A stretch of 64,000 bases of DNA, from contig CAZOVJ010000001.1 of assembly GCA_964583685.1 (NCBI GenBank), positions 4,033 to 68,032 on the forward strand, in the 5' to 3' direction. Below are positions 1 to 64,000 of this stretch, one piece after another. Numbering within the stretch: the first letter of the stretch is position 1; the number at the start of each line of letters is the position of its first letter. The DNA is from an uncultured Gammaproteobacteria bacterium. Lineage in GTDB: Bacteria > Patescibacteriota > Microgenomatia > UBA8517. Both the position numbers and the translations under genes were made by a program. The notes under the pieces were generated by a model. That model saw only the letters and a program-made list of their open reading frames with translations, had not been told where the DNA came from and ran no database searches.

Positions 1-1204
1 GGTTGATGGTAATGGGGAAATCTTTGTCCGCCGGGTTGAAATAAATAGTATCGTTTATCCGGCTTCGGGGGATGTAATCAAGAAGAATTTCGCAAAGGTC
101 TCCATGAGGGTCAATAACGGCTACGCCCCGGCCCTTTTTAAAATCATCAATGGCCATGTTAGCAATCAGAGTTGATTTGCCGGTTCCTGTTTTACCGATT
201 GACCAAATGTGTCGCCGCCGGTCTTGGTTTTTGACGCCAAAAATAGTTTCCCGGTTTTTAAACAGGGTTTTGGCAAAAAAGTTTATTCCCCTTTTGTCTT
301 CCTCGGTTACGTTTAAGGCAACCGGTAGATTGTCTGGGGGTTCGGATAAGACAGATGTTCCCCAGGTAATTGTCGGTGTTTGGATTTTTTCACTGGGTAA
401 GTGCCAGATGGTGGCCAACTCAAGGACATTGAGAATCTGATTACCAACAACTTTACGTTTTATTAAGTTTTTGTTTGCTGAACTTTTTTTAATAAAACCT
501 TTCTTTTTTCTGGTAAATGTATTACCATCAGCCCGGCTAAAAACGCCAAAAGCAGAATAAAGTTCGCTTAGGGTTTTTTTCGTATTTGCCGCTAGACGAA
601 CAGAGACCCTGAATCCTGGGTAAGAAATTTTTTCTTTTATTACATTTTCGTCCGAACGAGGGGAGTAAGTACCATCTTCATTTTTCACCCCTTTTTCAGC
701 ATACAGTTGGCCCTTTCTTTGCCAAGAGGTAGAGATTGACTGGAGGGCGTATTGGACCAGACCAATCTCGTCAGGACTTCCTTTTGAAAGAACAGAAAGG
801 ATAGAAGCAAGGGGGTCAACATCTTGGAAGTTACCAAAGGTTGCAAGTGGATAGTAATTTCCCTGTTTTAATTTAAGATTAATGACCTCTAATCCAGCGA
901 CTGGCTTAGTAACAGAAGGGCTGAGCGGGTCTTTGATTTTTTCAATAATGACCAAGGGATAATTGGATTGAATTTGGGTTTCAACAAAAGGGACTAAGTC
1001 AACATCGCAGGTTATTTGAAATCTGATTTGTTGGTTGATGAGCATGATTTCCAAGGCCAATGCTTGTGACTTATTGCCCAGAAGTTTTTGTAAGAAAGGG
1101 AGTTTGTTTATTTGGATTAGGGCAGACAAGAAGGTTTGACTGGCTTCGGGAGTTACCTCGGTATTCCGGGGAAGTTTGAGAACAAGGGTGGTTAAATTTT
1201 CCAT
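1..1204 (-). CDS. P-loop ATPase of the TraD/VirD4 (TrwB-like) coupling-protein type; 5' part only, C-terminus lies beyond window start
   Basis: My own minus-strand translation from ATG at 1204-1202 (MENLTTLVLKLPRNTEV...) stays open to position 1. Walker A SIGKTGTGKSTLIANMA (revcomp of ~150-200) is followed by VAVIDPHGDL, the GxTGTGKS...DPxGD pattern of TrwB/TraD ATPases. Absent from the supplied ORF track because there is no in-window stop. Confidence 0.5.
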   Translation of the reverse strand, partial: MENLTTLVLKLPRNTEVTPEASQTFLSALIQINKLPFLQKLLGNKSQALALEIMLINQQIRFQITCDVDLVPFVETQIQSNYPLVIIEKIKDPLSPSVTKPVAGLEVINLKLKQGNYYPLATFGNFQDVDPLASILSVLSKGSPDEIGLVQYALQSISTSWQRKGQLYAEKGVKNEDGTYSPRSDENVIKEKISYPGFRVSVRLAANTKKTLSELYSAFGVFSRADGNTFTRKKKGFIKKSSANKNLIKRKVVGNQILNVLELATIWHLPSEKIQTPTITWGTSVLSEPPDNLPVALNVTEEDKRGINFFAKTLFKNRETIFGVKNQDRRRHIWSIGKTGTGKSTLIANMAIDDFKKGRGVAVIDPHGDLCEILLDYIPRSRINDTIYFNPADKDFPITIN

Positions 1205-1325
1205 ACTATTATTATATAAGCTCGTTTGGAGAAAAGGTAGAGAGTGATTCAGGCGGAGTCATCATTACACAGGGTGTAAGAGGAGGGCTCCGCCTGAGGT
1301 AGACACAAGACGCGCACAGTAGGAG

Positions 1326-1826
1326 CTATGGAAGACTCATCAAGTAGTTCCAGCCATTCCATCCTCCTTGATTGTTAGCAACGACACTGTAACTATCGAG
1401 TCGTAGTTCTTCTCTGAGCTGGCCGTTGACTCTTCCTGTACACTTAACCAGCGGCTGGCCCTTATCTTCATAAGGAAAGCTGGTGATCGCGACAGATTCT
1501 TTGGTACCGTCAATGTGACAGGCCCAAAGCACCATTCCCGGTCTAAGCTGCTTCGGCTCTCGGATTTGCTTGGGGCCGAAATTCGGACGCTCCTGAACAA
1601 TCGGAAGACTGCCAAAATTGATGATCTCATCTCTTATTAGCAGATTCCCGAGAGCTTTTTCAAGCTCATCAAGGTCGATGTTTCTTATTTTCCCCCATGG
1701 GTGTCTCCTAAGAAACTCTCCGAGCTCCGGACAAGATATCACCTGCTGGCTGATGTGCTCTGGCGAGTAGTCTTCTAAGCTTGGCACGGCTTTCTCCTGT
1801 TCTGGTAGTGAGTCTTGTTTGAGCAC
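1326..1826 (-). CDS. hypothetical protein (166 aa), same strand and immediately upstream of the ATPase gene
   Basis: ORF track. No recognisable motifs. GC-richer than flanks. Sits between tRNA-Ile and the ATPase gene on the same strand. Confidence 0.3.
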   Translation of the reverse strand: MLKQDSLPEQEKAVPSLEDYSPEHISQQVISCPELGEFLRRHPWGKIRNIDLDELEKALGNLLIRDEIINFGSLPIVQERPNFGPKQIREPKQLRPGMVLWACHIDGTKESVAITSFPYEDKGQPLVKCTGRVNGQLREELRLDSYSVVANNQGGWNGWNYLMSLP

Positions 1827-1939
1827 AACCCGCTGCTGTGCTACCTTTTGTTAAAGGACTTTGGAATTTTCCGGAGGGTTCAGATTTGTTTTTATCCCTC
1901 CTACTTAAAGAAACGCAAATGTTTTCCGGAAAATCCAAG

Positions 1940-2013
1940 TGGGCCCGTCAGGACTCGAACCTGAGACCTCCAAATTATCAGTTTGGCGCTCTAACCATCT
2001 GAGCTACGGGCCC
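1940..2013 (-). tRNA. tRNA-Ile (anticodon GAT)
   Basis: Revcomp reads gggcccgTAgctcagatggttagagcGccaaaCTGATAAtttggaggtctcaggTTCGAGTcctgacgggcccA. Canonical cloverleaf, T-loop TTCGAGT, anticodon loop CTGATAA, 74 nt, no encoded CCA. Confidence 0.85.
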
Positions 2014-2072
2014 TAAACAATTGCCCCAAGTAAGAATAATTTACCACAAAACAGCCTCAAAAACAACACCTC

Positions 2073-2101
2073 TTGACGGAGTTTGTTCTAGTCTATATAA
2101 T
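2073..2101 (+). promoter_or_regulatory. sigma70-type promoter for the tRNA-Ala/23S/5S operon (TTGACG-17-TATAAT)
   Basis: ttgacg (2073-2078), exact 17-nt spacer, tataat (2096-2101). Lies about 200 nt upstream of tRNA-Ala. Confidence 0.5.
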
Positions 2102-2306
2102 AATGTTTGCCTTTTGAGATACGCCTAGTCGGCGAGGGGCAAATTACTTAATGAGAAGCGCAAAATTAAATTATAAGCGAAACGAGCTCACGCGTTTGCG
2201 TGGGTAGAGAGCGCTAAATTTTTTAGGTAACCAGCCAATCTGCTGACAGGCAGGCTAGCCTGGGCTAGCGAGTCTAGGCAGACCTCAAGGGCTGGTTAAT
2301 TTTTTT

Positions 2307-2381
2307 GGGCCGATAGCTCAGCTGGATTAGAGCATCCGCCTTGCACGCGGAGGGTCGGGAGTTCGAATCTCCCTCGGTCCA
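2307..2381 (+). tRNA. tRNA-Ala (anticodon TGC)
   Basis: gggccgaTAgctcagctggattagagcAtccgcCTTGCACgcggagggtcgggagTTCGAATctccctcggtccA. G3:U70 Ala identity pair, 75 nt, no encoded CCA. Spacer-tRNA position upstream of 23S. Confidence 0.85.
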
Positions 2382-3688
2382 CAATAATTGAAAGATTGTT
2401 TTGCTCTTTGACATCTGAAGAGAAAGTCTACTTGCGCAGGCTTGCCTGCGTAGGTAGGTAGGTCGCAAATTTTATTAACGCAGACAGTGGATGACTTGGT
2501 CTTGTCCACCGAAGAAGGACGTACATGACGGCGAAACTCGTCGGGGAGGAGTCACGATCCTGTGATCCGGCGGTATCCGAATGGGGAAACCCATCCCGCT
2601 TCATAGCGGGATACCCTGTGGTAAAAATCTCGATTTATCGGGACATAGCTACAGGAGAGGGAACCTGGGGAACTGAAACATCTAAGTACCTAGAGGAAAA
2701 GAAATCAATAGAGATTCCGTTAGTAGCGGCGAGCGAAAACGGAAGAGCCTAAACCCTGTGCTTTGCACAGGAATGATGAATAGCCAATGATAAATGGCCA
2801 ATGTATGAAAAGCCTAAATGTTTTTGAGGATTGTATCTAGTACATTCCATTTAGCATTTGGCATTTATAATTTGTCATTCCCGCGCAGAGCGTGGGGGGT
2901 TGTGGGACTTCAAGATAAGAGTTATCGCGATAGCAGAATGACTTGGAATAGTCAACCAAAGAAAGTGAAAGTCTTGTAAGCGAAATCAAGGTAACCTTTA
3001 GAAGTATCCCAAGTACCACGGTGTAGATACTCTGTGGGAATCTGGGGGGACCATCCTCCAAGGCTAAATATGAGACAAGAACCGATAGCGCACTAGTACC
3101 GTGAGGGAAAGCTGAAAAGAAGGGCGAGACGCCCAGTGAAATAGAACCTGAAACTGTTTGCGGACAAGCCGAGAGAGTCCCGCACTGCGGGATGATCTCG
3201 TGCCTATTGAAGAATGAACCGGCGAGTGTCCGATGTTTGCATAGATTAACTCCGATAAATTGGAGGTAGTCGTAGGGAAACCGAGTCTGAATAGGGCGAT
3301 TAGTAAGTATTGGACGACCCGAAACCGGGCGAGCTAACCATGGGCAGGGTGAAATCCCGCGAAAGCGGGATGGAGGCCCGAACCCGTGTAGGTTGCAATC
3401 TGCTGGGATGACCTGTGGTTAGAGGTAATATGCCAATCGAGCCCGGAGATAGCTGGTTCTCCCCGAAAGGTCTATAGGGACCGTGCCCCGCAAAAACATC
3501 TTGGGGGTAGAGCACTGAATGGGCCATCGAGCGTAAGCGAGATGTTTCAATCAAACTCCGAATACCAAGATGGTACGTTGGGTAGACAGCCATATCGGGA
3601 TAAGCTGATATGACGAGAGGGAAACAACCCAGATTTTCGTCTAAGGCCTCTAAATTTACCTTAAGTTTGAAAGGAAGTCTTTTTTCGT

Positions 3689-3725
<37 letters not shown>

Positions 3726-4636
3726 TAAAGAAAGCGTAACAGCTCACTGGTCGATTATCCCGCTTAGCGGGATAGAGAAAGGGCGCCGAAAATTTATCGA
3801 GGATTAAAGGTAATGCCGAAGACAAAAATTCTCCGATTTTATCGGAGGGTGGTAGGGGAGCGCTCCGGCGACGGTGAAGGTCAAGCGGAAGCGAGGCTGG
3901 AGTCCGCCGGAGGTGAGAATGCCGGTATGAGTAGCGTACAACTCCGATGAGAATTCGGAGCGCCGAATGCCCAAGGTTTCCCCCGCTATGTTCGTCAACG
4001 GGGGGTTAGTCGGCACCTAAGGTAAGTCCCGATTTATATTGGGAGTAGTCGATGGACAAACGGTTAAAATTCCGTTACTTGTTTTGGATCGTCAACCTCG
4101 TGCTTTGCATGAGTAACTGGGGGTTGACTGGATAGGATAGCTAGAGCCAGGAGTTGAAGCTTGGTGTAAGCTGCAAAGTAGGGTCAGTTGGAAAATCCGC
4201 TGAAACGATTAATTGAGCAGTGATGCAAAATCCTAAGAGATTAGGGTGATTCTAGTGTGTTCAATCTACAAGAAAAGGCTCGCAGTGAGATCCAAAATAA
4301 GCCGTACCGCAAACCGACACAGGTGGGCTGGTAGAGAATACTAAGGCGAGCGAGAGAAGGATGCTTAAGGAACTCGGCAAACAAGCTACCCGTAACTTCG
4401 GGAGATGGGTTGCCCCGCTTAGCGGGGTCGCAGCGAAAGTTTGCTAGTCGGCTGTTTATCAAAAACACAGGTCCATGCAAAAGCGTAAGCTAAGGTATAT
4501 GGGCTGACGCCTGCCCAGTGCCGGTAAGTTAAAGGGAGGGGTTCCCCGACTTTGTCGGGATGGCTCTGAACCGAAGCTCCGGTAAACGGCAGCAATAACT
4601 ATAATTGTTCTACGGTAGCGAAGTCCCTTGTCGGGT

Positions 4637-5348
4637 AAACCAATCGGAATTTGCCCGAATATTGTGGCGACGCAATAATAGTAAACTGGCTAATATCGGT
4701 GAAAGCTAAATCTGTGCTACCATTTAATTACAGACATGCCAATACCGAGGGAACCCCCGCTTAGCGGGGGACTCCGTAACGACTGATCCGAAAGGTGAGG
4801 TCCCGATTTAATCGGGACAATACGCCAGCCCTTGTTTTGATATAATAAGCTATGGAGTTTACTTCGTATTTAACTGGGTTTGTAGATGGTGAAGGAACTT
4901 TTTCAGTTTCCTTTAACTATCGATCCAAGCTCAAAACTAATATCGAGGTAAGACCTAGTTTTTCTGTTTCTCAACACAAGAGAAATCTGAAAGTTTTAAG
5001 AGAAATTAGGGAATATTTTGGAGTAGGGGGAATCCGTTTTTCTAAGCGAGATCAAAACTACAAATATGAGGTTAGGTCCATTAAGGATCTAGTTACAAAG
5101 ATTATTCCTCATTTTGAAAAGTTTCCCCTTAGGACAAACAAACAAAAAGATTTTGAGCTTTTTGTTGATATTTGTAAGATGATATCTGCAAATTACCATT
5201 TAAATTCTTTGTATTTAGCCCGGATTATTGATAAGGCTTATAAAATGAATGAAAGTGGAAAACGCAGATACAAAAAACGCAAGCTCCTAAGGCTTATGGC
5301 AAGGTGAAGATATAGTCTAATCCATTGCGAAAGCAATCGGTAGAGTTG
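4637..5348 (+). mobile_element. group I intron in 23S at the helix-69 site (E. coli ~U1917|A1918) carrying a LAGLIDADG ORF
   Basis: Exon reads ...cttgtcgggt | intron | aagttccgacccgcacg, which rebuilds conserved GGGUAAGUUCCGACC. Exon ends in U and the intron ends in G, as expected for group I. About 712 nt. Confidence 0.75.
4852..5307 (+). CDS. LAGLIDADG homing endonuclease (single-motif, intron-encoded)
   Basis: ORF track 151 aa with motif LTGFVDGEGTF near the N-terminus. Lies wholly inside the 23S intron. Confidence 0.8.
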   Translation: MEFTSYLTGFVDGEGTFSVSFNYRSKLKTNIEVRPSFSVSQHKRNLKVLREIREYFGVGGIRFSKRDQNYKYEVRSIKDLVTKIIPHFEKFPLRTNKQKDFELFVDICKMISANYHLNSLYLARIIDKAYKMNESGKRRYKKRKLLRLMAR

Positions 5349-5979
5349 AAGTTCCGACCCGCACGAAAGGCGTCACGAACTAGCAACTGTCTTGAGCATT
5401 CACTCGGCGAAATTGCGATGGCTGTGAAGACGCGGCCTACTTGTACCAGGACGAAAAGACCCCGTGGAGCTTCACTGCAGTTTGACATTGCTTTCATACT
5501 TTTGAATTGTCAAGAATAGGAGGGAGTCCCGCTTTTGCGGGACGACAGTGTGATACCTCTCATTCAAGAGTGTGAGGCTTACTTGGGTCCGATGGAGACT
5601 CGGACAGGGAAAGTGTTAGATGGGCAGTTTTTCTGGGGCGGAACCCTGCTAAAAGGTAACGCAGGGGTACAAAGGTTGGCTTGGTCCGAATGGAAACCGG
5701 ACTGAAAGTATAAAGGTTTAAGCCAGCTTGACTGCGAGGCCGACGGGCCGAGCAGGTGCGAAAGCAGGTCTTAATGATCCTCCGATCCTCAATGGGTGAG
5801 GACGGAGCTTAACGGATAAAAGCTACCCCGGGGATAACAGAGTAGTCGCGCCCGAGAGTCCATATCGACGGCGCGGATCGCTACCTCGATGTCGGCTCAC
5901 CGCATCCTGGGGCCGGAGAAGGTCCCAAGGGTTGGTCTGTTCGCCCATTAAAGCGGTACGTGAGCTGGGTTCAGAACGT

Positions 5980-6727
5980 AAGTTACGTTGCGTTCTACAT
6001 CAGTAATGGTGTATGATGAAACCGACTAAAATCGGTGAAACCTAAGTCCGTTTTCCGAATGCGGATAAGGCAATACCGAGGGTAAGACAGAGGGTTGTTC
6101 TATGACAAAAGAAGAATTGGCTTACATTGCTGGTTTTTTAGATGGAGATGGTTGTATTATGCTTCAATTGATTTCTAGGCATGATTACAGGCTTGGGTAT
6201 CAGATAAGAGCAAGTATAGTTTTCTATCAAAAAACCAAGTACAGAAACTTTTTGGAGTGGTTAAAGAAGAAACTCAAGGACGGATATATACGGAACAGAA
6301 ACGATGGTATGAGTGAATATACCATTGTGGGTATATCTCCAGTAAGGGCGATATTAAAGCTTCTTTATCCATATTTGAGATTGAAAAAGAAACATGCAGA
6401 ACTTGCAGTTTCGGTTTTAGACCAAATGCCAAAAAGTGGTTGGCAGATGAAGCCAGAGCTTTTACTTAATTTATCTTATAAGGTAGACAAGTTTGCAAAA
6501 TTGAATTATTCAAAAAAGCGAACTAATACCTCTAAAAAAGTAAAGCAATTCTTGAAGTCACGAAACCTTCTGGATCCCGTAGAGACTGATCCGAAAGGAG
6601 AGATTCCGATTTAATCGGAATAATACGTCGGCTCCCGCTATTAGTTTTAGGGTATGGTTTTATAAACCTAAGCCCAAAAGCGGGATGAAGATATAGTCCA
6701 TGCCACACGAAAGTGGGGAATAACATG
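5980..6727 (+). mobile_element. group I intron in 23S at the I-CreI-type site (E. coli ~2593) carrying a LAGLIDADG ORF
   Basis: Exon reads ...ggttcagaacgt | intron | cgcgagacagttcgg, rebuilding AGAACGUCGUGAGACAGUUCGG. Exon ends in U, intron ends in G. Shares the 3' core block gatccgaaagg...gattccgatttaatcgg...gaagatatagtc with intron 1. Confidence 0.75.
6102..6614 (+). CDS. LAGLIDADG homing endonuclease (single-motif, intron-encoded)
   Basis: ORF track 170 aa with motif LAYIAGFLDGDGCI. Inside the second 23S intron. Confidence 0.8.
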   Translation: MTKEELAYIAGFLDGDGCIMLQLISRHDYRLGYQIRASIVFYQKTKYRNFLEWLKKKLKDGYIRNRNDGMSEYTIVGISPVRAILKLLYPYLRLKKKHAELAVSVLDQMPKSGWQMKPELLLNLSYKVDKFAKLNYSKKRTNTSKKVKQFLKSRNLLDPVETDPKGEIPI

Positions 6728-6868
6728 CGCGAGACAGTTCGGACTTTATCCGGTACAAGCGTAGAGTCTTGAGGAGAGCTGGCCTTAGTACGAGAGGACC
6801 AGGCTGGAGGAATCCCTAGTGTGCCGGTTGTCATGTCAATGGCAACGCCGGGTAGCTACATTCCTTAA

Positions 6869-6905
<37 letters not shown>

Positions 6906-7063
6906 CCAAGATAAGGACTCATCCCCGCTCAGCGGGGGAAGACCCCTGGGAGACTACCAGGTTAATCGGCAGGCGGTGGAAGTCCCGTAAGGGATTAAGC
7001 CTACCTGTGCGAATAGGTCGAAAGATTTTGCGAGCTCTTTCTCTTCAGATTCAAGGAGCAAAG

Positions 7064-7204
7064 TGCCCTGGTGATTAGAGCGGTGTGGAACTACTCTTAT
7101 CCCGTCTCGATTCGTCGAAGCGGGCTATTCCGAACAAGGCAGTAAAACGCACCAGCGCCGACGATAGTGCTTCTCGGAGTGCGAAAATAGGTCATTGCCA
7201 GGGC
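7064..7204 (+). rRNA. rrf: 5S rRNA
   Basis: gccctggtg...ccgaacaaggcagtaaaacgcaccagcgccgacgatagtg...gccagggc. Terminal helix pairs, and CGCCGAyGGUAGUG-like loop E/helix IV motif is present. About 140 nt, directly after 23S. Confidence 0.8.
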
Positions 7205-7279
7205 AATTTTTATGGACTATAATTTTTACACTTAAAATAAAAGAAAGGTGGTCCCCGTAGAGCGGGGTAGATATGAAAT

Positions 7280-8413
7280 TTGGCATCAAAAAAGAAACCC
7301 TCTAAAAAAACTTCAAAACTTAAACCAACAACAATGAGAGAGTTGTTGGCAAAAACAGGTTACAAAGTTAAAAGATTTGTTCCCGGGGAAAAAATAGATG
7401 CAAAGTTTATAAAACTTAACGGAAAATCGGCATCTTTCGATATAGGTGGGAAGAGCGAAGGAGTTGTATCCGATATTTATTTTGAAGAAGTGAGGGATTT
7501 TATCAAATCTTTAAAATCAGGAGATATTCTTAAGGCCACAGTTATTGATCCAGAGGCGGCTGACGGAAGTATCCTTCTTTCTTTACGACAAATTGCTTTG
7601 GAAAGTAGTTGGGAAAAACTGCAAAGAGCAAAAAAAAATAATTTGCCTGTTTCAGTCATGGTTAAAAGTCTAAGTAGAGCAGGTCTTCTGGTTGATGCCT
7701 ATTCTATAGACGGTTTTATTCCCATTTCCCAGCTTGGCAAAAAAGCAGGGCTAAACTCAGAAAAGCTTATTGGCAAGCATCTACAAACAAAGATTATTGA
7801 TATGGATAGAGGTAGGAATAAACTGGTCCTTTCGGAAAAGGCGGTCTCAGAAGCGAACGAGCTGGGTTATTTACAAAAGGCAGCCAAGAAAATTATCGAG
7901 GGAGAGATTTACGACGGAGTGGTGACAGCAGTTAAGGATTTCGGCGCATTTGTGGAAGTTTCGGTGGAGATAAATAAGAGGAGGGTTAAGATGGAAGGAT
8001 TGGTACATATTTCTGAGCTTGCCTGGGAAAAAGTAGATAATCCAGCTGATGTTGTTTCTATAGGTGACAAGGTGAAGGTAAAAGCTATCGGCACAAGGGA
8101 TGGCAGGCCCGCCTCGGCCGGCAGACTGGCCTTTTCCATTAGGCAAGCCCAGAAGGATCCCTGGGAAGAAGTGGATAAAAAATATAAAGTGGACACAAAA
8201 GCAAAAGGAAAGATTGTTCGCAGGTCTGATTTTGGCATTTTTGTTCAACTTGAACCCGGAATTGAAGGCTTGGTCCACATGACTAAGATTCCTCCGGGAA
8301 CAAAACTTTCTCTTGGCCAGGAGCTTGATTGTTATGTTGAGGAGATAAATGCTAAAGAACATAGAATTTCATTGGGTCTGGTCCTTACGACAAAGCCAGT
8401 GGGATATAAATAA
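7280..8413 (+). CDS. rpsA: 30S ribosomal protein S1 (short four-S1-domain form), TTG start
   Basis: Repeated S1 OB-fold signatures (GEIYDGVVTAVKDFGAFVEV, EGLVHISELAWEKV, GKIVRRSDFGIFVQL...GLVHMTK). 377 aa. Contains a GC-rich palindromic insert at 8101-8133. Confidence 0.7.
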   Translation: MASKKKPSKKTSKLKPTTMRELLAKTGYKVKRFVPGEKIDAKFIKLNGKSASFDIGGKSEGVVSDIYFEEVRDFIKSLKSGDILKATVIDPEAADGSILLSLRQIALESSWEKLQRAKKNNLPVSVMVKSLSRAGLLVDAYSIDGFIPISQLGKKAGLNSEKLIGKHLQTKIIDMDRGRNKLVLSEKAVSEANELGYLQKAAKKIIEGEIYDGVVTAVKDFGAFVEVSVEINKRRVKMEGLVHISELAWEKVDNPADVVSIGDKVKVKAIGTRDGRPASAGRLAFSIRQAQKDPWEEVDKKYKVDTKAKGKIVRRSDFGIFVQLEPGIEGLVHMTKIPPGTKLSLGQELDCYVEEINAKEHRISLGLVLTTKPVGYK

Positions 8414-9726
8414 TGACCAAGTCGTCCTTTGTTTGTCAGCAGTGTGGTTATTCCCAAGTAGGTTGGGCAGGAAGATGCCCGAATTGCGGCACTTGGGGAA
8501 GTCTAATAGAAACAGTTGTTCCAAAATCAAAAATCTCCCGCGGGGGGAAAAAACGAATTTCTAAAACCAGCAAGCCGATTTCGTTGGCTTCGATTCCTTC
8601 TAAAAAGACTTCACGGATTTTAACTAAAATTTCCGAGCTCGACCGGGTTTTGGGCGGTGGCCTGGTTGCCGGACAAGTAGTTCTCTTAGCCGGAGAGCCG
8701 GGAATTGGAAAGTCAACCCTTCTTTTAGAGGTGGCTAGTATGTTGGGCGACACCCTTTATGTCGCTGCTGAGGAATCAGTTGTTCAAATTAAATTAAGGG
8801 CGGACAGGCTCGGTATCAAGAAGAAAAGTATCAGGATATTGGAAGAGACGAATGTTGATGAGGTAATAGATCAAGTCTTGAATTTCAAGGAGCAGGGACT
8901 GAAGTTAATAGTTATCGATAGTATTCAGGCAATGAATACTTCTGATTTATCAGGCATGGCCGGCTCTGTCGGCCAGGTGCGGGAATGTAGTTATCGTCTT
9001 GTCCGTATGGCCAAGGCTGATAACATTCCTCTCTTTCTTGTTGGTCATGTTACCAAGGAGGGGACGGTGGCCGGACCGGCTGTTCTCAGCCACATTGTTG
9101 ACAGCGTTCTCTGGTTTGAGGGAGATAAAAATCTTACCTTCCGGCTTCTTAGAGCGGTGAAGAATCGTTTTGGTCCAACTGATGAGGTTGGCATCTTTAA
9201 TATGGAAGCCAAAGGCCTGATTCCTATTGAAGATACCAAAAATCTCTTTTTGAGCAAAAAAAAGAGGATGCTCTCAGGCTCGGTGGTAACTTCTGTCATG
9301 GAAGGTACTAGGCCGCTCTTGGTGGAAATCCAATCCCTGGTAGTACCCACAAAAATGGCCTTTCCCAGACGGGTTGTCAGGGGTCTTGATCCTAAAAGAG
9401 TAGAGCTGATTTTAGCTGTTCTCCAAAGAAGAATTGGCCTGGCTTTTCAGGATTATGATGTTTTTGTTAATGCTGTTGGAGGAATAGTGATTAAGGAACC
9501 GGCCGTTGATTTGGCGGTTGCCCTGTCTGTTGTTTCTTCTCTTTTTGATAAACCCTTGGCCAATAATCTTTTGGCAATTGGAGAAATAGGTTTACTGGGA
9601 GAGATTAGAGAGGTAATTGCCGAGGAGAAAAGGCTGAAAGAGGCAAAAAGATTGGGTTTTAGAACCTTTGTTACTCAGAAAGAAGTTAAATATCTAAATC
9701 AGGCAATAAAGAAATACCTAAAATAA
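8413..9726 (+). CDS. radA: DNA repair protein RadA/Sms
   Basis: N-terminal C4 zinc finger (CQQCGY...CPNCGTWGS), Walker A GEPGIGKSTLLL, Lon-like C-terminal domain. Start overlaps the rpsA stop (TAATG). Confidence 0.9.
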   Translation: MTKSSFVCQQCGYSQVGWAGRCPNCGTWGSLIETVVPKSKISRGGKKRISKTSKPISLASIPSKKTSRILTKISELDRVLGGGLVAGQVVLLAGEPGIGKSTLLLEVASMLGDTLYVAAEESVVQIKLRADRLGIKKKSIRILEETNVDEVIDQVLNFKEQGLKLIVIDSIQAMNTSDLSGMAGSVGQVRECSYRLVRMAKADNIPLFLVGHVTKEGTVAGPAVLSHIVDSVLWFEGDKNLTFRLLRAVKNRFGPTDEVGIFNMEAKGLIPIEDTKNLFLSKKKRMLSGSVVTSVMEGTRPLLVEIQSLVVPTKMAFPRRVVRGLDPKRVELILAVLQRRIGLAFQDYDVFVNAVGGIVIKEPAVDLAVALSVVSSLFDKPLANNLLAIGEIGLLGEIREVIAEEKRLKEAKRLGFRTFVTQKEVKYLNQAIKKYLK

Positions 9727-10206
9727 TTAATCTTTCCTCATTTTATCCACAATTTTTAATTTCCCCGAAGATTTAGCGAAGAACAAAGCTAATTTTGACA
9801 ATAGGTAAACTATAGGTAGGGAGATTTTGATAACCTTTCCTATTATGGGATTGACAGGATTGACAGAGGGTGTTAGAGTATTTGTAGTACATTTAAAAAC
9901 AAAAAGAGCATCGCTATCGTTGGTCTATTCTGAAAAAATCGGAACCTTACCACGAATAGAAATGCTCTTTAAATGCAATCTATCTTGTGTTTCCCGCAGA
10001 GCGGGAGAGGACAGGCAACAAGATAAATCAAATTCAGACTAATCGTAAAGAGAGTCTTTTGTCAAGCCCTAGTTTGCCGCGTATGACGCGGTTTACCACG
10101 TCTGACGTGGTTTGATTCGGCCCCGAAAGGGACGGGTGGTGTGTAGGGCAGGCGCACTACCCGCTCCTTTTGGAGCCGAATTTTAATTACCATTGGGCTA
10201 GTTTTT

Positions 10207-10872
10207 ATGCAAGAAATAATTGTTTATCATGCTTATAACTGTTCTGATTATGCTCATGGAGAGCTCTGGCTAGCAGGCTATTCCTGGGCTAGGTTTTTAA
10301 GAAGAAGTAGCAAGATTTTGGCAGGCTTAGGCATCCTGGTTTTCCTCATTTCTTTTATACCCTCGTTTTACTATTCGTTCAAGCCAACAAAGGCGGTTGT
10401 TGTTTCTCAAGCAAAAGTGGAAGAAAACAGGCCAGTATATCAACCAAATTATAACTCTCAGCTTCCCAAACAAAATCGCTTGCTCATTAACTCTATTGGC
10501 GTAGATACCCCAATAAAGGAAGCATTGAACGAGAATAGTGAGGATGCCCTCAGGCAGGGAGCTTGGCGGGTTCCTGAGTTTGGCTCTCCGGCCAGCCGTG
10601 AACAACCGTTGATTTTGGCTGCCCATAGATTTGGCTATTTAAAGTGGAGTGATAGTTATCGCCGTCAGAATTCTTTTTACAATTTACCCAAATTAAAAAA
10701 AGGAGATGTTGTTAGGATTATTTGGAAACAGAGAAAATATGTTTACGAAATTTATGGCTTAGAAGAGGGGGAAGAGATTCTTGACTATAGTGCAGACCTT
10801 ATTCTTTATACCTGTAAATTTTTAGATTCATCGGTACGGATTTTTCGTTACGGCCGTTTGCTAGAAGTATAA
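10207..10872 (+). CDS. sortase-family transpeptidase (N-terminal membrane anchor)
   Basis: Catalytic triad context is present: LILAAHR (His), LILYTCKF (TLxTC-like Cys) and VRIFRY (Arg). Hydrophobic N-terminal segment. Confidence 0.65.
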   Translation: MQEIIVYHAYNCSDYAHGELWLAGYSWARFLRRSSKILAGLGILVFLISFIPSFYYSFKPTKAVVVSQAKVEENRPVYQPNYNSQLPKQNRLLINSIGVDTPIKEALNENSEDALRQGAWRVPEFGSPASREQPLILAAHRFGYLKWSDSYRRQNSFYNLPKLKKGDVVRIIWKQRKYVYEIYGLEEGEEILDYSADLILYTCKFLDSSVRIFRYGRLLEV

Positions 10873-10933
10873 CCTATAATTTGACATTTGCTGGAAATTT
10901 ATATAAAATTGCCTTTGTTACTTTTTATTTAAG

Positions 10934-11191
10934 ATGGCGAGACGAATCTTGACGACATTGACAATTTTTTGTGCAGCTTTGACAAGACCGCAGGTTATTC
11001 ATGCCCAGCAATATGGTCAGGAAGCCGAGGTTCTGGGCGCCCAAGCACCAGAAATTGTTCATGAACCCATTCCTGCAGCCCTGGGTGATTTTAACTTTCT
11101 AGCTCTTGGTCTAGGCTTGCTTCTGGCTTCAGCTGTTCTTTTTTATCTTTCCAAAAGAATGCAATCTCGCTCCAGGTCGATTATCAACTAA
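10934..11191 (+). CDS. small secreted protein with signal peptide, C-terminal hydrophobic helix and basic tail (candidate sortase or exosortase-type substrate)
   Basis: 85 aa. N-terminal signal-like LTIFCAALTRPQVIHA. C-terminus ...HEPIPAALGDFNFLALGLGLLLASAVLFYLSKRMQSRSRS. No canonical LPXTG. Confidence 0.4.
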   Translation: MARRILTTLTIFCAALTRPQVIHAQQYGQEAEVLGAQAPEIVHEPIPAALGDFNFLALGLGLLLASAVLFYLSKRMQSRSRSIIN

Positions 11192-11526
11192 TTCACCTTA
11201 AAAAATAGGGAGCAGATCGAGGAAACGGAAAATTTGTAAGCAGAAAAATGTCCGTGAGAGGTTCACGAATAGTTTTCTGCTTGTAAACGGCAGAAGCTTT
11301 ACTAGGTTCAAGAAACTTGAAAGCCAAGTTTCTTTTGGGTTTAGCGAAGAGCACATTTAAAGAGGCAAGGGAGCACCTTTGGGTGCGACCGCAAGGCATG
11401 GCATCTCCTGATTGGGCAGCCTGTTTTGGATATGATTTTTGCTTGATTTTGAATTTGTTGTTATTAAAAATTGTGTCCAATACGGGCTTGCCCAATCAAG
11501 AAAGCTAGTTTTTAGGAGGTGCGCCA

Positions 11527-12306
11527 ATGATGAAGCGCATTCGCAAAGTGGCCGTTTTTCTTGCGGAATTGGTGGTTATTGCTGCTGCTCTGATTCTGTT
11601 GGTCCTGGGACTGGCAACTGCGCTGAATTCGGATAAATTCCTTCTCGCATTTGGCCCAGGAACTACGGGAATCACTTCGGCACAAACACCAGCGGCAGCT
11701 CTACAACGCCCAGTCCAGCCAGTGCTGACACCGCAGCCGGTGGCAATCCCAGCCGTAAATGGATGGCCAGAGACTTTGTTTCGATCGCCAGTCCAAAGAA
11801 CGGCCGTGTTTAATCAAGAAAGCTCCTGGCTAATTGCTGAGCCAGGTGTGCTGTTGGATAACACTACAGCCTGGACAGTGGCGTCCGTCGATACTTCCTA
11901 TTGGGCAAATGTGCCCGAGGGAGGTTTTACCTTCTTCTCGATGGGAGAAGGTACAATCGCTATCGATGGAGTAGATCTGGCGCTTCCCGGTGAGGAGGGT
12001 CTAAACTACCTAGTCCTCGTTCGGGGAAGAATTGATGACAACATCATTGATTCCGATCTGAACGAGACAGCGAGGGTTGCTGATTTCGTGCCCGGCCACG
12101 CTATTTGGAGTCATATGCCCACAGGGGCATACATCTCCAAGGACTGGTTTCGTGAGCAGCTAGTTGCCAGTACGACTAGAGGCTTTACGAATTGCGGTGC
12201 CACGGGATGCAGTAGAGTTAGGGTAGTCCTGTTCGATGTCGGTTCACATTTCCATCAGATGTTCGAAGTGAAAGCCGGCACATTGAATTGGACATTGCTC
12301 GGGTAA
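11527..12306 (+). CDS. membrane-anchored hypothetical protein (N-terminal TM, extracytoplasmic domain)
   Basis: ORF track 259 aa. Good RBS (aggagg). Noticeably GC-richer than its surroundings. Confidence 0.5.
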   Translation: MMKRIRKVAVFLAELVVIAAALILLVLGLATALNSDKFLLAFGPGTTGITSAQTPAAALQRPVQPVLTPQPVAIPAVNGWPETLFRSPVQRTAVFNQESSWLIAEPGVLLDNTTAWTVASVDTSYWANVPEGGFTFFSMGEGTIAIDGVDLALPGEEGLNYLVLVRGRIDDNIIDSDLNETARVADFVPGHAIWSHMPTGAYISKDWFREQLVASTTRGFTNCGATGCSRVRVVLFDVGSHFHQMFEVKAGTLNWTLLG

Positions 12307-12464
12307 AAACCCTGCGCTTATGGAGTGTTGGACCCGTCTGTTTTGTCTCTCACCCTAGTACCTCAAAGGGCAACTTCGCAGTCTTCGGACATGCAATAGT
12401 AGGTTGCCCTTTCATCTGAATTAGTAATTTATTGATATGAAATTGCTAACTGAGATGAGAGAGT

Positions 12465-15400
12465 ATGGTTAAGAAAATTTTCAGAAAACTTCAGAAACTG
12501 GCTTTCCCAACGTTTTTGCTTTTAATAGTTGGAATTGTTTGCTGGCAAAACTTTGAGCCCAGAACTTGGTTTTCAGGTTGGGATACACTTCATCCAGAAT
12601 TCAATTTTCCCTTGTACTTTAAACGAACTTTTTCTGGTGCTTGGCAAGAACACCAAGGAGTGGGGGCGCCTGCGGCCCAAGCCCATGTCGCTGAGTTACC
12701 CAGGCTTTTTATTGTCTTTCTTTTAGATATTTTTTTCCCCGACTCTTTTGTTCGTTATGGATTTTTCTTTTTAACTCTCTTTGTCGGTGCCTTAGGAATG
12801 TATTTTTTACTGGTTTATGTTCTGAAAGGGCAAAAGAGTTTAAAAAAATCTGGGGCCTCGTTTTTAGGAGCTCTTTTTTACTTACTTAACTTAACCACAC
12901 TGCAACACTTTTATGTGCCCCTAGAGATGTTTGCGACTTACTTTGCTGTCCTCCCTTGGCTTTTTTTGTTTACTTTGCGGTTTTTGCAAAAAGGGAGAAG
13001 GGCTGATCTTTTATTTTTCTGCCTCGTCACAATTTTTGCCGCTCCTATGGCCCACACAGCCACCCTCTTTTATGTTTATTTTGTTTTATGGCTGGTTTTC
13101 CTTTTTGGTTTTCAAGTTTTAACAAGAAAAGATTACATTTTGGCGAGGACAGTAAAGCTAGTGGTTTTGAGTTTGATCCTTAATACCTACTGGCTTTTAC
13201 CAAATATCTATTATGTGGCTAGGCATGCCAGAGATGTAGAGATTTCAAGAATTCATAGTAATTTTAGTGACGAAGCCTTTTTACAAAGCAAATCTTTTGG
13301 AACTTTTTCAGATTTAGCTCTTCAAAAAAACTTTCTTTTTAATTGGCGAGAATATAATTTTGAAAGTCAAGAGTTTGTCAAGCTTCTTGATGAGTGGCAA
13401 ATCCATTTGGCCAGGCCAGGAGTTGAGCTAGTGGGATATATTGTTTTTGGCATTGCAATGGTTGGAGTTATTGTTTCAGTTTTTAAAAAATCAAAATTAG
13501 GTTTCTCTTTATTGCCAGTCTTGGGAATTGTCATCTTTTTTTGGATTAACGAAAACTTTCCCTTTACCTTGATTTACAGCTTTCTGCGCGCAAATATTTC
13601 TTTATTTCGTGAGTCTTTGAGATTTCCTTTTACTAAATTTTCTATTTTCTTAGCATTTTCTCTTGCTGTTTACTTTGCTTATGGATTGTCCTTCCTTCTA
13701 GGAAAGTTGAATTCAATTAAGTTGAGCTTACCCATCTCGGTTATAATATTTTCTGGTCTTATTTATTTTTCCTGGCCTGCCTTTAGAGGATACCTCATAA
13801 GTCCCTCGATGAAGGTGGGAATACCCCAAGAGTATTTTGAAATGTTTGAATGGTTTGAGAGTCAAAATGATAATGGCAGAGTAGCTGGGCTTCCCCTGTA
13901 CACACTTTGGGGGTGGGGTTTTTATTCTTGGGGGTATCAGGGAGCGGGCTTTAGCTGGTTTGGTATTCCCCAACCTATTTTAGATAGAGAATTTGATCGC
14001 TGGAGTCCTTATAATGAAAGTTTTTACAATGAGGCGAGTTTTGCCCTTTATCAGGAAAACCTGGAAGCTTTTGAGGAAGTCTTGGAAAAATATCAAGTTC
14101 AATATTTGTTGCTTGATGAGTCTCTCATCAACGCCGGGGGAGATGAGAAGCTTTTATACATTCCTGAAATCAAAGAATTGTTAAACAAATCTGAGCATAT
14201 AAATAAAGAAAAAGAGTTTAACTACACCTTGCCGACAGGGGGGTTCCTGAGTGTTTACAAAACAGATTTCGAAGCCAGTTTTGTTTGGACGCCAGAAAAA
14301 TTTGCCAGTGTTAAGGCTGATTTGACTTATTCTGAATATGATCCGCTTTATCAAGAGTTTGGAACATATATTTTGGCTGAAGATGGGGTTCTATATCCAT
14401 TTGTTAACTTTGACCCGCGTTCAAATATTCAAATATTAATTAAAGATAGTAATATACACTTTGTTAGGAATTTTGATCGTCCAATTGAGGCTAAAGAATT
14501 GAGACTACCTGATTTAACTGAGAAAGAGGAAGTTTTACAGATAATGCCTGATTTAACAAAAGGAGAAGGTAGGTATGATATTGTTTTAGGTTTGTTAAGT
14601 CAAACTGCCCGATTATGTTCGAGCCCAAAGCAAAAGTTTGATTTGAACCTGCAAGGTGGAGGATTTGAGCTGGAGGTTGGTAAGGAATCTGTTTGTTTGG
14701 GGCAACATTTTTCTTTGGAAGAAGAGCGTTTATTGCAAGTTTCTTACGACTTTGAGTCAGCGGCTGGATTATCTCCCCAATATTGTGTTACCAAAGTAGG
14801 TGAACAAGGATGTTTAAATGATGGTTTATCTCAATTTGTTCGGCTAGAAGCGGGAGAATATTGGCTTGATTTTGTGGCCCAAGCACAAGAATTTGCTAAA
14901 GCAAAAATTGTCTATAAAAATTTGGAGATTAAAACTTTTCCTTACAAGACAAACAAGCTCTCCTCTGTCTTGTCTGTATCAACTGGGGAGGGAAAGGAAA
15001 TAAGAGTGGCTGTCTCTGGCCTGGCGAAGATAGGAGAGACTTTTTCTCCTGGCAGGGGCAATGCAAAAGCTATTAATTGTGATTCTGCCAAACAGGGAGC
15101 AGTTAAGAGGCAAAATACAGACAGAGGAGTGCTGTACAGGGCTGAGGAGGGGGGTGTGAGTTGCGATTCCTTTTATTATCCTAGTCTTGATTATTCCCGT
15201 GCTTATCTGATGAGATTGAAAGGAGAGAACAGAGAAGGTAGGAGTTTGAAGATTTATTTACAGAACAATAAGACTAAAAGGTTTGACATAGAAGAACTTT
15301 TACCAGAAGGTGAATTTGATGTTTTTTTTGTCATTTTGCCAAAAGAAATAGAGGGTGCAGGTTATACCTTGAATTTGGAAACTCGCTCATTTGGTAGGAT

Positions 15401-15860
15401 TTTCTCAGAGAATGTTTTGGAAAAAATAGAGTTTGTGCCGATTCCTTTAGATTGGCTGTCGGAAATACGCTTTGTCGGCGATACTGAGACGGGTAATTCT
15501 GTAAACAATTTGGAGATAAAAAGTACTCAGAAAATTGGTACGGCCTTTTATAAAGTGCGGACAAAAGGAGATGGATTGCTTGTTCTTGGCCAAGGTTATG
15601 AGGAGGGATGGGGGGCTTTTTCAATGACCAATGCTAAATGGCCAATGCTAAAAAAACTTGAACACCCAAAGGTTAATTCCTGGGCCAATGGCTGGCTAAT
15701 TCCAACCGCGCCGTCCACCGTCCACCGTTCACCGACCACTATTTTCATCTTTTATTGGCCCCAGCTTTTAGAATATCTAGGATTCCTCTTTTTACTGGCC
15801 ATTCCTGTCATATTAAAGCTTGAGAACAGGGGAACAAAAAACAGGCAGGAAATGATATAA
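12465..15860 (+). CDS. large polytopic membrane protein (about 12+ TM N-terminal half plus large extracytoplasmic C-terminal half), possible YfhO/AftD-like glycosyltransferase
   Basis: ORF track 1131 aa. Many hydrophobic helices in the first ~450 aa followed by a soluble domain. Family assignment is only by overall architecture. Confidence 0.45.
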   Translation: MVKKIFRKLQKLAFPTFLLLIVGIVCWQNFEPRTWFSGWDTLHPEFNFPLYFKRTFSGAWQEHQGVGAPAAQAHVAELPRLFIVFLLDIFFPDSFVRYGFFFLTLFVGALGMYFLLVYVLKGQKSLKKSGASFLGALFYLLNLTTLQHFYVPLEMFATYFAVLPWLFLFTLRFLQKGRRADLLFFCLVTIFAAPMAHTATLFYVYFVLWLVFLFGFQVLTRKDYILARTVKLVVLSLILNTYWLLPNIYYVARHARDVEISRIHSNFSDEAFLQSKSFGTFSDLALQKNFLFNWREYNFESQEFVKLLDEWQIHLARPGVELVGYIVFGIAMVGVIVSVFKKSKLGFSLLPVLGIVIFFWINENFPFTLIYSFLRANISLFRESLRFPFTKFSIFLAFSLAVYFAYGLSFLLGKLNSIKLSLPISVIIFSGLIYFSWPAFRGYLISPSMKVGIPQEYFEMFEWFESQNDNGRVAGLPLYTLWGWGFYSWGYQGAGFSWFGIPQPILDREFDRWSPYNESFYNEASFALYQENLEAFEEVLEKYQVQYLLLDESLINAGGDEKLLYIPEIKELLNKSEHINKEKEFNYTLPTGGFLSVYKTDFEASFVWTPEKFASVKADLTYSEYDPLYQEFGTYILAEDGVLYPFVNFDPRSNIQILIKDSNIHFVRNFDRPIEAKELRLPDLTEKEEVLQIMPDLTKGEGRYDIVLGLLSQTARLCSSPKQKFDLNLQGGGFELEVGKESVCLGQHFSLEEERLLQVSYDFESAAGLSPQYCVTKVGEQGCLNDGLSQFVRLEAGEYWLDFVAQAQEFAKAKIVYKNLEIKTFPYKTNKLSSVLSVSTGEGKEIRVAVSGLAKIGETFSPGRGNAKAINCDSAKQGAVKRQNTDRGVLYRAEEGGVSCDSFYYPSLDYSRAYLMRLKGENREGRSLKIYLQNNKTKRFDIEELLPEGEFDVFFVILPKEIEGAGYTLNLETRSFGRIFSENVLEKIEFVPIPLDWLSEIRFVGDTETGNSVNNLEIKSTQKIGTAFYKVRTKGDGLLVLGQGYEEGWGAFSMTNAKWPMLKKLEHPKVNSWANGWLIPTAPSTVHRSPTTIFIFYWPQLLEYLGFLFLLAIPVILKLENRGTKNRQEMI

Positions 15861-15868
15861 TTGTAAGG

Positions 15869-16156
15869 ATGGCACTACCCAAATTTTTACAACCATATCT
15901 TGCCTCTTATGACCTGTCTAAGTTGGACATCAAAAAAGATAGAGAGTTAATTATCACCGAACTTCTCAATAAAGGAGATTCCAGAGCACTTTCCTGGTTG
16001 GGAAAAACCTGTTCCCGGAAAGAAATCAAAGAGGTCATCAGCAATCCTATAAAAGGGATGTGGATGGAAAGCGTTCTCTCTTATTGGCTGCGTATTTTGG
16101 ATATTAAGCTGCCAGAAAAGACTTTTAAACAGGCACTGATTAATTTACACCCTTAA
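15869..16156 (+). CDS. hypothetical small protein, probable cognate partner (antitoxin-like) of the downstream AbiEii-like nucleotidyltransferase
   Basis: 95 aa. Stop abuts the ATG of the next gene (taaATG), a typical toxin-antitoxin coupling. Confidence 0.35.
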   Translation: MALPKFLQPYLASYDLSKLDIKKDRELIITELLNKGDSRALSWLGKTCSRKEIKEVISNPIKGMWMESVLSYWLRILDIKLPEKTFKQALINLHP

Positions 16157-16801
16157 ATGAAAGACATCTATCCGGAGATTCTTGGTAAAAACCAAGCCCT
16201 TATTCTTCCCAGGTTTAGCTTTCTAAAAAAGAAAGGGTTTTATTTGGCTGGAGGTACTGCCCTAGCTCTTCAAGTTGGACATCGTAGTTCGGTTGATTTT
16301 GACTTTTATAATCCTCAAAAATTCGATATAAAAGAGCTCTATGATGAAATTGAAAAAGTCTTTGGGAAAAAGACCCAGAAAACTCTCCAAGAAAAAGATA
16401 CTCTTTTTTGTACAATCAATGACAAAGTAGGGGTATCTTTCTTTTACTACGACTATTCTCTAATTAAAAAACCCAGAGTAGTGAAGGGTATTCTTTTAGC
16501 TAGCATCGAAGATATCGCTGCCATGAAGCTCATTGCTATTAGCCAAAGGCCGCTTAAAAGAGATTATATTGACATCTTCTTTATTTTAAAAATTTTTAGT
16601 CTTAAAAAAATATTCTCTTTTGCTAAGAAAAAATATCCCAGGTTTAATGAATATTATGTTTTGCGAGCCTTAACTTATTTTGAAGACATAAAAGACGAAG
16701 GGGAGAGAGCGATTAAAATCTTGGCCAAAAATTTCTCCTGGGAAAAGGCGAAAAAGAAAATTTTTGAGGAAGTCAAGGATTATCAAATGGTGATGATATA
16801 G
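16157..16801 (+). CDS. nucleotidyltransferase of the AbiEii/AbiGii (DUF1814) toxin family
   Basis: Motif FYLAGGTALALQVGHRSSVDFDFY matches the GGTAL...R.S.D.D signature of AbiEii. Confidence 0.6.
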   Translation: MKDIYPEILGKNQALILPRFSFLKKKGFYLAGGTALALQVGHRSSVDFDFYNPQKFDIKELYDEIEKVFGKKTQKTLQEKDTLFCTINDKVGVSFFYYDYSLIKKPRVVKGILLASIEDIAAMKLIAISQRPLKRDYIDIFFILKIFSLKKIFSFAKKKYPRFNEYYVLRALTYFEDIKDEGERAIKILAKNFSWEKAKKKIFEEVKDYQMVMI

Positions 16802-16804
16802 GCT

Positions 16805-16832
16805 AATCCCGCTCAGCGGGATTTTTCTTTTT
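16805..16832 (+). terminator. rho-independent terminator (cccgc-tcag-gcggg hairpin plus T-run)
   Basis: aatcccgctcagcgggatttttctttt lies directly after the stop of the 16157-16801 gene. Confidence 0.7.
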
Positions 16833-17004
16833 ATAGACATTATAATTCAAGTAGTATCTGGTTCTTTAGAATTCAATTTTTAAAAAGGCCAGTAAATAAT
16901 GATGTTTTATCTCCAAGAATAGCCAGCAATGAAAAAGTGTGAGGTAGTATTTATAGGTTGGAACAGTACCCTGCAACGAAACTGGCCTATACAAAACAAA
17001 TAGT

Positions 17005-17033
17005 TTGCATAGTAACAAATTTAGTCCTATAAT
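17005..17033 (+). promoter_or_regulatory. sigma70-type promoter of the rSAM-peptide-peptidase operon (TTGCAT-17-TATAAT)
   Basis: ttgcat 17005-17010, 17-nt spacer, tataat 17028-17033. AAGGAG RBS sits 8 nt before the ATG at 17078. Confidence 0.5.
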
Positions 17034-17077
17034 AGCTCTTAGCACATTAACACGATAACAATATAAGGAGAACTACT

Positions 17078-18382
17078 ATGTTCTTAGCATTGTCTGCACC
17101 GGTAACTACCCAGTGGGAGTTAACAGATTGGTGCAACCTTTTGTGTGTACACTGTTACAACTACTGGCGTGCCGGAAAAAGGAGGGGTAAGGTTACAATT
17201 ACACCACAGTTCCACGCAACATCACAGCGAGTTGTAAGTGAACTTGTAAAGAATGGGGTGTTTTCTGTAACTATTACTGGCGGTGAACCACTTGTGGTTC
17301 TTAATGATGTTTATCCATATCTTGAGTTGTTGAGGGACAATGGGATCCAAATTAATGTTAATTCAAATTTAACATTGATGACAGATAAAGTGGCCCAGAA
17401 ACTCCGCAGACTGGGAATCCGTGGGGTGTTAACCTCACTTATGACTGATGATCCTTCTCTCAATGACCAGCTAGCTTGTACGCCAGGGGCACACAAAAGG
17501 ACTGTTCGCGGCATAAAAATCGCACAAGAACATGGCTTCAAGGTCTTTGTTAACATGGTGGTAACAAAGAAAAACCTTAAACGTGTATTTCCAACTGCGT
17601 CATTTGTGGCGAGCTTGGGTGTTACCAACTTCTCTGCTACAAAAGCCGCGACGCCCGGTAATGCTTTTGATTTCAGTGAATATCGTCTATCCCGGGAGGA
17701 ATTCCACGAGATGCTTAGAGAACTTGTTCGCGCGAGAGACGAACTTGGCCTAAGTATTGATTCACTGGAATTTTATCCAGCCTGTGCCTTTCCCAACGCG
17801 GAGCTGGCAAAACCGTTCTCGCATCGCCGATGCACGGCAGGAAGAACAATGTGCACAATTGGATCCAACGGTGAAATTCGTCCATGTTCCCACGCACCAA
17901 TGAACTATGGAAATATCAACGAGGGATTAAAGGTTGTCTGGGAAAGGCTCAGCTCCTGGAGAACCGATGAATTTCTACCGGATGAATGTAGGGATTGCCC
18001 CCTCCGCTTCACTTGTGGGGGTGGCTGTAAAACTGAAGCTTACATAACAAATGGCAGCTTGAAATCGCTCGACCCCTACGGCAGTGGTATTCCAGTAATA
18101 GTGCAATATAGCATGGAAACACGAGACTTTCCTGCTCAGGCTATCTTCACGGTAAACCCCCTAGTACGAATGCGTCCTGAGTCATTCGGGGGCATTTTGT
18201 TCCGCAGGTCAAGGAGCTGGATACCGGTAACCCGAGACCTGTTTAGACTTGTAAAACTGTACAGGCAAACGGGCTTCACGGCACAATACCTGGCAGAAAC
18301 TCTGGGTACAAGTATCGAGGAAGTTCTCCCGACATTGACATTGTTGGTCAACAAGGATATAATCCTTGCCAACGGTTCGTGA
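17078..18382 (+). CDS. radical SAM enzyme with C-terminal SPASM domain (peptide-modifying maturase type)
   Basis: N-terminal CNLLCVHC (CX3CX2C) at residues ~19-26. C-terminal CRDCPLRFTCGGGC (CX2CX5CX3C SPASM motif), preceded by extra Cys (CTAGRTMC...C). 434 aa. Confidence 0.8.
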   Translation: MFLALSAPVTTQWELTDWCNLLCVHCYNYWRAGKRRGKVTITPQFHATSQRVVSELVKNGVFSVTITGGEPLVVLNDVYPYLELLRDNGIQINVNSNLTLMTDKVAQKLRRLGIRGVLTSLMTDDPSLNDQLACTPGAHKRTVRGIKIAQEHGFKVFVNMVVTKKNLKRVFPTASFVASLGVTNFSATKAATPGNAFDFSEYRLSREEFHEMLRELVRARDELGLSIDSLEFYPACAFPNAELAKPFSHRRCTAGRTMCTIGSNGEIRPCSHAPMNYGNINEGLKVVWERLSSWRTDEFLPDECRDCPLRFTCGGGCKTEAYITNGSLKSLDPYGSGIPVIVQYSMETRDFPAQAIFTVNPLVRMRPESFGGILFRRSRSWIPVTRDLFRLVKLYRQTGFTAQYLAETLGTSIEEVLPTLTLLVNKDIILANGS

Positions 18383-18418
18383 ACAACTTGTTGCTTGTTG
18401 TTAAGGAGGCTTAAGGCC

Positions 18419-18586
18419 ATGAACGAACCTTGCGAGGTGCTGCCAGGGATTGTATCTCTGTATGCAGCAGGTGCCTGTGATTGCGACGGAGCCGACTGCG
18501 ACTCAGCTGCCGGGCAAGACTCAGGTTGCGACAGTGGTTGCGTCTGTGATGCCGGAGGCGATTCCGGAGATTGTTACGGCGGTTAG
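18419..18586 (+). CDS. Cys/Asp/Gly-rich 55-aa peptide, candidate RiPP precursor (ranthipeptide/SCIFF-like) for the adjacent rSAM/SPASM enzyme
   Basis: ATG at 18419 is preceded by AAGGAGG (18403-18409). Peptide MNEPCEVLPGIVSLYAAGACDCDGADCDSAAGQDSGCDSGCVCDAGGDSGDCYGG has 8 Cys and 10 Asp in the C-terminal 37 residues. Sits 36 nt after the rSAM stop. The ORF track shows a longer TTG-initiated version from 18395. Confidence 0.6.
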   Translation: MNEPCEVLPGIVSLYAAGACDCDGADCDSAAGQDSGCDSGCVCDAGGDSGDCYGG

Positions 18587-18722
18587 TGCAAGATAGGCAC
18601 CAACACACAGAGAGCATCCATTGAGTTTAACTCAAAATCACACTCGTGATTGCCTAATAAGCTGGATGCTCCTCTTCATTTATAATGCGAGACATTATCC
18701 ATAGTATAATAAAATAATAAAA

Positions 18723-19385
18723 ATGATATTTGTTGTTAAATATTCAAAAGAAAAAGATATCTGGAATCATCTTAATACCAACTGGAAATTTTCATATCGA
18801 AAACACGGCAGGGAAGATATTCTGGAGAGAATCCGTAAAAGTTATCCTGATGAGTTCATCAACAATCTTCAGAAAGCCAAAAGCGAAAAGAGGGCAAGGG
18901 TGGTAATTAACAACTTTCTCGATACACTACCTAAGAGTTTCCACGACATTACACCGCTTATTGTACGAGGCGTTGAGCAGCTGCTCAACGAAAAGAAGAG
19001 TGAAATTGTGGGCAAATTGGAGAAAGTATTTGAAGAAAAGTTCCCCTTCAGTAATATCACTGTATATCTCTCAACTTGTCTTTTTTACCCTTACAGCTAT
19101 AAACAAAGATGGTACCTGTTAGGAAGAAACTCAAGCGAAGAGAATCACATAAAGATAACACTTCATGAACTAAACCACTTTATGTTCTACTATTATTATC
19201 CTCACTTGAAAAAAGATTTAGGAAAGGAAAAATACGAAGTATTGAAAGAAGCGCTGGCAATTTACACCAATCCGGAAGGAAACGACAAACCGGGAGTACA
19301 AAGGCTGGAAAGCTATTTTAAAGAAAATGCAAGCAAGTCATTAAAAAAACTTCTTGCAAAAAAGGACTGGAGAAAACTTTTATAG
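18723..19385 (+). CDS. putative zinc metallopeptidase (HExxH, gluzincin-like); candidate leader peptidase of the cluster
   Basis: ORF track 220 aa. LHELNHF motif with Glu residues 17-24 aa downstream. Last gene before the terminator at 19409. Confidence 0.45.
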   Translation: MIFVVKYSKEKDIWNHLNTNWKFSYRKHGREDILERIRKSYPDEFINNLQKAKSEKRARVVINNFLDTLPKSFHDITPLIVRGVEQLLNEKKSEIVGKLEKVFEEKFPFSNITVYLSTCLFYPYSYKQRWYLLGRNSSEENHIKITLHELNHFMFYYYYPHLKKDLGKEKYEVLKEALAIYTNPEGNDKPGVQRLESYFKENASKSLKKLLAKKDWRKLL

Positions 19386-19408
19386 TTTACCAGTCTTTGT
19401 TACAAGCT

Positions 19409-19437
19409 AATCCCGCTCAGCGGGATTTTTCTTTTTT
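19409..19437 (+). terminator. rho-independent terminator (same hairpin family as 16805)
   Basis: aatcccgctcagcgggatttttcttttttagg. Confidence 0.7.
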
Positions 19438-19449
19438 AGGCAGAGAAAG

Positions 19450-19478
19450 TTGAGAAATTTGACAATCTCTGGTATTAT
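19450..19478 (+). promoter_or_regulatory. promoter TTGAGA-17-TATTAT upstream of paralog A
   Basis: ttgaga 19450-55, 17-nt spacer, tattat 19473-78, then AGGAGG and ATG at 19505. Nearly identical copy at 22248-22276. Confidence 0.45.
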
Positions 19479-19504
19479 AGGGCAGATTTTCTAGGAGGTA
19501 GGCA

Positions 19505-21223
19505 ATGGCAAAAGAAAGAGCAGAAAAGCCAGGAAAATTCACAGGAAGAAAAATTTTAGAGCTTGGTGCTAGAGCGGCAGTGGTAACGCCATTGATCCTT
19601 GGTCCTCTAGGTGAGGCTTTAACTCCTAAAGATGGTAATGAACCCAATCCCCAAACCTCGCCCAACACCTTAATCCTTTCTCCAGATGACCCCACTAATC
19701 CTCTTTCTCAGCGAAGACAGCTAGACTCTCACATTGGCTTTGCTTCGCCTTGGCAACAGGAAGAACAGGTAGAAGCAGAAGAACAACAGGAATACTTTCC
19801 TGATAATACAGTAACAATCGCGGCTAATCCTCAAGAACTGGGTGTCAGTAGTCTAAGCGAGATAGATAATATAGAAACAGTTTTAGATAATCCCACTATT
19901 GGCCAAGAGAATAAAGATGAAATTTACAGCCTTTTAGAAAAGTTTGGTTGGGCAACAGCCAGTGGCTTAAACACCAATCTCTATCTGGCCGAAACAGAAC
20001 AGGGGATAATAGCCTCCGCTGCTGTTGAGGCAAGGATGGAAGGCCAAAATTGGGTCTTTCTCTGGCACCCCGTTCTCCAACAAACAATCGGTGTACCAAT
20101 AGAAGAAGGAATGAGCTTTGGCTTCTTCTTTGTTCAAGAAAATGGTTCTCAGTTTCTAGTTCCCGGTCTGATTGATGAAAACAACAATGCCTATCCTTTC
20201 CCAGATTATGACCCAGAGACTCAAGGTTTTGGCACCTTAATAGGCCTTAACCAACAAGAAAGACTAGATATGCAAATCTCTGGTCCTACCAGAATCTATA
20301 CAGACAGAACAACCCCAGCCATCTTGCCTGGCCTGGAGGAGCCACGGGAAGGTATTACCCAAGAAGAAATAGAAGCGGCCATTTTGAATTCCGGAAATAG
20401 AGTGGTTTACGCTAAGGAACTTCCAGAGAGTGCTTGTAAACTTCTCTTTAGGAGCCAAGCAGGGATTGATGCTTTCCTGGACAATTCCTGGGTTGATGTT
20501 GAGGGGAAATATGTTCCCCAAATAGAGGCTATTGATGAAAATAGAATGGCAATCTTTAGAACCTACATGGAATGGCTGGCAGTAAAGACTAATACCCCGG
20601 GCATGGCTAGTTTAAGTTTTGATAACTTTTTAGCAAGAAGGGCCGGTGGTGAGCAATTCAATATGCGTTTCCAGGCAAGGGATATTAATACAGGAGAGTT
20701 TCAAGAAAGACAAGAGCCTCTTGGCAGGATTGAGTATCAGGGCTCATTGGTGGCTGACAACCTGGAAATTACTATCCCAGCAGAGGGAAACCCAGTTTAT
20801 GAAATATATTTGGCCAACACTTTGGCAGGTGCTTACTTACCAACTCTTTCTTATCATGAAGGCAGTGGGGATATGCACGGTGGTGTTTTCTACGACAATG
20901 AAAGACCAAACACAATCATTTTCTATTTTGCATTTCCAGTGACGGAAGATCTTATGTGGTGGCCTTATGAAGGTGTTGGGTATGTATACAATTACCCCCT
21001 CATCATCCAAACTCTAATGAGGAATTTTGCCTTTTTTACCATTCAGATGAGTGATCAAGAAAGGGTTCATAATGGTAGGGTGCATCATATGTCAATGCTA
21101 TTAAACGTTGGGATATCGCCATTAAGAGAAGCTTATCACGATATACTACTTGGTAGAACGCCTACGGGAAATGAGTGGAACCCCATGATATCCGTGATCA
21201 GTGCCGCAGGCCACGAAGACTAA
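19505..21223 (+). CDS. large hypothetical protein, paralog A (hydrophobic N-terminal anchor, acidic Pro-rich linker)
   Basis: ORF track 572 aa. N-terminus (KFTGRKILELGARAAVVTPLILGP...) is near-identical to the 22293 gene. Confidence 0.55.
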   Translation: MAKERAEKPGKFTGRKILELGARAAVVTPLILGPLGEALTPKDGNEPNPQTSPNTLILSPDDPTNPLSQRRQLDSHIGFASPWQQEEQVEAEEQQEYFPDNTVTIAANPQELGVSSLSEIDNIETVLDNPTIGQENKDEIYSLLEKFGWATASGLNTNLYLAETEQGIIASAAVEARMEGQNWVFLWHPVLQQTIGVPIEEGMSFGFFFVQENGSQFLVPGLIDENNNAYPFPDYDPETQGFGTLIGLNQQERLDMQISGPTRIYTDRTTPAILPGLEEPREGITQEEIEAAILNSGNRVVYAKELPESACKLLFRSQAGIDAFLDNSWVDVEGKYVPQIEAIDENRMAIFRTYMEWLAVKTNTPGMASLSFDNFLARRAGGEQFNMRFQARDINTGEFQERQEPLGRIEYQGSLVADNLEITIPAEGNPVYEIYLANTLAGAYLPTLSYHEGSGDMHGGVFYDNERPNTIIFYFAFPVTEDLMWWPYEGVGYVYNYPLIIQTLMRNFAFFTIQMSDQERVHNGRVHHMSMLLNVGISPLREAYHDILLGRTPTGNEWNPMISVISAAGHED

Positions 21224-21267
21224 GTATAACTCTTGATTTTGAGCAAACTCTTTCTTATACTAAAAAT

Positions 21268-21975
21268 ATGCCCAAAAGCTTGAAACTCTTCCTTTTTGGA
21301 GGTGTTTTAATTTTTGCCTTGATAGTTCTCGCTTTTGTTATATATGCTTTCCGCGTACCAGGTTTTCTATTTCCAGAAGAAGCGGTTAGTTTAAAGGGAA
21401 CTGTTTTTAATTTCAAATCGGAAATATCGCCTTATAAAATAGAAAAGGGCTCGGTAGACTCAAGAGTATTGGAAAAGATTCTCGTGGGGGTGGGTTTTAG
21501 GGAAAATACATCAAGTTTTGGCATTTTTGGCCAAAATGAACTGGTTCTTCCCAGTAAAATAAAAACTGTTTACAAAGATATTAGCGGTCAAAGTCTAGAG
21601 TCTGTTATAAACCCCACCCGGAGTGGTGGTGACTTGATAAGTGGTTTCGGTTCATCATATAACGAAGAGTCTCGAGAACTCACCTATTTTGTCTTTGTTA
21701 ACCCAGAAGTGTTTGAAGGACAAAGTGAAAAGGAAATTTCAGAAGCTTTAACTGGCCTTACTGTCAGACTTTTCTGTTTGGCCCTGAACAATATCATAGA
21801 ACCAGAAGTTCTTGATAGAGTTACTTATGAGCTAAATGCAGAACTAAGAAACTCCGGGGAATCACTTTTCGCCATAGAACTCCAGAAGAGGACATTGGGG
21901 CTTATAAAAGAGGTGTATGCCGAGTGCCGAGGGGCTTATTCGTGTGGACGATATGATACAAAAGAATCTCCATAG
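21268..21975 (+). CDS. membrane-anchored hypothetical protein
   Basis: ORF track 21175..21975. Likely true start is the ATG at 21268 (MPKSLKLFLFGGVLIFALIVLAFVIY), which removes the overlap with the upstream gene. Confidence 0.45.
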   Translation: MPKSLKLFLFGGVLIFALIVLAFVIYAFRVPGFLFPEEAVSLKGTVFNFKSEISPYKIEKGSVDSRVLEKILVGVGFRENTSSFGIFGQNELVLPSKIKTVYKDISGQSLESVINPTRSGGDLISGFGSSYNEESRELTYFVFVNPEVFEGQSEKEISEALTGLTVRLFCLALNNIIEPEVLDRVTYELNAELRNSGESLFAIELQKRTLGLIKEVYAECRGAYSCGRYDTKESP

Positions 21976-22205
21976 TCGGCAACGTCTAGGGTAGAGCAAT
22001 AAGCATTATAAACCTTATTGCCGTTAGGATAGGTTTCAGGTTCTATAATAACCCGATAGTTTAAAACTTTTGTTTCCATATGTAGCTAGTTTAGCATTGA
22101 CAATTTTCCCTGTCAAAATTTGCCAAGGGTGCTAAAATATCTTTAAGATGGCAAGAATTGAAAAATTATTCTTGGTTAGTTCTATAATATAGGTTCCCCG
22201 CAACT

Positions 22206-22232
22206 GCGGGATTTTTCTTTTTCCTGGGCAGA
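22206..22232 (+). terminator. rho-independent terminator (ccccgc-aact-gcgggg plus T-run)
   Basis: ccccgcaactgcgggatttttctttttcc. Confidence 0.6.
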
Positions 22233-22247
22233 GAAAATTGAGAATAT

Positions 22248-22276
22248 TGACAGATTTTGGTATTATAAGGCATAGT
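22248..22276 (+). promoter_or_regulatory. promoter TTGAGA-17-TATTAT upstream of paralog B (duplicate of 19450-19478)
   Basis: ttgaga, 17-nt spacer, tattat, then aggagg and ATG at 22293. Confidence 0.45.
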
Positions 22277-22292
22277 TTCTAGGAGGTAGGCA

Positions 22293-24314
22293 ATGGCGGA
22301 AACAAAGCCGGAAAAGTTAGGAAAGTCAGGAAAATTCACAAAAAAGATTTTAGAGCTTGGTGCTAGAGCGGCAGTGGCTGTTCCATTGGCTGTTGGTCCT
22401 GTGAGTGAGGCTTCTACTCCCAAACCTGGACAGAAACTTGATCCCCAATCTCCTTCAACTACCCTAGAACTTTCTCCAGATGACCGTGTTTTAGAACAAA
22501 AGCAAGAAATAGATTCTCATATTAAGATTGCTTCTCCTGAAGAGCAGCTAATTAGGTCTGAAGAACAAAGAGTTTGGAATTTACCCCGGTATGAAGCTGA
22601 AGGTATAGAAACAGAGGTTTTCGCTCAAGGAGAAGAAAGATTGGATTTGCTGCCTTTGTCTTTAAGGGATGGAGAGAACGGGTTAGAAGCGGTAGCTAAT
22701 TATTTGGATAGAGAAACAGATAGTGTTTGGTTCTTGGTCTTTGACAGTCAGGGTGGAGAATGGAAAGAGGAAAGGGGAGCAGAAGGAGAGAAAATAAGAG
22801 GAGAAGAGAACCAGACTTCATTAAGCCGGGAGGTAGCCAGGAATCTTCGGGAGATAATGGTCTTTGAGTCCCAGGAAAGCCAGAAAAAAGCAGCTAGGTT
22901 TAATCTCTTACTGGACAGGCGGGCCCAAACAACCTTGGTTACTCCCATGATTGAAGTCAGAGAAACAGCCAAGGATGGCGAGATTGATCTAGCTCCTGGT
23001 TCCTTGCTTTTGGTAGACAGGCAAGATGAGGTTCATTATTTCAACCCCTTAGATATCTTTGGAGAAACAGAAACTGGGGTTGTTGAAATTGATCTTGACT
23101 ACGCCCAATGGCTAAGAGACTATGGTTTGGCAGTCAATGAAGGTGATTTAGTCCTGGTTCAGCGGTATACCAATGCTGCTGTTAATGGAGACCTGGCTGG
23201 TAAACCCATCTCCCTGGCCCTAATAGGAGGAGAAGCGGTAGTCTTCGTTCGGGAATTTGCAGAAGGAAACAATATTAATGCTCGTTCTTTACCAGGTACA
23301 GACAATAATTTACCGGGAATGGAAATCTTGGGTCAAGTTAGTCACAATCTCTTGATTACTCAGGAAGAACTTAATTCCTTCCCTGAGCTCCAAGAATACC
23401 TCAATCAATTAGCCACTTCTTTAGCTAGAGAAGAAAGCTCTGAGACAGTCCATGAAATTGATGAACAAGGCAGAATAGTCGTTAACAATGACAATCATAA
23501 TTGGTATCTTGTCTGGTGGGATAGAGAAGCCGGCAAGTTTGCCTGGGTCAGTGACCTAGTTGAATTGGTACAAAGAGTTCCCACTGATATTCCTTCTACT
23601 CCAGAGCCAGTGGCAGCAATATACAGTCAAAATGAAATAAACTTGGAAAGTTACAACGGAAATCTATACCCAGATAATCCCTATCCCGTCAGATTAGATA
23701 GTGATATTCGAATAGCAAATAGAGTTCTATTTGTTGATGATCATCAATATTCAATAGAACAATCACAGTTTCTTGACAATGTAACATGTAGTCTAGACGA
23801 TGGCTGTTCAATCTACTGCAGTGTAATGGGGACCGTTGTAGGAATATTAGGTGAGAGAAGATTGGAAAATATGGGGTTGGTCGACAAAGAAGGTAACCCA
23901 ATAGAGGATTTTTGGATTGATAATTTGAAAGTTACCGACTACTTGATGGTCGCTCGAAAAGAAGATGGTTCGTTACTTAAGATAGTCTTTTCTATTCCTG
24001 AAGACTATGTACTTGCAGCCATAGCAGGGCAAAGTGGGAATTTTAACCCCAGAAGGTCATCAAAAATTACTGAAGGATCCCTACCAGGATCCCGTCTCGG
24101 ATTGGGCATATCTATGCTGACCAATATTGACAGGGCATTAGCAAGCGTACGTTCAAACCCTCTTGAAAGGGTAGGTAATGCTCTAAGGGTATCTAGGGTT
24201 TCAATTTCCAGTTTGCAATCTCTGCAAAACACAGAGGCTTTGAGAAGATACACAGCTGATGAATCAATAATTGTTTATGTAGGTATCCAAGCCCTGAATC
24301 TAGTTACTAGGTAA
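22293..24314 (+). CDS. large hypothetical protein, paralog B
   Basis: ORF track 673 aa. N-terminal ~55 aa and the 5' leader are duplicated from the 19505 gene. Confidence 0.55.
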   Translation: MAETKPEKLGKSGKFTKKILELGARAAVAVPLAVGPVSEASTPKPGQKLDPQSPSTTLELSPDDRVLEQKQEIDSHIKIASPEEQLIRSEEQRVWNLPRYEAEGIETEVFAQGEERLDLLPLSLRDGENGLEAVANYLDRETDSVWFLVFDSQGGEWKEERGAEGEKIRGEENQTSLSREVARNLREIMVFESQESQKKAARFNLLLDRRAQTTLVTPMIEVRETAKDGEIDLAPGSLLLVDRQDEVHYFNPLDIFGETETGVVEIDLDYAQWLRDYGLAVNEGDLVLVQRYTNAAVNGDLAGKPISLALIGGEAVVFVREFAEGNNINARSLPGTDNNLPGMEILGQVSHNLLITQEELNSFPELQEYLNQLATSLAREESSETVHEIDEQGRIVVNNDNHNWYLVWWDREAGKFAWVSDLVELVQRVPTDIPSTPEPVAAIYSQNEINLESYNGNLYPDNPYPVRLDSDIRIANRVLFVDDHQYSIEQSQFLDNVTCSLDDGCSIYCSVMGTVVGILGERRLENMGLVDKEGNPIEDFWIDNLKVTDYLMVARKEDGSLLKIVFSIPEDYVLAAIAGQSGNFNPRRSSKITEGSLPGSRLGLGISMLTNIDRALASVRSNPLERVGNALRVSRVSISSLQSLQNTEALRRYTADESIIVYVGIQALNLVTR

Positions 24315-24350
24315 TACAACCCTTGTTTCTTCACAAACAACTCAAAAATA

Positions 24351-24884
24351 GTGTATTGTAAATATATGGGAAGTTTTAAGCAAGTTTTTCTAGTGGGACT
24401 ACTTATTTTAACCATATTTGCAATTTGCTATACATTCAGCCGTTATACTTGCTACGATAGTTCAAAATCATTATTTACTCAAGGTTTCTATCGAGGGCAG
24501 AAAACTAGTTTTGAATATGTTTATGATGAAATGGAAAGAAAAACCGTGCTATCAGGTATCCTTGTTTCTTACGAGCCATCCTCAAACAATCCTACAATAA
24601 CTTTGAGTACATCCCCCACAAATTATTGTCTTCCAGTTGGCAGAAAAAAAGTAAAGTTAAGTTTCTCTGGAATTAAAACGCTTTTTTTACTCCTGGAAAA
24701 AGAGGACCAAACCACATTCCGGTGGAGAGCCTTGGCGGCCGAAAAGCTACGAAACATACTTAAACGTGGGGTACTTGTAACCGTTCAATTCGCCGATGGT
24801 CAGGAAAAAACAGTAGTTGACGCAAAATTGGGCGCTGCATCTCATGTAATTATTCATAAGTATAAAGAATCTGAACAAAAATGA
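24351..24884 (+). CDS. small membrane-anchored hypothetical protein
   Basis: ORF track 177 aa. Hydrophobic N-terminus. Stop overlaps the next start (ATGA). Confidence 0.4.
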   Translation: MYCKYMGSFKQVFLVGLLILTIFAICYTFSRYTCYDSSKSLFTQGFYRGQKTSFEYVYDEMERKTVLSGILVSYEPSSNNPTITLSTSPTNYCLPVGRKKVKLSFSGIKTLFLLLEKEDQTTFRWRALAAEKLRNILKRGVLVTVQFADGQEKTVVDAKLGAASHVIIHKYKESEQK

Positions 24885-26905
24885 GGATTAAGCTTTTCTT
24901 TCTAATAATCATATTTTCCGCTTTATCTACTGTTTCCTTTGCAAAGACAAACACAATCCAGGCGCAAACCTGCAGTGGAGTTGCTTATTTTAGTGAAACA
25001 AATTATGCATGTAGAGGAAGTGATATTGGTGGTGGATACAGATGCGAAGCAATCACTGTAGTTCAAGCAGCCGCATGTGGATGGTGGGGGGGGAGATGTA
25101 GGGCTGTGTCGTCATACACAGACACATGCAGAGTCCTTCTTGACGGTTGTGAAATTACGTCCCATAGCTACAGCAGCAGTGCGGGATGCACTGTGTCAGA
25201 TGATGGTGATGACGGTGATGGGAATGGTGATGATGGTGGAGTTCCGTGTTATAAAGCAGGATTTCAAAACTGTGTTGGTTCGTGCGGGGGTGGAGGAAGC
25301 TGTACATGGGTACCAGATAGAGAAACCTGTGTCTGTATGGGTGGGGGGGGAGGACCTGGACCAGGTGCATGTGATGGTCCGGGGCTGGGGATTTCTTCAT
25401 GCTTGATTGATAGCAGTGGCATGCACATTGTCTGGCGGTGGGGCTACTGGGGTTGGTTTCCGCCTGCTTGGGTCAGAGGCTATAGGTACCGGCTGCAAAC
25501 AGGCGCTCCCTTAAGAATCGAGGCTAACTATATTAAACAAGCTTGGAGCACTTGGAATACATATACTACACATCATGAAACAATCCAGTCAACCTGGGCC
25601 CGAGTACAAGTCAGTCGCACAGAATGTGCTGCTTCTTGGCTAGGACCAGGACATGATTGCGAGTACTGTCCTTGGGAATGTGATTGCACGACTCCTGGAA
25701 AGTGGTCAAAAACATTCATCGTTAATCCTGAAGACTGCACCATGGCTCCAGCCTCCATCACCGGAACAGTTTTTTCTGACCCAGAAAGGGATGCCTATCC
25801 CTCAGGCGATAGCTGCACAGATAGTTCAGCCTCACCCCTGACTGATTCAGGCTATCAGGTTAGGGCAACAAATTTGAGCACCAGCGACAGCCAGACAACA
25901 CCTGTTGGCGCTGACGGTAATTATACTCTGAGCAATGTAGAGCCTGGTGATAGTTATATTATCGCCCTTGAAGATGGATCAGGAGCATTAGTAAGTAGTT
26001 GTTCCTGCCCAGGTAATTGTCAATTTGTGGGTGCAGTGCCAATTGGAGCCACCATTACCCGTGATTTTTACACTGGCCCTCCTGGGCCCTGGTGGCAGGT
26101 GATTGATGGAGATGTTTTGACTAATGGAAGCCTCAGTTCCCTTATTCCTTCATCTTGCAGCCTGCCCGGTTGTAATCCCAACTTTATACTTGATGGGCCA
26201 GGAGGTTATCCGGGAGTAGCCATCTATGGAGGTAGTTCCTATGATTTTAGCACTGGCAGTTCAGATGGCAGAGACCAGGTTTCTTCTCAAGGCTGGTTAG
26301 CCAATTCCTCTTATCTGGGCAAGGAATATCATTATAGCTATTTTGCCAGATTAGTGCCCAGTGATGTCCAAGAGCAGACCGATGAGATAACTGAGGAGAC
26401 AGTCACTGGCGGTGATTTTAATTCCGGGGGAAGTCCTGCCAGGGGCTATATTTGGTACAAAAGAGAGGGAGACCTGACTATTAACGGCAATGTCAATTTG
26501 GTTGGCACCAGAAAGGTGGTTCTCTTTGTCAATGGAGGTGATTTAAACATCAATGGTCGAATCAATCTCCAATCAGGTGAGAGCTTTTTTATGGCCATTG
26601 TCGGCAAAGACGATAGCGGAAACAAAGGAAACATTATTGTTGACCCCTCAGTTTCCCATCCGGTCAAACCCGGTCTTGAGGGCATCTTCCTGGCTGATTC
26701 TCAATTTAAAACAGGCAGTGATGATAAACAGCTCTATATTCGTGGTTCAGTGGCTGCCTGGGAAGGTATTGTCTTAGAAAGAGACTTAGATGATGACAAT
26801 AGTGATACTCCTGCAGAACTCTTTGAATATGCTCCGGACCTTATCTTTAACTATCCTCAAGAAATGCTCAGAGACGTTATCCGCTGGAGAGAAGTAGCAC
26901 CCTAA
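24881..26905 (+). CDS. secreted Cys-rich/Gly-rich hypothetical protein with a Cna-B/carboxypeptidase-regulatory-like middle domain
   Basis: ORF track 674 aa. Signal peptide (LFFLIIIFSALSTVSFA). Many Cys in the first 200 aa. GC-richer than flanks. Confidence 0.5.
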   Translation: MRIKLFFLIIIFSALSTVSFAKTNTIQAQTCSGVAYFSETNYACRGSDIGGGYRCEAITVVQAAACGWWGGRCRAVSSYTDTCRVLLDGCEITSHSYSSSAGCTVSDDGDDGDGNGDDGGVPCYKAGFQNCVGSCGGGGSCTWVPDRETCVCMGGGGGPGPGACDGPGLGISSCLIDSSGMHIVWRWGYWGWFPPAWVRGYRYRLQTGAPLRIEANYIKQAWSTWNTYTTHHETIQSTWARVQVSRTECAASWLGPGHDCEYCPWECDCTTPGKWSKTFIVNPEDCTMAPASITGTVFSDPERDAYPSGDSCTDSSASPLTDSGYQVRATNLSTSDSQTTPVGADGNYTLSNVEPGDSYIIALEDGSGALVSSCSCPGNCQFVGAVPIGATITRDFYTGPPGPWWQVIDGDVLTNGSLSSLIPSSCSLPGCNPNFILDGPGGYPGVAIYGGSSYDFSTGSSDGRDQVSSQGWLANSSYLGKEYHYSYFARLVPSDVQEQTDEITEETVTGGDFNSGGSPARGYIWYKREGDLTINGNVNLVGTRKVVLFVNGGDLNINGRINLQSGESFFMAIVGKDDSGNKGNIIVDPSVSHPVKPGLEGIFLADSQFKTGSDDKQLYIRGSVAAWEGIVLERDLDDDNSDTPAELFEYAPDLIFNYPQEMLRDVIRWREVAP

Positions 26906-26906
26906 A
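26869..26906 (+). repeat. direct repeat copy 1 (3' end of the 24881 gene)
   Basis: cagagacgttatccgctggagagaagtagcaccctaaa. Second copy at 27352-27389 with 36/38 identity. Confidence 0.8.
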
Positions 26907-26923
26907 AATGTTATACTTCTTTT

Positions 26924-27238
26924 ATGAAGCAGCAAACTGATTTAATTGTCAGAGCTATCAACGCCAACACAAAGCCACTGAAGATTGTATTATTTGGATC
27001 GCAGGCTAGGAAACAATCTCATGAGAAAAGCGACTTGGACATTGCTGTAATTCAAAATAATCCTCCACAGATAGGACAAAAGGCTAAAATCTTTTTAACT
27101 TTAACAAAGCTCGGTTATGATTGGAAAACAGAACCAGACATTCATCTCTTTTCCCAAAAGGATTTTCTACAAAGACTAAAACAAAAAGACCTTTTTGCTA
27201 GCCAGATTTCTAAAGGAGAAACCATCTATGCCCGATAG
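26924..27238 (+). CDS. minimal nucleotidyltransferase (MNT) antitoxin-type protein
   Basis: LFGSQARKQSHEKSDLDIAV matches the GS..R....SD.D..V pol-beta NTase signature. 104 aa. Confidence 0.7.
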   Translation: MKQQTDLIVRAINANTKPLKIVLFGSQARKQSHEKSDLDIAVIQNNPPQIGQKAKIFLTLTKLGYDWKTEPDIHLFSQKDFLQRLKQKDLFASQISKGETIYAR

Positions 27239-27380
27239 CTACAGAATTTGGTTGAAAAAATCAACTGATAACTTAAAGGAAACCGCTTCTAGGGCGCTCG
27301 ATGCCGCTCATAAAGTCAGCCAAGAAATTTCCAAGAATTTTCCAAAAAAACCAGAGACGTTATCCGCTGGAGAGAGGTAG
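27228..27380 (+). pseudogene. truncated HEPN-type partner of the MNT gene
   Basis: Overlaps the MNT 3' end as HEPN/MNT pairs do. Only ~50 aa long. The reading frame runs into the duplicated 38-bp repeat (27352-27389) and stops there. Confidence 0.4.
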
Positions 27381-27389
27381 CACCGTAAA
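27352..27389 (+). repeat. direct repeat copy 2 flanking the MNT/HEPN cassette
   Basis: cagagacgttatccgctggagagaggtagcaccgtaaa. Confidence 0.8.
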
Positions 27390-27459
27390 TAGTTGACAGG
27401 AAGGGGAGAGAAGGTTAAAATTAGTCAACTTTCTATTCTACATTGCTTCCTTAATTTAA

Positions 27460-28644
27460 ATGACAGTAAAAAAGACAAGCTCGTCCCTTATTGTAGATAA
27501 TCGCATTTTACCTGATTCCAGTTTGCCCACGGAAAAGGTGAGTGGTGTTTTGGATATTGCCAATGAAGGTTCCGGACTTCTCAGGCCGAACCTTGCTCCT
27601 TCAGAGAATGATATTTATATTTCAGCTTCACAGATAAGAAGATTTAATTTAAGGAATGGAGATTTTGTCAAAGGTCAAGCCAGACGACCTAAAGAGAACG
27701 AACGCTTTTGGGGTCTTTTGAAAGTAGAAAAGGTGAATGGCAAGTCAGCTGAAAAGATGGGCCAACGGGTTGATTTTGAGGAATTGACTGCCATCTATCC
27801 TGATACCCACATAGTTCTTTCAACAGACAAGGAAACATTAACTACCCGGGTAATAGACCTGATTGCCCCAATTGGTTTTGGCCAGAGAGGCTTGATTGTT
27901 TCTCCTCCCAAGGCCGGTAAGACCTGGCTTTTGAAAGATATGATTGCCGGAATCGCCAAGAATTATCCCAAGGTCCATCTGATGGCTGTTTTAATTGGTG
28001 AGCGGCCTGAGGAAGTAACGGACATCAGAAGGCATATGGAAAAAGTGAGCAAGGGAAAAGGGGAAGTGGTGGCTTCAAACTTTGATGAAGCCCCGGAGGA
28101 CCAGACCCGGGTTGGAGAACTAGCTTTGGAGCGAGCTAGGAGATTGGTGGAGATAGGCAAGGATGTGGTAATTGTTTTGGATTCGATTACTCGGATGGCC
28201 CGGGCCTATAACTTGGCCCTGCCCACTTCGGGTAGAACCTTAAGCGGAGGTTTTGACCCCATGGCCCTTTTTCCGGCTAAAAAGTTCTTTGGCGCCGCCA
28301 GGAAGATTGAGAAAGCTGGTTCATTGACGATTATTGGTACCTGTCTTATTGAAACCGGCTCAAGAATGGACGATTTGATTTACGAGGAATTTAAGGGAAC
28401 TGGCAATATGGAGGTTCATCTTACCAGGCGCTTGGCTGACAAGAGAATATTTCCGGCCATTAATGTTAGTATCTCAGGTACCAGGCAGGAAGAGCTTTTG
28501 TATAAAAAGCTTTTGCCTCAGGTTCATACCCTGCGCCGTATGCTTGAGATGATGCCTGAGGATGAACGGACCGAGGCTCTTCTTGAGCGTTTGAAAAAGA
28601 CAGAAGATAACAAAGAATTCCTCAAGAGTATGAAAACAAGCTAA
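27460..28644 (+). CDS. rho: transcription termination factor Rho
   Basis: N-terminal RNA-binding domain. Walker A GQRGLIVSPPKAGKTWLL. 394 aa. A possible TTGACA-17-TAAAAT promoter at 27393-27421 sits inside an inverted repeat (agttgac...gtcaact). Confidence 0.9.
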   Translation: MTVKKTSSSLIVDNRILPDSSLPTEKVSGVLDIANEGSGLLRPNLAPSENDIYISASQIRRFNLRNGDFVKGQARRPKENERFWGLLKVEKVNGKSAEKMGQRVDFEELTAIYPDTHIVLSTDKETLTTRVIDLIAPIGFGQRGLIVSPPKAGKTWLLKDMIAGIAKNYPKVHLMAVLIGERPEEVTDIRRHMEKVSKGKGEVVASNFDEAPEDQTRVGELALERARRLVEIGKDVVIVLDSITRMARAYNLALPTSGRTLSGGFDPMALFPAKKFFGAARKIEKAGSLTIIGTCLIETGSRMDDLIYEEFKGTGNMEVHLTRRLADKRIFPAINVSISGTRQEELLYKKLLPQVHTLRRMLEMMPEDERTEALLERLKKTEDNKEFLKSMKTS

Positions 28645-28865
28645 ACCTCACTAGGTGCTTGATTAGATTAATCAGAGCCATTAGAATGATTAGACATTTT
28701 CTGATGGAAGAAGTTTATGATTGGCTTTTTGACCTAGCGAAAGACCTAAGAGATTTTGCTGCTGAACTTTCCAATTTTCTCCTTCAGGTGCTTCATCTCC
28801 AATTTTTGCGTTTTGAAGAGAAAAAGGGAATTTTTGTCTTTTTCTTATATAAACAAAGGGGAAAA

Positions 28866-29810
28866 ATGGCCAGGCGGTTCGTTCATTCGGGAATGGTGGT
28901 TTTGTCTGCGTTAGGCGTGATTATTGCCCCGGTTATTGCCGAAGAATTTCCTGGTCGAAATGTAGACCCCTGGGATATTCCTCCGCCATCTTTGGTTCTT
29001 TCTGCTTCTAGCCAAAATCCCCAGACAACAACTTTTTTCTCGGAAAAACAACGGGCTGAGATTATTGAGTATAAAGTTCAGAAAGGGGACACTATTAGCA
29101 CAATCGCCGAAAAGTTTGATATATCGATTGACACCATTCGCTGGCAGAATAATCTTAAAAGTCGGGATGCAATCAAGGTTGGTCAAGTATTGGAAATATT
29201 GCCAGTGAGTGGCGTTTCTCATAAGGTTCGCAAGGGTGATACTGTCTATTCTCTTGCCAAAAAGTATGACATTGACCCCCAGGTGATTGTCAATTTTCCC
29301 TTTAATACTTTTATGAATGATGAAACCTTTGAACTGGCCATTGGCCAAAATATTATTGTTCCTGATGGTGTCAAGCCGGCCGAGGTTCCCTGGTCAGCTG
29401 TTGCTAGAGTTCGCCAGATTACCCCTGATGCTGGAACAGTCGTGGGCTCGGGCGCTTTTGTTTGGCCAACAGCCGGAACGATCAGCCAAAGATTTACCTG
29501 GTATCATAAGGCCATCGATATTGCCAACAAAGCAGCGCCGGCAGTTTTGGCAGCCGATAGCGGTCAGGTAGTTGTTGCCGGCTATCCGGACAATAGGGGA
29601 TATGGAAATCGGGTGCTTATTGACCATGGAAACGGCTATCGAACCCTTTATGCCCATTTGGCCAAGATTTATGTTGTTGTTGGCCAGACAGTTAGTCGAG
29701 GAAACGCCATTGGCAAGATGGGCTCGAGTGGTAGATCTACTGGCATCCATCTTCATTTTGAGGTGATTAAGAGTGGAGTCTATCTTAATCCTCTCAGTGT
29801 GCTGAAGTAG
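28866..29810 (+). CDS. LysM-LysM-M23 family peptidoglycan endopeptidase
   Basis: Two LysM motifs (YKVQKGDTISTIAEKF, HKVRKGDTVYSLAKKY). M23 catalytic motifs (HKAIDIAN, GYGNRVLIDHGNGYRTLYAHL, GIHLHFEV). ORF track starts at 28659; I prefer the ATG at 28866, which precedes the signal anchor. Confidence 0.8.
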   Translation: MARRFVHSGMVVLSALGVIIAPVIAEEFPGRNVDPWDIPPPSLVLSASSQNPQTTTFFSEKQRAEIIEYKVQKGDTISTIAEKFDISIDTIRWQNNLKSRDAIKVGQVLEILPVSGVSHKVRKGDTVYSLAKKYDIDPQVIVNFPFNTFMNDETFELAIGQNIIVPDGVKPAEVPWSAVARVRQITPDAGTVVGSGAFVWPTAGTISQRFTWYHKAIDIANKAAPAVLAADSGQVVVAGYPDNRGYGNRVLIDHGNGYRTLYAHLAKIYVVVGQTVSRGNAIGKMGSSGRSTGIHLHFEVIKSGVYLNPLSVLK

Positions 29811-29821
29811 GAGATTAAAGT

Positions 29822-30250
29822 TCAAAGCCCTAATTTTTTGATTGCTGATTTCGGGGGAATAATATTTATACCAAATTTTTTCTTTAGGTTTTTAACTGAA
29901 AAATCTTTGATATTACCAGTTACAAAGAGTTGCACTCTCGCATTTACGGCTGCTTGAAAGATTGATTTATCTTTAGCATCGACCCACTTTTCTATTTCAG
30001 GAGATATTTGTGTTGGAGTCATGACTATTTGTGGCGGCGCTGATTCTAAAAGGCGTTGCAAGACCTCTCTGGCTTGAGGCATTTTATCCTTAATATTTTT
30101 TACCAACTCTTCCAGAACTTGCTGTGATATTACTGCCCTTATTTTTCCTTCGATATGTGCCCTGAGTATCTTTTCGGAATTATCTGAACCGTAAAAAGCA
30201 GAGAACCAGATATTGGTATCCACAAAGACTTTCTGGGGGTCTGGCTCCAT
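29822..30250 (-). CDS. vapC: PIN-domain ribonuclease toxin VapC
   Basis: VFVDTNIWFSAF N-terminal PIN signature. 142 aa. Confidence 0.7.
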   Translation of the reverse strand: MEPDPQKVFVDTNIWFSAFYGSDNSEKILRAHIEGKIRAVISQQVLEELVKNIKDKMPQAREVLQRLLESAPPQIVMTPTQISPEIEKWVDAKDKSIFQAAVNARVQLFVTGNIKDFSVKNLKKKFGINIIPPKSAIKKLGL

Positions 30251-30256
30251 AGGTTT

Positions 30257-30565
30257 TTATGCGGAAGTTATACGTTGCTGTCTGGCTGTTTCCTCTAATT
30301 CCTTCTCAGTTATTTTTGATTTATTAAATATCTTCTGAATTTCCTTTAGAGCCTCAAGAGCTATTTGTTTTTTTGGTTTCAAGATTGCTTCTTTCCCTTT
30401 AACTTTAGCTTCCAAAGCGTCACCTACACCTACACCTAATTGTCTTAGCAACTCGGCTGGGAAAGTGGCTTGCCTTCTTTTTCTGATGTCGATTAGGTAA
30501 TTTGCCATTACCGATTCCTTTTCTAATGTCAGATGTATGATATCAGACATCTGAGGGTTTGTCAA
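30257..30565 (-). CDS. vapB: AbrB/MazE/SpoVT-type antitoxin VapB
   Basis: ATFPAELLRQLGVGVGDALEAKVKGKEAIL swapped-hairpin motif. Directly upstream of vapC. Confidence 0.6.
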   Translation of the reverse strand: MTNPQMSDIIHLTLEKESVMANYLIDIRKRRQATFPAELLRQLGVGVGDALEAKVKGKEAILKPKKQIALEALKEIQKIFNKSKITEKELEETARQQRITSA

Positions 30566-30615
30566 AGTTGACTTATTGAATTTTGGAATTTAATATTTGA
30601 ATATTGTTTGAGATT

Positions 30616-30756
30616 TGTCCCGCGGAGCGAGATCCCGCTCTGCGGGAAAAAATCAAAAATACAAGTAATAACTCAAAAGTGTTAAAATATAATCGATTAA
30701 TTTTAATTTTTGAATTGCAATTTTGAACTTTAAATTTTGAATTTTGAATTGATTTC
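30616..30756 (+). repeat. composite repeat region (family-1 palindrome cccgcggagcgagatcccgctctgcggg + aaaatcaaaaat, then inverted AATTTTGAA tracts)
   Basis: Same palindrome as inside leuS (52307-52334) but in the opposite orientation, followed by A-rich hexamer tracts. Confidence 0.6.
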
Positions 30757-30828
30757 GGGCCTGTAGCTCAGAGGTAGAGTGCCCCGGTCGCAACGGGGAG
30801 GTCAGGGGTTCGATTCCCCTCGGGTCCA
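30757..30828 (+). tRNA. tRNA-Ala (anticodon CGC)
   Basis: gggcctgTAgctcagaggtagagtGccccgGTCGCAAcggggaggtcaggggTTCGATTcccctcgggtccA. G3:U70 identity pair, 72 nt. Confidence 0.8.
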
Positions 30829-30891
30829 CTTGATTGATAAAACACACCTCTAAGGTGAAATAGGTAGACATCTCCAAGGGTGTGAGGTGTT

Positions 30892-32880
30892 TTAAGAGGA
30901 TGGACCTTCGGGAACTGGAGCTGGTGTACCCTCTGGTGCGGCCGGTGGAGATGATTCCTCGGGCAACTCAATTGGCGGTTGAATAACTGATTCTTCTACT
31001 GGTTGGGGAGGGACAAGCTCTCCACCCTCTGGGGCTTCAACCGGAGGTAGGTTCTTTTGTAGATTCTCTAATTCTGCTTTAGCCAGTTGATAATCTGATG
31101 ATAGAGGATCGATTAGGGAAAGAACAACATTCATCTCATTGATGGCCTTTTCTGTTTCCCCTTTTTCTCTATAGCTAGCCGCCAAGTTGTAATGAGCATT
31201 GGCAAAATCAGGCTTGGCAAAGGTGGCCAGTTCAAAGATTCTGATGGCCTGGTCATAATTACCCAGGGCATAATAAATACCGCCTAGACTGATTCTCAAA
31301 GCCGGATTAATCGGGTCCAGGGAAACTGCCTGGCTCAGGGTTTGAACACTAAAGATATCTGCTCCCTGGGCAAAGGGAATGATGGCTCTGTAGGTTGCAG
31401 CCATAATCTCCCAATTTCCCGCTCTTTGAGGATTGAGAGCAACCGTGGCTTTGCCTTCTCGGATTGCCTGCTGAACCAGTTGGGTGATTGTTGTCCTATC
31501 TTGATCACTAATTTCTTCTTTTTGGCTAAGAGCTTGGGCTAGGCCGATATTCACTTGGGCATAGGAAGCGTGATAGCGATCAACATAGGGGTTGAGATTG
31601 ATTGCCTCTCGTATCAGATTGTAGGTTAGGGTACCGTCGTTGCGGGCCAGGGCATCCAAGGCTTGTTTAAATTTGGCCTCGGCAATCAGGTAGCGAGAGC
31701 TGAAAAAGGCAAAAACAACAATAGCGATTATCAAGGGAAGGCTGATAAGTAGAGAGGGGATACGGGGAGCAAAAGATGATTCAGAGGAAAGGAGAAGATT
31801 GAGCTTCATTTTTTCGGTCTTGGTGGCTGCTACCAAAAGCAAGAATAATAAGACAACGAGAACCGGTGGGGCAGAGAAAAGGGCGAGCAAGACTAAAAGA
31901 GTAAGCAGAGAAACAAGATCAGTATTTTTGAGAATTTCCTCTGGCTTTTGATTTTTTAATATTTTAAAAATAACAAGAAAAAGGAATATCAGGCCGGCTG
32001 CACCGCTAAATCCGGTTTCAGTCAGGACAGTGAAATAAAAGTTTCGGCTAGAGGTAAATTTGACTGCCCAGAGGTCACTTTGATTGTAACTTAACGGTCG
32101 GAAGCGATTAAAGGCAGTTAAATAATTTCCCGGCCCAATGCCTAGAACAGGGCTGTCTTTCATGGTATCCACGGCTACAGCCCAGGATGTCTTGTAATCC
32201 AGCAAAAGGAGTTTGGCCGGCCCAGTAGATACAACGTTGTAAAAAGAGATTCCCAGACCAAAAACCAAAACTATTAAGCAGACGCCAAAAAAGATTGTCT
32301 TAAAGTATTCTTTTTCAAAAACAATAAAGCCGATACCCAAAGGCAACAAAGTTCCCAAAAAGAGAATGGCCGGCAAACTGCCACCCAAGCTATTAAAGCT
32401 GGAGATTTTGAGCATGGCCGGTAGCTGAGGAATTTTAACCAGAATGCCGGAAATTGACAGCAAACAGATAAGAGAAACAAGAATTCCGGAAAGAAAAGTA
32501 ACTAATAGAACATTCTTTTTTTCCTCGAGCTTAAGCTGATTAAGTAAAAAGTAGAGAAGGGCTCCGGCCAAGATTACTGTCGCATTGCCGGGGATAAAAA
32601 ATGCTTCCATTTTGTTTGGAGTGCGCAGGATTGCACTAACCAGATAGGCGAGGGCCAATAAAATTATTGGTAAATCGAATTTCCCATAGGAGAATTCCAG
32701 TGAGCCCGAGACAATTGTTCTCATTGCCCTAAGGAGTAAAGCCAAGGTTATACCAAAACACAAGATTGCCAGCTTTGGCAGGAAAAAGGGATTGGGAAAG
32801 ATAGGAAGAACAACAAGTGGGAGCAAAAAAACCGTGGTATATAAAATGTAGGTTTCGATTTTCTCTAAGATTCTTGCCAT
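30892..32880 (-). CDS. O-antigen ligase/polymerase-like polytopic membrane protein with C-terminal TPR repeats and Pro-rich tail
   Basis: ORF track 662 aa. About 10 TM helices, then TPR-like repeats (GNYDQAIRIFE..., AHYNLAASYREKGETEKAI), then PPQPVEESVIQPP. Confidence 0.5.
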   Translation of the reverse strand: MARILEKIETYILYTTVFLLPLVVLPIFPNPFFLPKLAILCFGITLALLLRAMRTIVSGSLEFSYGKFDLPIILLALAYLVSAILRTPNKMEAFFIPGNATVILAGALLYFLLNQLKLEEKKNVLLVTFLSGILVSLICLLSISGILVKIPQLPAMLKISSFNSLGGSLPAILFLGTLLPLGIGFIVFEKEYFKTIFFGVCLIVLVFGLGISFYNVVSTGPAKLLLLDYKTSWAVAVDTMKDSPVLGIGPGNYLTAFNRFRPLSYNQSDLWAVKFTSSRNFYFTVLTETGFSGAAGLIFLFLVIFKILKNQKPEEILKNTDLVSLLTLLVLLALFSAPPVLVVLLFLLLVAATKTEKMKLNLLLSSESSFAPRIPSLLISLPLIIAIVVFAFFSSRYLIAEAKFKQALDALARNDGTLTYNLIREAINLNPYVDRYHASYAQVNIGLAQALSQKEEISDQDRTTITQLVQQAIREGKATVALNPQRAGNWEIMAATYRAIIPFAQGADIFSVQTLSQAVSLDPINPALRISLGGIYYALGNYDQAIRIFELATFAKPDFANAHYNLAASYREKGETEKAINEMNVVLSLIDPLSSDYQLAKAELENLQKNLPPVEAPEGGELVPPQPVEESVIQPPIELPEESSPPAAPEGTPAPVPEGPSS

Positions 32881-33019
32881 AGTTTATCTAATTTGTGATT
32901 TAATATTGTTTATTTTGTATTTTTTGTCAAGCCCCGTTTTCTAACAAAATATTATTCTATACAATTCTTTATATAAAAATATATATTAGAGTATATATTG
33001 ATATACTTGCATATTATTT

Positions 33020-36000
33020 TTACTGCAAATCCACGCCCTGTATATTCACTCCCTGAAATTCAAAGGTGGCTGATTCTAGAGAAACAGTGGCGGTGGTACA
33101 CCAGCCTGAATAAAGAGTTTCTCCGCCAACGGTTTTATAAGCCCGGACCCGATAAGCATAGGTATTTGTTTGAGAAATAGTTGAGTCTTGATGAGAAGTA
33201 CTGTCAGCCGGCTTGGTTGTTAAGCTGGTAAATCCAGCAGCGCTCTCATTTCTTTGGATATCAAAGCCGGTTTCATCCCCGGAATTATCCTGCCATTTGA
33301 GATTAAGATAGGAATCGTCTACTGCTTCTTCAATAAGACAATGAGAAGGCGCATTCGGCTTTGCGGCCGTGGTGAAGGAATAAGGAGTTTCCTGGGTACT
33401 GCTCCATAAATTGGTGCCTGCAGGGTCAATGGCATATGACCGCCAATAATAGGTAGTGTTGTTGTCTAAGGCCGTTTGGATGGTGTAGGTTGCTTGGGTT
33501 CCCGAGGCATAGGCGGTTTCGGACTGAGCATCTTGGCCGCTCCAGCCAGTCTGAGATTCTGTTTGGTCAAAGGTTTGTAAATTGGCGCTGTCAAAAGTAT
33601 TGACAGTATCAAGTTCTATTTTATAGTGCAAATAATCACTGTCAGCATCAGTGGTTGTGGTTTTAAGGACAGTATAAAGTATCTGATTGCTGGCAGTGTC
33701 TGAGGGTAAATCAAGAGAAGGGGTATTAGGCTTGGTATTAAGGGAAAGCTGCCAGTCTTGAAGTTGGGGTGAGCCCCCGGAATAGGTCAGAGTTCCTTGG
33801 ACATAAAGAATGGGGTAGCTGGTTGTGTCAAGAGAGGTTAAATCAACCGGAGAAGTATCAAAGCCACTGGAATTATCAGTTAAGTCTCCATCAGGAACAA
33901 TCGTCGGCGTACCCGAATCATCATAATAAATTTTGTACTTTATATCTCCATTGGCTTCATCATCAGTGAACAACAATTGTTTCCAATGACTGGCAGAGGA
34001 ATAAATGTTGACGACAGTAATCGAGGTGCTCATAATGGTGCCGGAGCTATAGGTAGCTTGAATGTCGTCAAAATAAAAGGCAAAGGCGCTGTCGGCATTG
34101 GTTACCTTATAGGCGAATTTGGTGACCGCATCTCTGTCCGCTGCTGAGATTCCCGAGATATCCCAGGTTTTCTTTTCCCAAGTATCAGCCGAATTGATGG
34201 TGATATCATAGGTTTGCTCATCTGAGGCAGATTCTCCAAATTGGAAGCGCATAAATTGGCCGGTTCTATCAGAACGGGCCCAGAAAGTAATAAAAGAAGT
34301 GATTGAAAGGTCTGTAGCTGATTTGGTCAGGGTGGCCGTCTCATTGAGGGCATCGCCCGATGGAGAACCGGTAGTTGAGGCAGCAGGGGATGTAGTGCCA
34401 GTGATGGAATCAGCCTCAACCCTGATACGGCCACTACCGCCACTTCCACCAGCCCCTCCCCAAACGTATCCGCTTCCTCCTGAACCCCCACCGGCCTTAA
34501 CAAGACTAGAGCCCAAGGTGGCGGTGTTTGCTTGGAGGAGAATAGAACCGCCACTGCCACCGCCTCCGCCCGCTGTGTAGGGTTCGCTTGGCTGACCTGG
34601 CCAGCCGTTCCTACCATTAGCCTTGATATATCCAGAGACTGAGATTGTGTCAGTACCTATAAATACTATTCCTCCAGCGTTTCCTCCATTTCCACCACTC
34701 CTAGGGTCCTTAGAGCCTCCTTCACCTCCACCTGATCCGAGATAAAGTTTATCAAGAGAACTACTGCCATAGGTATGGCCACCAGCCCCGACCCCTCCGC
34801 CTTGAGTACAAGGTTTTCCGTTACTACCATTTGTTCCATAACCGCCACCACCGCCACCACTTGCATTATGAGCAGCGGGAACATGTTTGTCTCCACCACC
34901 ACCACCACCTTGTTGTTTATAAGACATAGATTTGCTTCCCGTTCCACTGGTTGATTCTCCCTGGTAACCATAGTTGTCACCGCTGCTTCCTGAACCACCC
35001 CGGTATCCTTTTTCGTAGGTATCGATTGTTCCGGTTACTGTTACTGTACCGTTGGCCCTAAAAGCAATAAGTCCGCCATAGGTCCCATTCCAACTGTTGA
35101 CAGTTAAGGTGATGCCATTATTGATAGTTACATTGGTGTAATTAGGAACGCGTTGAACGACTACATTCTGTCCGGTTAAATCCGAGTTGGAAGACTCACC
35201 ATATGTTTTCTGGATGTTGATATTACAGGTGATGGTAGCAGAGGATATAGAAGATACTTGACAAAACTCATAATTGCCAACGTTTGTATATGTAGAAGAA
35301 GAATCCCGGAGATTGATTAAGATTATTTCATCGTCGCTCGAAATAGAATTAGACAAGGACGAAGCAGCTGTCCCATCAGTTCCAGTGCCGGTAACTGTTA
35401 TTATGTTTGTTCCAATACTTGATACTTGGAAGGCTTCAGCGTCGGCTACCGATCTGCCTGAGGCGATAGGATCAGTATTTAGGTTCTTATTACTAGAGAC
35501 TGTTATTGCACCGTCAGCGCCGTCGCCGGTAAAGTTGTTAGAAAGCTTCACCGAACCGGTTCCTTCTTGTTTGAGACTTGTTTCTTGTTCAACTAAAAGG
35601 TCGCCTGTGTCTGAACTGACCCAATTGGAAGCAGTATCGGCATTGTCAATTTGAAATGATGATAGGGTATAGACATAGTTGCTGCTATCATCAACCGTCG
35701 CTCCATTAGCCAAAGTATCGGTAGAAAATTGGTCGGCGTGAGTCTGAAACCAGGCATCGTTGGTCAGGGAGGTATCAATGGTAAAAGAACGTACGCTTGA
35801 CCAGTTGCCATAGGTATTGCTTCCTCCCGGGTCCTTAGCATGGACTTTATAGAAGTAAGTAGTATTGTTGGTCAAAGCAGCCTGGAATGTGTAGGAAATC
35901 GTATCACCGGAATTGAAGGGGTCATCATCACCGCCATCATCTACATTGGTAAAACCAGGATTAGTATCCGAAACCGCGCTTGAGGGAGAGGGGAAACTAG

Positions 36001-39000
36001 TATCCGTATCCCATTGAATTTGATAGGTTAGATTATCACTCTCGGGATCAGTAGCCGCGAACCTAATTTCCGGAGTAGTGTCGTTGGTCTTGAGATTGTC
36101 ATGAAGATAGGCATCGCTAAGTGTTGTTGCACCCGGAGGATTGTTCTCTGTATAGTTCAAAGTAACACTGGTGAGCGAAGGAGAAGGGGAGTGATTGCTG
36201 ATAATAGCCCGATATTGGAAATAGCGCTGGGCAGTGGAGGAAATGGAAGAGCCTCCGGGAGTAGCCATGTAATCGCTGGCGCTTTCAAAATCATCTAGCC
36301 AAACAGTTCGGCCCTCATCAGCATTAGTCACCCGTAAAGTCAGCTGGGTGCAGGTATCAAGTTGATTGTCGGGGGGGTCGCTGATATCCCAATATTCTCT
36401 TTGCCACTTAAAGACAGAGGCATTAGAAGTAAAGCAGTGGGTGTCAGAACCTCCGCAGACCCCTGTGTCGGGGTTGGGCACAGTCCCGGTCCAAGAATCA
36501 ACCGTTACCGCGCCGGTCGAGGTGGTGATTGAACTGACTGTTCCTTGGGCAATGTATTCGGTTCCGCCATAATTCTCGCGAACTATAATTTTGTCGTCTT
36601 CGTAAAGATTGCTGCCTTTATCTGTTAAGCCAAAATGAGTGGCATCAATAGTGATAGAGGTATCGGTTTTAGCATTAGCTTCCGAGGTGCCCTTGATATC
36701 ATTAGCATCTAGTTTGGCAGCAAAATCAATGGTTATCGGGTGAGTTCTTTGGCCAATCTCATAGGCCTGCCGAATCTGAGCAGCCGTGCGGGCCGTATCT
36801 GAAATTCTCACCTCATCAATGGTACCGTCAAAGGGATTTTCCACCCCGCCTGTTGAACTTTTCCTGGCTCCAATCCAGAGAGGATAATTATTAGCTGTGG
36901 GGGTGCCGTTATCAGTAGCAGACGCGACTTCTGCTCCATTTATGTATAATTTGGATGTGTTTCCAGAGTTGTCAAAGACGCCTACAATATAGTACCACTC
37001 ACCTGTATTAGGAGTTAAGGTATAGGTGACGGCAGCTCCTCCAGTGGGAGACCCGTAAAATCTAAAATTATCTGTGGTAGTCCAATCCAGGCCTCCATTA
37101 TAGACATCACCCGATTTTCCCTTGGCGTAAATTACTTGATTGGAGCTGGTAGTGTCGAAACGCACCCACGCTTCTGTTGTATATGAATCCGTCATGTCTA
37201 AAGAAGCTGAGTCGTTTACATTTATATAATTACTACTGCCATTAAGATCCCGGGCTTTGCCAATTTTTCCTTGAAGAAAAGTTGTGCCGCTTGGATAACC
37301 ATGATTTCCGTTTCCTGAAGAGTCTTTAATTTCATCTAAACTGTGAATTTCGATTGATTCCCAATCGAAATTAATTTGGCTAGAATAGAATTTGAAATAA
37401 CTAGGATTAATCGCCGTAGTATTAGTAGTGGTAATGTCTTTTCTAACTGTTCCATCAATAGCTAATTTCATTGAGCTTGGTGTCCACCACATTTCTATAG
37501 TGTATTCATTACCATTTGTATCTACAGTGCCTCTTTCTGCTGAGGAATCCACAGTTGAACTTCCAACAACCTTGTAGACCCCTTGGGTTGAATAACCAGA
37601 ACCTTGCCAATTAAATTGATAGTAATTATTAGCATCTTGGAAAAGATAAAGGGACTGAACATTGTCTGTAGGATAATCCAATCTTTTGATAAAAACAATT
37701 TTCGCATAGCCGCTGGTGGGAATATCAGCATAAGCAGTGGCATTTTCAGCATCATTATCTCCAGTTAGGACATGCAACCAGTGGTTGCTAGAATCCCAAG
37801 CGTGAGAGTTAGTCGGAGCATTTGTGTCAACAGTTTCCCAACTGTATCTACCGGTAGTATCAGTTAAAAAATAGTCATAAAAAATGGGTTGGTTTTCTTC
37901 CAGGTGCCACAATCCTTTAGTATTACCGTCTGGTTGGTTATTAGTATAGGCTGATTCGCCGATAGTGGTTTCAAGGTAAGTTCCCGGCCGGTCAGCTGCT
38001 ATATAAAAAGGAAGTTTACCTTTACTGGAAAGGTCAGTGGAGGAGATTGTTCGGCCCAGACGATGGTCGCGGCCAGCCCGATACGCCTCGCTAATCTCCT
38101 CGGCACTGCGGGCGACATTGGAGATACGGACTTCGTCGATGATACCGTCAAACTCGTCAGTGTAGCCTGAATAATGTCGTTTTCCTATTAAAAGGTTAGT
38201 TACTGTAGAATCCATTGTTCCATGTGTTCCGGAAGTTGTTCCTGAATTGTCTAATACTCCATCAATGTAAATTTCAAAAGAATCACCGTTTCTTTGACCT
38301 GCTAAGTAGTGCCACTCATTGTCTGTTATTGTTGATGAAGAGTCGAGATAGATCTGGTTGTCTCCAGTGTCAGTGTAGGAAAATCGAATGTCGTCATCGC
38401 TATGTATGAGCATAAAAAACTGTCTATTTCCACTACCATCATCGTCCTTTCCTATTATCATGTCGTTTGTATTAAAGGAGTTTCTTTTCACCCAAGCCTC
38501 TATTGCATAATTGCCACTTCCAAAATCCCAAATATTATCATCTCCGCAATCAACATAATCATCCGTCCCATTAAAATCCCTTGCCTTGCCAAAGATACTT
38601 TCAACAGGTTCCGGGCCAGGAGCAGTGCCGTAAAGTTCTCCATCATTGTTATTAGCTGTTTCATCAAAAACATCATCTCCTTCCAAATCGCCGTTGGTTT
38701 CATCCAGATGCCAGAGGGCAACGGTATGACTATCTACTTGTGGGGCACCGAGTATGGTTTTTAGTGAGCCGTTTCCCTCAATAGCTAGGCTGGAGGAAGA
38801 AGTAGCTATTGGGACTCCTTCCCAAATCGAAGCAGAGGGAGTGGCCCAGTTGAGAGGATTATCCATGCTGTCAATTTGGGTTTCGTTGGCCGTTGGTTTC
38901 CAGGCTTCCCAGGACGAATTATCAGCGCTGGTTCGAGTTTGGAATTCAATTTGTCCAGACTGGTAGTTGGAGAGAATTTCATCTGCGCCTAGGGCGCGGG

Positions 39001-41272
39001 AGTAGATGCGGAAGGAGTCGATAATGCCATTGAAGTAACCACCGGGGCTTCCTCCGGAATTCCATCTACCAATATCTCTGGTGTTTGTTGTTATAGTGCC
39101 TCCAGCATCATTATCACTGCCTTCAAGCACTCCGTTTAGATAAACATACACATTGGCTCCATCTCTTACACCTACAGCGTGATACCAAGTGCCATTTTGT
39201 AAAGTTGTAGTTCCTTGGGCTAAAGCAGAATTTCCTCCGGTGTCGTTTCTAGTGATAAAAGCAATGTTGCTACTCGGTGTATAGAGTTGACCCAAAATCG
39301 AATCGCTATCTGTTGTGCTTCTTTGGGCAAAAATACTTTTTGTTGTACTAGGATCAGATGTTCTAAACCAGGCTTCTACAGTATAAGTAGTTCCAGATAA
39401 TGGATTGTTGGAGAGTGAAACATAATCATTACTTCCGTCAAACATCAATGCTGCCGGATTATTTTGAGGCCAGCGGCCGTTATTGGTTGTCCAGCCGCTT
39501 CCGGCAACAACATCCTGGCCTGAGGTATTAGAGAAACTATTGAGTGTACCAGTGTTTCCTTGACCAGATGAGTCAGCTGCAGAAGTATCTGAAGTCTCGT
39601 TGAACTTCCAAAAGCCTGCAAGATTACTAGACGAATATGGAGTCTCGCCATCGCCGGTTTGGACGCCTGACTCTGTCCATTCAAGTGAGTCAAGGCTGGC
39701 TACTAATGTTCCCAGGTCAATTGAATCCGAGGTATAAACAGCATATGGCCGGCGCTGGGCAGCAAGCTTAATTTCTTCCGGTGTCCGGGCAATATTGGAG
39801 ATGCGAACTTCGTCAATAAGGCCATCAAAACGATAAGAAGCCCAACTTGTTCCTCCAGCTCCAAGGTGTAGTGCTCCCCCGTTGGTACCTGCTGTTGCTG
39901 TGACAGTTTTTACAGATTTACCATCTACATAGAAAATGCCTGTAGTCCCCGAACGAGTATAAGCCACATGTTTCCATTCGCCGTCTTCTTTAATTTCATG
40001 TCCACTGTAAGCCCAAGTGCCTCCACCCCAAAAACTTAATTCATTAGTGCTGTTATTTCTTAGAGCGAAAATGAAGCCGTTACTGCCACCAGTATATGTT
40101 CCTACAATACCCTTCGAATCGTCGGCAATATTGTCTGGGTTGATCCAAACTTCTACTGTATAGTCACCTGATAGGGTGAATTGATCGCTATCCGAAATAG
40201 AAACATAGTCGGTATCAGCATCGAAACTACCAGAATGAGACCCGAGCTTGGCAGGGGTTGAAAATGTGGGGGTTCCTTGAGCAGTACCATTGTGGCCATT
40301 TTTAGAACTATCATTCCAGCTGTTATTCATATGCCAAAGGCCGACGGTGTGCCCGTCGGCCGGTAGCTCTTGATAATAGGTTTCCAGGCTGGGAGAGGCG
40401 CCTGAACCAGTGTCTTTTACCCGGTTGAATTGGCCGTTAGCAAACTCGCTTGATTCATCATGAACAACCGTTGGATCAATGAGTACAGGAAATACTCGTT
40501 CCGGAGAATTAAGCCAATTCGGGTCAATGGTAATAATGGCGCTATAATTTTTTGTTTCTAAATCCCTTTTGATTAAGATTTGTACATTATCGGTCTGAGA
40601 AGTCTTTGCATCATAAGCAAAAGGCTTTTCAAAATGGAAGAGGTAATTGCCATCTTTATCAAAAAAAGCGGTGCCGCTAATATTTTCGGTGATATATTGG
40701 GGAATTGCCCCTTCTGTTTTTAAGCCAAAGGGAAACCTAACAATTTGAGAAGGCTGGTTGATGATTATTTCTTCTTTGACTCCCAGGGGAATAGTTTGAT
40801 ATTCAAAGTCTATGTTTGGATATACATTTTTAAAAAGCAGTTTTTTATCTTCTTTAATTGGAACTTGCAGTTTTTTATTGACGCCGGCAGGAACAAAAGC
40901 GATTTTATTGTTCTCGGAAGTGCTAAATTCAACAATTGGCAGATTTGAATTTTTATCGCCTAACTGAACCTGAAATTTTTTGGATTTGGCCGTATAAAGA
41001 TAAAGCGAGTTTTGGGCAGCCATTTTCAGTTTAGGGGCCCGAGGAATCGAAGCCCATTTTTTATAAAGGGGAGCAATAATGGCGATAAGTAAAATACTAA
41101 TTCCGAAAGTAAGGGCTATTCTTTTCTTTCTCCGGCTGCTATGTTTGCATTTCCAGACTACCAGCTTGAGCAAATAATGGCAGTATTTGAGATAATAAGA
41201 AAAATAGGCAGGAATTTTCTTCTTACTGATTTTACCTCTAGGGTATACGCGAGGCCTTGACATATTAGTCAT
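33020..41272 (-). CDS. giant cell-surface protein (2750 aa): N-terminal TM anchor, at least 5 LamG/concanavalin-like domains, Gly-rich beta-rich region, C-terminal FN3-like domain
   Basis: ORF track. Recurrent LamG signatures (FDG.IDEVRISN.ARS/T..EI about five times). Gly runs (GGGGGGDKH, GGGGGGYGTNG). FN3-like WQDNSGDETGFDIQR near the C-terminus. Confidence 0.8.
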   Translation of the reverse strand: MTNMSRPRVYPRGKISKKKIPAYFSYYLKYCHYLLKLVVWKCKHSSRRKKRIALTFGISILLIAIIAPLYKKWASIPRAPKLKMAAQNSLYLYTAKSKKFQVQLGDKNSNLPIVEFSTSENNKIAFVPAGVNKKLQVPIKEDKKLLFKNVYPNIDFEYQTIPLGVKEEIIINQPSQIVRFPFGLKTEGAIPQYITENISGTAFFDKDGNYLFHFEKPFAYDAKTSQTDNVQILIKRDLETKNYSAIITIDPNWLNSPERVFPVLIDPTVVHDESSEFANGQFNRVKDTGSGASPSLETYYQELPADGHTVGLWHMNNSWNDSSKNGHNGTAQGTPTFSTPAKLGSHSGSFDADTDYVSISDSDQFTLSGDYTVEVWINPDNIADDSKGIVGTYTGGSNGFIFALRNNSTNELSFWGGGTWAYSGHEIKEDGEWKHVAYTRSGTTGIFYVDGKSVKTVTATAGTNGGALHLGAGGTSWASYRFDGLIDEVRISNIARTPEEIKLAAQRRPYAVYTSDSIDLGTLVASLDSLEWTESGVQTGDGETPYSSSNLAGFWKFNETSDTSAADSSGQGNTGTLNSFSNTSGQDVVAGSGWTTNNGRWPQNNPAALMFDGSNDYVSLSNNPLSGTTYTVEAWFRTSDPSTTKSIFAQRSTTDSDSILGQLYTPSSNIAFITRNDTGGNSALAQGTTTLQNGTWYHAVGVRDGANVYVYLNGVLEGSDNDAGGTITTNTRDIGRWNSGGSPGGYFNGIIDSFRIYSRALGADEILSNYQSGQIEFQTRTSADNSSWEAWKPTANETQIDSMDNPLNWATPSASIWEGVPIATSSSSLAIEGNGSLKTILGAPQVDSHTVALWHLDETNGDLEGDDVFDETANNNDGELYGTAPGPEPVESIFGKARDFNGTDDYVDCGDDNIWDFGSGNYAIEAWVKRNSFNTNDMIIGKDDDGSGNRQFFMLIHSDDDIRFSYTDTGDNQIYLDSSSTITDNEWHYLAGQRNGDSFEIYIDGVLDNSGTTSGTHGTMDSTVTNLLIGKRHYSGYTDEFDGIIDEVRISNVARSAEEISEAYRAGRDHRLGRTISSTDLSSKGKLPFYIAADRPGTYLETTIGESAYTNNQPDGNTKGLWHLEENQPIFYDYFLTDTTGRYSWETVDTNAPTNSHAWDSSNHWLHVLTGDNDAENATAYADIPTSGYAKIVFIKRLDYPTDNVQSLYLFQDANNYYQFNWQGSGYSTQGVYKVVGSSTVDSSAERGTVDTNGNEYTIEMWWTPSSMKLAIDGTVRKDITTTNTTAINPSYFKFYSSQINFDWESIEIHSLDEIKDSSGNGNHGYPSGTTFLQGKIGKARDLNGSSNYINVNDSASLDMTDSYTTEAWVRFDTTSSNQVIYAKGKSGDVYNGGLDWTTTDNFRFYGSPTGGAAVTYTLTPNTGEWYYIVGVFDNSGNTSKLYINGAEVASATDNGTPTANNYPLWIGARKSSTGGVENPFDGTIDEVRISDTARTAAQIRQAYEIGQRTHPITIDFAAKLDANDIKGTSEANAKTDTSITIDATHFGLTDKGSNLYEDDKIIVRENYGGTEYIAQGTVSSITTSTGAVTVDSWTGTVPNPDTGVCGGSDTHCFTSNASVFKWQREYWDISDPPDNQLDTCTQLTLRVTNADEGRTVWLDDFESASDYMATPGGSSISSTAQRYFQYRAIISNHSPSPSLTSVTLNYTENNPPGATTLSDAYLHDNLKTNDTTPEIRFAATDPESDNLTYQIQWDTDTSFPSPSSAVSDTNPGFTNVDDGGDDDPFNSGDTISYTFQAALTNNTTYFYKVHAKDPGGSNTYGNWSSVRSFTIDTSLTNDAWFQTHADQFSTDTLANGATVDDSSNYVYTLSSFQIDNADTASNWVSSDTGDLLVEQETSLKQEGTGSVKLSNNFTGDGADGAITVSSNKNLNTDPIASGRSVADAEAFQVSSIGTNIITVTGTGTDGTAASSLSNSISSDDEIILINLRDSSSTYTNVGNYEFCQVSSISSATITCNINIQKTYGESSNSDLTGQNVVVQRVPNYTNVTINNGITLTVNSWNGTYGGLIAFRANGTVTVTGTIDTYEKGYRGGSGSSGDNYGYQGESTSGTGSKSMSYKQQGGGGGGDKHVPAAHNASGGGGGGYGTNGSNGKPCTQGGGVGAGGHTYGSSSLDKLYLGSGGGEGGSKDPRSGGNGGNAGGIVFIGTDTISVSGYIKANGRNGWPGQPSEPYTAGGGGGSGGSILLQANTATLGSSLVKAGGGSGGSGYVWGGAGGSGGSGRIRVEADSITGTTSPAASTTGSPSGDALNETATLTKSATDLSITSFITFWARSDRTGQFMRFQFGESASDEQTYDITINSADTWEKKTWDISGISAADRDAVTKFAYKVTNADSAFAFYFDDIQATYSSGTIMSTSITVVNIYSSASHWKQLLFTDDEANGDIKYKIYYDDSGTPTIVPDGDLTDNSSGFDTSPVDLTSLDTTSYPILYVQGTLTYSGGSPQLQDWQLSLNTKPNTPSLDLPSDTASNQILYTVLKTTTTDADSDYLHYKIELDTVNTFDSANLQTFDQTESQTGWSGQDAQSETAYASGTQATYTIQTALDNNTTYYWRSYAIDPAGTNLWSSTQETPYSFTTAAKPNAPSHCLIEEAVDDSYLNLKWQDNSGDETGFDIQRNESAAGFTSLTTKPADSTSHQDSTISQTNTYAYRVRAYKTVGGETLYSGWCTTATVSLESATFEFQGVNIQGVDLQ

Positions 41273-41324
41273 AATTTGTTACTATACTTTCAATCACGCC
41301 CCTCGGGAAACCGGGGGGACATTT

Positions 41325-41897
41325 TTAGCTACACCCCGCCTTTGAGTGGGGATGATTTTTGAAAACAGGCATTTTGTTTATTTCGGTTTTGAAAATCCCC
41401 TTTTTCATTTCCCATACTTCTTTGCCCAAATGATGTTTGGCGTAGATGACAATTACTTGTTTTTTCTGTTTGATCAAATATCTATAAAGGGGGGCGAAGT
41501 CACCATCACCAGAAAAGAAGATATATGAATCGAATTTATTGGGATTGAGCAAAATCTCCATACATATTTCTAAATCAAAGTCGCATTTCCTTTTGAAAAT
41601 GGGAGGATGATCATTGATTTTTATATGTTTGACCGGCTTGGTGCGGAGATGGAAGCCAATGTTTTTGATTCTGGTTAAAAAGGCTTTGGATTTTGGGTGA
41701 TTGTCGGTGCCGTAGTAAAAATTGATCTGCTTGATTTTTTTATATGATTTGAGATAGCGGAAGAGTTTGATAGGGGAGATGGCTTTTTTAAGCGAATTTC
41801 TCCAGCCATAAACGTTGGCCCAATCAATAAATACAGCAGTTTTGCCTTTAAGCTTCAAGAATGTTGTTGATTTTTGTTTGTGTTTTAAGTTTTTCAT
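41325..41897 (-). CDS. NYN/LabA-like (DUF88) predicted ribonuclease
   Basis: AVFIDWANV ... GTDNH ... FFSGDGDFAPL motifs typical of NYN domains. 190 aa. Confidence 0.6.
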   Translation of the reverse strand: MKNLKHKQKSTTFLKLKGKTAVFIDWANVYGWRNSLKKAISPIKLFRYLKSYKKIKQINFYYGTDNHPKSKAFLTRIKNIGFHLRTKPVKHIKINDHPPIFKRKCDFDLEICMEILLNPNKFDSYIFFSGDGDFAPLYRYLIKQKKQVIVIYAKHHLGKEVWEMKKGIFKTEINKMPVFKNHPHSKAGCS

Positions 41898-41949
41898 TTC
41901 TGTTTTATCACACCTCTAAGGTGTCTCCATTTTTCACCTTAGAGGTGTG

Positions 41950-44900
41950 CTATTCTGTGACATCAATAATCCACCAGTTGAATTCCACGTCTACTTCTAG
42001 GGCCTGATTAAATCCGACGACAAAGTTGGGCTTACATTCCTGAGTTTCTTCAGTACAGCTATTCTTGCTCTTGACATAGAGAACATTGTTCAGAGTAGAG
42101 GAGGTGGGTGTAACATAAATCAGGCTGTAGTCGGTCACCCTTGGATTCTTGATGGTTATTTCTCGACTGCCAGCCGGAATCATGGCCTTGCCGGCCGTGG
42201 CATTGGTTTCCGTCACCAGGCCAGTGAGCAAGGTGGCCGAGGTGGTTGCTTCGCTGCCGGCAATAATTAGCTTATCAGTGCTGACGGTTTTGAACTGGCC
42301 AGAGCCTGAGGCATCAATACTGGCAATCTCATTGCCTTCCGCATCAAGCAGATTGAGTAATTTTCCAAACCCGCCTGCCGGCGAGGCAGGCCCGCCATTT
42401 TCCTGTTCACTTTCTCTCAGAGTCAGGCCCGAGGCTTCAATCTGGCCCCCAACATAAAGATTGCCTGTAATTTGCATGTTTCCATCAGTGTCTATCCTCA
42501 CCTTACCGGCCATGATTTCCAAAGGCGCCAGGGCCAGGGACTGTAATTTCAAAGGAGCAGAGAGGGTGTCAATAGAATTAATGGTCAGTGATTGGTCATC
42601 GGTCATTTGTGATTGGATTATTAAATCGGGGCCGATGGTCAGAGATTGAGAAAGTGATAGGCTATTCATGGCAGCCGTTTCAGTGACATAAAGATTGTTA
42701 AGAGCCAACTCATCGAGATTGCTAGAATCTGTGGCTGTATTAATATTCCAATCCGTGGAATCAGCCAAAAGTGATTGCTCTTCTTCTGCCTCCCTCAATA
42801 ATTCTTCAATTTCCTCAAGCGTGATAGACTGCTCACTGTCCACTGTTGACAGTTCACTGGTAACTATTTCATCGGCGTAGATTTTTTTAGCATGTAATTC
42901 TCCAGCAATAGTGGCATCGCTGGCTACTGCTAGCTGGTTGCTGCTCATCTTTCCACTAAAGCTGGCCTGCCTCGCCTCAAGGTCTCCGGCAAGGCGGGCG
43001 TTCCCCTCAGCATCAATTGAGGCTACTTCCTCGCCTCCTTCACCTTTAACAATTAACTTTCCAAAGGCCGATTCCGAAGCATCCGGGCTGCTGTTATCCA
43101 AATCAATGACCAAATTACCATCAGGCACGGGCGAGATGAGCTCGGTTTCAATCAAGGCTGTCTTTATTCCCACCGCCCGCAAGCCATCAACAGCCAATTC
43201 TCTGGCCGTTATTGCCCCGGCTTTGATATTTTCTGTTACTTCAAGGGCAAAGGTCTTTATCTCTTTTGCAGATAGGGTTTCATAAATATTGACAACAGCG
43301 GCCGAAAGGGTTTTACTAGCCAGATTGCCAAGTTGGCTTAATTGTTCAAGAATGGCTTGGCTTTCACCTTCAGAGATAGTGATCGGACTGCTGTCTTCCA
43401 ATTTGCTGTGCCATGCACCGAGTCCCAGAAGATTGCCGGTCTGGTCAATGGCATAGGTGCCGGCTTCTCTGTCAGTAATCTTGACCTGATCAAAAACTTC
43501 ATCCCCAGTATCAACGCCAGGGTTGTAGTAGGAAAGGTTGACAAAAGCCATGACTTGACCAGAGTAGCCATTGAATTCTTCCATGGCCTTGCCAATAATC
43601 GGTCCAGCAGAATTGGCTTTCATGGCTACACCAGGGACAGAAGAGCTAGTCAAGGGGTCGCCGCGCTTAATTACGCCACCTTCAAGGCTAACCTTGACCG
43701 GAACCCGGCCGGCCAAAGCAACAGGGTAGGCATCTGACTGCTGACGAGTGCCATCAATGTTACCCAGTACCATGCCCGGTTCAGAGGAAACAATACCAAT
43801 GCTGCTGGGGTCATAAGCTTGGCTAGATTTGTTAATCTTTTTGTCTTCATTAAAGTTAATGGCAACAACATCACCCGCCCCAAGAGGCTCGGTGCTTCGG
43901 TAGTATTCGGCCAAATCAGCACCAGCCCCAGTCCTTCTGCAATAAATGGCCCACCAAAACAAGCGAAGATATGATCCTGAGCCAGGAACCTTACCCCGAA
44001 CCCTGAAAGTTACGGTTCCGCTGCTGGGCATCGTGACGCCCGTCGCCGAGAGGGCAATCGGGGAGCGTGATGTGAAGCTGACCTCAGACCCAGAGATGGA
44101 CTGCGAGTTGGTCACGTCGTAGAGTTCAAGGTAGCCCGTGCCGTCCTGATCCATCTGGGTGAGTACCCAGAAGTCGAAGGTCCAATGTGTGCCTAGACCG
44201 CCCATGTTCACTGTCACACTCGATTGGGAGGCGAAGTCTGCATAGGTGGCTGATGTGGTTACTCTTTGATTTGGGTCAGTGGCGACGTATTGGATATCGG
44301 GGGCTGTTTCCAGGTCTCCTTCATCTATACAACCGTCGCACTCAAAGTCGGTTGCAGTAACAGTACCACTAACTTCAAGAGCGGTTGAGGGATTCGTTGT
44401 GCCAATTCCTACCTTGCCAGAATTATCGATGACAAATTTAGGCGTTCCTGAAGCGGAAGCGGTAAAGATGTCTCCACCTTTGGTTTGATTGACCATTAGG
44501 GCCGCCTGGCCAAGATTGGCCGTATTCTCAATCAACCAACTGGAAGCAGACAGAGTATTATAAGCAGTGGTCGGAGTATCGGTGAAGGTGATGGTTGATG
44601 TTCCCAAGGTTTTATTGGCAATAATTAAGCCATCCAGAAACAAAACTCCGTCAATTTCCAGGTCGCCGCTGATAAGCAAGTCATCTGCGGCAGTCAGGTT
44701 GCCTGAGTGGCCAGTTGTTGCTGTGCCAAATCGAGAATAGGCGGCGGTTGTTGTCGAGCCGACCTGCAGAGCATCATTGATGCCGACCCTACCAGAGTGC
44801 TCAATAACGAATTTGGTTGTTCCCGAGGCCGAGGCTGTAAAGATGGCCTGGTCACCGGTTTCATTGAAGATTGCTAAGGCTTTACCGACAACAGCTCCAT

Positions 44901-47900
44901 CAACATGAAGTTTGGAGATTGGAGAAGCGGTGCCAATACCGACCTGACCGGCAAAATAGGCGTCATTGACATTAATCAGATTGTCGCTGGCCAGAGAAAT
45001 GTTGTCAGATGCAGCGTTGATGGTAATATCCCCGGAGTCGTTGGAAATTGTCGAGGTTGCATTATAAAGCTTGAGAACACCCGCGTTGGTTAAAGCCATT
45101 TTTGGCGTGCCCGAAGCAGAGGCTGTTAGTATATCTCCATCTTTGGTTTGGTTGACCATCAAGGCAGCTAGACCAACATTGGCCGTGTTTTCAATCAGCC
45201 AACTGGAAGCAGAAAGTGAATTGTAGGAAGTGGTCGGCGTATCGGTGAAGGTGATTGTTGATGTTCCCAGGGTTTTATTGGCAATAATTAAGCCATCCAG
45301 AAACAAAACCCCATCAATTTCCAGGTCGCCGCTTACAAGTAAATCATCAGCAGTTGTCAGATTACCGGCATGACCCGTGGTAGCAGTGCCAAATCGGGAA
45401 TAGCTAACATCAGCTGCCGCCCCTCCAGCCTGAAGGTCTCCAGACAGGCCTACATGGAAAGTAGCAGAAGAAGTAGAGGTTCCTCCTACAGCTAGTTCAT
45501 AGACACTCTCATGCCTGGGAGCAATGACATTGGAGGAGAGTTGCCAGTAACCAGAGAAACTAGTTTCACCAGCAGCTATCTCTCTAACATAATTAAGGGC
45601 ATCAACCAAGGCTCTGTCTCCAGAGGGGAAAGGGCTGAGGTCTGTATCAGAGACAGTTAAAGGAATATTGGTCGCATTATCATCTGTAAACAAAAGATCT
45701 CCTACAGAAGAGAGAGTAAGATTACCAGAGGTTGTTGTAGAAAAGGTTAGATTTGCATCTGAGCGGGTAATTAAACCTCCATCGGCAGTAATGGTACCAG
45801 TAGCTGTCAAAGCATCATCTACATTGACTGTGCCTCCAGCAGAATCAAGGGTTAAGTTACCAGAAACAGTATCTATTTCCTCGTCTCCGGTTACTCCTAC
45901 CTTAATATTACCAGCTGTTACTCCAGCAAAAGAGGGATTGGCATCAGTGGTTAAGTCCTGATTAACATAAGTATCATCTTCTACTGTTAAGGTCTTACTA
46001 GCAGCAGAGAAGGTGAGGGTACCAGCATGACCATCTCCAATGGTAAAATCTTCATTTAAGGTCAGGCTTCTATCACCAGCAGCTACCAGGAAATTCAAGG
46101 TTCTGTCTGCTACTGTTTCATTTTCATTCCAAACAAGACTTAATTGATGGGAATCATTAGTATCCTGTATCTGCAGATAATCAGCCAAAACATAGGAAGA
46201 GAAACTACCATAACCTCCAGTGGTAGTAATATTACCAGTGGCTGTCAAAGTGCCATTAACACTCAAGGCACCAGAAGCCAGTTGTATTAAATCAGTATCA
46301 GTAGAGATGCCAATATCTCCACCGTTAACTTGAAGATTATCAGTAATAGCTAGATAACTACCAGTAACATCAATAGTTAAGTTTCCAGCATTACTAACAG
46401 TAAACCTGGCATCATATGTATCATCAGTATGTGTCAGTCTTAATTGTTCTGAGCTTGAAGATACTTCTAATTTAGCATCTGGACTTGAATCTCCAATGCC
46501 AATATTGTCTGCTCCCGCATCAACAAAGAACAAATTAACATCTGTATCTCCTTCTATTCTCAAATCAGCATCATTGCCTTGTTCATTAAAGACAGCACCT
46601 CCATCAGCATGGAAGATAATATCTGCAGAAGAGCTGGCCGTGTCGCCAATAAGAACATCAAGGGTAGTATTGATAGGATAGAGAGCGCCGCTACTTTCAG
46701 TCCACCAGCCCTCACCACCTCCGCTTTGGGCTACCCAGGATAAAGTGCCTGTACTATTGGTGGAAAGAATATCACCAGAAGAACCATCACTCCCAGGCCA
46801 GGTATATACCACTGTATTAAATTGAGTAGTCCCTATATTGGCCAGATTGCCTGAATTATCTATCCTGTTAGTAGAATTAGTCTGAATTACTCCTCCAGAG
46901 GAATCAATATTACCAGTAGCTGTCAAAGCATCATCTACATTGACTGTGCCTCCAGCAGAATCAAGGGTTAAGTTACCAGAAACAGTATCTATTTCCTCGT
47001 CTCCGGTTACTCCTACCTTAATATTACCAGCTGTTACTCCAGCAAAAGAGGGATTGGCATCAGTGGTTAAGTCCTGATTAACATAAGTATCATCTTCTAC
47101 TGTTAAGGTCTTACTAGCAGCAGAGAAGGTGAGGGTACCAGCATGACCATCTCCAATGGTAAAATCTTCATTTAAGGTCAGGCTTCTATCACCAGCAGCT
47201 ACCAGGAAATTCAAGGTTCTGTCTGCTACTGTTTCATTTTCATTCCAAACAAGACTTAATTGATGGGAATCATTAGTATCCTGTATCTGCAGATAATCAG
47301 CCAAAACATAGGAAGAGAAACTACCATAACCTCCAGTGGTAGTAATGTTGCTATCAGAGGTAATACTGCCTACATCACTAATATTACCTGAACTATCTAT
47401 ATCAAAAGCACCATTAGCTGCCTTCACTGCTCCTGTATTGGCTGCAACATGGAAGGTAGCAGCTGCAGTAGAGGTTCCTCCTATCCCCAAATCATGCCAA
47501 AGGGCATTCTTGGGATGAATAGTTTCTCCGGTTAAGGTCCAATATATTCCTCCAGCTACAGCCACATCAGGATCTACCCAAGAAAGAGTGCCTGTACTAT
47601 TGGTGGAAAGAATATCACCAGAAGAACCATCACTCCCAGGCCAGGTATATACCACTGTATTAAATTGAGTAGTCCCTATATTGGCCAGATTGCCTGAATT
47701 ATCTATCCTGTTAGTAGAATTAGTCTGAATTACTCCTCCAGAGGAATCAATATTACCAGTAGCTGTCAAAGTGCCATTAACACTCAAGGCACCAGAAGCC
47801 AGTTGTATTAAATCAGTATCAGTAGAGATGCCAATATCTCCACCGTTAACTTGAAGATTATCAGTAATAGCTAGATAACTACCAGTAACATCAATAGTTA

Positions 47901-49731
47901 AGTTTCCAGCATTACTAACAGTAAACCTGGCATCATATGTATCATCAGTATGTGTCAGTCTTAATTGTTCTGAGCTTGAAGATACTTCTAATTTAGCATC
48001 TGGACTTGAATCTCCAATGCCAATATTGTCTGCTCCCGCATCAACAAAGAACAAATTAACATCTGTATCTCCTTCTATTCTCAAATCAGCATCATTGCCT
48101 TGTTCATTAAAGACAGCACCTCCATCAGCATGGAAGATAATATCTGCAGCTGAAGTAGAGGAACCACCAATGGCTAAATCATCACTGGTGGTTACTGGCG
48201 AAAGAACTCCAGAAATTCGTTGCCAAAAGCTGGAGACAGAACCTCCACCTAAATTAACCCAACTAGTACCGTTCCAAATATAGAGTGAGGTATCTGAAGT
48301 ATTAAAAACAAGCGTTCCTTGACCTATTGCGTTGGGGTTTGAAATAAATCGACCTAGTTGTACTTGTCCATCAAAGCGAGTATTACCCTCATCCACAAAA
48401 AGGGCCATAGCTTCGATGGCTCCATTATAACGTTTTAGTTTAAGGGTAGAGTAAATAGAATTTGAATATCCACGCTCGTCAAGAGTCAAGGTTAGGGCAT
48501 CGGAGAGGCCGGAGGCTTTTTTGGTAATTGTTGCACTACTACCAGCTTGCTGGCTTATTGAGAAATTTCCTGAAGTTTGAGAATAGCCAGTTATATTTTT
48601 TAACTTTCCCCCAGAGGTTAGGCGAGTAGTTTCGGCAGTTGAAATATCCTTTTCAACATTCAGATCTCCGGCAATTTGGGTATTACCGAGACTATCAACG
48701 CTGAAGCGGGTTTGGTTTGGAGAGCCGCTTTCTAGCTTTATAAGGTTGTAACCACTGGCATTATTGGCGACAATGCCATAATAAAGTGAGCCGGAGATTA
48801 AATTTGGTGCTTGGGCATTAAGAAAATTTCCCCTATAACCCTCAAAAAGGAAATGGGCGGTGCCAGAACCATCTGGATTTATTTCAATGTTTCCATCTGA
48901 GCCGGTAGGCGTGCTGATTGTTATTGCCTGGCCTTCAATTAAAAGATTGCCATCTGTTGCCTTTACGGCTGGAGCTTCCGAGGCCAGGAGAAGTTCGCCA
49001 TTCTCTGAAATAAGAGGGATTGTAGTTGGGCCGGCTTCAATAGAGGGATAGAATCCTTGCAAGCTTGCTGCTGTGTTGGCGGTCGAGACTGGAATAAGCC
49101 TGTCTGGTTCGCCTTCACTGGTGACCGCCGACAAAAACAGTTTTTCATTTTCAAAAAAGAGTTCAGTTGGAACATCATCTAATAATATCAAAATATCTCC
49201 ATTTGTATCAGGAGTAATTTGTTTTTGTTCAGAGGTCCAGACAGATTGATTTTTGTCTTCATCTTTATAGAGCCTGAAGGTTATTGATCGAGTAGTTGTA
49301 ATGGGAGCGTTTGCTTGATTTTTCAAGTTCATCTTGGCAAAAATTGTCCAGGGAGAAAGAATAGCTATTTCTTGCTCGCCAGAAGGCTCAATCTTTGTCG
49401 GTTCAGCTTGCTCAGCTGGAAAGACAGGCAAAAAGGGGATAGGAAGTTGTAATTTTTGGACAAGAAGGAAGATTAGGACAGCTGACCCGACGATTATACT
49501 ACCTCGGAAAAGATTAGTCAGATTAAACCGAGGAAGTCTGACCGGTTGAGGTTTTACCTCAGGAATTTGCTCAAAAGGATTTTGCTCAAGATGTCCTTCC
49601 TTCCGGGCCCAGTTAAAGAAGCGCTTTAAAGAAGACATTTTGCGCTTTGTGGTCGCAGCCGAGGAACGTTCGGCAATCTCTTCTTTATATTTTTTTACTA
49701 ATTCTGGTGTGATATTACTAAAATGGTCCAT
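41950..49731 (-). CDS. giant surface protein (2593 aa): N-terminal phage-integrase SAM-like domain, TM anchor, large repetitive beta-rich ectodomain with tail-fibre-like motifs
   Basis: N-terminus ITPELVKKYKEEIAERSSAATTKRKMSSLKRFFNWARKEGHLEQNPF matches the integrase core-binding fold. TM segment LFRGSIIVGSAVLIFLLVQKL. Internal ~1.3 kb near-identical DNA repeats. IGIGTTNPSTALEV / GIGTASPISKLHV tail-fibre-like motifs. Confidence 0.8.
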   Translation of the reverse strand: MDHFSNITPELVKKYKEEIAERSSAATTKRKMSSLKRFFNWARKEGHLEQNPFEQIPEVKPQPVRLPRFNLTNLFRGSIIVGSAVLIFLLVQKLQLPIPFLPVFPAEQAEPTKIEPSGEQEIAILSPWTIFAKMNLKNQANAPITTTRSITFRLYKDEDKNQSVWTSEQKQITPDTNGDILILLDDVPTELFFENEKLFLSAVTSEGEPDRLIPVSTANTAASLQGFYPSIEAGPTTIPLISENGELLLASEAPAVKATDGNLLIEGQAITISTPTGSDGNIEINPDGSGTAHFLFEGYRGNFLNAQAPNLISGSLYYGIVANNASGYNLIKLESGSPNQTRFSVDSLGNTQIAGDLNVEKDISTAETTRLTSGGKLKNITGYSQTSGNFSISQQAGSSATITKKASGLSDALTLTLDERGYSNSIYSTLKLKRYNGAIEAMALFVDEGNTRFDGQVQLGRFISNPNAIGQGTLVFNTSDTSLYIWNGTSWVNLGGGSVSSFWQRISGVLSPVTTSDDLAIGGSSTSAADIIFHADGGAVFNEQGNDADLRIEGDTDVNLFFVDAGADNIGIGDSSPDAKLEVSSSSEQLRLTHTDDTYDARFTVSNAGNLTIDVTGSYLAITDNLQVNGGDIGISTDTDLIQLASGALSVNGTLTATGNIDSSGGVIQTNSTNRIDNSGNLANIGTTQFNTVVYTWPGSDGSSGDILSTNSTGTLSWVDPDVAVAGGIYWTLTGETIHPKNALWHDLGIGGTSTAAATFHVAANTGAVKAANGAFDIDSSGNISDVGSITSDSNITTTGGYGSFSSYVLADYLQIQDTNDSHQLSLVWNENETVADRTLNFLVAAGDRSLTLNEDFTIGDGHAGTLTFSAASKTLTVEDDTYVNQDLTTDANPSFAGVTAGNIKVGVTGDEEIDTVSGNLTLDSAGGTVNVDDALTATGNIDSSGGVIQTNSTNRIDNSGNLANIGTTQFNTVVYTWPGSDGSSGDILSTNSTGTLSWVAQSGGGEGWWTESSGALYPINTTLDVLIGDTASSSADIIFHADGGAVFNEQGNDADLRIEGDTDVNLFFVDAGADNIGIGDSSPDAKLEVSSSSEQLRLTHTDDTYDARFTVSNAGNLTIDVTGSYLAITDNLQVNGGDIGISTDTDLIQLASGALSVNGTLTATGNITTTGGYGSFSSYVLADYLQIQDTNDSHQLSLVWNENETVADRTLNFLVAAGDRSLTLNEDFTIGDGHAGTLTFSAASKTLTVEDDTYVNQDLTTDANPSFAGVTAGNIKVGVTGDEEIDTVSGNLTLDSAGGTVNVDDALTATGTITADGGLITRSDANLTFSTTTSGNLTLSSVGDLLFTDDNATNIPLTVSDTDLSPFPSGDRALVDALNYVREIAAGETSFSGYWQLSSNVIAPRHESVYELAVGGTSTSSATFHVGLSGDLQAGGAAADVSYSRFGTATTGHAGNLTTADDLLVSGDLEIDGVLFLDGLIIANKTLGTSTITFTDTPTTSYNSLSASSWLIENTANVGLAALMVNQTKDGDILTASASGTPKMALTNAGVLKLYNATSTISNDSGDITINAASDNISLASDNLINVNDAYFAGQVGIGTASPISKLHVDGAVVGKALAIFNETGDQAIFTASASGTTKFVIEHSGRVGINDALQVGSTTTAAYSRFGTATTGHSGNLTAADDLLISGDLEIDGVLFLDGLIIANKTLGTSTITFTDTPTTAYNTLSASSWLIENTANLGQAALMVNQTKGGDIFTASASGTPKFVIDNSGKVGIGTTNPSTALEVSGTVTATDFECDGCIDEGDLETAPDIQYVATDPNQRVTTSATYADFASQSSVTVNMGGLGTHWTFDFWVLTQMDQDGTGYLELYDVTNSQSISGSEVSFTSRSPIALSATGVTMPSSGTVTFRVRGKVPGSGSYLRLFWWAIYCRRTGAGADLAEYYRSTEPLGAGDVVAINFNEDKKINKSSQAYDPSSIGIVSSEPGMVLGNIDGTRQQSDAYPVALAGRVPVKVSLEGGVIKRGDPLTSSSVPGVAMKANSAGPIIGKAMEEFNGYSGQVMAFVNLSYYNPGVDTGDEVFDQVKITDREAGTYAIDQTGNLLGLGAWHSKLEDSSPITISEGESQAILEQLSQLGNLASKTLSAAVVNIYETLSAKEIKTFALEVTENIKAGAITARELAVDGLRAVGIKTALIETELISPVPDGNLVIDLDNSSPDASESAFGKLIVKGEGGEEVASIDAEGNARLAGDLEARQASFSGKMSSNQLAVASDATIAGELHAKKIYADEIVTSELSTVDSEQSITLEEIEELLREAEEEQSLLADSTDWNINTATDSSNLDELALNNLYVTETAAMNSLSLSQSLTIGPDLIIQSQMTDDQSLTINSIDTLSAPLKLQSLALAPLEIMAGKVRIDTDGNMQITGNLYVGGQIEASGLTLRESEQENGGPASPAGGFGKLLNLLDAEGNEIASIDASGSGQFKTVSTDKLIIAGSEATTSATLLTGLVTETNATAGKAMIPAGSREITIKNPRVTDYSLIYVTPTSSTLNNVLYVKSKNSCTEETQECKPNFVVGFNQALEVDVEFNWWIIDVTE

Positions 49732-49858
49732 ATTAAGGATGTCTAAAATCTAGCCACTTTTTCCGTCCGCCTAGAGTACTTGGCCAGCTAGAGGCAGTTG
49801 TGGTGTTCTTGAGGTTGATACCTTTTAATGTTGTTTGTGGCAGTTTTGTCATGGACAG

Positions 49859-50368
49859 TTATTGGATACGAGATGCTGAATTTTCAGCTTCTAGCCAAGA
49901 AATGAATTGTTTTATATCAGAAAGATAGTTTTTGATAGTATTGTGAGATACTTTTTCGCTTTGGAGATGGTTTTTGAATGAGCCAGCAATTGACTGTGAG
50001 AAGTCTTTGGAGGGTAGAGAGATCTCTCCCGAAGAGGGAATGTTGCTAATTTCTTCGGTAAAGTTGTAGTCTATGGTCTGAATTCCCTGAAGAAAACGAC
50101 CGAAATGACGGAGAGTGGACAACCGACGATTAATGGTTTTGTTGGCAATCTTATTTTGGACAAGAAAATTTTTATATTCCTGAGCCAGCTTTTTGGACAG
50201 ATAGGGAAGGATGTCATCTAAGCCTTCGGCCAAGGCGCCCCAATTACGGGCCTTGAGTAAAATCCAGCCGGTAAAATGGGAAAGGTCTGAACGATAAAAC
50301 TTTAAGCTTTTTGGAGAAATGCCAATTTCTTCTGTGAGATAGGTTTCAAATTTCTTTTTGATGGGCAT
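49859..50368 (-). CDS. protein made of tandem phage-integrase N-terminal SAM-like (core-binding) domains, no catalytic domain
   Basis: Two repeats of the motif seen at the N-terminus of the giant gene: ...SPKSLKFYRSDLSHFTGWI...TINRRLSTLRHFGRFL and ...VSHNTIKNYLSDIKQFISWL. 169 aa. Confidence 0.55.
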   Translation of the reverse strand: MPIKKKFETYLTEEIGISPKSLKFYRSDLSHFTGWILLKARNWGALAEGLDDILPYLSKKLAQEYKNFLVQNKIANKTINRRLSTLRHFGRFLQGIQTIDYNFTEEISNIPSSGEISLPSKDFSQSIAGSFKNHLQSEKVSHNTIKNYLSDIKQFISWLEAENSASRIQ

Positions 50369-50954
50369 GGTTAGATCGAGAGTAAATTATACTGATTATA
50401 CTAATTATACTATTTCTAAAAGGCCTAAAAGAGTTTGTCAAGGGGCATTTTAGCTCAAAATTAATTTGAATCTATTAATTTTTCACGCATGATGATAGTT
50501 TAATTTCCGCGGGCAAATTTGCCTATCTCTTTATATTAAAATATGTCAATCTATTATCCTATAAGAAGGAATTCTTGCTTAAAAACTTTTAAAACACGTG
50601 CCTGGCTTGAGGCTTGCGGTAATCTGCGGAAAAAGAGATTTTAATGAAGAATTTAAATTGAGATTGCGCAAATTGAGCTGATTTACTGGCTATTTATCTT
50701 TTAGCAGCTCATTATCTTAAGTGCTAGGAAAAATCATGTTTGAAAATGGCCAAGAAATAGGAGTTTCTTTATTTTTTAATCCCTAAACTTTTCTTGCTTA
50801 ATAATTGAGCGACAATATAAACAACAATCAAAAAGGCGATGAGTTGGAGACTGTAATGGGCCAAGGGGCTTTTTAGTCGAAAAAAAGGCAAAAGCGACTG
50901 AGATACCGAGAATTAAGCTGTTGACAATGAATTGCAGTCGGGCAGAAAGCATTT

Positions 50955-51218
50955 TTATCTACTCAAACCTTCAAAAATCCACCTTTTGATAAGTGATTGG
51001 TAAGGAATATCTATTTTATGAGCTTTGATTTTGACTCTCTCGATTAGAGTTTGTGGCAAGCGAATAGTTATTGGTTTGCTTGTTAATTTTAAGTTTGGAA
51101 ACTTCCAATTCTCCAATGATTTGTATTCCACATATTCAGTTGAGTCGACCTTTTGCCAGAACCTGCGTTCTTCTGCCTCTGATTTAAATTTTGGAATCCT
51201 TTTTAGTCTTTTCTTCAT
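50955..51218 (-). CDS. brnA: BrnA antitoxin (RHH)
   Basis: KPITIRLPQTLIERVKIKAHKIDIPYQSLIKRWIFEGL matches the BrnA C-terminal signature. Overlaps upstream brnT. Confidence 0.7.
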   Translation of the reverse strand: MKKRLKRIPKFKSEAEERRFWQKVDSTEYVEYKSLENWKFPNLKLTSKPITIRLPQTLIERVKIKAHKIDIPYQSLIKRWIFEGLSR

Positions 51219-51537
51219 ATATACTCCTTTCTCTTTTATTGGCAGCTCTTCCTGAGATTACCCTGATTTTATCTTTTCTAATGGTAAAAACTACAAATAG
51301 TATCTTCTCTTCAAAATCTTTACCTATTGCTATAAATCGCTTTTCTTCCTGGCTATGTTTTATGTCCCTTTCTATTCGTAAATTGTCGTCTAAAAAAACT
51401 TCCTCTGTTTGATTCGGTGTAATTCCGTGCTTTTTATAACTTTTGTCTATGTTGTTTTTATCCCATTCAAAACCCTTAGTTTTACCAAAATCAACCACTG
51501 TACATGTATTATATGTACATAGCGAATCTTTTGTCAA
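51184..51537 (-). CDS. brnT: BrnT ribonuclease toxin (DUF497)
   Basis: FEWDKNNIDKSYKKHGITPNQTEEVF...RFIAIG...IRVISGRAANKRERSIYE matches the BrnT consensus. Confidence 0.7.
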   Translation of the reverse strand: MTKDSLCTYNTCTVVDFGKTKGFEWDKNNIDKSYKKHGITPNQTEEVFLDDNLRIERDIKHSQEEKRFIAIGKDFEEKILFVVFTIRKDKIRVISGRAANKRERSIYEEKTKKDSKI

Positions 51538-51572
51538 TAATGTGTATTGGAACTTATTGAGGATGTGATAAA

Positions 51573-54161
51573 ATGACAGCCAAGGTGGCTGAAAAATACA
51601 ATCATCAAAAGATAGAAAAGAAGTGGCAAAAAAAATGGGAGAAGACGGGCTTATACACTCCGGATATCCCTTCGGCCAAAAGGCCTTTTTATAATCTTTG
51701 GATGTTTCCTTATCCCTCGGCTGAAGGTCTCCATGCTGGTCATGTCTTTGCCTCGACTGGCTCAGATGTTTACGGCCGCTTTATGCGCATGCGGGGCAAG
51801 GATGTTTTTCAGCCGATTGGCTATGATTCTTTTGGTATCCATTCCGAGAATTTTGCCCTAAAAATTGGTGAGCATCCTCAAAAAATGCTGAGCCGAACCA
51901 TCAAAAACTATGAACGACAATTGATGAGTTTGGGGCATGGCTATGATTGGAACCGAACACTGATGACTTCTGATATAGATTATTATAGATGGACACAGTG
52001 GCTTTTTATCCAGATGTTCAAAGCAGGCCTGGCTTATCGGGCCAAGGCAAGGGTTAATTGGTGTCCTTCTTGCAAGACGGTTTTGGCTGACGAGCAGGTG
52101 ATTAGCGGCAGATGCGAAAGATGTTCAGCTGAGGTTGAGCACAAAGAATTGGAGCAATGGTTTTTCAAGATTACCAGCTATGCTGACAGATTATTGGCCA
52201 ACTTAGAAAAGATTGACTGGCCGGAAAAGATAAAGACCATTCAGAAAAACTGGATCGGCCGGTCAAAGGGAATGATAATAAAATTCAAAAATCAAAATTC
52301 AAAAATCTCCCGCAGAGCGGGATCCCGTCTCGCGGGAAAAATTTCCGTTTTTACTACCCGGCCGGATACCCTTTTTGGTACGACTTTTTTGGTTCTGTCG
52401 CCAGAGAAGGCGAAAAAATTTCTCAGCCTTGTTCCCTTGAGCAAAAAAGCTACTATATCAAAATATATCGAAAGAACACTGAGGAGAACAAAACAAGAAA
52501 GAAAATTGGAGGAAAAAGAGAGAATTGGGCTGGATATGGGCTTTAAGGCAATTAATCCGGCAAACCAAGAGAGGGTGCCGGTTTTTGTGGCTGATTATGT
52601 TTTAATGGAGCATGGTACGGGGGCAGTCATGGGCGTGCCCGGACATGATCATCGGGATTGGGATTTTGCCAAAAAATACAATTTACCGATTATTGAAGTG
52701 GTTGGCGGTGGACAGATGCAAAAGGCTGCTTATACCGGGCCGGGCAAGCTGATTAATTCTGATGAATGGAACGGCTGGCAAATGCCTCAGCAGTTGGACA
52801 AGGTTTTAGATTATCTGGAAAAAAAGAAATGGGCTAAAAAAACCACTACTTATCATCTTCGCGATTGGTTGATTTCCCGGCAGCGCTATTGGGGTCCGCC
52901 CATTCCCATGATTTATTGTCCAAAGTGTGCCAAAAAAGGGAAAGCTAGCTCTATGTCCGGATGGTATCCGGTGGAGGAGAGCGAGTTGCCAGTAGAATTG
53001 CCTTATTATAGGGACTATCAACCCAAGGGTGGAGGAAGGGGGCCGTTGGCCGACCATCCGGAGTTTTATCAAACAAAATGCCCGGTTTGTGGGGCTGAGG
53101 CTCAACGGGAGACTGATGTTTCCGATACTTTTCTTGATTCTTCCTGGTATTTTTTGCGCTATCCTTCGACTCGCTCCGCTCGCTCAGGACAGGTCCCTTT
53201 TGATCCAAAGATTACCAAGAAGTGGTTACCGGTTAATCTTTATTTTGGCGGAGCTGAGCATGCTGTCCTCCATCTTTTGTATGCCCGCTTTATTAGTCTA
53301 GCCCTTGATGACATGGGCTATTTGAAGTTTTCCTCCAGAGTGAGAGGAGAGCCTTTTCCTTGGTTTTATAGCCATGGCTTGATGATTAAGGACGGAGCCA
53401 AGATGAGCAAGTCAAGAGGCAATGTGGTTAATCCCGATGAGTATATTGAGAAATTTGGGGCCGATACATTGCGTCTTTACCTGATATTTATGGGGCCGAT
53501 GGATGGAACTCCGGATTTTAGGGATACGGGCATTGAGGGAATGCATCGTTTCTTAATGCGGGTTTGGGGATTATTTCAAAGTCAAGGGGCTGAGCAACTC
53601 GAGAAGGAGTTGCTGGTCAAAATGCATCAAACTATAAAGAAAGTGACGGAAGACATTGAGAAATTTCATTATAATACGGCCATTTCCAGCATTATGGAGT
53701 ATGTCAACGTGCTCCGCACTCAAACTCAAAACTCAAATCTCAAAACTCAAAACAATAGGGAATGGTCTGAATGTCTGCGGGTATTGGTCCTTTTGCTCGC
53801 CCCTTTTGCTCCCCATCTGGCGGAGGAGATATGGCAAAATCTCTCCCGCGGAGCGGGGTCCCTGCCTGGGCAGACAGGACAAAAATCTTTTAAATCCATC
53901 CATCTTGAGGCCTGGCCAAAATATAATTCCAAATTGATAAAAGAGACTTTGGTGAGAATTGTTGTACAGGTCAATGACCGGGTTCGCAGTCAGATAGATG
54001 TTGATAGCCTGAGGTTGAAGGATGAGACCTATGTTGAGGAAATGGCTAAAAAGGATGAAAAGGCAAGGAATTGGCTGAAGTCCAGGAAAATTAGAAGGGT
54101 TGTTTATGTGCCTGGTCGGCTAATCAATTTTCTCGTCACTCCTGGCCATGGAAAAAATTGA
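51573..54161 (+). CDS. leuS: leucyl-tRNA synthetase, carrying two in-frame repeat-element insertions
   Basis: Class I HIGH (PYPSAEGLHAGHV) and KMSKS motifs. NWIGRS...TTRPDT block. 862 aa. Inserts at 52281-52345 and 53718-53880. Confidence 0.95.
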   Translation: MTAKVAEKYNHQKIEKKWQKKWEKTGLYTPDIPSAKRPFYNLWMFPYPSAEGLHAGHVFASTGSDVYGRFMRMRGKDVFQPIGYDSFGIHSENFALKIGEHPQKMLSRTIKNYERQLMSLGHGYDWNRTLMTSDIDYYRWTQWLFIQMFKAGLAYRAKARVNWCPSCKTVLADEQVISGRCERCSAEVEHKELEQWFFKITSYADRLLANLEKIDWPEKIKTIQKNWIGRSKGMIIKFKNQNSKISRRAGSRLAGKISVFTTRPDTLFGTTFLVLSPEKAKKFLSLVPLSKKATISKYIERTLRRTKQERKLEEKERIGLDMGFKAINPANQERVPVFVADYVLMEHGTGAVMGVPGHDHRDWDFAKKYNLPIIEVVGGGQMQKAAYTGPGKLINSDEWNGWQMPQQLDKVLDYLEKKKWAKKTTTYHLRDWLISRQRYWGPPIPMIYCPKCAKKGKASSMSGWYPVEESELPVELPYYRDYQPKGGGRGPLADHPEFYQTKCPVCGAEAQRETDVSDTFLDSSWYFLRYPSTRSARSGQVPFDPKITKKWLPVNLYFGGAEHAVLHLLYARFISLALDDMGYLKFSSRVRGEPFPWFYSHGLMIKDGAKMSKSRGNVVNPDEYIEKFGADTLRLYLIFMGPMDGTPDFRDTGIEGMHRFLMRVWGLFQSQGAEQLEKELLVKMHQTIKKVTEDIEKFHYNTAISSIMEYVNVLRTQTQNSNLKTQNNREWSECLRVLVLLLAPFAPHLAEEIWQNLSRGAGSLPGQTGQKSFKSIHLEAWPKYNSKLIKETLVRIVVQVNDRVRSQIDVDSLRLKDETYVEEMAKKDEKARNWLKSRKIRRVVYVPGRLINFLVTPGHGKN
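52281..52345 (+). repeat. family-1 repeat element (AAATTCAAAAATC... + cccgcagagcggg-atc-ccgtctcgcggg) inserted in frame in leuS
   Basis: Encodes KNQNSKISRRAGSRLAGKIS between the conserved NWIGRS and TTRPDT blocks. Same palindrome in reverse orientation at 30621-30648. Confidence 0.7.
53718..53880 (+). repeat. family-1 composite insert in leuS (CAAAACTCAAA tracts + cccgcggagcgggg palindrome)
   Basis: Encodes QTQNSNLKTQNN ... NLSRGAGSLPGQTGQ in regions that are short in other LeuRS. Confidence 0.55.
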
Positions 54162-54771
54162 TTGGCAAGAGCTGCTTTTCAAATTTCGTTGGCAGATTGT
54201 CTTTCTTCTTTTGGGTCTTATCTTGGTTGCTGGGGGCTTGATTTTAGCCAAAAGCGATATTTTCTCTCCTAAACCTCAGATAGAGATTCTAGAGAGCGTT
54301 TCAGAAGGAGAGGGGGCAAATAAGCATGTTATTGTCGAAATAGCCGGTAGTGTGGAAAAGCCTGGGGTTTATAAATTGCCGGCTAGTTCGCGAATTGAAG
54401 ATTTACTGATTGCTTGTGGTGGAGTTTCAGCTGACGCGGACCGTGAATGGATGGAAAAAACTCTGAATCGAGCCGCCAAGTTGGTTGATGGCCAAAAGAT
54501 TTTTATTCCCGCCTTCGCCAAGGCTTCGGCGGGTGGGCCAAGGGAAACTCAAAACAACGGAACCGCGGTGGCGGGGAGTTATATCTCCGAGTTGATAAAC
54601 ATCAATACGGCCAGTCAAAAAGAACTGGAAACACTGTGGGGAATTGGCCCTGTTACAGCCCAAAACATCATTGAACACAGACCTTACTCATCTGTCGAAG
54701 AACTGCTTTCCAAAAAGATTTTAAAGACAAATGTTTATGAAAGGACCAAAGATAAGCTATCAGTCTATTAA
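54148..54771 (+). CDS. comEA: competence protein ComEA (TM anchor, SLBB domain, C-terminal HhH DNA-binding)
   Basis: NINTASQKELETLWGIGPVTAQNIIEHRP HhH signature. Contains a family-2 repeat encoding PAFAKASAGGPR. Confidence 0.8.
   Translation: MEKIDWQELLFKFRWQIVFLLLGLILVAGGLILAKSDIFSPKPQIEILESVSEGEGANKHVIVEIAGSVEKPGVYKLPASSRIEDLLIACGGVSADADREWMEKTLNRAAKLVDGQKIFIPAFAKASAGGPRETQNNGTAVAGSYISELININTASQKELETLWGIGPVTAQNIIEHRPYSSVEELLSKKILKTNVYERTKDKLSVY
54508..54538 (+). repeat. family-2 GC-rich palindromic repeat (cccgccttcgccaaggcttcggcgggtgggcc) in comEA
   Basis: Near-identical copies at 56367-56400, 58717-58764 and 62725-62788. Diverged copies at 8101-8133, 59091-59124, 61731-61775 and 62915-62962. 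Confidence 0.75.
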
Positions 54772-54825
54772 AAAATCAAAATTACAAGTTAAAATTCAAA
54801 AATTTTAAGATTTTGCATTGTCATT

Positions 54826-55899
54826 TTGCATTTTCTTAAGATGAGATATTCGTTATGGTTCTTTTTAATTTTCCTGGTTGTTTTTCGCTTTTTAACAACC
54901 CGGCCGATTTATAAAAACGGCGATAAGGTACGGTTAAGAGGTCAGGTTTCTTCAGAACCAACAAGATATAGCCAGCAGCAAGGATTAAACCTAGCAGGCC
55001 TCAAAATTTATTTGCCGCTTTACCCGGAAATCAATTATGGAGACAGAATTGTTGTCAGGGGAGTGGTGGAAGATAGAGTTTTGAAAAATGCTCAGCTAAT
55101 CAGGTTTGAAGAAAGCAAGAGCCTTTTTTTTAAAGTGAGAAAAAAGCTGGTCGCATTTTATCAAAGCTCCCTAGCCGAGCCTCATTCGGCTTTGCTTGGA
55201 GGAGTGGTTTTGGGCACTAAAGCCAGTCTGCCTAAGGATTTTTGGCAGGCTTTGAAAAAGACCGGCACCGCTCATGTCGTTGTTGCTTCGGGAATGAATG
55301 TTACCTTGGTAGCCAATTTTTTAATTAGCCTGCTCATTTCATTTTTACCCCGAAAAAAAGCTATTCCAGTTGCTCTGTTGGGAATTTGGGCCTATTCTTT
55401 TGTTTCTGGTTTTGATGCTCCGATTATCAGGGCGGCCATCATGAGCTCTTTGGCCTTTAGTGGCCAGGCTCTGGGCAAGCTTTACCAAGCTTGGCGAGCT
55501 CTGTTTCTGTCAGCTGGGGTTATGCTTGTAGTTAAGCCGGATTGGCTCTTTGATTTGGGTTTTATCTTATCCTTTGCGGCCACGGCCTCACTGATGCTTT
55601 TTGGGAGTAAAATTTACCGTTTGATACAGTTTATGCCGGGAATATTCAGAGAGGGATTGGCAACCTCTCTGGCCGCCCAGATTGGAGTAGCGCCCTTACT
55701 TTATCTGAGCTTTGGCCAATTTAATCTTCTTACTCCTTTAATCAATGCCCTGGTTCTTTGGACAATTCCGATAATGACAGTCATTGGTTTTGTTGCTGGA
55801 CTGCTGGGCTTAATTGTGCCCTTTCTTGGTAGTTTGATATTGTTTTTGTGCTATCCTTTGACCAGCTGGTTTATAAGTATAGTTGGCTTGTTTGGTTAA
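54826..55899 (+). CDS. comEC: ComEC/Rec2 membrane channel (competence domain), N-terminal part of a split comEC
   Basis: Polytopic competence-domain segment. Stops 12 nt before the next ORF, which carries the MBL domain. Confidence 0.65.
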   Translation: MHFLKMRYSLWFFLIFLVVFRFLTTRPIYKNGDKVRLRGQVSSEPTRYSQQQGLNLAGLKIYLPLYPEINYGDRIVVRGVVEDRVLKNAQLIRFEESKSLFFKVRKKLVAFYQSSLAEPHSALLGGVVLGTKASLPKDFWQALKKTGTAHVVVASGMNVTLVANFLISLLISFLPRKKAIPVALLGIWAYSFVSGFDAPIIRAAIMSSLAFSGQALGKLYQAWRALFLSAGVMLVVKPDWLFDLGFILSFAATASLMLFGSKIYRLIQFMPGIFREGLATSLAAQIGVAPLLYLSFGQFNLLTPLINALVLWTIPIMTVIGFVAGLLGLIVPFLGSLILFLCYPLTSWFISIVGLFG

Positions 55900-55911
55900 C
55901 AAGGTTCTGAA

Positions 55912-56781
55912 ATGAAATCTCGCTGGAAATTTATTTTGGCAGGATTAGGCTTGTTTAGTCTTAGTCTCTGGCTGGCTGTTTTTACTCTTCCGGATAAAAA
56001 TCTCCATTTAATAGCCTGCGATGTGGGCCAGGGAGATGCGATTTTGTTAACCCTGGACTCAACTCAAATTTTGATTGATGGAGGACCGAATAACTCGGTT
56101 CTTGATTGTTTAGGAGAAAATATGCCTTTCTGGGACAGAAAAATAGAGTTGGTTGTCCTTTCTCACCCCCAGAAAGACCATTTTATGGGTTTAATAGATG
56201 TTTTTAAGCGATATAAAGTGGATACTGTACTGGCAAGCGGGCTTGATTCTAGCACTCAAGGATATCAAGTGCTAAAAAAGGAGGCAGGGGGTAGTGGGGC
56301 GAGAGTAGTTACTCCAGATATAGGTACGATTCTCAGGTTGGGTTTGATGGAGTTAGAGGTGGTCTGGCCCGCCTTCGCCAAGGCTTCGGCGGGCGGGCCC
56401 AGGGGTTTGGGAACATTTACTTCTAACCAAGACCCGAATGATTTTTCAATTGTTCTTAATTTAAAGCTGGTTGATTTTGATGCCTTGTTCACCGGTGATA
56501 TTGGTCCAAAGGTAACCCCCAAAATTCTTGAGACCGGTAGAATTAGGCATGTAAACTATCTCAAAGTGCCTCATCATGGCTCAAAAAATGGCCTGACAGA
56601 GGAATTACTAGAGCAAAGTAAACCGGAAATAGCCGTCATTTCTGTTGGCAAAAATCAGTGGGGCCACCCTCATCAAGAAGTGTTGGAGATGTTGGCCGAT
56701 TACGGGTTACGGGTTTTTCGGACGGATTTGGATGGAAATGTAGAGATCGTCACCGATGGACAAGATTGGTGGATACCCTAA
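55912..56781 (+). CDS. comEC: ComEC metallo-beta-lactamase domain (C-terminal part of split comEC)
   Basis: LSHPQKDHFMGL and VPHHGSKNG motifs. Contains a family-2 repeat encoding PAFAKASAGGPRG. Confidence 0.7.
   Translation: MKSRWKFILAGLGLFSLSLWLAVFTLPDKNLHLIACDVGQGDAILLTLDSTQILIDGGPNNSVLDCLGENMPFWDRKIELVVLSHPQKDHFMGLIDVFKRYKVDTVLASGLDSSTQGYQVLKKEAGGSGARVVTPDIGTILRLGLMELEVVWPAFAKASAGGPRGLGTFTSNQDPNDFSIVLNLKLVDFDALFTGDIGPKVTPKILETGRIRHVNYLKVPHHGSKNGLTEELLEQSKPEIAVISVGKNQWGHPHQEVLEMLADYGLRVFRTDLDGNVEIVTDGQDWWIP
56367..56400 (+). repeat. family-2 repeat in comEC MBL-domain ORF
   Basis: gcccgccttcgccaaggcttcggcgggcgggccc. Confidence 0.75.
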
Positions 56782-56808
56782 ATTATCTTTTGATATAAAA
56801 TATACTAC

Positions 56809-57765
56809 ATGTCGCATGAAAGAGTTGGAGAAGATATTTTTTCTATTTATCAGGAGGAGACTCTTGGTCATAGGCTACCGACAGAAGGGGAAGAGCGAGA
56901 GTTAGGGGAATATATAAGAGGAAACAAAGAGTATGATCCGGAAGAGTTGGAAGAGAGATTTCAGATGGAAGGTAACCCAGCCCAAATCTTAGCAGCTCAC
57001 TGTTATAGGCTTGCTGCCAATATCGCTAAAAAATATCAAGGATTAGGACTTCCTTATATGGATTTGATACAGGAGGGCAATGTTGGTCTATATAAAGCAG
57101 CTAAAAGATTTGATCCTGGGAAGGGTGTTAGGTTTACTAGTTTCGCGACCCTGTGGATACGTCGGGAGATTTTGCGTGCCCTGGCTAATCGAGGCCGGAT
57201 GATCAGAATTCCAGTTTATATGTTGGCACAACTTAGGGGGATGAAAAAAATAAGGGCATTTCTCAATCAAGAGCTGGGGAGGGAGCCTACCAGAGAGGAA
57301 GTTGCCCTGGAGTTAGCCAGAAGGACATTTGAGAAGAGGGAGGGTCGATCGGTCGGATTTGAAGAAATTGGTGAAGCCGCCAGAAAAAAAGCAAAAAAGA
57401 AGGTTGACCTACTCTCTAAAATAAGCCCTAGGCCATTGAGCCTTCAGCAACCAATTAATCCAGGAGATGAAGATAGTGACCTTCAGATTGATTTTATTAA
57501 GGACCAGGCACCTCAACCTGAAAGTGTTCTCTCAGAAGATAGTGAGCTTAAAGAATGCATTGCCGCCACCTTGTCTCAATTGACTCCCAGGCAAGAAAGG
57601 ATAATTAGACTGCGATTTGGTATTGACGATGGTAGAGAGCGCACACGGGAGGAAATTGCTAGAATGTTTGGTTTAAGCAGGCAGCGGATAGAGCAGATCG
57701 AAAAGGTGGCCCTTAAAAGACTTCGTCACCCGGCAAGGTCGAGGAAATTAAAACCTTTTCTTTAG
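56809..57765 (+). CDS. RNA polymerase sigma-70 family factor (primary-sigma-like, short)
   Basis: Region 2 (DLIQEGNVGLYKAAKRFDPGKGVRFTSFATLWIRREI) and region 4 HTH (TREEIARMFGLSRQRIEQIEKVALKRLRH). Confidence 0.8.
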   Translation: MSHERVGEDIFSIYQEETLGHRLPTEGEERELGEYIRGNKEYDPEELEERFQMEGNPAQILAAHCYRLAANIAKKYQGLGLPYMDLIQEGNVGLYKAAKRFDPGKGVRFTSFATLWIRREILRALANRGRMIRIPVYMLAQLRGMKKIRAFLNQELGREPTREEVALELARRTFEKREGRSVGFEEIGEAARKKAKKKVDLLSKISPRPLSLQQPINPGDEDSDLQIDFIKDQAPQPESVLSEDSELKECIAATLSQLTPRQERIIRLRFGIDDGRERTREEIARMFGLSRQRIEQIEKVALKRLRHPARSRKLKPFL

Positions 57766-57800
57766 GACTAGTTTTAAAGAAAAAGTGATACAATGGGTCA

Positions 57801-59693
57801 GTGAAGAGAGATATTATTGTTGATGCTCTAAAAGCTGCCTCTGGAGAAAAAGAAATTAATCTTGAATTTCCCGAGAATCAGGCTCATGGAGATTATGCAA
57901 CTAATGTTGCATTGAAAATCAAAAATCAAAAATCAAAAATCAAAAGTACAAATCAAAGATTAAAACTAAAAGAATCCAGAAGTTCAAGAGAATTAGCGGA
58001 GGAAATAGCGGGCAAACTGCGAAAAGATAAGGATTTGCAGGGGATTGTTGCCAAGATAGAGGTGGCTGGGCCTGGTTTTATTAATTTCTTTTTGTCTAAA
58101 AAAGTTCTCATTGACAATCTTCAGACAGTGGTTGAGAAAGGAGAGAAATATGGCAGTTCCAATCTGGGTCAAGGCAAGACAGTGATTATTGATTATTCTT
58201 CACCAAATATTGCAAAGTATTTCGCCATAGGTCATTTACGCTCGACAATCATCGGCCAAGCGCTCTATAACATTTATGGTTTTCTTGGCTATAAGATGAT
58301 TGGCGAGAATCATTTGGGAGATTGGGGAACGCAATTTGGCATGCTTATTGCCCAGGTTGTTAGGAAAAACTTGGATATTGAGAAACTTAAAATTGCGGAC
58401 CTGGAAAGACTTTATGTTGAATTTAACCAAGCGGTTGAGAAAAGACCTGAGCTGGCTGAAAATGCAAGAGTTTGGTTTAAGAAGCTGGAGCAGGGTGACA
58501 AGGAAGCCCGAAAGATTTGGCAGGCCGCAGTTGAAATTTCTTCAAAAGAATTTAAGAGAATTTATAAACTGTTGGGGGTTGAAATTGAGAATTGGCATGG
58601 TGAAAGTTTTTATGAGAATAAGACCCAGGTAGTAATCAAGGAGGTTAGGGAAAAGGGCTTGTCCAAGAAAAGCCAGGAAGCTGAAATTATTGAATTTGAT
58701 CGCCCCGCAGTTGACGGGGCAGGCCCACCTTCGCCAAGGCTACGGCGGACAGGCCTGCCGGCAGTAATGTTGCTCAAGAGCGATGGAGCGACCACCTATT
58801 TTACTCGTGATTTGGCGGCCTTGAAATTTAGAATTAAGACCTGGAAGCCGGAGATTATTATCTATGAAGTTGGGGCAGACCAAAAGCTTCATTTTCAACA
58901 ACTATTTAGAATCGCGGATTTGTTGGGTTGGGTTAAGGGAAGAAAATTTGTTCATATTGCTCATGGTTTGATACGTTTTGAGCATGGCAAAATGTCCACC
59001 AGGCGGGGCCAGACAGTTAAATTAGAGAAGGTTCTGGTAGAAGCAATCCAAAGAGCGAGAAAAATCATTGAGGAATCAGGAACAGGCAGTGGCCTGCCTC
59101 GCCGAGTCAAGGCGGGCCTGTCGGAAAAAGAAAAGGAGAGAATTAGCAGGATGGTGGGTATCGGAGCAATTAAATATTTTGATTTGTCCCATCATTATTC
59201 TTCGGACATCATTTTTGATTGGGAAAAGCTTTTTGTTCTGACCGGAAATTCCGGGCCATATTTACAATACACCTGCGCTAGAACACAAAGTGTTCTAGCT
59301 AAAATCAAAAACCTGCCCGTCCGGCAGGCGGGTCAAAAATCAAAAATCAAAACTACAGATGAAAAATCAAATAATAAAAACAGTTTTGATGATTGGGATT
59401 TAGAAATTAACGACGAAGAATCTTTGCTTCTGAGGAGTTTAGGCCAATTTCCCGAAATAATCATTGATGTCGCCAAAAATTACTCACCCAACCTTTTATG
59501 CAACTATCTTTTTGAGCTGGCCCAAAAATATAATACCTTTTATGAGCGTCATCGGATCCTTAACGCTAAAGCAAAAAATAAAGAACAAAGTGCCCAGTTA
59601 AAAAAATTGAGAATCGCTATCACTATGGCTGTTAGCCAGGTTCTTAAAAACGGCCTAACTCTTCTGGGGATAGAGTCTCCGGAGAGAATGTAG
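57801..59693 (+). CDS. argS: arginyl-tRNA synthetase, GTG start, carrying four in-frame repeat insertions
   Basis: HIGH-region IGHLRSTIIG. C-terminal anticodon-binding DALYS-type domain. 630 aa. Inserts at 57915-57960, 58717-58764, 59091-59124 and 59301-59385. Confidence 0.9.
   Translation: MKRDIIVDALKAASGEKEINLEFPENQAHGDYATNVALKIKNQKSKIKSTNQRLKLKESRSSRELAEEIAGKLRKDKDLQGIVAKIEVAGPGFINFFLSKKVLIDNLQTVVEKGEKYGSSNLGQGKTVIIDYSSPNIAKYFAIGHLRSTIIGQALYNIYGFLGYKMIGENHLGDWGTQFGMLIAQVVRKNLDIEKLKIADLERLYVEFNQAVEKRPELAENARVWFKKLEQGDKEARKIWQAAVEISSKEFKRIYKLLGVEIENWHGESFYENKTQVVIKEVREKGLSKKSQEAEIIEFDRPAVDGAGPPSPRLRRTGLPAVMLLKSDGATTYFTRDLAALKFRIKTWKPEIIIYEVGADQKLHFQQLFRIADLLGWVKGRKFVHIAHGLIRFEHGKMSTRRGQTVKLEKVLVEAIQRARKIIEESGTGSGLPRRVKAGLSEKEKERISRMVGIGAIKYFDLSHHYSSDIIFDWEKLFVLTGNSGPYLQYTCARTQSVLAKIKNLPVRQAGQKSKIKTTDEKSNNKNSFDDWDLEINDEESLLLRSLGQFPEIIIDVAKNYSPNLLCNYLFELAQKYNTFYERHRILNAKAKNKEQSAQLKKLRIAITMAVSQVLKNGLTLLGIESPERM
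57915..57960 (+). repeat. family-1 A-rich hexamer tract (AAAATC x4...) in frame in argS
   Basis: Encodes KIKNQKSKIKSTNQ. Confidence 0.6.
59301..59385 (+). repeat. family-1 element (AAAATCAAAAA + cctgcccgtccggcaggcggg palindrome + AAAATC tracts) in frame in argS
   Basis: Encodes KIKNLPVRQAGQKSKIKTTDEKSNNKN. Confidence 0.6.
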
Positions 59694-59726
59694 ATTGAGA
59701 CCTACCGTGATAAAATAAATGAATTT

Positions 59727-61007
59727 ATGAAGCATAAATTGATAACTTTAGAGAATGATTTGCGGCTAATTGTTGCCCCAATTCCCAGTTTGGCCTCAGC
59801 CACCATTACTGTTTGGGTTGGTACTGGCTCAAGGTTTGAAGCTCCAAGAACCAGTGGACTTAGTCACTTTTTGGAGCACATGGTTTTCAAAGGCAGTCAA
59901 AAGAGGCCTTCGGCCAAGCTGATTGCCCAGGCCGTTGATGCGATTGGAGGAGAGTTTAATGCTGGTACAACCAAAGAATGGACCAATTTTTATATCAAAG
60001 TTCGCAATCAAAGGCTTGGACTAGCCTTTGATGTTCTTTCCGATATGGTCCTCAACCCTCTTTTGAAAAAGGAGGATATCGAACGGGAAAAGGGAGTTAT
60101 TGTTGAGGAAATCGCCATGTGTGAGGATACTCCGGCCATGAGAATTGGCCATGTTTTTGAACAAGTAATTTTTCAGGGAACTTCTTTGGCAAGAGATATT
60201 ATTGGTACGGCCAAGACAGTCAAGGGGATGAAGAGAGTGGATTTTCAACGATATAGAAAGAGATATTATTATCCTGAGAATATTGTTCTTACTGTATCCG
60301 GAGGCATTGTTGAAAAAGATGCGTTAAAACTGGCTAAAAAGTATTTTGGGGAAATTAAGCTCGGGGCTAAATCTCAAGTAGGAGAGACAGGCTTTCAGTC
60401 GAGCCAAAAAAAGCCGAGATTTAAACTTTATCCTAAGAAAAAGGAACAGGCCCATTTTATTTTGGGATTTTTGGCTAGTCCCAGGGGTCACAGGGATAGA
60501 TATATTGAGGCTGTGCTTGCCACTATTTTGGGAGGAGGAATGAGCTCACGGCTTTTTAGCGAGATTAGAGAGAAACGGGGATTGGCTTATGCTGTTAAGA
60601 CAGGCGTGGATTCATATCGGGATACCGGTTATCTGGCCACTTATGCAGGTGTTGACCCGAAAAGGATTGAGGAAGCGGTCAAGGTTATGCTTGAAGAGCA
60701 CTCTAAAATCTCCCGCTCCGCGGGAAAAAATCAGGAGTTAAAAAAAGCGAAGGAGTATGTTAAGGGACATTTGGCTCTAGTCCTGGAAGATACCAAGAGT
60801 GTGAATGAGTTTTTTGGTATAGAAGAGCTTCTTTTAGGCAAGACCAGGACTCCGGAGCAAGTTTTTCAAGCGATTGACAAGGTGACGATTCAAGATGTGA
60901 TTCGGGTAGCCAAAAAGTTATTCGTGCCTGAAAAGCTTAATCTGACGATAATCGGACCTTACAGGGCATCTGTCCGTTTTGAGCGGCTCATTTCCAGTTT
61001 CCATTGA
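59727..61007 (+). CDS. M16-family (pitrilysin-like) zinc peptidase
   Basis: Inverted zinc motif HFLEHMVFKGS near the N-terminus. 426 aa. Contains a family-1 insert at 60705-60733. Confidence 0.8.
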   Translation: MKHKLITLENDLRLIVAPIPSLASATITVWVGTGSRFEAPRTSGLSHFLEHMVFKGSQKRPSAKLIAQAVDAIGGEFNAGTTKEWTNFYIKVRNQRLGLAFDVLSDMVLNPLLKKEDIEREKGVIVEEIAMCEDTPAMRIGHVFEQVIFQGTSLARDIIGTAKTVKGMKRVDFQRYRKRYYYPENIVLTVSGGIVEKDALKLAKKYFGEIKLGAKSQVGETGFQSSQKKPRFKLYPKKKEQAHFILGFLASPRGHRDRYIEAVLATILGGGMSSRLFSEIREKRGLAYAVKTGVDSYRDTGYLATYAGVDPKRIEEAVKVMLEEHSKISRSAGKNQELKKAKEYVKGHLALVLEDTKSVNEFFGIEELLLGKTRTPEQVFQAIDKVTIQDVIRVAKKLFVPEKLNLTIIGPYRASVRFERLISSFH

Positions 61008-61010
61008 TTA

Positions 61011-61056
61011 TTAGTCGGGGACCCGGGAGTCGAACCCGGAATCTGTCCGCAAAAAA
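61011..61056 (-). other. tRNA 3'-half-like fragment (anticodon-stem 3' arm, T-arm, acceptor 3' strand) with no adjacent 5' half
   Basis: Minus strand reads gcggac-agatt-ccgggTTCGACTcccgg-gtccccg-a. T-loop is canonical. Confidence 0.5.
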
Positions 61057-61132
61057 TGGTCGGAGCGGGCGGACTCGAACCGCCGACCTCGTCGTCCCGA
61101 ACGACGCGCGCTGCCATCTGCGCTACGCTCCG
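61057..61132 (-). tRNA. tRNA-Pro (anticodon CGG), CCA encoded
   Basis: Minus strand reads cggagcgTAgcgcagatggcagcgcGcgtcgTTCGGGAcgacgaggtcggcggTTCGAGTccgcccgctccgACCA. Perfect 7-bp acceptor, 76 nt. Confidence 0.85.
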
Positions 61133-61171
61133 ATGTTTAGGCGGACCGCTCTACCATTGAGCCAGTCCCTG
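61133..61171 (-). other. tRNA 5'-half-like fragment (acceptor 5' strand, complete D-arm, anticodon-stem 5' arm) abutting tRNA-Pro
   Basis: Minus strand reads cagggac-tg-gctc-aatggta-gagc-g-gtccg-cctaaacat. The gtccg arm is complementary to the cggac in the 61011-61056 fragment. Confidence 0.45.
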
Positions 61172-61189
61172 TAATATTTATTTTAGCAA

Positions 61190-61957
61190 ATGTTAGGCAA
61201 ATTATATATAGTCGCCACTCCAATAGGGAATTTGGCAGATATTAGTCAAAGAGCCCTGGGAATTTTGCGAAAAGTTGATTTGATTTTGGCTGAGGATACC
61301 AGGGTTGTTAAAAAACTTTTGACAAATTACAAAATAAAAAAGACTCTTACTAGCTACCATCAGCATAGTTCTATATCTAAAAAGGAGGGTATTTTAACAC
61401 ATCTTGTCAAGGGCAAAATTTTGGCTTTGGTGAGCGATGCTGGAACCCCGGGGATTTCTGATCCAGGTAATGAATTAATAGATTTCTTACTGGCCAGAGA
61501 GCCGAAGATAAGGATTATCCCGATTCCAGGAGCTTCAGCCTTGACTGCCGCCTTGTCGGTTTGCGGATTTAATATATCAAAATATATATTTCTAGGTTTT
61601 CTAGTCAAAAGAAAACGCCAGAAACTTTTTCAATGGCTGGCTGAAAGTAAGTTAACCTTTGTCTTTTTCGATTCACCAAAGCGGATTTTGAAGACACTTG
61701 AGAGTTTGATAGAGTTTTTTGGTGGCCAGAGGCGGGCCCGCCTCGACTCGCCGTCTTCGGCGAGGCGGGTCTTTGTCGGCCGAGAGATGACCAAGATGCA
61801 CGAAACTTTATATCGGGGGAGTTTGGAAGAGGTAAAGAAGCAATTGGAGCAGGAGAAAAAGATTAGAGGGGAAATAGTGGTGGTGGTGGAAGGGGGTGCC
61901 CTCAGTAGGAATCGAACCTGCATCTCCCCTTTAGGAGAGGGGTGCTCTATCCGTTGA
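61190..61957 (+). CDS. rsmI: 16S rRNA 2'-O-ribose C1402 methyltransferase RsmI
   Basis: N-terminal LYIVATPIGNLADISQRALGILRKVDLILAEDTRVVKKLL tetrapyrrole-methylase-fold signature. 3' ~60 nt overlap the antisense tRNA-Arg. Contains a family-2 insert (RRARLDSPSSARRV). Confidence 0.8.
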   Translation: MLGKLYIVATPIGNLADISQRALGILRKVDLILAEDTRVVKKLLTNYKIKKTLTSYHQHSSISKKEGILTHLVKGKILALVSDAGTPGISDPGNELIDFLLAREPKIRIIPIPGASALTAALSVCGFNISKYIFLGFLVKRKRQKLFQWLAESKLTFVFFDSPKRILKTLESLIEFFGGQRRARLDSPSSARRVFVGREMTKMHETLYRGSLEEVKKQLEQEKKIRGEIVVVVEGGALSRNRTCISPLGEGCSIR

Positions 61958-61968
61958 GCTATGAGGGC
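61896..61968 (-). tRNA. tRNA-Arg (anticodon CCT)
   Basis: Minus strand reads gccctcaTAgctcaacggatagagcAccccTCTCCTAAaggggagatgcaggTTCGATTcctactgagggcA. Perfect acceptor stem, one T-stem mismatch. Confidence 0.75.
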
Positions 61969-62029
61969 CTGCCCGCCATGCTATGCAAGGCGTTGCGGGA
62001 GGACCTGCCTTGATATTATAACAGATTTC

Positions 62030-62057
62030 AAGAAAACCCCGAATTGAAAATTCGGGG
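62030..62057 (-). terminator. rho-independent terminator for minus-strand transcription from the 62144-63391 gene
   Basis: ccccgaattgaaaattcgggg hairpin followed on the minus strand by TTTTC. A second long imperfect inverted repeat lies at 62075-62126. Confidence 0.5.
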
Positions 62058-62143
62058 ATGAATTGAACCTGATATGTCATCCTCCTTTAGAGGAAACTCC
62101 GCACTTTTAGTGCGGAGAGGATGTCATAGCAAATTTCAGGTTT

Positions 62144-63391
62144 TTATTTCAGACTGAGGAAGTAAAGATTGGGTGGGGCTGAATTGGCTCCCAGATTGGT
62201 CAAAATTAGCAATTTTGAGCCGTTGGCAAAGGGGTAAGCATGGGGAGCAACATAAGAACCTGAATATATTGCTTGAAGATTGGTGGCGTCGTAATCTGAA
62301 ATCATAATCTTATCTTTTTTAGGAAGAATGAGGTGCCGGGAGGTTGGAAACCAATAAACAACCTGGTCAGCATCGCTAACCCCAAAATTGCGGTCTTCTT
62401 TGGTATCATAAACATATTTTTTACCTGGTTTTATATTTCTTTTTTGTTTTTGAGTAGAGGAACCGGGCAGAGGTTTAATGAGACCTTCAGGCAGGAAAGC
62501 ACTGGCCGAGGCAGTATAGAGGATTTTTTTTTCGTCTGGCGAAAACTGAATATTACTGGCTTTTCGCTTGAAGATATCTTCCAGTTCGTCGGGAAGTTTA
62601 GCTAGTTGGGCCTGGAGGCGCTTTTCTTTCTTTTTATTCCATTCTGACAAGATTTTGTCTACCTGATTAGTGATGTTTACCCTTTGATTTTGAGGAGTGA
62701 AGTCTCCAGTTTTCAGGAGGAAGACGCCCGCCTGCGCCAAGGCTTCGGCGGGCAGACCCAGCCTGTCGGCGGACAGGCCCGCCCCGGTGGTTAAAAGAAT
62801 TTCTCTGGAATCCGGAGACCATTCCCAGTTGGCTCCGGAGAGGTCGCCATCAGTTATTTGTCGCGGTTCTTTTCGAAAACCAATTGGCAAATCCACCAGT
62901 TCAGTAAGCCAGAGTCCCGCCTTATCGGCGGGCAGACCCAGCCTGTCGGCGGGCAGGCCCGCATTGCTATTAACAACTACAGCATAGGCAATTTTACTGA
63001 GATCCGGAGATATTTGAGGGTTGAACACGCCAGAGAAGGTTAAGGCCGAAAGGGAGGGTGCAGCTGGGAAAAGGACGACATCTATTTGGGTGACAATTTC
63101 CTTTTCAATTACCAATCTTTTTTGCCAGGGTAGGAAACCCTCTTTTTTGATGAGAACATCATAGGTTCTTGGAGAGAGAGAAATTGTATTGTTGGTAGCG
63201 GTTTTCAGTTCACCATTGATAAATACTTGGGCGCCGTTGGGATCAGAATTGGCAACCAAAAGCCCGTTTGGCATTAGACGGAAGGTGTTCGTGTCCAGTC
63301 TATAGCCCCGAACATAGAGTGAAGCGGCAATGGCCAAAGCAAGTATGATAAATAGGCTAAAGAAAAAAATTCCGACACGGACTTTGGTCAT
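62144..63391 (-). CDS. membrane-anchored PEGA-domain / beta-propeller-like hypothetical protein with two in-frame repeat insertions
   Basis: PEGA-like VFINGELKTATNNTISLSPRTYDVLIKKEGFLPWQ. Family-2 repeats at 62725-62788 and 62915-62962 encode AGLPADRLGLPADKAGL and GAGLSADRLGLPAEALAQAG. Confidence 0.55.
   Translation of the reverse strand: MTKVRVGIFFFSLFIILALAIAASLYVRGYRLDTNTFRLMPNGLLVANSDPNGAQVFINGELKTATNNTISLSPRTYDVLIKKEGFLPWQKRLVIEKEIVTQIDVVLFPAAPSLSALTFSGVFNPQISPDLSKIAYAVVVNSNAGLPADRLGLPADKAGLWLTELVDLPIGFRKEPRQITDGDLSGANWEWSPDSREILLTTGAGLSADRLGLPAEALAQAGVFLLKTGDFTPQNQRVNITNQVDKILSEWNKKKEKRLQAQLAKLPDELEDIFKRKASNIQFSPDEKKILYTASASAFLPEGLIKPLPGSSTQKQKRNIKPGKKYVYDTKEDRNFGVSDADQVVYWFPTSRHLILPKKDKIMISDYDATNLQAIYSGSYVAPHAYPFANGSKLLILTNLGANSAPPNLYFLSLK
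62725..62788 (-). repeat. family-2 repeat (double unit) inside the PEGA-protein gene
   Basis: cgcccgcctgcgccaaggcttcggcgggcagacccagcctgtcggcggacaggcccgcccc. Confidence 0.7.
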
Positions 63392-63540
63392 ATGCCAATT
63401 ATACTACTTTTCCTCTTGTTGACTACCAGACTTCTCAATATAATGGCAAAAGAGATAGGAATGAAGAAGTATATCTTATTATTAACAAAATATATTATAC
63501 AATATCATCTAAATTCAAAAGTTAGAGAAATTTCAAATTT

Positions 63541-64000
63541 ATGTTAAGGAAAAAGATAGCCATAGATTTGGGAACGGCAAACACCTTGGTTTGGATTGTT
63601 GGCGAGGGGCTCGTGGCCAATGAGCCTACTGTTGTAGCCATGTCCGTGGAAGACAATAAAATTGTGGCAATAGGAGAAGAGGCCAAGAGGATGATGGGCC
63701 GGACCCCGGAAAATCTTATTGCTTCGCGGCCAATGCGTGAGGGAGTGATTGCTGATTATCGGGTAACAGAAGCAATGCTCAGATATTTTATTACCAAGGT
63801 TTCAGGTAGGTTGCAATTTTTCAAGCCAGAGGTGATGGTTTGTGTTCCGGCAGGTTGTACCCAAGTTGAGCGCCGGGCCGCTCTTGATGCTACCCTGGCG
63901 GCCGGGGTTGCCCGTGCCTATCTTATTGAAGAGCCTTTAGCCGCAGCCATTGGTGCCAATATCCCGGTTTCCGCACCCAGTGGACACATGATAGTTGATA
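63541..64000 (+). CDS. mreB: rod-shape protein MreB, 3'-truncated by window end
   Basis: IAIDLGTANTLVWIVGEG...VAIGEEAKRMMGRTP actin-fold phosphate-1 motif. Confidence 0.85.
   Translation, partial: MLRKKIAIDLGTANTLVWIVGEGLVANEPTVVAMSVEDNKIVAIGEEAKRMMGRTPENLIASRPMREGVIADYRVTEAMLRYFITKVSGRLQFFKPEVMVCVPAGCTQVERRAALDATLAAGVARAYLIEEPLAAAIGANIPVSAPSGHMIVD

Follow-up and report, generated by a model that had tools for sequence, protein, structure and literature searches.

Several housekeeping genes of a small-genome Patescibacteria member (candidate phyla radiation, CPR), which is Microgenomates/Woesebacteria-like, carry short GC-rich hairpin repeats in frame within their coding sequences, and a subset of these repeats shares a core motif that recurs in many phyla. 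The element behaves like the Rickettsia palindromic elements (RPEs). Our preferred explanation, in which we place about as much confidence as doubt, is that the copies form a superfamily of GC-rich hairpins resembling repetitive extragenic palindromes (REPs) that spread as DNA into genes, probably by copying through single-stranded DNA at the replication fork.

The DNA analysed here (the window) is a 64 kb stretch with a GC content of ~43% throughout. All eight intervals listed in an initial sequence-only reading hold the GC-rich sequences quoted there, and every copy is surrounded by an intact ORF. The inserts are 18-64 bp long and ~75-80% GC against the 43% GC background. Pfam identifies the host genes as S1/rpsA, ComEA, ComEC, ArgRS, RsmI and a PEGA protein, and the listed copies thus occupy six genes rather than the at least seven proposed; further copies in leuS and a giant ORF came to light in the analysis. 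The frequency of the repeats is far above chance. The 24-nt core occurs four times in the window at up to three mismatches (0.00 expected), and CAGGCCCGCC ten times at up to one mismatch (2.2 expected; none of 100 shuffles reached ten), with all ten matches inside candidate copies. The proposed concentration within ~10 kb is also significant, with the five core copies packed into 8.4 kb out of 64 kb (P ~0.0015). Repeats are known to break short-read assemblies, and the Logan contig L001 does begin within a core, at 58726. Nevertheless, an assembly, binning or chimera artefact is vanishingly improbable: L001 matches the window exactly along 5,275 nt that take in five copies, the JGI contig L158 matches it at 99.99% identity over 6.9 kb, and these and the NCBI source, three independent assemblies, show no base difference within the copies. 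The ORFs remain intact, and the core is also present in complete isolate genomes, for example those of Bradyrhizobium and Bdellovibrio.

The core motif, Y-CCGCCTTCGCCAAGGCTWCGGCGG-R-CARG, is ~30 nt long and contains the 24-nt core. Its five copies in the window, at 54.5, 56.4, 58.7, 62.7 and 62.9 kb, are all on the plus strand, which is positively skewed, and two of them lie in a minus-strand gene. With a covariance model (CM R1) trained solely on copies from other organisms, four intervals score E = 1e-8 to 5e-10 (54501-54542, 56361-56402, 58717-58758 and 62720-62761) and a fifth, 62909-62941, scores E = 0.01. The same scan of the window did not detect the copies at 8101 and 59091 and gave only E ~1 for that at 61731; the "family" is therefore a looser superfamily. 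The eight copies are accordingly heterogeneous rather than a single repeat as first described, and those outside the core subfamily have in common only a CCCGCC/GGCGGG stem and a CAGGCC sub-motif. What had been read as a second half-unit (hairpin B) is private to this genome. The description of the copies as palindromic holds in that stems of 5-9 bp exist, but their DNA folds are moderate, with z-scores from +0.7 to -2.3 relative to shuffles. The 14-nt loop of the core is invariant across phyla, and the core lacks a terminal GTAG or CGTC tag, having GTAG/GAAG within the loop and CARG as its tail. It matches no Rfam family, and no description of it was found in Rfam or in the literature searched.

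The comEA copy (54501..54542, plus strand; exact 24-nt core, CM R1 E = 1.1e-8) begins on a native Pro codon, CCC, within the variable linker that joins the SLBB and HHH_3 domains, and extends slightly beyond the interval first listed (54508-54538). The comEC copy (56361..56402, plus strand; CM R1 E = 4.5e-10; repeat family D9) lies in the Lactamase_B half of the gene. The two are 95% identical over 37 nt and, as first reported, both translate to the identical peptide PAFAKASAGGP. Neither is a net insertion: the comEA copy brings no net gain in length relative to five orthologs, the comEC loop is 4-8 aa shorter than those of its orthologs, and in the orthologs the loops are at least as long and their residues unrelated. 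From these alignments the two copies seem to have replaced existing sequence, or to combine an insertion with a deletion.

At the other six listed sites the claim of lineage-specific insertion stands. The catalytic domain of argS contains a composite 51-nt insertion (58702..58764, plus strand), whose 17 aa are missing from most of the 24 orthologs aligned. It is composed of a hairpin, CCCCGcagttgaCGGGG, and a core (58717-58758; CM R1 E = 2.7e-9), nested in the palindrome GGCAGGCC/GGCCTGCC; a 6-nt direct repeat, CAGGCC, flanks the core, and the ArgRS translation here contains the expected peptide GAGPPSPRLRRTGLPA. A stem variant forms a second, ~30-nt insertion in argS (59085..59124, minus strand; a gap of ~10 aa in the majority of those 24 orthologs and in E. 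coli ArgRS, 4OBY). This variant is CCCGCC-TTGACTC-GGCGAGG-CAGGCC on the minus strand, is read as SGLPRRVKAG, and has related inserts at the equivalent position in other lineages. An AlphaFold2 model of ArgRS has five coil segments of pLDDT < 50, and four of them, including residues 302-315 (site 1) and 428-437 (site 2), are the four inserts; the fifth, residues 399-403, matches no insert, and the mean pLDDT outside the low segments is 80.6. The model supports the suggestion that the inserts sit in loops.

The rsmI insert (61729..61769, no strand assigned) is a 33-nt near-perfect palindrome that fills an 11-aa gap relative to the proteins of L122 and L123 and to E. coli RsmI (PDB 5HW4). Its stem, CCCGCCTC/GAGGCGGG, encloses an inner hairpin, CTCGCCG-TCTT-CGGCGAG, to give the best fold among the copies (z = -2.25), and an 8-nt direct repeat of GAGGCGGG brackets exactly 33 nt. 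In the PEGA gene a 51-nt insertion (62720..62788, plus strand and thus antisense to the gene; CM R1 E = 2.1e-9) combines a core with hairpin B, GCCTGTC-GGCG-GACAGGC; it encodes GAGLSADRLGLPAEALAQ, corresponds to a 17-aa gap in L122 and has a 7-nt direct repeat, GCCCGCC, at 51 nt spacing. The second PEGA insertion (62909..62962, plus strand; CM R1 E = 0.01), a core with its loop deleted followed by hairpin B, encodes AGLPADRLGLPADKAG, again opposite a 17-aa gap in L122, and is 97% identical over 38 nt to 62745-62782 (repeat family D19). The protein contains LPADRLGLPA once and LSADRLGLPA once, rather than the former twice. The 18-nt GC-rich insertion in rpsA (RPASAG; 8102..8124, plus strand), which adds 6 aa missing from all 13 orthologs aligned, sits in a beta-turn of the third S1 domain. 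It has GGCAGGCCCGCC in common with other copies, an exact CAGGCCCGCC and a 5-nt direct repeat, GGCAG, and by the covariance model falls outside the core subfamily.

Three further copies were found. Within a giant ORF (41950-49731, minus strand), a GC island at 42364..42400 (plus strand) holds the related palindrome CCCGCC-TGCCGGCGAGGCAGG-CCCGCC, with an exact CAGGCCCGCC and a weak covariance-model match (E ~7). A two-hairpin GC-rich insertion in leuS (53839..53878, plus strand), also a GC island and absent from the first list, reads SRGAGSLPGQ and corresponds to gaps of 10 + 2 aa relative to three orthologs. An intergenic relative (61963..62006, minus strand; CM R1 E = 0.25), CCCGC-18 nt-GCGGGCAGGCCC, lies directly upstream of tRNA-Arg(CCT) and includes GGCAGGCC.

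No copies are present in 21.7 kb of L122, the closest syntenic relative, or in 87 kb of syntenic relatives. Translation bears out the earlier observation of different frames and orientations, three being used by the copies in the window. The ends of the elements are matched by direct repeats of variable length (3-8 nt), namely GAGGCGGG, GCCCGCC, CAGGCC and GGCAG, although the controls were ordinary window sequence and the self-similar GC-rich composition of the element may inflate such repeats. No filled-versus-empty polymorphism is seen between strains; the sole close strain (99.99% identical) has every copy, and mobility is therefore not demonstrated.

The core is not particular to this genome but common to many phyla. 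Among the matches listed, the exact 24-nt core is found at over 120 genome loci spread widely across phyla, and in addition on 31 viral contigs. Copies from different phyla have unrelated flanks, and conservation falls sharply beyond positions -1 and +5; the cross-phylum identity of the core sequence is unexplained. The same 8-kb loci contain ~20 additional copies that have diverged. The core is mostly extragenic in other phyla; 40% of its matches lie outside ORFs, even though 88% of the sequence is ORF. Other CPR genomes carry it in frame in ABC-F, S1, LeuRS, GT4 and PriA genes. Within ORFs of at least 200 aa the core is on the same strand in 28 cases and the opposite strand in 29, and all six frames are used, which implies that there is no protein-level selection on it. 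The motif lies on the G-skewed strand in 84 cases versus 53 (p = 0.01), a strand-asymmetric, replication-like bias, albeit a modest one, and GC skew taken over 8-kb pieces gives a noisy indication of replication direction. Constraint on the hairpin shows in the stem-closing pair, which covaries (T-A 69, C-G 51, G-C 3, A-T 4), and in one locus, L163, which has a compensated stem, CCTCC/GGAGG.

Intragenic REPs were already known before this element, and in-frame palindromes, which the sequence-only reading called classic for Rickettsia and a few other cases, are documented well beyond that genus, including in tRNA-synthetase genes (PMC3733652). REPs tagged with GTAG or CGTC are imperfect, GC-rich palindromes of 20-40 bp, with stems of 5-9 bp and a short tail left unpaired; they are mainly extragenic, with some in frame in genes, tRNA synthetases included, occur as single and double copies per gene in several phyla, insert into pre-existing small palindromes and form inverted dimers (PMC3733652, Di Nocera et al. 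2013). The element described here is like them in size, stem, tail, extragenic majority, in-frame genic copies (single or double in a gene), insertion into small palindromes, inverted dimers and occurrence in several phyla. It differs in having no GTAG/CGTC at its ends, a CARG tail, an invariant 14-nt loop, a CPR host and no associated tyrosine transposase that we could see, and the core sequence is absent from the text and supplements of PMC3733652. That paper and PMC1779305 both mention RPEs. Like RPEs, our palindromes have entered housekeeping genes of a reduced genome without breaking the frame, whereas the inserts here are 18-64 bp, unrelated in sequence and have a core common to many phyla. 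Ogata and colleagues reportedly described RPEs in 2000 and 2002. Both kinds of insert are tolerated because they lie outside the functional core of the protein, and in both one element can be read in more than one frame; RPE-1 is ~100-150 bp and Rickettsia-specific, and RPE-4 and RPE-6 are CGTC-tagged REPs.

Yeast mitochondrial GC clusters and 'byps' are comparable hairpin repeats. Others are the RHE of sponge organelles (PMC2800124) and the coding palindromes of Nematomorpha (PMC6649704). The likeness to all of these is that short GC-rich hairpins, encoding no transposase, invade compact AT-richer genomes, coding regions included, repeatedly and independently in the mitochondrial case. Those elements are, however, organellar, have other sequences and in some cases need translational bypass; nothing suggests bypass for the inserts here, since they keep the frame and contain no stop codon. 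MITEs, such as Correia/NEMIS and Nezha, measure 70-300 bp, have terminal inverted repeats and make target duplications of fixed length (PMC10969869). They too are small non-autonomous repeats that are sometimes in frame in genes, but our elements are 18-64 bp, without common termini and with variable 3-8 nt junction repeats. Short-patch illegitimate recombination (SPDIR) was reportedly described by Harms and colleagues in 2016. Template-switch mutations create hairpins, perfect ones in a single step (PMC8794818). Both processes are enzyme-independent and microhomology-seeded, replacing or inserting reverse-complement or ectopic patches of tens of bases at the fork, but both are known as mutational mechanisms rather than as a route by which a defined repeat family spreads across phyla.

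Local creation of hairpins de novo, by template switching onto the complementary or nascent strand, could have made and extended the palindromes in place, in particular the non-core ones (rsmI, rpsA, argS site 2 and PEGA hairpin B), whose resemblance would then reflect shared GC-rich seeds. The rsmI insert opens with CCCGCCTC, the exact reverse complement of the preceding 8 nt, GAGGCGGG, and closes with a direct copy of the latter; hairpin B, private to this genome, is the core 3' tail CGGCGGACAGGC after its reverse complement; and in L042 both core halves are tandemly amplified. We nevertheless consider this quite unlikely, since it cannot account for the identical 24-30-nt cores of unrelated phyla and the near-identical 37-nt comEA and comEC copies, and the core copies have no adjacent reverse-complement source. 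Somewhat better placed, though still improbable, is a REP/RAYT- or IS200/IS605-type process in which an HUH tyrosine transposase, the product of a lone gene elsewhere in the genome, would recognise the hairpin with its conserved loop or tail and move it by single-stranded excision and insertion at the lagging strand. The sharp boundaries of the core, seen across phyla, are more readily explained by a dedicated nuclease or transposase than by sloppy template switching, and the invariant loop suggests sequence-specific recognition. The unpaired tail, the orientation bias relative to GC skew, the inverted doublets of the core with a partner, CCGCCGWAGCTTTAGCGNAGGCGG, at Acidobacteriota and Alphaproteobacteria loci, and the documented REPs within small palindromes and genes (PMC3733652) point the same way. 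Against it stand the lack of terminal GTAG/CGTC, the variable junction repeats and the absence of a transposase, Y1 enzymes included, from the ORFs of the 64 kb window; nor was there an IS200-like match in ~1.3 Mb of other loci, a weak test. REP-RAYT pairs, moreover, are reported to be lineage-specific and passed on vertically (bioRxiv 10.1101/2022.05.22.493013), as opposed to the same 24-mer in many phyla. Less likely than copying at the replication fork, in our view, is a cut-and-paste transposase acting at fixed ends. It is very unlikely that the repeats are selected modules, either RNA or DNA signals (mRNA stabilisers, pause or attenuation signals, protein-binding sites) or useful peptide linkers. 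The covarying closing pair and conserved loop, the frequent position of the motif in other phyla next to tRNA or 6S RNA genes and also 3' of ORFs, and reported REP effects on mRNA stability (PMC3733652) would suit such a role. Use of both strands and all six frames does not, and the closing pair shows T-G mismatches as often as C-A mismatches (8 vs 7), a balance that speaks against an RNA read from a single strand; the hairpin has no downstream T-run or Rfam match, and relatives manage without inserts.

We therefore return to the REP-like superfamily, a non-coding element with a stem (C)CCGCC/GGCGG(G), a variable loop and an unpaired CARG(CC) tail, whose core subfamily would belong to a repeat family of many phyla. 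Its copies would have spread as DNA within the Woesebacteria-like genome, landing inside genes. Copying most likely proceeds via single-stranded DNA at the replication fork, with no element-encoded enzyme evident: a short GC-rich match between the target and an element end would act as the seed, followed by template switching or annealing of a repeat-bearing strand. CPR genomes have scarcely any intergenic space, and the visible copies may be the survivors, those that kept the frame in tolerant loops and would simply be translated as short disordered segments rich in Ala, Gly, Pro and Arg.

With a GC content of 75% or more, the copies stand out as islands in a window of ~43% GC whose GC skew is positive throughout. 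Their 24-nt hairpin core, CCNCCTKCGCCAAGGCTWCGGCGG, occurs four times in the window against 0.00 expected, and CAGGCCCGCC, allowing at most one mismatch, ten times against 2.2 expected, with all ten occurrences inside candidate copies; the GC-rich 8-mers that are most enriched in the window likewise all fall at copy sites. The sequence-only reading had quoted repeat sequences at eight intervals, and all eight are present, each within an intact ORF. Its gene names are confirmed by Pfam: S1 (rpsA, 7280-8413), LeuRS (51573-54161), ComEA (54148-54771), ComEC in two ORFs (54826-55899 and 55912-56781), ArgRS (57801-59693), RsmI (61190-61957) and, on the minus strand, a PEGA protein (62144-63391). 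The peptides it quoted are also as stated, except that the PEGA protein reads LPADRLGLPA once and LSADRLGLPA once. Independent assemblies reproduce the copies, which answers the concern that they might be artefacts: a Logan contig (L001) is identical to the window across 5,275 nt and a JGI contig (L158) shows a single difference in 6,928 nt. The Logan contig starts within the core at 58726, a typical contig break caused by a repeat. No insert polymorphism between strains was found, the sole close strain carrying every insert. Positions 1-44 of the public JGI contig, Ga0309839_1015620, are Nextera adapter sequence (TCGTCGGCAGCGTCAGATGTGTATAAGAGACAG).

The best relatives of the housekeeping genes are Woesebacteria, Microgenomates and Patescibacteria proteins. 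Also present in the window are five tRNAs, a 5S rRNA and a 23S rRNA gene (2464-6059) of 3.6 kb rather than 2.9 kb with two LAGLIDADG homing-endonuclease ORFs (4852-5307 and 6102-6614), which together indicate introns or insertions in that gene; such interruptions are typical of bacteria of the Patescibacteria (CPR). The split of ComEC into Competence-domain and Lactamase_B-domain ORFs (54826-56781) recurs in six of six syntenic relatives and is therefore conserved, not repeat damage. The rsmI ORF runs ~20 codons beyond the ortholog stop (61895-61968), into an opposite-strand tRNA-Arg(CCT) gene, and RsmI of the closest syntenic relative, L122, has a comparable tRNA-derived extension, but at its N-terminus. 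Two giant ORFs (33020-41272 and 41950-49731) encode 2750 and 2593 aa, one with Laminin_G_3 domains and the other with internal 300-nt repeats of 97-98% identity; they adjoin a 169-aa protein (49859-50368) whose only domain is a phage-integrase SAM-like N-terminal domain, a pairing also found in L122.

Comparison with the syntenic loci of six relatives and with protein homologs upholds the proposed in-frame insertion for rpsA, argS (two sites), rsmI and the PEGA gene (two sites), where the orthologs are gapped. The segment RPASAG of the rpsA product, located where an S1 domain makes its D-G-K turn, is missing from all 13 orthologs (6-aa gap). ArgRS site 1 corresponds to a gap of 17 aa in most of 24 orthologs and site 2 to one of ~10 aa, at which E. 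coli ArgRS (4OBY) is gapped too. In RsmI, two relatives and the E. coli protein (5HW4) have an 11-aa gap; the PEGA protein has two gaps of 17 aa against L122, and leuS a gap of 10 + 2 aa at 53839-53878. The proposal does not hold for comEA and comEC, where the copies lie in variable loops at which the ortholog residues are unrelated and equal in number or longer; here the copy opens with a native CCC codon for Pro and replaces loop sequence, with no net gain. An example of a peptide predicted to span an insert junction is ...EFDRPAVDGAGPPSPR... No GC-rich elements of the window type occur across 21.7 kb of L122. As described for Rickettsia palindromic elements (RPEs), insertion is thus in frame, in conserved genes, and absent from orthologs. 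The window ArgRS has 630 aa against ~560 aa in relatives, and this ~70-aa excess arises purely from inserts. Its AlphaFold2 model (mean pLDDT 80.6) contains five coil segments with pLDDT < 50, four of which are the four inserts (residues 52-57, 302-315, 428-437 and 506-527); the fifth (399-403) corresponds to no insert.

The copies do not form the one homogeneous family that had been proposed. R1, a covariance model of the core trained on 146 copies, all from other organisms, detects core copies at 54501, 56361, 58717 and 62720 (E = 1e-8 to 5e-10) and, with a deleted loop, at 62909 (E = 0.01). All five lie on the plus strand. R1 also gives a weak match (E = 0.25) to an intergenic relative on the minus strand, next to tRNA-Arg (61963-62006). 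The copies at 8101 (rpsA), 59091 (argS site 2), 61731 (rsmI) and 42364 (a giant ORF) are not core members: they have a common CCCGCC/GGCGGG stem, a CAGGCC(CGCC) sub-motif and a hairpin-plus-tail layout, and their loops differ. The second half-unit of the sequence-only reading, the hairpin GCCTGTC-GGCG-GACAGGC of the PEGA copies, is the 3' tail of the core with its reverse complement in front, and is private to this genome; a metagenome scan gave three chance-like matches, all in one GC-rich gene, and is therefore uninformative on copy number. Hairpins do form, as supposed, but only modestly beyond composition-matched shuffles (z +0.7 to -2.3). Nine of the ten window copies lie within ORFs, in line with a coding density of 81%.

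Far from being particular to this genome, the core is present in many phyla. Exact matching against one genome per species yielded at least 120 loci, and the hosts among the matches listed include Acidobacteriota, Alphaproteobacteria (among them cultured Bradyrhizobium), Verrucomicrobiota (among them Cerasicoccus arenae), Bacteroidota, Chloroflexota, Planctomycetota, Elusimicrobia, Armatimonadota, Actinomycetota, Bdellovibrio (a complete genome), Omnitrophota, Sumerlaeota, Marinimicrobia and several Patescibacteria lineages. Complete genomes with the core include those of Bradyrhizobium sp. LMG 9283 and Bdellovibrio sp. HCB288. IMG/VR viral contigs provided 31 further matches; plasmids are not an obvious vector, with just four partial matches among 72,556. 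The flanks are unrelated between loci, and conservation drops steeply beyond Y(-1) and R-C-A-R-G (+1 to +5). Positions -1 and +1 covary (T-A 69, C-G 51, A-T 4, G-C 3, T-G 8, C-A 7, other 4), and in one diverged copy the stem has changed to CCTCC/GGAGG with its pairing preserved. In these other phyla 40% of core matches lie outside ORFs against ~12% expected (ORFs make up 88% of the loci), and some adjoin tRNA or 6S RNA genes. The same 8-kb loci hold ~20 additional, diverged copies, ~1 per 34 kb near seed matches. Within long ORFs neither strand is favoured (28 vs 29 core copies), and six of six frames are used. Other CPR genes carry it in frame, namely those for an ABC-F ATPase, S1, LeuRS (two copies), a GT4 glycosyltransferase and PriA, with readings such as ASFAKASAG, PAEALAKAG, SAFAKASAD, ARRSLGEGG and PPKPWRRRG.

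Two local elaborations were seen: in Bradyrhizobium (L053, L073, L090, L093 and L103) the core is nested within a CGTC-tagged palindrome (CGTCATTGCGAGCG...) resembling repetitive extragenic palindromes (REPs), and in an Omnitrophota locus (L042) each core half has been amplified into a tandem array, (CCGCCTTTGCCAAGGCTT)n and (CGGCGGACAAGT)n respectively. Flanking inverted repeats of at least 8 nt are weakly enriched (6% vs 2%), so the core is not in general the tip of a longer hairpin. Its reverse strand has the 12-mer TGGCGAAGGCGG in common with 16S rRNA; no core copy occurs in the 23S or 5S rRNA of the window, and we regard this match as coincidental rather than a sign of rRNA origin.

RPE-1 elements are about 100-150 bp long and have a Rickettsia-lineage consensus, whereas the inserts here measure 18-64 nt in a Patescibacteria/Woesebacteria-like host; the two were compared by length and host. 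The RPE-like interpretation is broadly right, but must accommodate a heterogeneous family, two copies that are not net insertions and a pan-bacterial core. Like REPs, the core is a short (20-40 bp) imperfect stem-loop palindrome, with a 6-bp stem (YCCGCC/GGCGGR) and a 14-nt loop. It differs from the GTAG/CGTC-tagged REP superfamilies in lacking the unpaired end tag, its flanks being Y...R-CARG and GTAG/GAAG occurring only in the reverse-strand loop. In-frame REPs, some of them within tRNA-synthetase genes, are known from Opitutus terrae, Rickettsia conorii, Thauera and others, and REPs inside small palindromes are also described (PMC3733652); the behaviour is therefore neither new nor restricted to Rickettsia. 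REPs are mostly extragenic, reach high copy numbers per genome and can flank a cognate Y1 HUH transposase (RAYT). Such REP-RAYT systems are described as lineage-specific (bioRxiv 10.1101/2022.05.22.493013), whereas the core is conserved over far more distant hosts. At E <= 10 no Rfam family overlaps the window copies, and at the gathering score none matches the motif in 18 loci from across the phyla. Full-text literature searches did not find the core in either orientation, and those combining CPR with palindromes returned nothing relevant; neither the core nor the peptides it encodes appear in Di Nocera 2013 (PMC3733652; text and supplements) or in Nunvar 2010 (text).

At the same positions of ArgRS and LeuRS, different Microgenomates lineages hold differing short inserts. 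ArgRS site 2 carries a diverged core relative in three homologs (P0007, P0023 and P0075), which retains GCCAAGGCT and the GGGGCAGGCC tail and reads R(R/Q/H)G(Y/S/F)AGQA, another family in two (P0022 and P0024), and a stem variant in the window. Among 240 ArgRS and S1 homologs only one case related to the core-encoded peptides was found (P0023); other lineages use other GC-rich insert families. The best interpretation of the shared positions is that insertion is frequent and that loop tolerance decides where it persists. Further GC-rich in-frame families occur in the relatives L125 (3621-3652 and 11401-11433) and L123 (11270-11344), with CCTGCCGGCAGGCAGG read as LPAGRQG and another read as PRLVRLSSPSSIRSGQAG, which suggests that colonisation of genes by short repeats is general in this CPR clade. 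The window has a second repeat type as well, an A-rich low-complexity tract (AAAATCAAAAATC...) with one or two TCCCGCNNNGCGGGA hairpins, both in frame (leuS 52278-52341; argS 57905-57979 and 59309-59379), translated as KNQKSKIK-like segments, and between genes (16794-16832, 19398-19436, 30617-30688, 54762-54811 and 60711-60733). Relatives carry independent A/T-rich inserts at these sites.

With insert lengths taken from the protein gaps, direct repeats can be recognized at the junctions: 8 nt in rsmI (GAGGCGGG, one copy encoding a conserved Arg-Arg), 7 nt (GCCCGCC) and 5 nt (CCCGC) in the PEGA gene, 6 nt (CAGGCC, within the palindrome GGCAGGCC|TGCC) at the argS core, 5 nt (GGCAG) in rpsA and 3 nt at argS site 2. 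A direct repeat of at least 7 nt is expected by chance in random window sequence with P ~0.005-0.008. MITEs have terminal inverted repeats and a fixed-length target duplication, whereas the repeats here measure 3, 5, 5, 6, 7 and 8 nt and resemble the elements' own ends or internal motifs; the non-core inserts lack common termini.

A dedicated HUH-type enzyme that mobilizes the core is a serious rival explanation, since the ends of the core are sharp and its loop is invariant. Pfam identifies no transposase among the window ORFs, and tblastn with an approximate IS200 TnpA query, a weak test, gave no match to an IS200-like gene in the compared loci. Orientation follows skew: the core lies on the G-skewed strand in 84 cases vs 53 (p = 0.01), and all five core copies of the window occupy the positively skewed strand, though two sit in a minus-strand gene. 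Taken together, the junctions, the lack of a detected transposase, the clustering of core copies in the window (P = 0.0015) and the skew-linked orientation lead us to prefer a model in which copying passes through single-stranded DNA at the replication fork and would start at GC-rich microhomology. The nearest mechanistic analogues are mitochondrial GC clusters and hairpin elements (PMC2800124, PMC6649704) and the creation of hairpins by template switching (PMC8794818). A wider reading, which we consider doubtful, is that Y-CCGCCTTCGCCAAGGCTWCGGCGG-R-CARG (~30 nt) is a hitherto undescribed, pan-bacterial, ultra-small selfish DNA with no element-specific enzyme that crosses phyla on environmental or viral DNA and spreads by annealing or template switching at forks. 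In CPR bacteria, which take up DNA by ComEA/ComEC and have very little intergenic space, it would be forced into essential genes, where insertion would recur at hot spots and give core enzymes new disordered loops.

The in-gene behaviour is already known from REPs and RPEs, and it is the identity across phyla that most deserves attention. Neither vertical inheritance nor known transposases explain a 24-nt near-identity across phyla and viral contigs with unrelated flanks, and the sequence itself can be searched for, which gives a tangible way into the spread of the smallest bacterial repeats. For CPR bacteria, these observations show core enzymes (ArgRS, LeuRS, S1, RsmI and ComEC) under remodelling by tiny repeats, whose insertion inflates apparent protein divergence, breaks short-read assemblies and seeds spurious ORFs.

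Follow-up and report, generated by a model that had tools for sequence, protein, structure and literature searches.

What does a locus make when it places a radical-SAM enzyme, a very short Cys-rich peptide and an HExxH protein one after another? The question is raised by positions 17005-19437 of a 64,000-nucleotide stretch of DNA (the window), which form a self-contained three-gene cassette. The cassette is 2.4 kb long, holds three genes and no accessory factors, and has AbiE toxin-antitoxin genes and unknown proteins as neighbours. An earlier account of the locus made from the DNA letters alone (the sequence-only reading) listed a promoter, three ORFs, sequence motifs, a ribosome-binding site and a terminator, all of which were located (Table 1). 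The locus is read here as a compact, horizontally mobile RiPP cassette that works through a five-step pathway, at a probability of about 0.6, and it very probably turns a Cys/Asp-rich peptide into a chemically cross-linked product.

Table 1. Features of the cassette and its flanking repeats, in window coordinates.
Feature	Position	Strand	Remark
Left copy, 39-nt direct repeat	16794..16832	+	includes AbiEii gene's terminator hairpin 16805-16823
Cassette promoter TTGCAT-17-TATAAT	17005..17033	+	tool reading: TTTGCA-18-TATAAT, 10/12
Shine-Dalgarno AAGGAG of radical-SAM gene	17065..17070	+	7 nt before ATG 17078
Radical-SAM/SPASM peptide maturase, 434 aa	17078..18382	+	Radical_SAM and SPASM Pfam matches
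Predicted C-terminal RRE, enzyme residues about 345-434	18110..18379	+	PqqD-like beta-sheet plus winged helix
Internal promoter TTGACA-17-TATAAT, in 3' end of radical-SAM gene	18335..18363	+	12/12
Shine-Dalgarno AAGGAGG of precursor gene	18403..18409	+	9 nt before ATG 18419
Precursor peptide ORF, 55 aa	18419..18586	+	begins 36 nt past radical-SAM stop codon
Branched RNA hairpin and degenerate T-rich tail	18612..18682	+	fold, covariation in relatives
HExxH zincin-fold protein (gene 3), 220 aa	18723..19385	+	HELNH residues 148-152; probable leader peptidase
Right copy, 39-nt direct repeat = cassette terminator	19398..19436	+	hairpin 19409-19427, then T-run

Several features bear on how the genes are expressed. 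The internal promoter, which had gone unmentioned before, lies just upstream of the precursor gene, and a promoter match of at least 10/12 is found at the same position in 8 of 59 related loci against a background of 3.6%. Gene 3 has no obvious Shine-Dalgarno sequence, and the cassette contains no exporter, transporter or immunity gene. The hairpin already pointed out between the peptide and peptidase genes proves to be a conserved RNA element. It folds at 18612-18671 with -28.8 kcal/mol (z = -3.2 against shuffles) and consists of a 9-bp outer stem (GAGCATCCA/TGGATGCTC, 18612-18620 and 18663-18671) and three inner hairpins. An equivalent branched hairpin recurs in three related loci (L091, L094 and L007), with 22 pairs, 5 of which show compensatory changes. 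The T-run that follows is clean in these three loci; the tail in the window is CTCTTCATTT, a degenerate T-run, and the terminator scan did not call the element. Rfam gave no riboswitch or other known RNA at the locus at the gathering threshold. Placed after the precursor gene and before the peptidase gene, the element probably acts as a leaky terminator or an attenuator.

The precursor divides into a leader of approximately residues 1-18, with a conserved LPGIVSL motif that takes the form (L/A)PG(I/V)V(S)L across the family, and a core of approximately residues 19-55, ACDCDGADCDSAAGQDSGCDSGCVCDAGGDSGDCYGG. The core had been credited with 8 Cys and 10 Asp; the counts for the 38-residue C-terminal core are 7 Cys and 9 Asp (24% Asp). 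An eighth Cys belongs to the leader, at position 5, and orthologs do not conserve it; all seven core Cys are retained in them. Comparison with the ortholog at L091 gives pN 0.094 and pS 0.664 for the precursor (dN/dS about 0.06), and its pN is lower than that of the enzyme (0.22) and of gene 3 (0.24). Purifying selection on the small ORF is strong, and these data support a precursor family that is conserved and selected. Subfamilies differ greatly in the length of the core and in the number and spacing of its Cys. The earlier remark that the peptide matches no known motif holds: the core lacks regular CX3D periodicity and the SCIFF motif, and no Pfam or NCBIfam precursor model matched it.

The enzyme matches the Pfam models Radical_SAM (PF04055; 6e-20, 72.5 bits against a 29.5-bit cut-off) and SPASM (PF13186; 7e-07, 29.8 bits against 21.5). 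Its radical-SAM motif CX3CX2C (C19/C23/C26) and GGE motif (G68-G69-E70) are invariant in an alignment of 25 homologs. The SPASM region was judged by the seven-Cys pattern C-x9-15-G-x4-C ... CX2CX5CX3C ... C, which supplies the ligands of two auxiliary 4Fe-4S clusters. C236, C252, G265-x4-C270 and C304/C307/C313/C317 (CX2CX5CX3C) are invariant in the same 25 homologs; the seventh Cys (consensus DPYC) is Gly in the window enzyme and is missing from about 10 of the 25. A search against radical-SAM/SPASM subfamily models, the check that had been suggested for this protein, placed it outside every curated maturase family, with all scores below the cut-offs. The PapB model (NF047865) gave 61.3 bits against a 340-bit cut-off, and the sactipeptide models AlbA (NF012164) and StsB (NF045574) gave 63.3 bits against 850 and 61.3 against 625. 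The SCIFF maturase model was absent from the best 25 NCBIfam matches. More generally, neither Pfam nor NCBIfam has a curated family that covers the clade of the enzyme, the peptide or gene 3, and full-text searches of the literature found no description of the family. Structure prediction was needed for the C-terminal domain and for the gene 3 family because sequence-only searches gave weak sub-threshold matches. The C-terminal domain of the enzyme has a confident structure model, in which a three-stranded beta-sheet leads into a three-helix winged-helix bundle; the fold resembles known RREs, several of which have solved structures with the leader bound. The model supports the presence of a RiPP recognition (RRE) domain at the C-terminus.

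One set of alternatives concerns what the enzyme would do to the core. The locus had been called an intact thioether-RiPP locus. The RiPP cassette stands, on the RRE, the conserved precursor and the HExxH partner, whereas the Cys-to-Asp thioether chemistry (“ranthipeptide-like”) is one that we infer for an enzyme outside the PapB, SCIFF/CteB and AlbA families. The unique precursors, 69 in number, have cores with 25.5% Cys and 20% Asp, and Asp occupies the +1 position after Cys in 44% of cases. PapB makes Cys-Asp/Glu thioethers and tolerates Cys-Xn-Asp with n = 0-6 (PMC9413430). Asp cannot serve as acceptor throughout the family, because seven related cores (CYCNCGCAC-type) contain zero Asp/Glu and the poly-Pro/Cys cores also lack acidic residues. 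Such cores fit an alternative in which the locus is a RiPP cassette whose radical-SAM enzyme makes no Cys thioethers, acting instead by C-C or C-O cross-linking, epimerisation or Cys oxidation, with the Cys as metal ligands or disulfides of a metallothionein-like or metallophore peptide. The CxC/CxxC spacing with interleaved Asp, Asn and Glu does resemble metal-binding peptides, and no exporter or immunity gene accompanies the peptide. Homology is uninformative on this point: SkfB, PqqE, SuiB, TigE and anSME are at roughly equal distance from the enzyme, and the best NCBIfam matches are AhbD, NirJ2 and MftC. Among PDB sequences, SkfB matches best (5e-23). On the other side, Cys is the sole universally conserved feature of the cores, and a core has on average 6.2 Cys and 6.1 acidic residues, approximately the 1:1 ratio expected for pairing of Cys with an acceptor. 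So far, most SPASM maturases with Cys-rich precursors as substrates have turned out to be thioether synthases (sactipeptides, ranthipeptides and QhpD), which also argues against non-thioether chemistry. Taken with both sides, the non-thioether alternative is unlikely, and thioether formation is kept as the preferred reading.

The second doubt concerns gene 3. Its HELNH motif (nt 19164-19178) and E176 (nt 19248-19250) are spaced HExxH-x23-E, and H148, E149, H152 and E176 are invariant. The protein is modelled as a gluzincin fold with the HExxH helix and a Glu ligand on the next helix, as in thermolysin. Every one of the best 50 Foldseek matches of the model is a Zn peptidase, and EryP, which removes lanthipeptide leaders, is among them; Foldseek against the PDB gave no significant match (best E 0.22), and the gene 3 sequence matched nothing in Pfam, NCBIfam or the PDB, curated peptidase families included. 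The model and conservation support an HExxH protein that is a conserved cassette partner with a gluzincin fold. The protein could instead be an Fe(II)/αKG-dependent HExxH oxygenase with a tailoring role on the peptide, such as Asp β-hydroxylation as in ChlH, BpmH and PflC/PosC. Such αKG-HExxH enzymes are zincin-like and for a long time carried peptidase annotations in error; they often occur as partners of radical-SAM proteins or in fusions with them, and they hydroxylate Asp, His and Gln (PMC12636437). H148, H152 and E176 also fit a 2-His-1-carboxylate site, and the Asp share of the core would offer such an enzyme substrate residues. However, none of 39 gene 3 family members matches the αKG-HExxH model (TIGR04267/IPR026337) even at E<=10, and approximately 17 related loci use a Peptidase_MA_2 partner with a gluzincin HExxH...WLxEG motif. 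An hhalign comparison of gene 3 (HELNH...KEALAIY) with these partners (HExxH...WLxEG(I/L)AxY) aligned the active site only, at a probability of 5%. Chemistry that needs O2 and αKG would also be poorly placed in CPR bacteria, most of which ferment anaerobically and lack a TCA cycle. The hydroxylase is unlikely, and a leader peptidase is the likelier reading of gene 3.

Relatives of the enzyme are widespread. There are 349 homologs at E<=1e-10, and the relatives picked up by the genome scan come from 266 species. In keeping with the earlier impression of a CPR genome, the hosts are mainly CPR bacteria: 54 of the 80 kept loci carry CPR names. The proposed co-occurrence check was run as well: a Cys-rich small ORF adjoins the related radical-SAM gene in about 63 of 83 loci (an automated pick gave 67, from which 4 spurious picks were discarded), mostly 0-100 nt downstream and on the same strand. 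An adjacent HExxH gene is present in approximately 57 of the related loci, comprising 40 with a gene 3 homolog and another 17 or so with some other kind of HExxH protein; 12 of these alternative partners were scanned, and each matches Pfam Peptidase_MA_2. Flanking genes vary from locus to locus. A DPANN archaeal origin considered for three loci found no confirmation; the neighbours at L074 are an IS66 transposase, an integrase and Bro-N/ORF6N genes, without archaeal markers.

A 39-nt direct repeat, not remarked on before, flanks the cassette on both sides. The 3' 31 nt are identical between the copies, and the repeat occurs only twice in the window, where 0 copies are expected by chance. An ortholog locus has a flanking direct repeat of 728 nt. 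The repeats, together with varied contexts rich in mobile elements, support a mobile cassette. The sequence-only reading had argued for horizontal acquisition from a GC-distinct operon, and this argument is rejected: compositional distinctness is unsupported because the GC of the enzyme gene (0.467; GC3 0.451) is within one SD of the window genes (0.428 +/- 0.047), and it is the neighbouring genes, AbiEii (0.338) and gene 3 (0.357), that stand out as AT-rich. Exact scans of metagenome_contigs for the predicted empty junction and for the repeat gave 0 matches, in a collection in which the source contig itself is also unmatched. When the upstream AbiEii protein was looked up by exact match, two contigs alone came back: the source contig and a short one broken off at the repeat. 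A Logan contig of 2633 nt (L088) consists of the cassette bounded by the repeat; it was rejected as evidence of excision because a loop in a de Bruijn graph produces such a contig.

A role of the enzyme in cofactor or primary metabolism, either of the AhbD/NirJ heme/heme d1 type or in making a PQQ- or mycofactocin-like peptide-derived redox cofactor, is very unlikely. The top NCBIfam models of the enzyme are AhbD, NirJ2, GeoRSP and MftC, a homolog is called “AdoMet-dependent heme synthase” in one public record, and the set of radical-SAM enzyme, RRE, peptidase and small peptide parallels MftA/B/C/E. All these scores are, however, far under the cut-offs: 126.9 and 121.9 bits against 500 for the AhbD/NirJ models (TIGR04545, TIGR04055), 103.2 against 265 for the mycofactocin maturase (TIGR03962) and 82.2 against 381 for the PQQ maturase (TIGR02109). 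Heme, PQQ and mycofactocin genes are absent nearby, the distribution is patchy and the locus mobile, and the cores are hypervariable, whereas cofactor precursors retain invariant reacting residues. That the small ORF is a chance frame, with the enzyme merely beside an unrelated hypothetical gene, is effectively refuted: some gene callers do miss the ORF or pick the wrong frame (JGI record of the source contig; L094), but its conservation beside the enzyme, its low dN/dS, its strong Shine-Dalgarno sequence and the predicted RRE domain all speak against it.

The RiPP reading can be set out as a pathway. The promoter at 17005 would drive the precursor together with the enzyme gene, and a promoter of the precursor's own, at 18335, probably adds to its transcription. 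The leader motif may then bind the C-terminal RRE of the enzyme. Relying on SAM-derived radicals and on its auxiliary Fe-S clusters, the enzyme would cross-link the seven Cys of the core. The likeliest products would be intramolecular thioethers to neighbouring residues, with Asp as the obvious acceptor. The gluzincin-fold HExxH protein would subsequently remove the leader by hydrolysis, and the branched hairpin could restrict read-through into the peptidase gene, leaving precursor transcripts in excess. The product could be a metal-binding, signalling or antagonistic peptide. An anti-phage role, prompted by the AbiE neighbour, was rejected: PADLOC returned generic matches of the radical-SAM core to pVip (55 bits) and none for gene 3. 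A more far-reaching idea is put forward tentatively, as a possibility that may well be wrong: the cassette could represent an undescribed RiPP class of ultra-small episymbionts (CPR and possibly DPANN archaea), in which a mobile three-gene unit with a C-terminal-RRE radical-SAM/SPASM enzyme and a new zincin peptidase family makes densely cross-linked, highly acidic Cys/Asp peptides of a new cross-link topology, for example adjacent Cys-Asp thioethers, for metal capture or the symbiont-host interaction.

CPR bacteria, which account for a large part of bacterial diversity, have tiny genomes, and very little specialised metabolism is ascribed to them. The literature searched reports predicted graspetides as their only RiPPs (PMC8939145). 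Recurrence in at least 266 species, strong selection and mobility suggest that CPR bacteria devote resources to a peptide that is secreted or binds metal. Because the cassette is small, it can be tested directly by co-expression. It offers an enzyme clade outside the assigned chemistries and natural Cys/Asp-rich substrates for cross-linking biocatalysis, and its uncurated zincin family could help tell true HExxH peptidases from HExxH oxygenases.

Among known systems, ranthipeptides (PapB/freyrasin; CteB/SCIFF thermocellin) and QhpD/QhpC likewise combine a radical-SAM/SPASM enzyme with a short Cys-rich precursor in small clusters, and ranthipeptide cores are abundant in Cys and Asp/Glu, as is the cassette core. 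The cassette differs in lacking CX3D periodicity and the SCIFF motif, in its new zincin partner and in its CPR hosts. Only the SPASM region aligns with CteB, and the RRE is N-terminal in CteB whereas it is C-terminal here. Sactipeptide synthases (AlbA, SkfB, ThnB, StsB) also pair a radical-SAM/SPASM (or twitch) enzyme and an RRE with Cys-containing precursors, and alpha-carbon thioethers of their type would account for the family cores without Asp/Glu. Their RRE is N-terminal, so the domain order is reversed, and the cassette cores are far denser in Cys and more acidic. Mycofactocin (MftA/B/C/E) and PQQ (PqqA/D/E/F) use the same parts, i.e. a small peptide, a radical-SAM/SPASM enzyme, a PqqD-type RRE and a peptidase; in the cassette, the RRE is fused to the enzyme C-terminus and the cores are hypervariable, Cys-rich and without the invariant C-terminal GVY or E-x3-Y. 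For gene 3, the αKG-HExxH RiPP hydroxylases (ChlH, BpmH, PflC/PosC; IPR026337) share the HExxH motif on a zincin-like fold and the radical-SAM partners, and they act on Asp (PMC12636437), but the 39 scanned members of the gene 3 family lack a match to their HMM. MA-clan gluzincins (M1, Peptidase_MA_2; EryP/AplP) have, like gene 3, an HExxH motif and a downstream Glu on the next helix, and the M1-family member EryP is a known RiPP leader peptidase. Compared with these, gene 3 is a bare catalytic domain of only 220 aa with HExxH-x23-E spacing and no family match at the sequence level.

Judged by its own and related sequences, the three-gene cassette is real, conserved and mobile, a RiPP system whose family has not been described before. 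The promoter, three ORFs, AAGGAGG site, HELNH motif and terminator described in the sequence-only reading were all found at the locus, whereas the internal promoter and the bracketing 39-nt repeat were absent from that reading. The features are collected in the table below.

Features of the cassette and its upstream neighbour (window coordinates)
Feature	Position	Remark
DUF6922 and AbiEii pair (type IV toxin-antitoxin / abortive-infection)	15869-16801	adjoins cassette upstream
39-nt direct repeat	16794-16832 and 19398-19436	flanks cassette; terminator hairpin inside repeat
Cassette promoter TTGCAT-17-TATAAT	17005-17033	
Enzyme ORF, 434 aa	17078-18382	AAGGAG ahead
Internal promoter TTGACA-17-TATAAT	18335-18363	perfect consensus; within 3' end of enzyme gene, directly upstream of peptide gene
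Shine-Dalgarno AAGGAGG of peptide ORF	18403-18409	
Peptide ORF, 55 aa	18419-18586	
HELNH ORF (gene 3), 220 aa	18723-19385	
Terminator	19409-19437	hairpin then T-run

The small ORF is conserved in related genomes. In 67 of 83 loci an automated pick found a Cys-rich ORF of 38-84 aa flanking the enzyme gene, or in about 63 once four spurious picks were dropped, and most of these ORFs lie on the same strand, 0-100 nt downstream of the enzyme gene. Against the ortholog in the related locus L091, the peptide gene has a pN of 0.094 and a pS of 0.664; pN is looser for the enzyme (0.22) and gene 3 (0.24). On this sequence evidence the peptide ORF is genuine and functionally constrained. Its core had been credited with 8 Cys and 10 Asp; the correct counts for the 38-residue core are 7 and 9, and the eighth Cys is an unconserved leader residue. 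All seven core Cys are retained in two orthologs, P0196 (78% identical) and that of locus L094. The precursors share a short, hydrophobic N-terminal leader motif, which reads (L/A)PG(I/V)V in the subgroup that includes the window peptide and G-Φ-x-(S/T)-Φ across the wider set, followed by a Cys-rich C-terminus that is hypervariable between precursors; core subtypes include CDxCD, CDCFDSGDCFDxCDRAPD, CDCYDCDFNCEECD, CYCNCGCACxVTG and poly-Pro/Cys. Two gene callers read the precursor gene in a wrong frame, at 5740-5874 of L087, the JGI record of the source contig (window about 18462-18596), and at 444-689 of L094, so the true Cys/Asp peptide is missing from those public annotations. One homolog bears the public label 'NfuA'. 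In four Levybacteria-type loci (L055, L058, L060 and L073, about 6050-6350 in each) the Cys-rich ORF comes after the HExxH gene and the cores are proline-rich, with PPPPC repeats and a terminal CYGG, quite unlike the other substrates of this enzyme clade. In another locus (L003, 5490-5585) the core is a 12-nt tandem repeat encoding (G-C-D-x)n, which suggests that precursor cores may grow via repeat expansion.

Radical_SAM and SPASM domains were detected in the enzyme with Pfam. Comparison with rSAM/SPASM subfamily models, which the sequence-only reading had proposed, reached no curated NCBIfam family, RiPP or non-RiPP: there were 67 weak matches, none close to its own cut-off (AhbD, 127 bits against 500; NirJ2, 122; GeoRSP, 104; MftC, 103 against 265; AlbA, 63 against 850; PapB, 61 against 340). 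Because these scores fall so far under the cut-offs, the enzyme lies outside every curated family and its chemistry is not readable from homology. A PDB search with a 25-homolog profile likewise gave domain-level matches only (SkfB, PqqE, SuiB, MoaA, TigE, anSME). Three radical-SAM Cys, a GGE motif and seven further Cys are invariant in the 25-homolog alignment. The last SPASM Cys (consensus DPYC) is Gly in the window enzyme (18077-18085, residues 334-336) and missing in about 10 of the 25 homologs, so that one auxiliary cluster may hold only three Cys ligands. There are 349 full-length homologs at E<=1e-10, the nearest among the matches listed sharing only 64% identity; one is publicly labelled 'AdoMet-dependent heme synthase'.

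For gene 3, scanning all 39 aligned members at E<=10 gave no match by sequence in Pfam, NCBIfam or the PDB. It belongs to a small family, with 470 of 1.84 billion cluster representatives reaching E<=1e-3. Its AlphaFold model is confident (pLDDT 95.3), and a Foldseek search with it returned nothing significant (best E 0.22); the top 50 hits, all non-significant, are zinc peptidases throughout, including the lanthipeptide leader peptidase EryP. H148, E149, H152 and E176 are invariant in the family and, as a sequence pattern, correspond to gluzincin ligands. With an iterated family HMM, 40 of the 83 loci show a gene 3 homolog adjacent to the enzyme gene, and a further 17 or so carry an adjacent HExxH ORF of another kind. 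The 12 alternative ORFs scanned all hit Pfam Peptidase_MA_2 and share HExxH...WLxEG(I/L)AxY, and hhalign aligned the two kinds over the active-site stretch only. Thus the enzyme clade consistently has an MA-clan-type partner, and this speaks for gene 3 as a leader peptidase.

The branched hairpin at 18612-18671, between the peptide gene and gene 3, exceeds shuffled sequence in stability (z -3.2). The same outer stem and three inner hairpins occur 3' of the precursor gene in the related loci L091, L094 and L007, and RNAalifold recovered 22 pairs; compensatory double changes occur at five of them, and every outer-stem pair is preserved. Clean T-runs follow the hairpin in these three loci; the window's own T-run is degenerate, and termination at it is therefore probably partial. 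Other loci have a plain GC hairpin and T-run at the corresponding place. Promoter-like sites of at least 10/12 at the internal-promoter position are mildly enriched (8 of 59 related loci against a 3.6% background). More precursor than enzyme transcript is a common RiPP layout, and the internal promoter and hairpin fit such an excess. The sequence-only reading had offered the hairpin as a possible control of the precursor-to-enzyme ratio; its structure is conserved, and it may have such a regulatory role.

Horizontal acquisition had been argued from a GC-richer enzyme gene. That argument fails, since its GC is 0.467 against 0.428 +/- 0.047 for window genes, and it is the genes on either side, AbiEii (0.338) and gene 3 (0.357), that stand out as AT-rich. 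Transferability itself is upheld by other evidence. The 39-nt repeat (31 nt exact) occurs just twice in the window, with zero copies expected by chance. Two short-read contigs (L088, L090) break precisely at it; in L088 this is the outcome of a de Bruijn graph loop and does not count towards excision. In the Patescibacteria locus L007 (JBMNNJ010000001.1) the orthologous cassette lies between 728-nt, 100% identical direct repeats (3001-3728 and 6335-7062) in which degraded transposase pieces remain (weak rve_3 match), an arrangement that is composite-transposon-like in sequence. At locus L074 the neighbours are an IS66 transposase, an integrase and Bro-N/ORF6N genes. These repeats and mobile-gene surroundings mark the cassette as an accessory, transferable unit. 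Exact scans of metagenome contigs for an empty insertion site gave zero hits, and the source contig was itself absent from the hits. Scanning one genome per species found relatives in 266 species. CPR/Patescibacteria names are borne by 54 of the 80 loci kept, the others being 8 unnamed 'bacterium', 3 binned DPANN-type archaea and 15 other; flanks vary (e.g. EF-Tu/S10, rplD or NYN/epimerase).

Elsewhere in the window, the 23S rRNA match (2464-6059) is 3596 nt long where the model has 2925 nt, and an ORF for a LAGLIDADG endonuclease (4852-5307) lies within it; a second LAGLIDADG ORF (6102-6614) separates the 23S and 5S genes. The window's 1.9 kb upstream of 23S contains no 16S gene and an opposite-strand tRNA-Ile gene. 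An NYN-domain gene (41325-41897) sits between two giant minus-strand ORFs (33020-41272 and 41950-49731; 2750 and 2593 aa), and positions 49859-50368 carry an ORF with an integrase N-terminal domain. A sortase-domain gene (10207-10872) is consistent with a Gram-positive-like envelope, as often reported in CPR bacteria.

In the proposed pathway, the precursor leader would bind the RiPP recognition element predicted structurally at the enzyme's C-terminus (residues about 345-434), the enzyme would cross-link core cysteines, most likely as thioethers, and the zincin protein would take off the leader. Cys-Asp thioethers have a precedent in QhpD. Among 69 unique precursors, the cores are 25.5% Cys and 20% Asp, Asp directly follows Cys in 44% of cases, and each core averages 6.2 Cys and 6.1 acidic residues, a roughly 1:1 ratio that would fit such links. 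PapB also forms Cys-Asp thioethers and takes Cys-Xn-Asp with n = 0-6 (PMC9413430). Seven cores lack both Asp and Glu, however, and Asp is therefore not a universal acceptor. The links may also be to alpha carbons (sacti-type), or the chemistry may be of another kind. Full-text literature searches found no description of the cassette family, and the sole CPR RiPPs to surface were predicted graspetides (PMC8939145). Although its enzyme belongs to no curated family, the cassette resembles a sacti- or ranthipeptide pathway in its working.

Follow-up and report, generated by a model that had tools for sequence, protein, structure and literature searches.

In cyanobacteria, small hairpin-forming repeats of 21 to 27 nt (SDR) are reportedly often nested in tandem heptamers (STRR); they are said to occur in many contexts and to have been proposed as mobile, with no enzyme known. 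The mobile GC clusters of yeast mitochondria and the "byp" elements of Magnusiomyces are short GC-rich palindromes in A/T-rich DNA, sometimes in coding sequence, and byps are skipped by the ribosome (translational bypass). Rickettsia palindromic elements (RPEs) lie in frame in unrelated housekeeping genes, where the added peptides fit the fold and function of the protein (PMC10969869, PMC3184786). The repeat termed SPRITE is cited in PMC3184786 among repeats that can be fused to protein genes or inserted in them. REP and REPIN sequences are short GC-rich imperfect palindromes whose inverted doublets form a longer hairpin, and roles in termination and mRNA stability have been proposed for them (PMC3733652, PMC3116915). 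Among prokaryotic repeats with units of 5 to 11 nt, heptanucleotides are the commonest class and have a patchy phylogenetic distribution; TAACTGA repeats, for example, are found in Beggiatoaceae, cyanobacteria, and Bacteroidetes (PMC4679880). Slippage has been proposed as their cause, 7 nt matching the polymerase contact length, and they lie mostly between genes, frequently a short way ahead of start codons, with units that are not a multiple of three being rare in coding regions (PMC4679880).

The stretch of DNA analyzed here (the window) comes from an uncultured, ultra-small, Woesebacteria-like CPR bacterium and covers 64 kb of a contig that is 485 kb or longer. Essential genes in the window carry in-frame A-rich 7-base tandem repeats with small GC-rich hairpins, and the encoded enzymes gain floppy surface loops from these copies. 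A literature search found no heptamer-tract/hairpin system of this kind described for this phylum. We read the feature as a two-layer selfish or neutral repeat system operating at the DNA level, in which terminator-like small hairpins have been copied into long-lived heptanucleotide tracts with selection as a filter, and give this reading a probability of about one half. All sequences cited in an initial annotation of this DNA were recovered where it had placed them (Table 1), and its quoted translations are correct.

Table 1. Tracts, hairpins, and terminators of the window, in window coordinates.
Position	Strand	Feature	Context or product
8523..8553	+	radA degenerate composite: AAAATCAAAAATC + TCCCGCGGGGGG (collapsed hairpin) + AAAAAA	KSKISRGGKK
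9992..10006	.	Solitary hairpin TCCCGC-AGA-GCGGGA	Intergenic, downstream of radA; fold -12.3 kcal/mol, z -3.65
16805..16835	+	Intrinsic terminator AATCCCGC-TCA-GCGGGATT + TTTCTTTTT	3' end of AbiEii-like gene; family stem
19409..19440	+	Intrinsic terminator, near-exact copy of 16805	Then promoter-like TTGAGA-17-TATTAT
22197..22225	+	Intrinsic terminator CCCGC-AACT-GCGGG + ATTTTTCTTTTT	Then promoter-like module as after 19409
30576..30605	-	Degenerate heptamer tract, T-rich orientation (TTGAATT/TTGAATA)	Left of long hairpin
30619..30646	.	Long form CCCGCGGAGCGAG-ATC-CCGCTCTGCGGG	Two inverted 13-nt units, one 12-bp hairpin; fold -29.1 kcal/mol, z -7.8
30647..30661	+	A-rich tract AAAAAATCAAAAATA	Abuts long hairpin
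30699..30755	-	Heptamer tract (AAAATTC type on minus strand, 7.6 copies)	Directly upstream of tRNA-Ala(CGC)
52280..52307	+	leuS site-1 tract (AAAATTCAAAAATC)x2	KFKNQNSKI; overlies native beta-strand and turn before TTRPDT motif
52308..52337	+	leuS 30-nt double hairpin TCCCGCAGAGCGGGA-TC-CCGTCTCGCGGGA	SRRAGSRLAG; fold -19.6 kcal/mol
53718..53754	+	leuS site-2 tract (ACTCAAA x5.3)	TQTQNSNLKTQNN; loop between anticodon-domain helices
53838..53885	+	leuS site-3 insert: AAAATCTC + CCCGC-GGA-GCGGG + second hairpin TCCCTGCCTGGGCAGACAGGA + CAAAAATC	SRGAGSLPGQTGQKS
54772..54834	.	comEA-comEC spacer tract	A-rich, then T-rich; no palindrome
57915..57965	+	argS N-terminal tract (AAAATCA x7.4)	KIKNQKSKIKSTNQRLK; no palindrome
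59301..59380	+	argS C-terminal composite: AAAATCAAAAA + CCTGCC-CGTCC-GGCAGG(CGGG) + (TCAAAAA)n	KIKNLPVRQAGQKSKIKTTDEKSNNKN
60705..60733	+	M16 peptidase copy: AAAATC + TCCCGC-TCC-GCGGGA + AAAAATC	KISRSAGKNQ

The tracts had been described as hexamers, but their period is 7 (AAAATCA/AAAATTC), with TRF giving periods of 7, 14, and 20. Six strict period-7 tandem tracts are present in the window against 0.3 expected from block shuffles, while period 5 gives one tract and periods 8 and 10 to 12 give none. The sequence AAAATCAAAAATC with at most two mismatches occurs 30 times against 8.2 expected. In the relative L003, 15.9 kb contains 10 tracts of period 7, and periods 6 and 8 to 12 are unrepresented. 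Codon-level selection cannot produce a 7-nt period, which argues that the tracts are made and remodeled at the DNA level. The hairpins are similarly enriched: CCCGC-N3-GCGGG with at most one mismatch occurs at 16 sites, in both orientations, against 0.63 expected from shuffles of the whole window. The main form is TCCCGC-RGA-GCGGGA, present as single 15-nt units and as head-to-head dimers of 28 to 30 nt. A core of 13 to 15 nt, with a loop that is NGA or its complement in every copy, recurs at no fewer than seven non-rRNA loci. Tract and hairpin are tightly coupled, as AAAATC or GATTTT lies within 12 nt of 9 of the 10 hairpin loci (random expectation, 0.63), and nine coupled loci were reached in none of 20,000 random trials. 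The rRNA operon contains eight more CCCGC..GCGGG hairpins, at least two of which (2593 and 3178) are native 23S helices and so do not belong to the family. The supposed tract at 9985-10010 proves to be a lone palindrome that lacks both an adjoining tract and a flanking repeat, and it is identical in the strain contig L208.

Three canonical terminators consist of the same stem followed by a T-run, as the initial annotation had proposed, although the third stem lies at 22197-22210 and not at 22206; among plus-strand terminator-like sites with the family stem, these three rank highest. The coding copies, read on the antisense strand, also resemble intrinsic terminators, and the two best minus-strand sites between 49 and 62 kb are the leuS double hairpin and, best of all, the argS C-terminal composite. 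Hairpin plus tract, read on the opposite strand, equals the usual intrinsic terminator of this genome (GC stem and T-run), so terminators and intragenic copies probably form one sequence family. It is conceivable, if decidedly unlikely, that the copies are functional and selected as such, acting as antisense terminators, mRNA structures, or pause sites within genes and as terminator/promoter modules in spacers, with the peptides a tolerated by-product. The terminator likeness would fit, as would tract sites conserved across relatives and strains in which tracts and hairpins are invariant. In L003 the core of the window's comEA-comEC spacer tract, TAAAATTACAnnTTAAAATTCAAAA, is conserved, and some tracts could therefore be functional. 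However, the total of terminator-like sites is not above that in shuffles (17 versus 14.5), the tract-only sites lack a hairpin, and the hairpins at 9992 and 30619 lack a T-run in either direction. Furthermore, units and lengths vary freely between relatives, and the copies occupy only a handful of genes, with none in the two giant genes of the minus strand (about 16 kb).

Within genes, the A-rich strand is the sense strand at all seven coding tract or hairpin sites. Only this orientation survives because the T-rich one places TGA in every frame within three units. Every copy keeps a stop-free open frame, making ordinary translation the simplest reading. The initial annotation took the coding copies to be peptide inserts, which holds for the leuS hairpins but not for the M16 copy, which adds nothing to the length found in an ortholog of 61% identity, or for leuS site 2, with little or no net gain. 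The peptide SRRAGSRLAG is a 10-residue insert unique to the window genome and is a gap in 59 of 59 orthologs and in the Thermus thermophilus LeuRS (1H3N); the insert at site 3 adds about 14 residues. In an AlphaFold model of LeuRS with a mean pLDDT of 86, both hairpin inserts are predicted to lie in low-confidence loops (63 at the double hairpin and 46 at site 3; local values across the insert loops are 63, 63, and 46). What had been taken for one feature at 53718-53880 is two, a tract (53718-53754) and a hairpin pair (53845-53880), between which leuS coding sequence is conserved over about 90 nt. The argS C-terminal composite is also an insert relative to two relatives, but its hairpin at 59312-59332, earlier assigned the family palindrome, has a different stem (CCTGCC-CGTCC-GGCAGG). 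The palindromes earlier ascribed to the comEA-comEC spacer and the argS N-terminal site are absent, leaving tract only. The radA copy, previously overlooked, occupies the linker after the zinc ribbon.

Alternatively, everything may have arisen in place, with no copying or mobility, through 7-nt slippage of A/T-rich Lys, Ile, Phe, and Asn codons at beta-hairpin turns and linkers. The GC hairpins would then stem from local mutation or template switching, and the copies would look alike because the most stable minimal GC stem was reached repeatedly. We consider this rather unlikely, despite several points in its favor. The leuS site-1 tract is a perfect 14-nt tandem duplication, and the native sequence at this site in the ortholog L021 (ATTAAATTCAAAATTAAAGATTC, IKFKIK) is already heptamer-like. 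Neither the M16 copy nor leuS site 2 lengthens its protein overall, which in-situ evolution or patch replacement would explain as well as insertion. Work cited in PMC4679880 has heptanucleotides as the commonest class of long simple repeat in prokaryotes, with slippage proposed; in addition, the hairpin stems are heterogeneous and no transposase is encoded in the 30 window ORFs scanned. Against an origin in place, the 30-nt GC-rich block encoding SRRAGSRLAG is missing from all 59 orthologs and has no A/T-rich precursor. The recurrence of the core, its constant loop, and its coupling to tracts argue in the same direction, as does its appearance elsewhere: in metagenome contigs, AAAATC-TCCCGCNNNGCGGGA lies in frame inside heptamer tracts of gltD-like, NadB-like, RsmH-like, and other unrelated genes, from organisms with 37 to 57% GC.

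The family extends beyond this locus, with this composite in other metagenomic organisms and tracts in related genomes. Woesebacteria-like relatives also have heptamer tracts, often placed in the loops and the comEA-comEC spacer that hold them in the window but made of different units. The N-terminal loop of ArgRS, for example, is built from AAAATCA, AAATTCC, or AAAACTC/AAAAGTC in three genomes, and the LeuRS sites and the spacer behave likewise. Tract density per 10 kb is 0.94 in the window, 0.82 in the 25 closest LeuS loci, and 0.23 in 57 more distant ones. The argS gene of L003 carries a different GC hairpin between direct repeats of about 14 nt made of AAATTCA units, at a position that is empty in the window. 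Four strain assemblies, from at least three samples and 99.8 to 100% identical, show zero indels in the covered tracts and hairpins, contrary to the strain-level length polymorphism previously anticipated. The identity of the sequence across these assemblies argues that the repeats are not an artifact, and any slippage must be slow or strongly selected against. Tract turnover is seen only at deep divergence (the ArgRS loop in three genomes), and insertion events are likewise inferred only across deep divergence, since the nearest LeuRS relative is 61% identical.

The Haemophilus uptake sequence (USS), which is present in coding regions, is AT-rich on either side of a GC-containing core, and paired DUS of Neisseria form terminators. 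With comEA and comEC lying within the cluster, this likeness raises the prospect of a DNA uptake signal of the same general build (GC core, A/T-rich flanks) for the adjoining ComEA/ComEC competence system. The chance of this appears minimal, as no 8- to 10-mer stands far above expectation (AAAATCTCC: 9 occurrences, 5.1 expected), the hairpin core is present at about 0.16 per kb, and core loop and stem differ between copies. Mobilization by a classical enzyme encoded elsewhere, either of a REP/REPIN by a RAYT (an IS200/IS605-type Y1 transposase) or of a tiny MITE by an IS transposase, is very improbable. In its favor, the 28-nt long form consists of two inverted units in one hairpin, like a REPIN doublet (PMC3116915), copies occur in both orientations, and several lie between direct repeats. 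Nevertheless, GTAG and CGTC, the tags of the two REP superfamilies (PMC3733652), are not found beside the palindrome, and about half of the copies are intragenic. The units (13 to 30 nt) are far below MITE size and have no terminal inverted repeats apart from the stem. The initial annotation proposed a mobile or slippage-prone element; scanning 30 window ORFs revealed no Y1_Tnp or other transposase domain, RAYT, or reverse transcriptase, and the related Microgenomates genome Ch65 has been reported to lack mobile-element genes (PMC7143001).

In the favored two-layer reading, the first layer would be A-rich (AAAAHTC)n tracts, generated and remodeled at the DNA level, with turnover perhaps by slippage. 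Across Woesebacteria-like CPR genomes, these would be long-lived wherever they are tolerated, in surface loops of housekeeping proteins, in spacers between genes, and in rRNA expansion segments, and at any one site each lineage would have a unit and length of its own. The second layer would be small GC-rich hairpins arriving in the tracts by a copy or insertion event, which would account for tract units on both sides of hairpins; the mobility of the hairpins is inferred. Selection would then leave in genes only copies with the A-rich strand as sense, frame-keeping lengths, and positions in flexible surface loops, yielding Lys/Asn/Gln/Ser-rich loops such as KISRxAG in LeuRS, ArgRS, RadA, and the M16 peptidase. 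The stems vary (CCCGC/GCGGG, CCTGCC/GGCAGG, and CCCCG..CGGGG in L003), so one mobile sequence family does not explain all hairpins, and there is no clean target-site duplication of constant length among the copies.

By analogy, the system resembles the selfish palindromic repeats of Rickettsia and cyanobacteria. Small hairpins embedded in tandem heptanucleotides would be shared with SDR/STRR, as these are reported. Set against that description, the window belongs to the CPR rather than the Nostocales, its heptamer units and hairpin sequence differ, many of its copies are in frame in essential housekeeping genes, and its hairpin is the genome's terminator stem. The RPEs are likewise palindromic repeats in frame within housekeeping genes that add peptide segments, but they belong to an unrelated lineage, are about 100 to 150 bp with a conserved peptide, and lack a tandem-heptamer component, whereas the window has units of 13 to 30 nt and variable heptamer tracts. 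Known heptamer repeats similarly exceed chance by far; in contrast to them, most window tracts are intragenic and in frame, several with a nested GC hairpin. RAYT-mobilized REP/REPIN share the short GC-rich palindromes and the inverted-unit doublet as a longer hairpin, but many window copies are intragenic and they carry neither tag, with no RAYT in the ORFs scanned. SPRITE is also a dispersed repeat resembling an intrinsic terminator, although it is a Firmicute element of about 105 bp that lacks heptamer tracts. Finally, the GC clusters and byps are dispersed short GC-rich palindromes, some in coding sequence, but these are eukaryotic organelle elements, while the window copies keep a stop-free open frame.

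The A-rich tandem tracts of the window are built on a 7-nt unit, not on the hexamers proposed in the initial annotation, whose cited sequences all lie where it placed them and whose quoted translations proved correct on re-translation. TRF reported periods of 7, 14 and 20, with the units AAAATCA, AAAAATC, AAAATTC and ACTCAAA. Strict period-7 tracts number six in the window against 0.3 in shuffles, strict tandem tracts of periods 8 and 10-12 were not found in it, and AAAATCAAAAATC at up to two mismatches occupies 30 of its sites against 8.2 expected. The tracts behave as heptanucleotide simple-sequence repeats of the LSSR type, that is, as 7-nt arrays both longer and commoner than chance. The tract upstream of tRNA-Ala was considered as a promoter and set aside, weak -35-like boxes being the sole matches. 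A heptamer tract that is not A-rich, CCGTCCA x4, lies at 15708-15735, in frame in a 1131-aa ORF (12465-15860) without a Pfam match.

Repeat features of the window and LeuRS, and assemblies overlapping the window
Feature	Position	Composition or measurement
radA copy	8523-8553	degenerate, AAAATCAAAAATC-TCCCGCGGGGGG-AAAAAA, encodes KSKISRGGKK
Solitary hairpin	9992-10006	hairpin only
Terminator	16805	stem and T-run
Terminator	19409	stem and T-run
Terminator	22197	stem and T-run
Long dimer hairpin	30619-30646	-29.1 kcal/mol, z -7.8
leuS site 1	52280-52337	
leuS dimer hairpin	52308-52337	-19.6 kcal/mol
leuS site 2	53718-53754	
leuS site 3	53838-53885	SRGAGSLPGQTGQKS
comEA-comEC spacer	54772-54834	tract only
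argS N-terminal site	57915-57965	tract only
argS C-terminal site	59301-59380	
M16 peptidase copy	60705-60733	
LeuRS feature loop	residues 241-250	pLDDT 63
LeuRS feature loop	residues 721-730	pLDDT 63
LeuRS feature loop	residues 761-770	pLDDT 46
L001, JGI 3300008517	48031-59386	identical
L002, Logan SRR3095939	47762-57944	identical
L207, JGI 3300028837	54670-61597	1 mismatch, 0 indels
L208, ENA ERZ25073496	9240-12058	4 mismatches, one unrelated 46-nt deletion

The second component is a small GC hairpin, CCCGC-N3-GCGGG, which at no more than one mismatch has 16 sites in the window where 0.63 are expected. AAAATC or GATTTT lies within 12 nt of nine of the ten hairpin loci (expected 0.63), a count that none of 20,000 random trials reached. 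Apart from those in rRNA and in the terminators, the hairpins have AGA, GGA or a complement of these (TCT, TCC) as their loop, and judged from their sequence these hairpins form a single family, CCCGC-RGA-GCGGG, present in both orientations. Two loci carry head-to-head dimers that fold as a single long hairpin, and the argS hairpin at 59312-59332 has a stem that differs from that of the family. Tract and palindrome had been described as joined at every site; this stands except at two sites that are tract only and one that is hairpin only (Table). The stretch 53718-53880, annotated as one feature, consists of two features with conserved leuS sequence between them, and the degenerate radA copy had been overlooked. 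Rfam 15 at its gathering threshold matched only rRNA and tRNA in the window and nothing at the element loci, and the element was thereby ruled out as a curated RNA family. Among viral contigs, the searched pattern had a single match.

We favor a two-layer reading, with a probability of about one half, in which hairpins were copied into long-lived heptamer tracts and then filtered by selection. Heptanucleotide tracts would persist at permissive sites and be remodelled at the DNA level; small terminator-like GC hairpins would be copied into them; and selection would retain only copies with an open frame in loops. What the data show is the enrichment, the coupling of hairpin and tract, the inserts, their position in loops, the orientation rule and the recurrence elsewhere; the copying step and how it works are what we infer. 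The main rival is that everything arose in place by slippage and local mutation. Heterogeneous hairpin stems and a perfect 14-nt duplication favor an origin in place, but the GC blocks are discrete, and both the excess of the hairpin family and its coupling to tracts count against it. We regard it as unlikely.

Two further structures lie in argS. A GC-rich in-frame insert at 58702-58765, AVDGAGPPSPRLRRTG, adds 13 aa missing from the relative L003 and contains the hairpin GCCCCG-cagttga-CGGGGC without a heptamer tract; it is possibly another repeat family. At 59277-59299, directly upstream of the tract, a perfect 10-bp stem, GCTAGAACAC-aaa-GTGTTCTAGC, lies within the conserved ArgRS motif YTCARTQSVLA; chance alone would give about 0.3 such stems in 64 kb.

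The coding copies had been proposed as peptide inserts, which is correct for the leuS hairpins and the C-terminal composite of ArgRS and incorrect for the leuS site 2 tract and the M16 copy, neither of which adds net length. The peptide SRRAGSRLAG, encoded by the 30-nt dimer, faces a gap in 59/59 other LeuRS orthologs of a 60-sequence alignment and a 10-residue gap in T. thermophilus LeuRS 1H3N, located in the beta-ribbon that immediately precedes the TTRPDT motif, and leuS site 3 adds about 14 aa. In an AlphaFold model of LeuRS built with 73 sequences (mean pLDDT 86), all three leuS features fall in weak loops (Table). The C-terminal composite of ArgRS is an insert when compared with two relatives. 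Against the loop of its ortholog the M16 copy is shorter by 2 aa, and the tract of leuS site 2 has roughly the native loop length. The tract at leuS site 1 lies over native I-K-F-K codons, and in relatives these codons already resemble heptamers. Such native codons, together with the sites lacking net length gain, are further points for an origin in place.

The initial annotation had also taken the palindrome alone for a terminator stem, and the three sites in question, which are the best plus-strand terminator-like sites, do combine a GC stem with a T-run on the sense strand at the 3' end of a gene. Intragenic copies have this arrangement on the antisense strand only, and the hairpins at 9992 and 30619 lack it. 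When minus-strand sites in 49-62 kb are ranked by their likeness to terminators, the copies in argS and leuS take the first two places. Selection of the elements for a role in antisense termination or RNA structure ranks below an origin in place, and we think it decidedly improbable. Two of the terminators head a duplicated module of terminator and promoter-like sequence (19409-19480 and 22197-22270) that runs hairpin, ATTTTTCTTTTT, GGCAGAGAAARTTGAGA, 17-nt spacer and TATTAT, the last with a TG upstream of it.

The A-rich strand is the sense strand at 7/7 coding sites, a rule explained by the reading frames, because (AAAATCA)n is open in three frames and (TGATTTT)n has TGA in every frame within three units. 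The coding frame TCC-CGC-NNN-GCG-GGA reads S-R-x-A-G, with the loop as one codon. The terminator loop TCA has TGA as its reverse complement, and the intragenic loops AGA and GGA may be viewed as one-step non-stop neighbours of TGA.

Length polymorphism between strains, which had been anticipated for the tracts, was not seen in four overlapping assemblies that are 99.8-100% identical to the window (L001, L002, L207 and L208), where covered tracts and hairpins contain zero indels, nor in the ArgRS variant P0122, whose tracts are the same as those of the window. This constancy of repeat number among near-identical assemblies also led us to reject a contingency or phase-variable locus. L001 and L002 each end inside argS tracts, which fits the tracts as repeats that break short-read assembly. 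Both begin at a repeat internal to a 2593-aa gene (41950-49731), where it recurs with a spacing of about 1.5 kb (46241-46628 vs 47762-48149). The deletion in L208 (coverage 2.6x; window 10563-10608, L208 1360-1363) cuts a sortase-like ORF into two parts; it reflects either true polymorphism or a mistake of assembly.

CPR bacteria, or Patescibacteria, have tiny genomes and are usually described as poor in mobile elements. The host of the window is an uncultured member of this group with Woesebacteria kin. Its LeuRS is present only on the 484,806-bp NCBI contig and two short metagenome contigs; the next-best protein is 61% identical, named relatives are Woesebacteria or Levybacteria, and the best named genomic LeuS locus is that of Ca. 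Woesebacteria Ch104a (59% identity). The window carries a 23S-5S rRNA region with two LAGLIDADG ORFs, five tRNAs, RadA, Rho, two giant minus-strand genes, and a leuS-comEA-comEC-MBL-sigma70-argS-M16 peptidase block. Upstream of leuS, adjoining a BrnT/CopG toxin-antitoxin pair, a 169-aa ORF (49859-50368, minus strand) has phage-integrase N-terminal SAM-like domains only, without the catalytic domain.

Heptamer tracts recur in relatives of the host. The locus L003, whose LeuRS (P0043) is among the closer relatives, has 10 period-7 tracts and none of period 6 or 8-12 in 15.9 kb; the units are AAATCCG, AAAGGTA, GAAGCAC, AAAATTC, CAAATTA, AAAACTC and AAATTCC, and 9/10 tracts are in frame within leuS or argS. 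Woesebacteria GW2011_GWA1_39_21 (L005) has four. The N-terminal loop of ArgRS holds a tract in 3/3 genomes with different units (AAAATCA, AAATTCC and AAAACTC/AAAAGTC), and because each lineage has its own unit at the same site the tracts could be usable as lineage markers. The comEA-comEC spacer sequence TAAAATTACAnnTTAAAATTCAAAA is common to the window and L003, and the units AAAAATC, AAAATTC and AAAACTC were found in several genomes. Across 82 LeuS-centred loci, tract density per 10 kb is 0.82 in the 25 closest and 0.23 in the other 57, as compared with 0.94 in the window. The distribution across loci is patchy and includes an Omnitrophota MAG contig (L064), where five different heptamer arrays (GACCATA, GACGAAG, ACGAACT, and others) lie within 350 nt at 217-560, an indication that heptamer arrays are not CPR-restricted.

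Strict composites of hairpin and tract are nearly absent from 80 LeuS loci of other genomes, with one real case in L003; it follows that the clade has tracts widely, and that nested hairpins are additions specific to lineages. The L003 composite, in argS, consists of AAATTCAAAGTTCAAAATTC, a 30-nt GC hairpin and CAAAATTCAAAATTT, adds about 51 nt where the window and L005 have an empty site, and has its hairpin flanked by direct repeats of about 14 nt. A metagenome pattern scan with AAAATCTCCCGCNNNGCGGGA was noisy, and among the matches listed most are unrelated to the family, including a conserved unannotated peat-metagenome element, REP-like arrays, bidirectional terminators and the gcvP N-terminus. 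Also among the matches listed, AAAATC-TCCCGCNNNGCGGGA occurs inside heptamer tracts, in frame, on contigs of 37-57% GC, in gltD-like (QNSKSKISREAGPNPNK, directly before GAGPAG), NadB-like, RsmH-like (KKKTKISRGAGSRQRR) and other genes. The reappearance of the same core in unrelated organisms argues against an origin in place. Two other elements were encountered. Contigs L090 and L113 (Ga0265297), from another low-GC organism, carry a longer two-hairpin repeat, TCCCGCNNNGCGGGATAA-GATCCCTAAGG..CCAAGGGCTT-TAAAAA, with one copy intergenic and one in frame in a Rossmann-fold protein. The conserved element ...GGCTGGCGAACGAAAATCTCCCGCTTCGCGGGATTTGCC...CACGCGCTGGACATTT, found in L092, L118 and at least about 35 other peat or soil metagenome loci without an Rfam match, may be an undescribed structured RNA.

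The rRNA operon contains eight CCCGC..GCGGG hairpins. These were rejected as family members, as Rfam alignments show those at 2593 and 3178 to be native 23S helices, and family counts leave out rRNA copies. The only rRNA copy that appears to be an insertion, UAUCCCGCUUAGCGGGAUA at 3756-3774, is a hairpin of about 20 nt that follows the conserved 23S sequence GGUCGA, and its exact 13-mer CCCGCTTAGCGGG is seen again at 4414 and 4756. A 127-nt 23S expansion relative to the Rfam consensus (2755-2885) is made up of 7/14-nt repeats (AATGATGAATAGCC x3 on one arm, CATTTAG/CATTTGG/CATTTAT on the other), with CCCGCGCAGAGCGTGGGG at its end; rRNA expansion segments, too, may be shaped by the process behind the heptamer tracts. 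The LAGLIDADG homing-endonuclease ORFs lie at 4852-5307 and 6102-6614, the second downstream of where the Rfam 23S match stops (6059) and ahead of the 5S gene (7067), which may mean that the 3' end of 23S lies elsewhere or that there is a second intron. The tRNA-Ile(GAU) gene (1939-2013, minus) is on the strand opposite to tRNA-Ala(UGC) (2307-2382, plus) and 23S, which is unusual for an rRNA operon spacer, and the window holds no 16S gene.

Several known systems resemble the composites in part. In REP superfamilies the palindrome is marked at one of its ends by a conserved tetranucleotide, GTAG or CGTC (PMC3733652). Neither adjoins any copy here, where the flanks are AAAATC/T...A/AAAAATC, and REP/REPIN elements are mainly extragenic, whereas six hairpin-bearing sites are inside genes (leuS, argS, radA and the M16 peptidase gene). 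Genomes with REP/REPIN elements have a RAYT (Y1 transposase) gene, which REPs typically flank. MITEs are about 50-500 bp, with terminal inverted repeats, a fixed target-site duplication and a related IS. The core here is 13-30 nt, without terminal inverted repeats beyond the stem, and its flanking direct repeats are tract units of variable phase, absent at 9992; the window has no IS. Mobilisation of the REP/RAYT or MITE kind ranks below an origin in place and is highly unlikely, as the tetranucleotide and the extragenic location are missing and no mobilising enzyme is in view, with neither Y1_Tnp nor any other transposase domain in the 30 window ORFs scanned (64 kb of an at least 485-kb contig). 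A DNA-uptake signal, also ranked below, is very nearly negligible as an explanation; DUS/USS consist of one exact 9-12-mer at about one copy per kb, but no 8-10-mer is strongly over-represented, and the core reaches about 0.16 per kb.

Heptanucleotide repeats are a known class, attributed to slippage and reported mainly outside coding regions (PMC4679880). No link of such repeats or of in-frame palindromes to CPR was found in the literature searched, and the Microgenomates genome paper PMC7143001 mentions neither. Rickettsia palindromic elements are alike in their in-frame insertion in housekeeping genes (PMC10969869, PMC3184786). They differ in being about 100-150 bp with a conserved peptide, as copies here encode variable segments of 10-15 aa. 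On our reading, LeuRS, ArgRS, RadA and a peptidase have gained loops through repeat processes acting at the DNA level. Should the pattern extend to the whole genome, it would offer a tangible origin for part of the protein and rRNA insertions, specific to lineages, that CPR bacteria typically have, and would account for assembly breaks and for low-complexity segments able to mislead alignment and gene calling.

In 2008, Elhai and colleagues reportedly described small hairpin elements of 21-27 nt in cyanobacteria (SDR) that are nested in tandem heptamer repeats (STRR). The architecture is alike at 52280-52345, 59301-59380, 30576-30661 and in L003 argS, and we know of no settled mechanism for it in cyanobacteria. 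A more speculative idea, which we likewise consider decidedly improbable, is that the hairpins are undescribed 15-30-nt mobile elements without an encoded enzyme that home into A-rich heptamers, duplicating 7 nt or multiples, so that repeated insertion and loss builds the tracts. If true, one mechanism would serve for 7-nt repeats and nested hairpins in CPR and, independently, in cyanobacteria, and would be a source of novel surface loops for the essential enzymes of bacteria with reduced genomes. Common descent with cyanobacterial SDR/STRR is unlikely because the host is a CPR bacterium; if genome-wide, the composites would show for a second time, in a phylogenetically remote group, hairpins that are nested within heptamer repeats.
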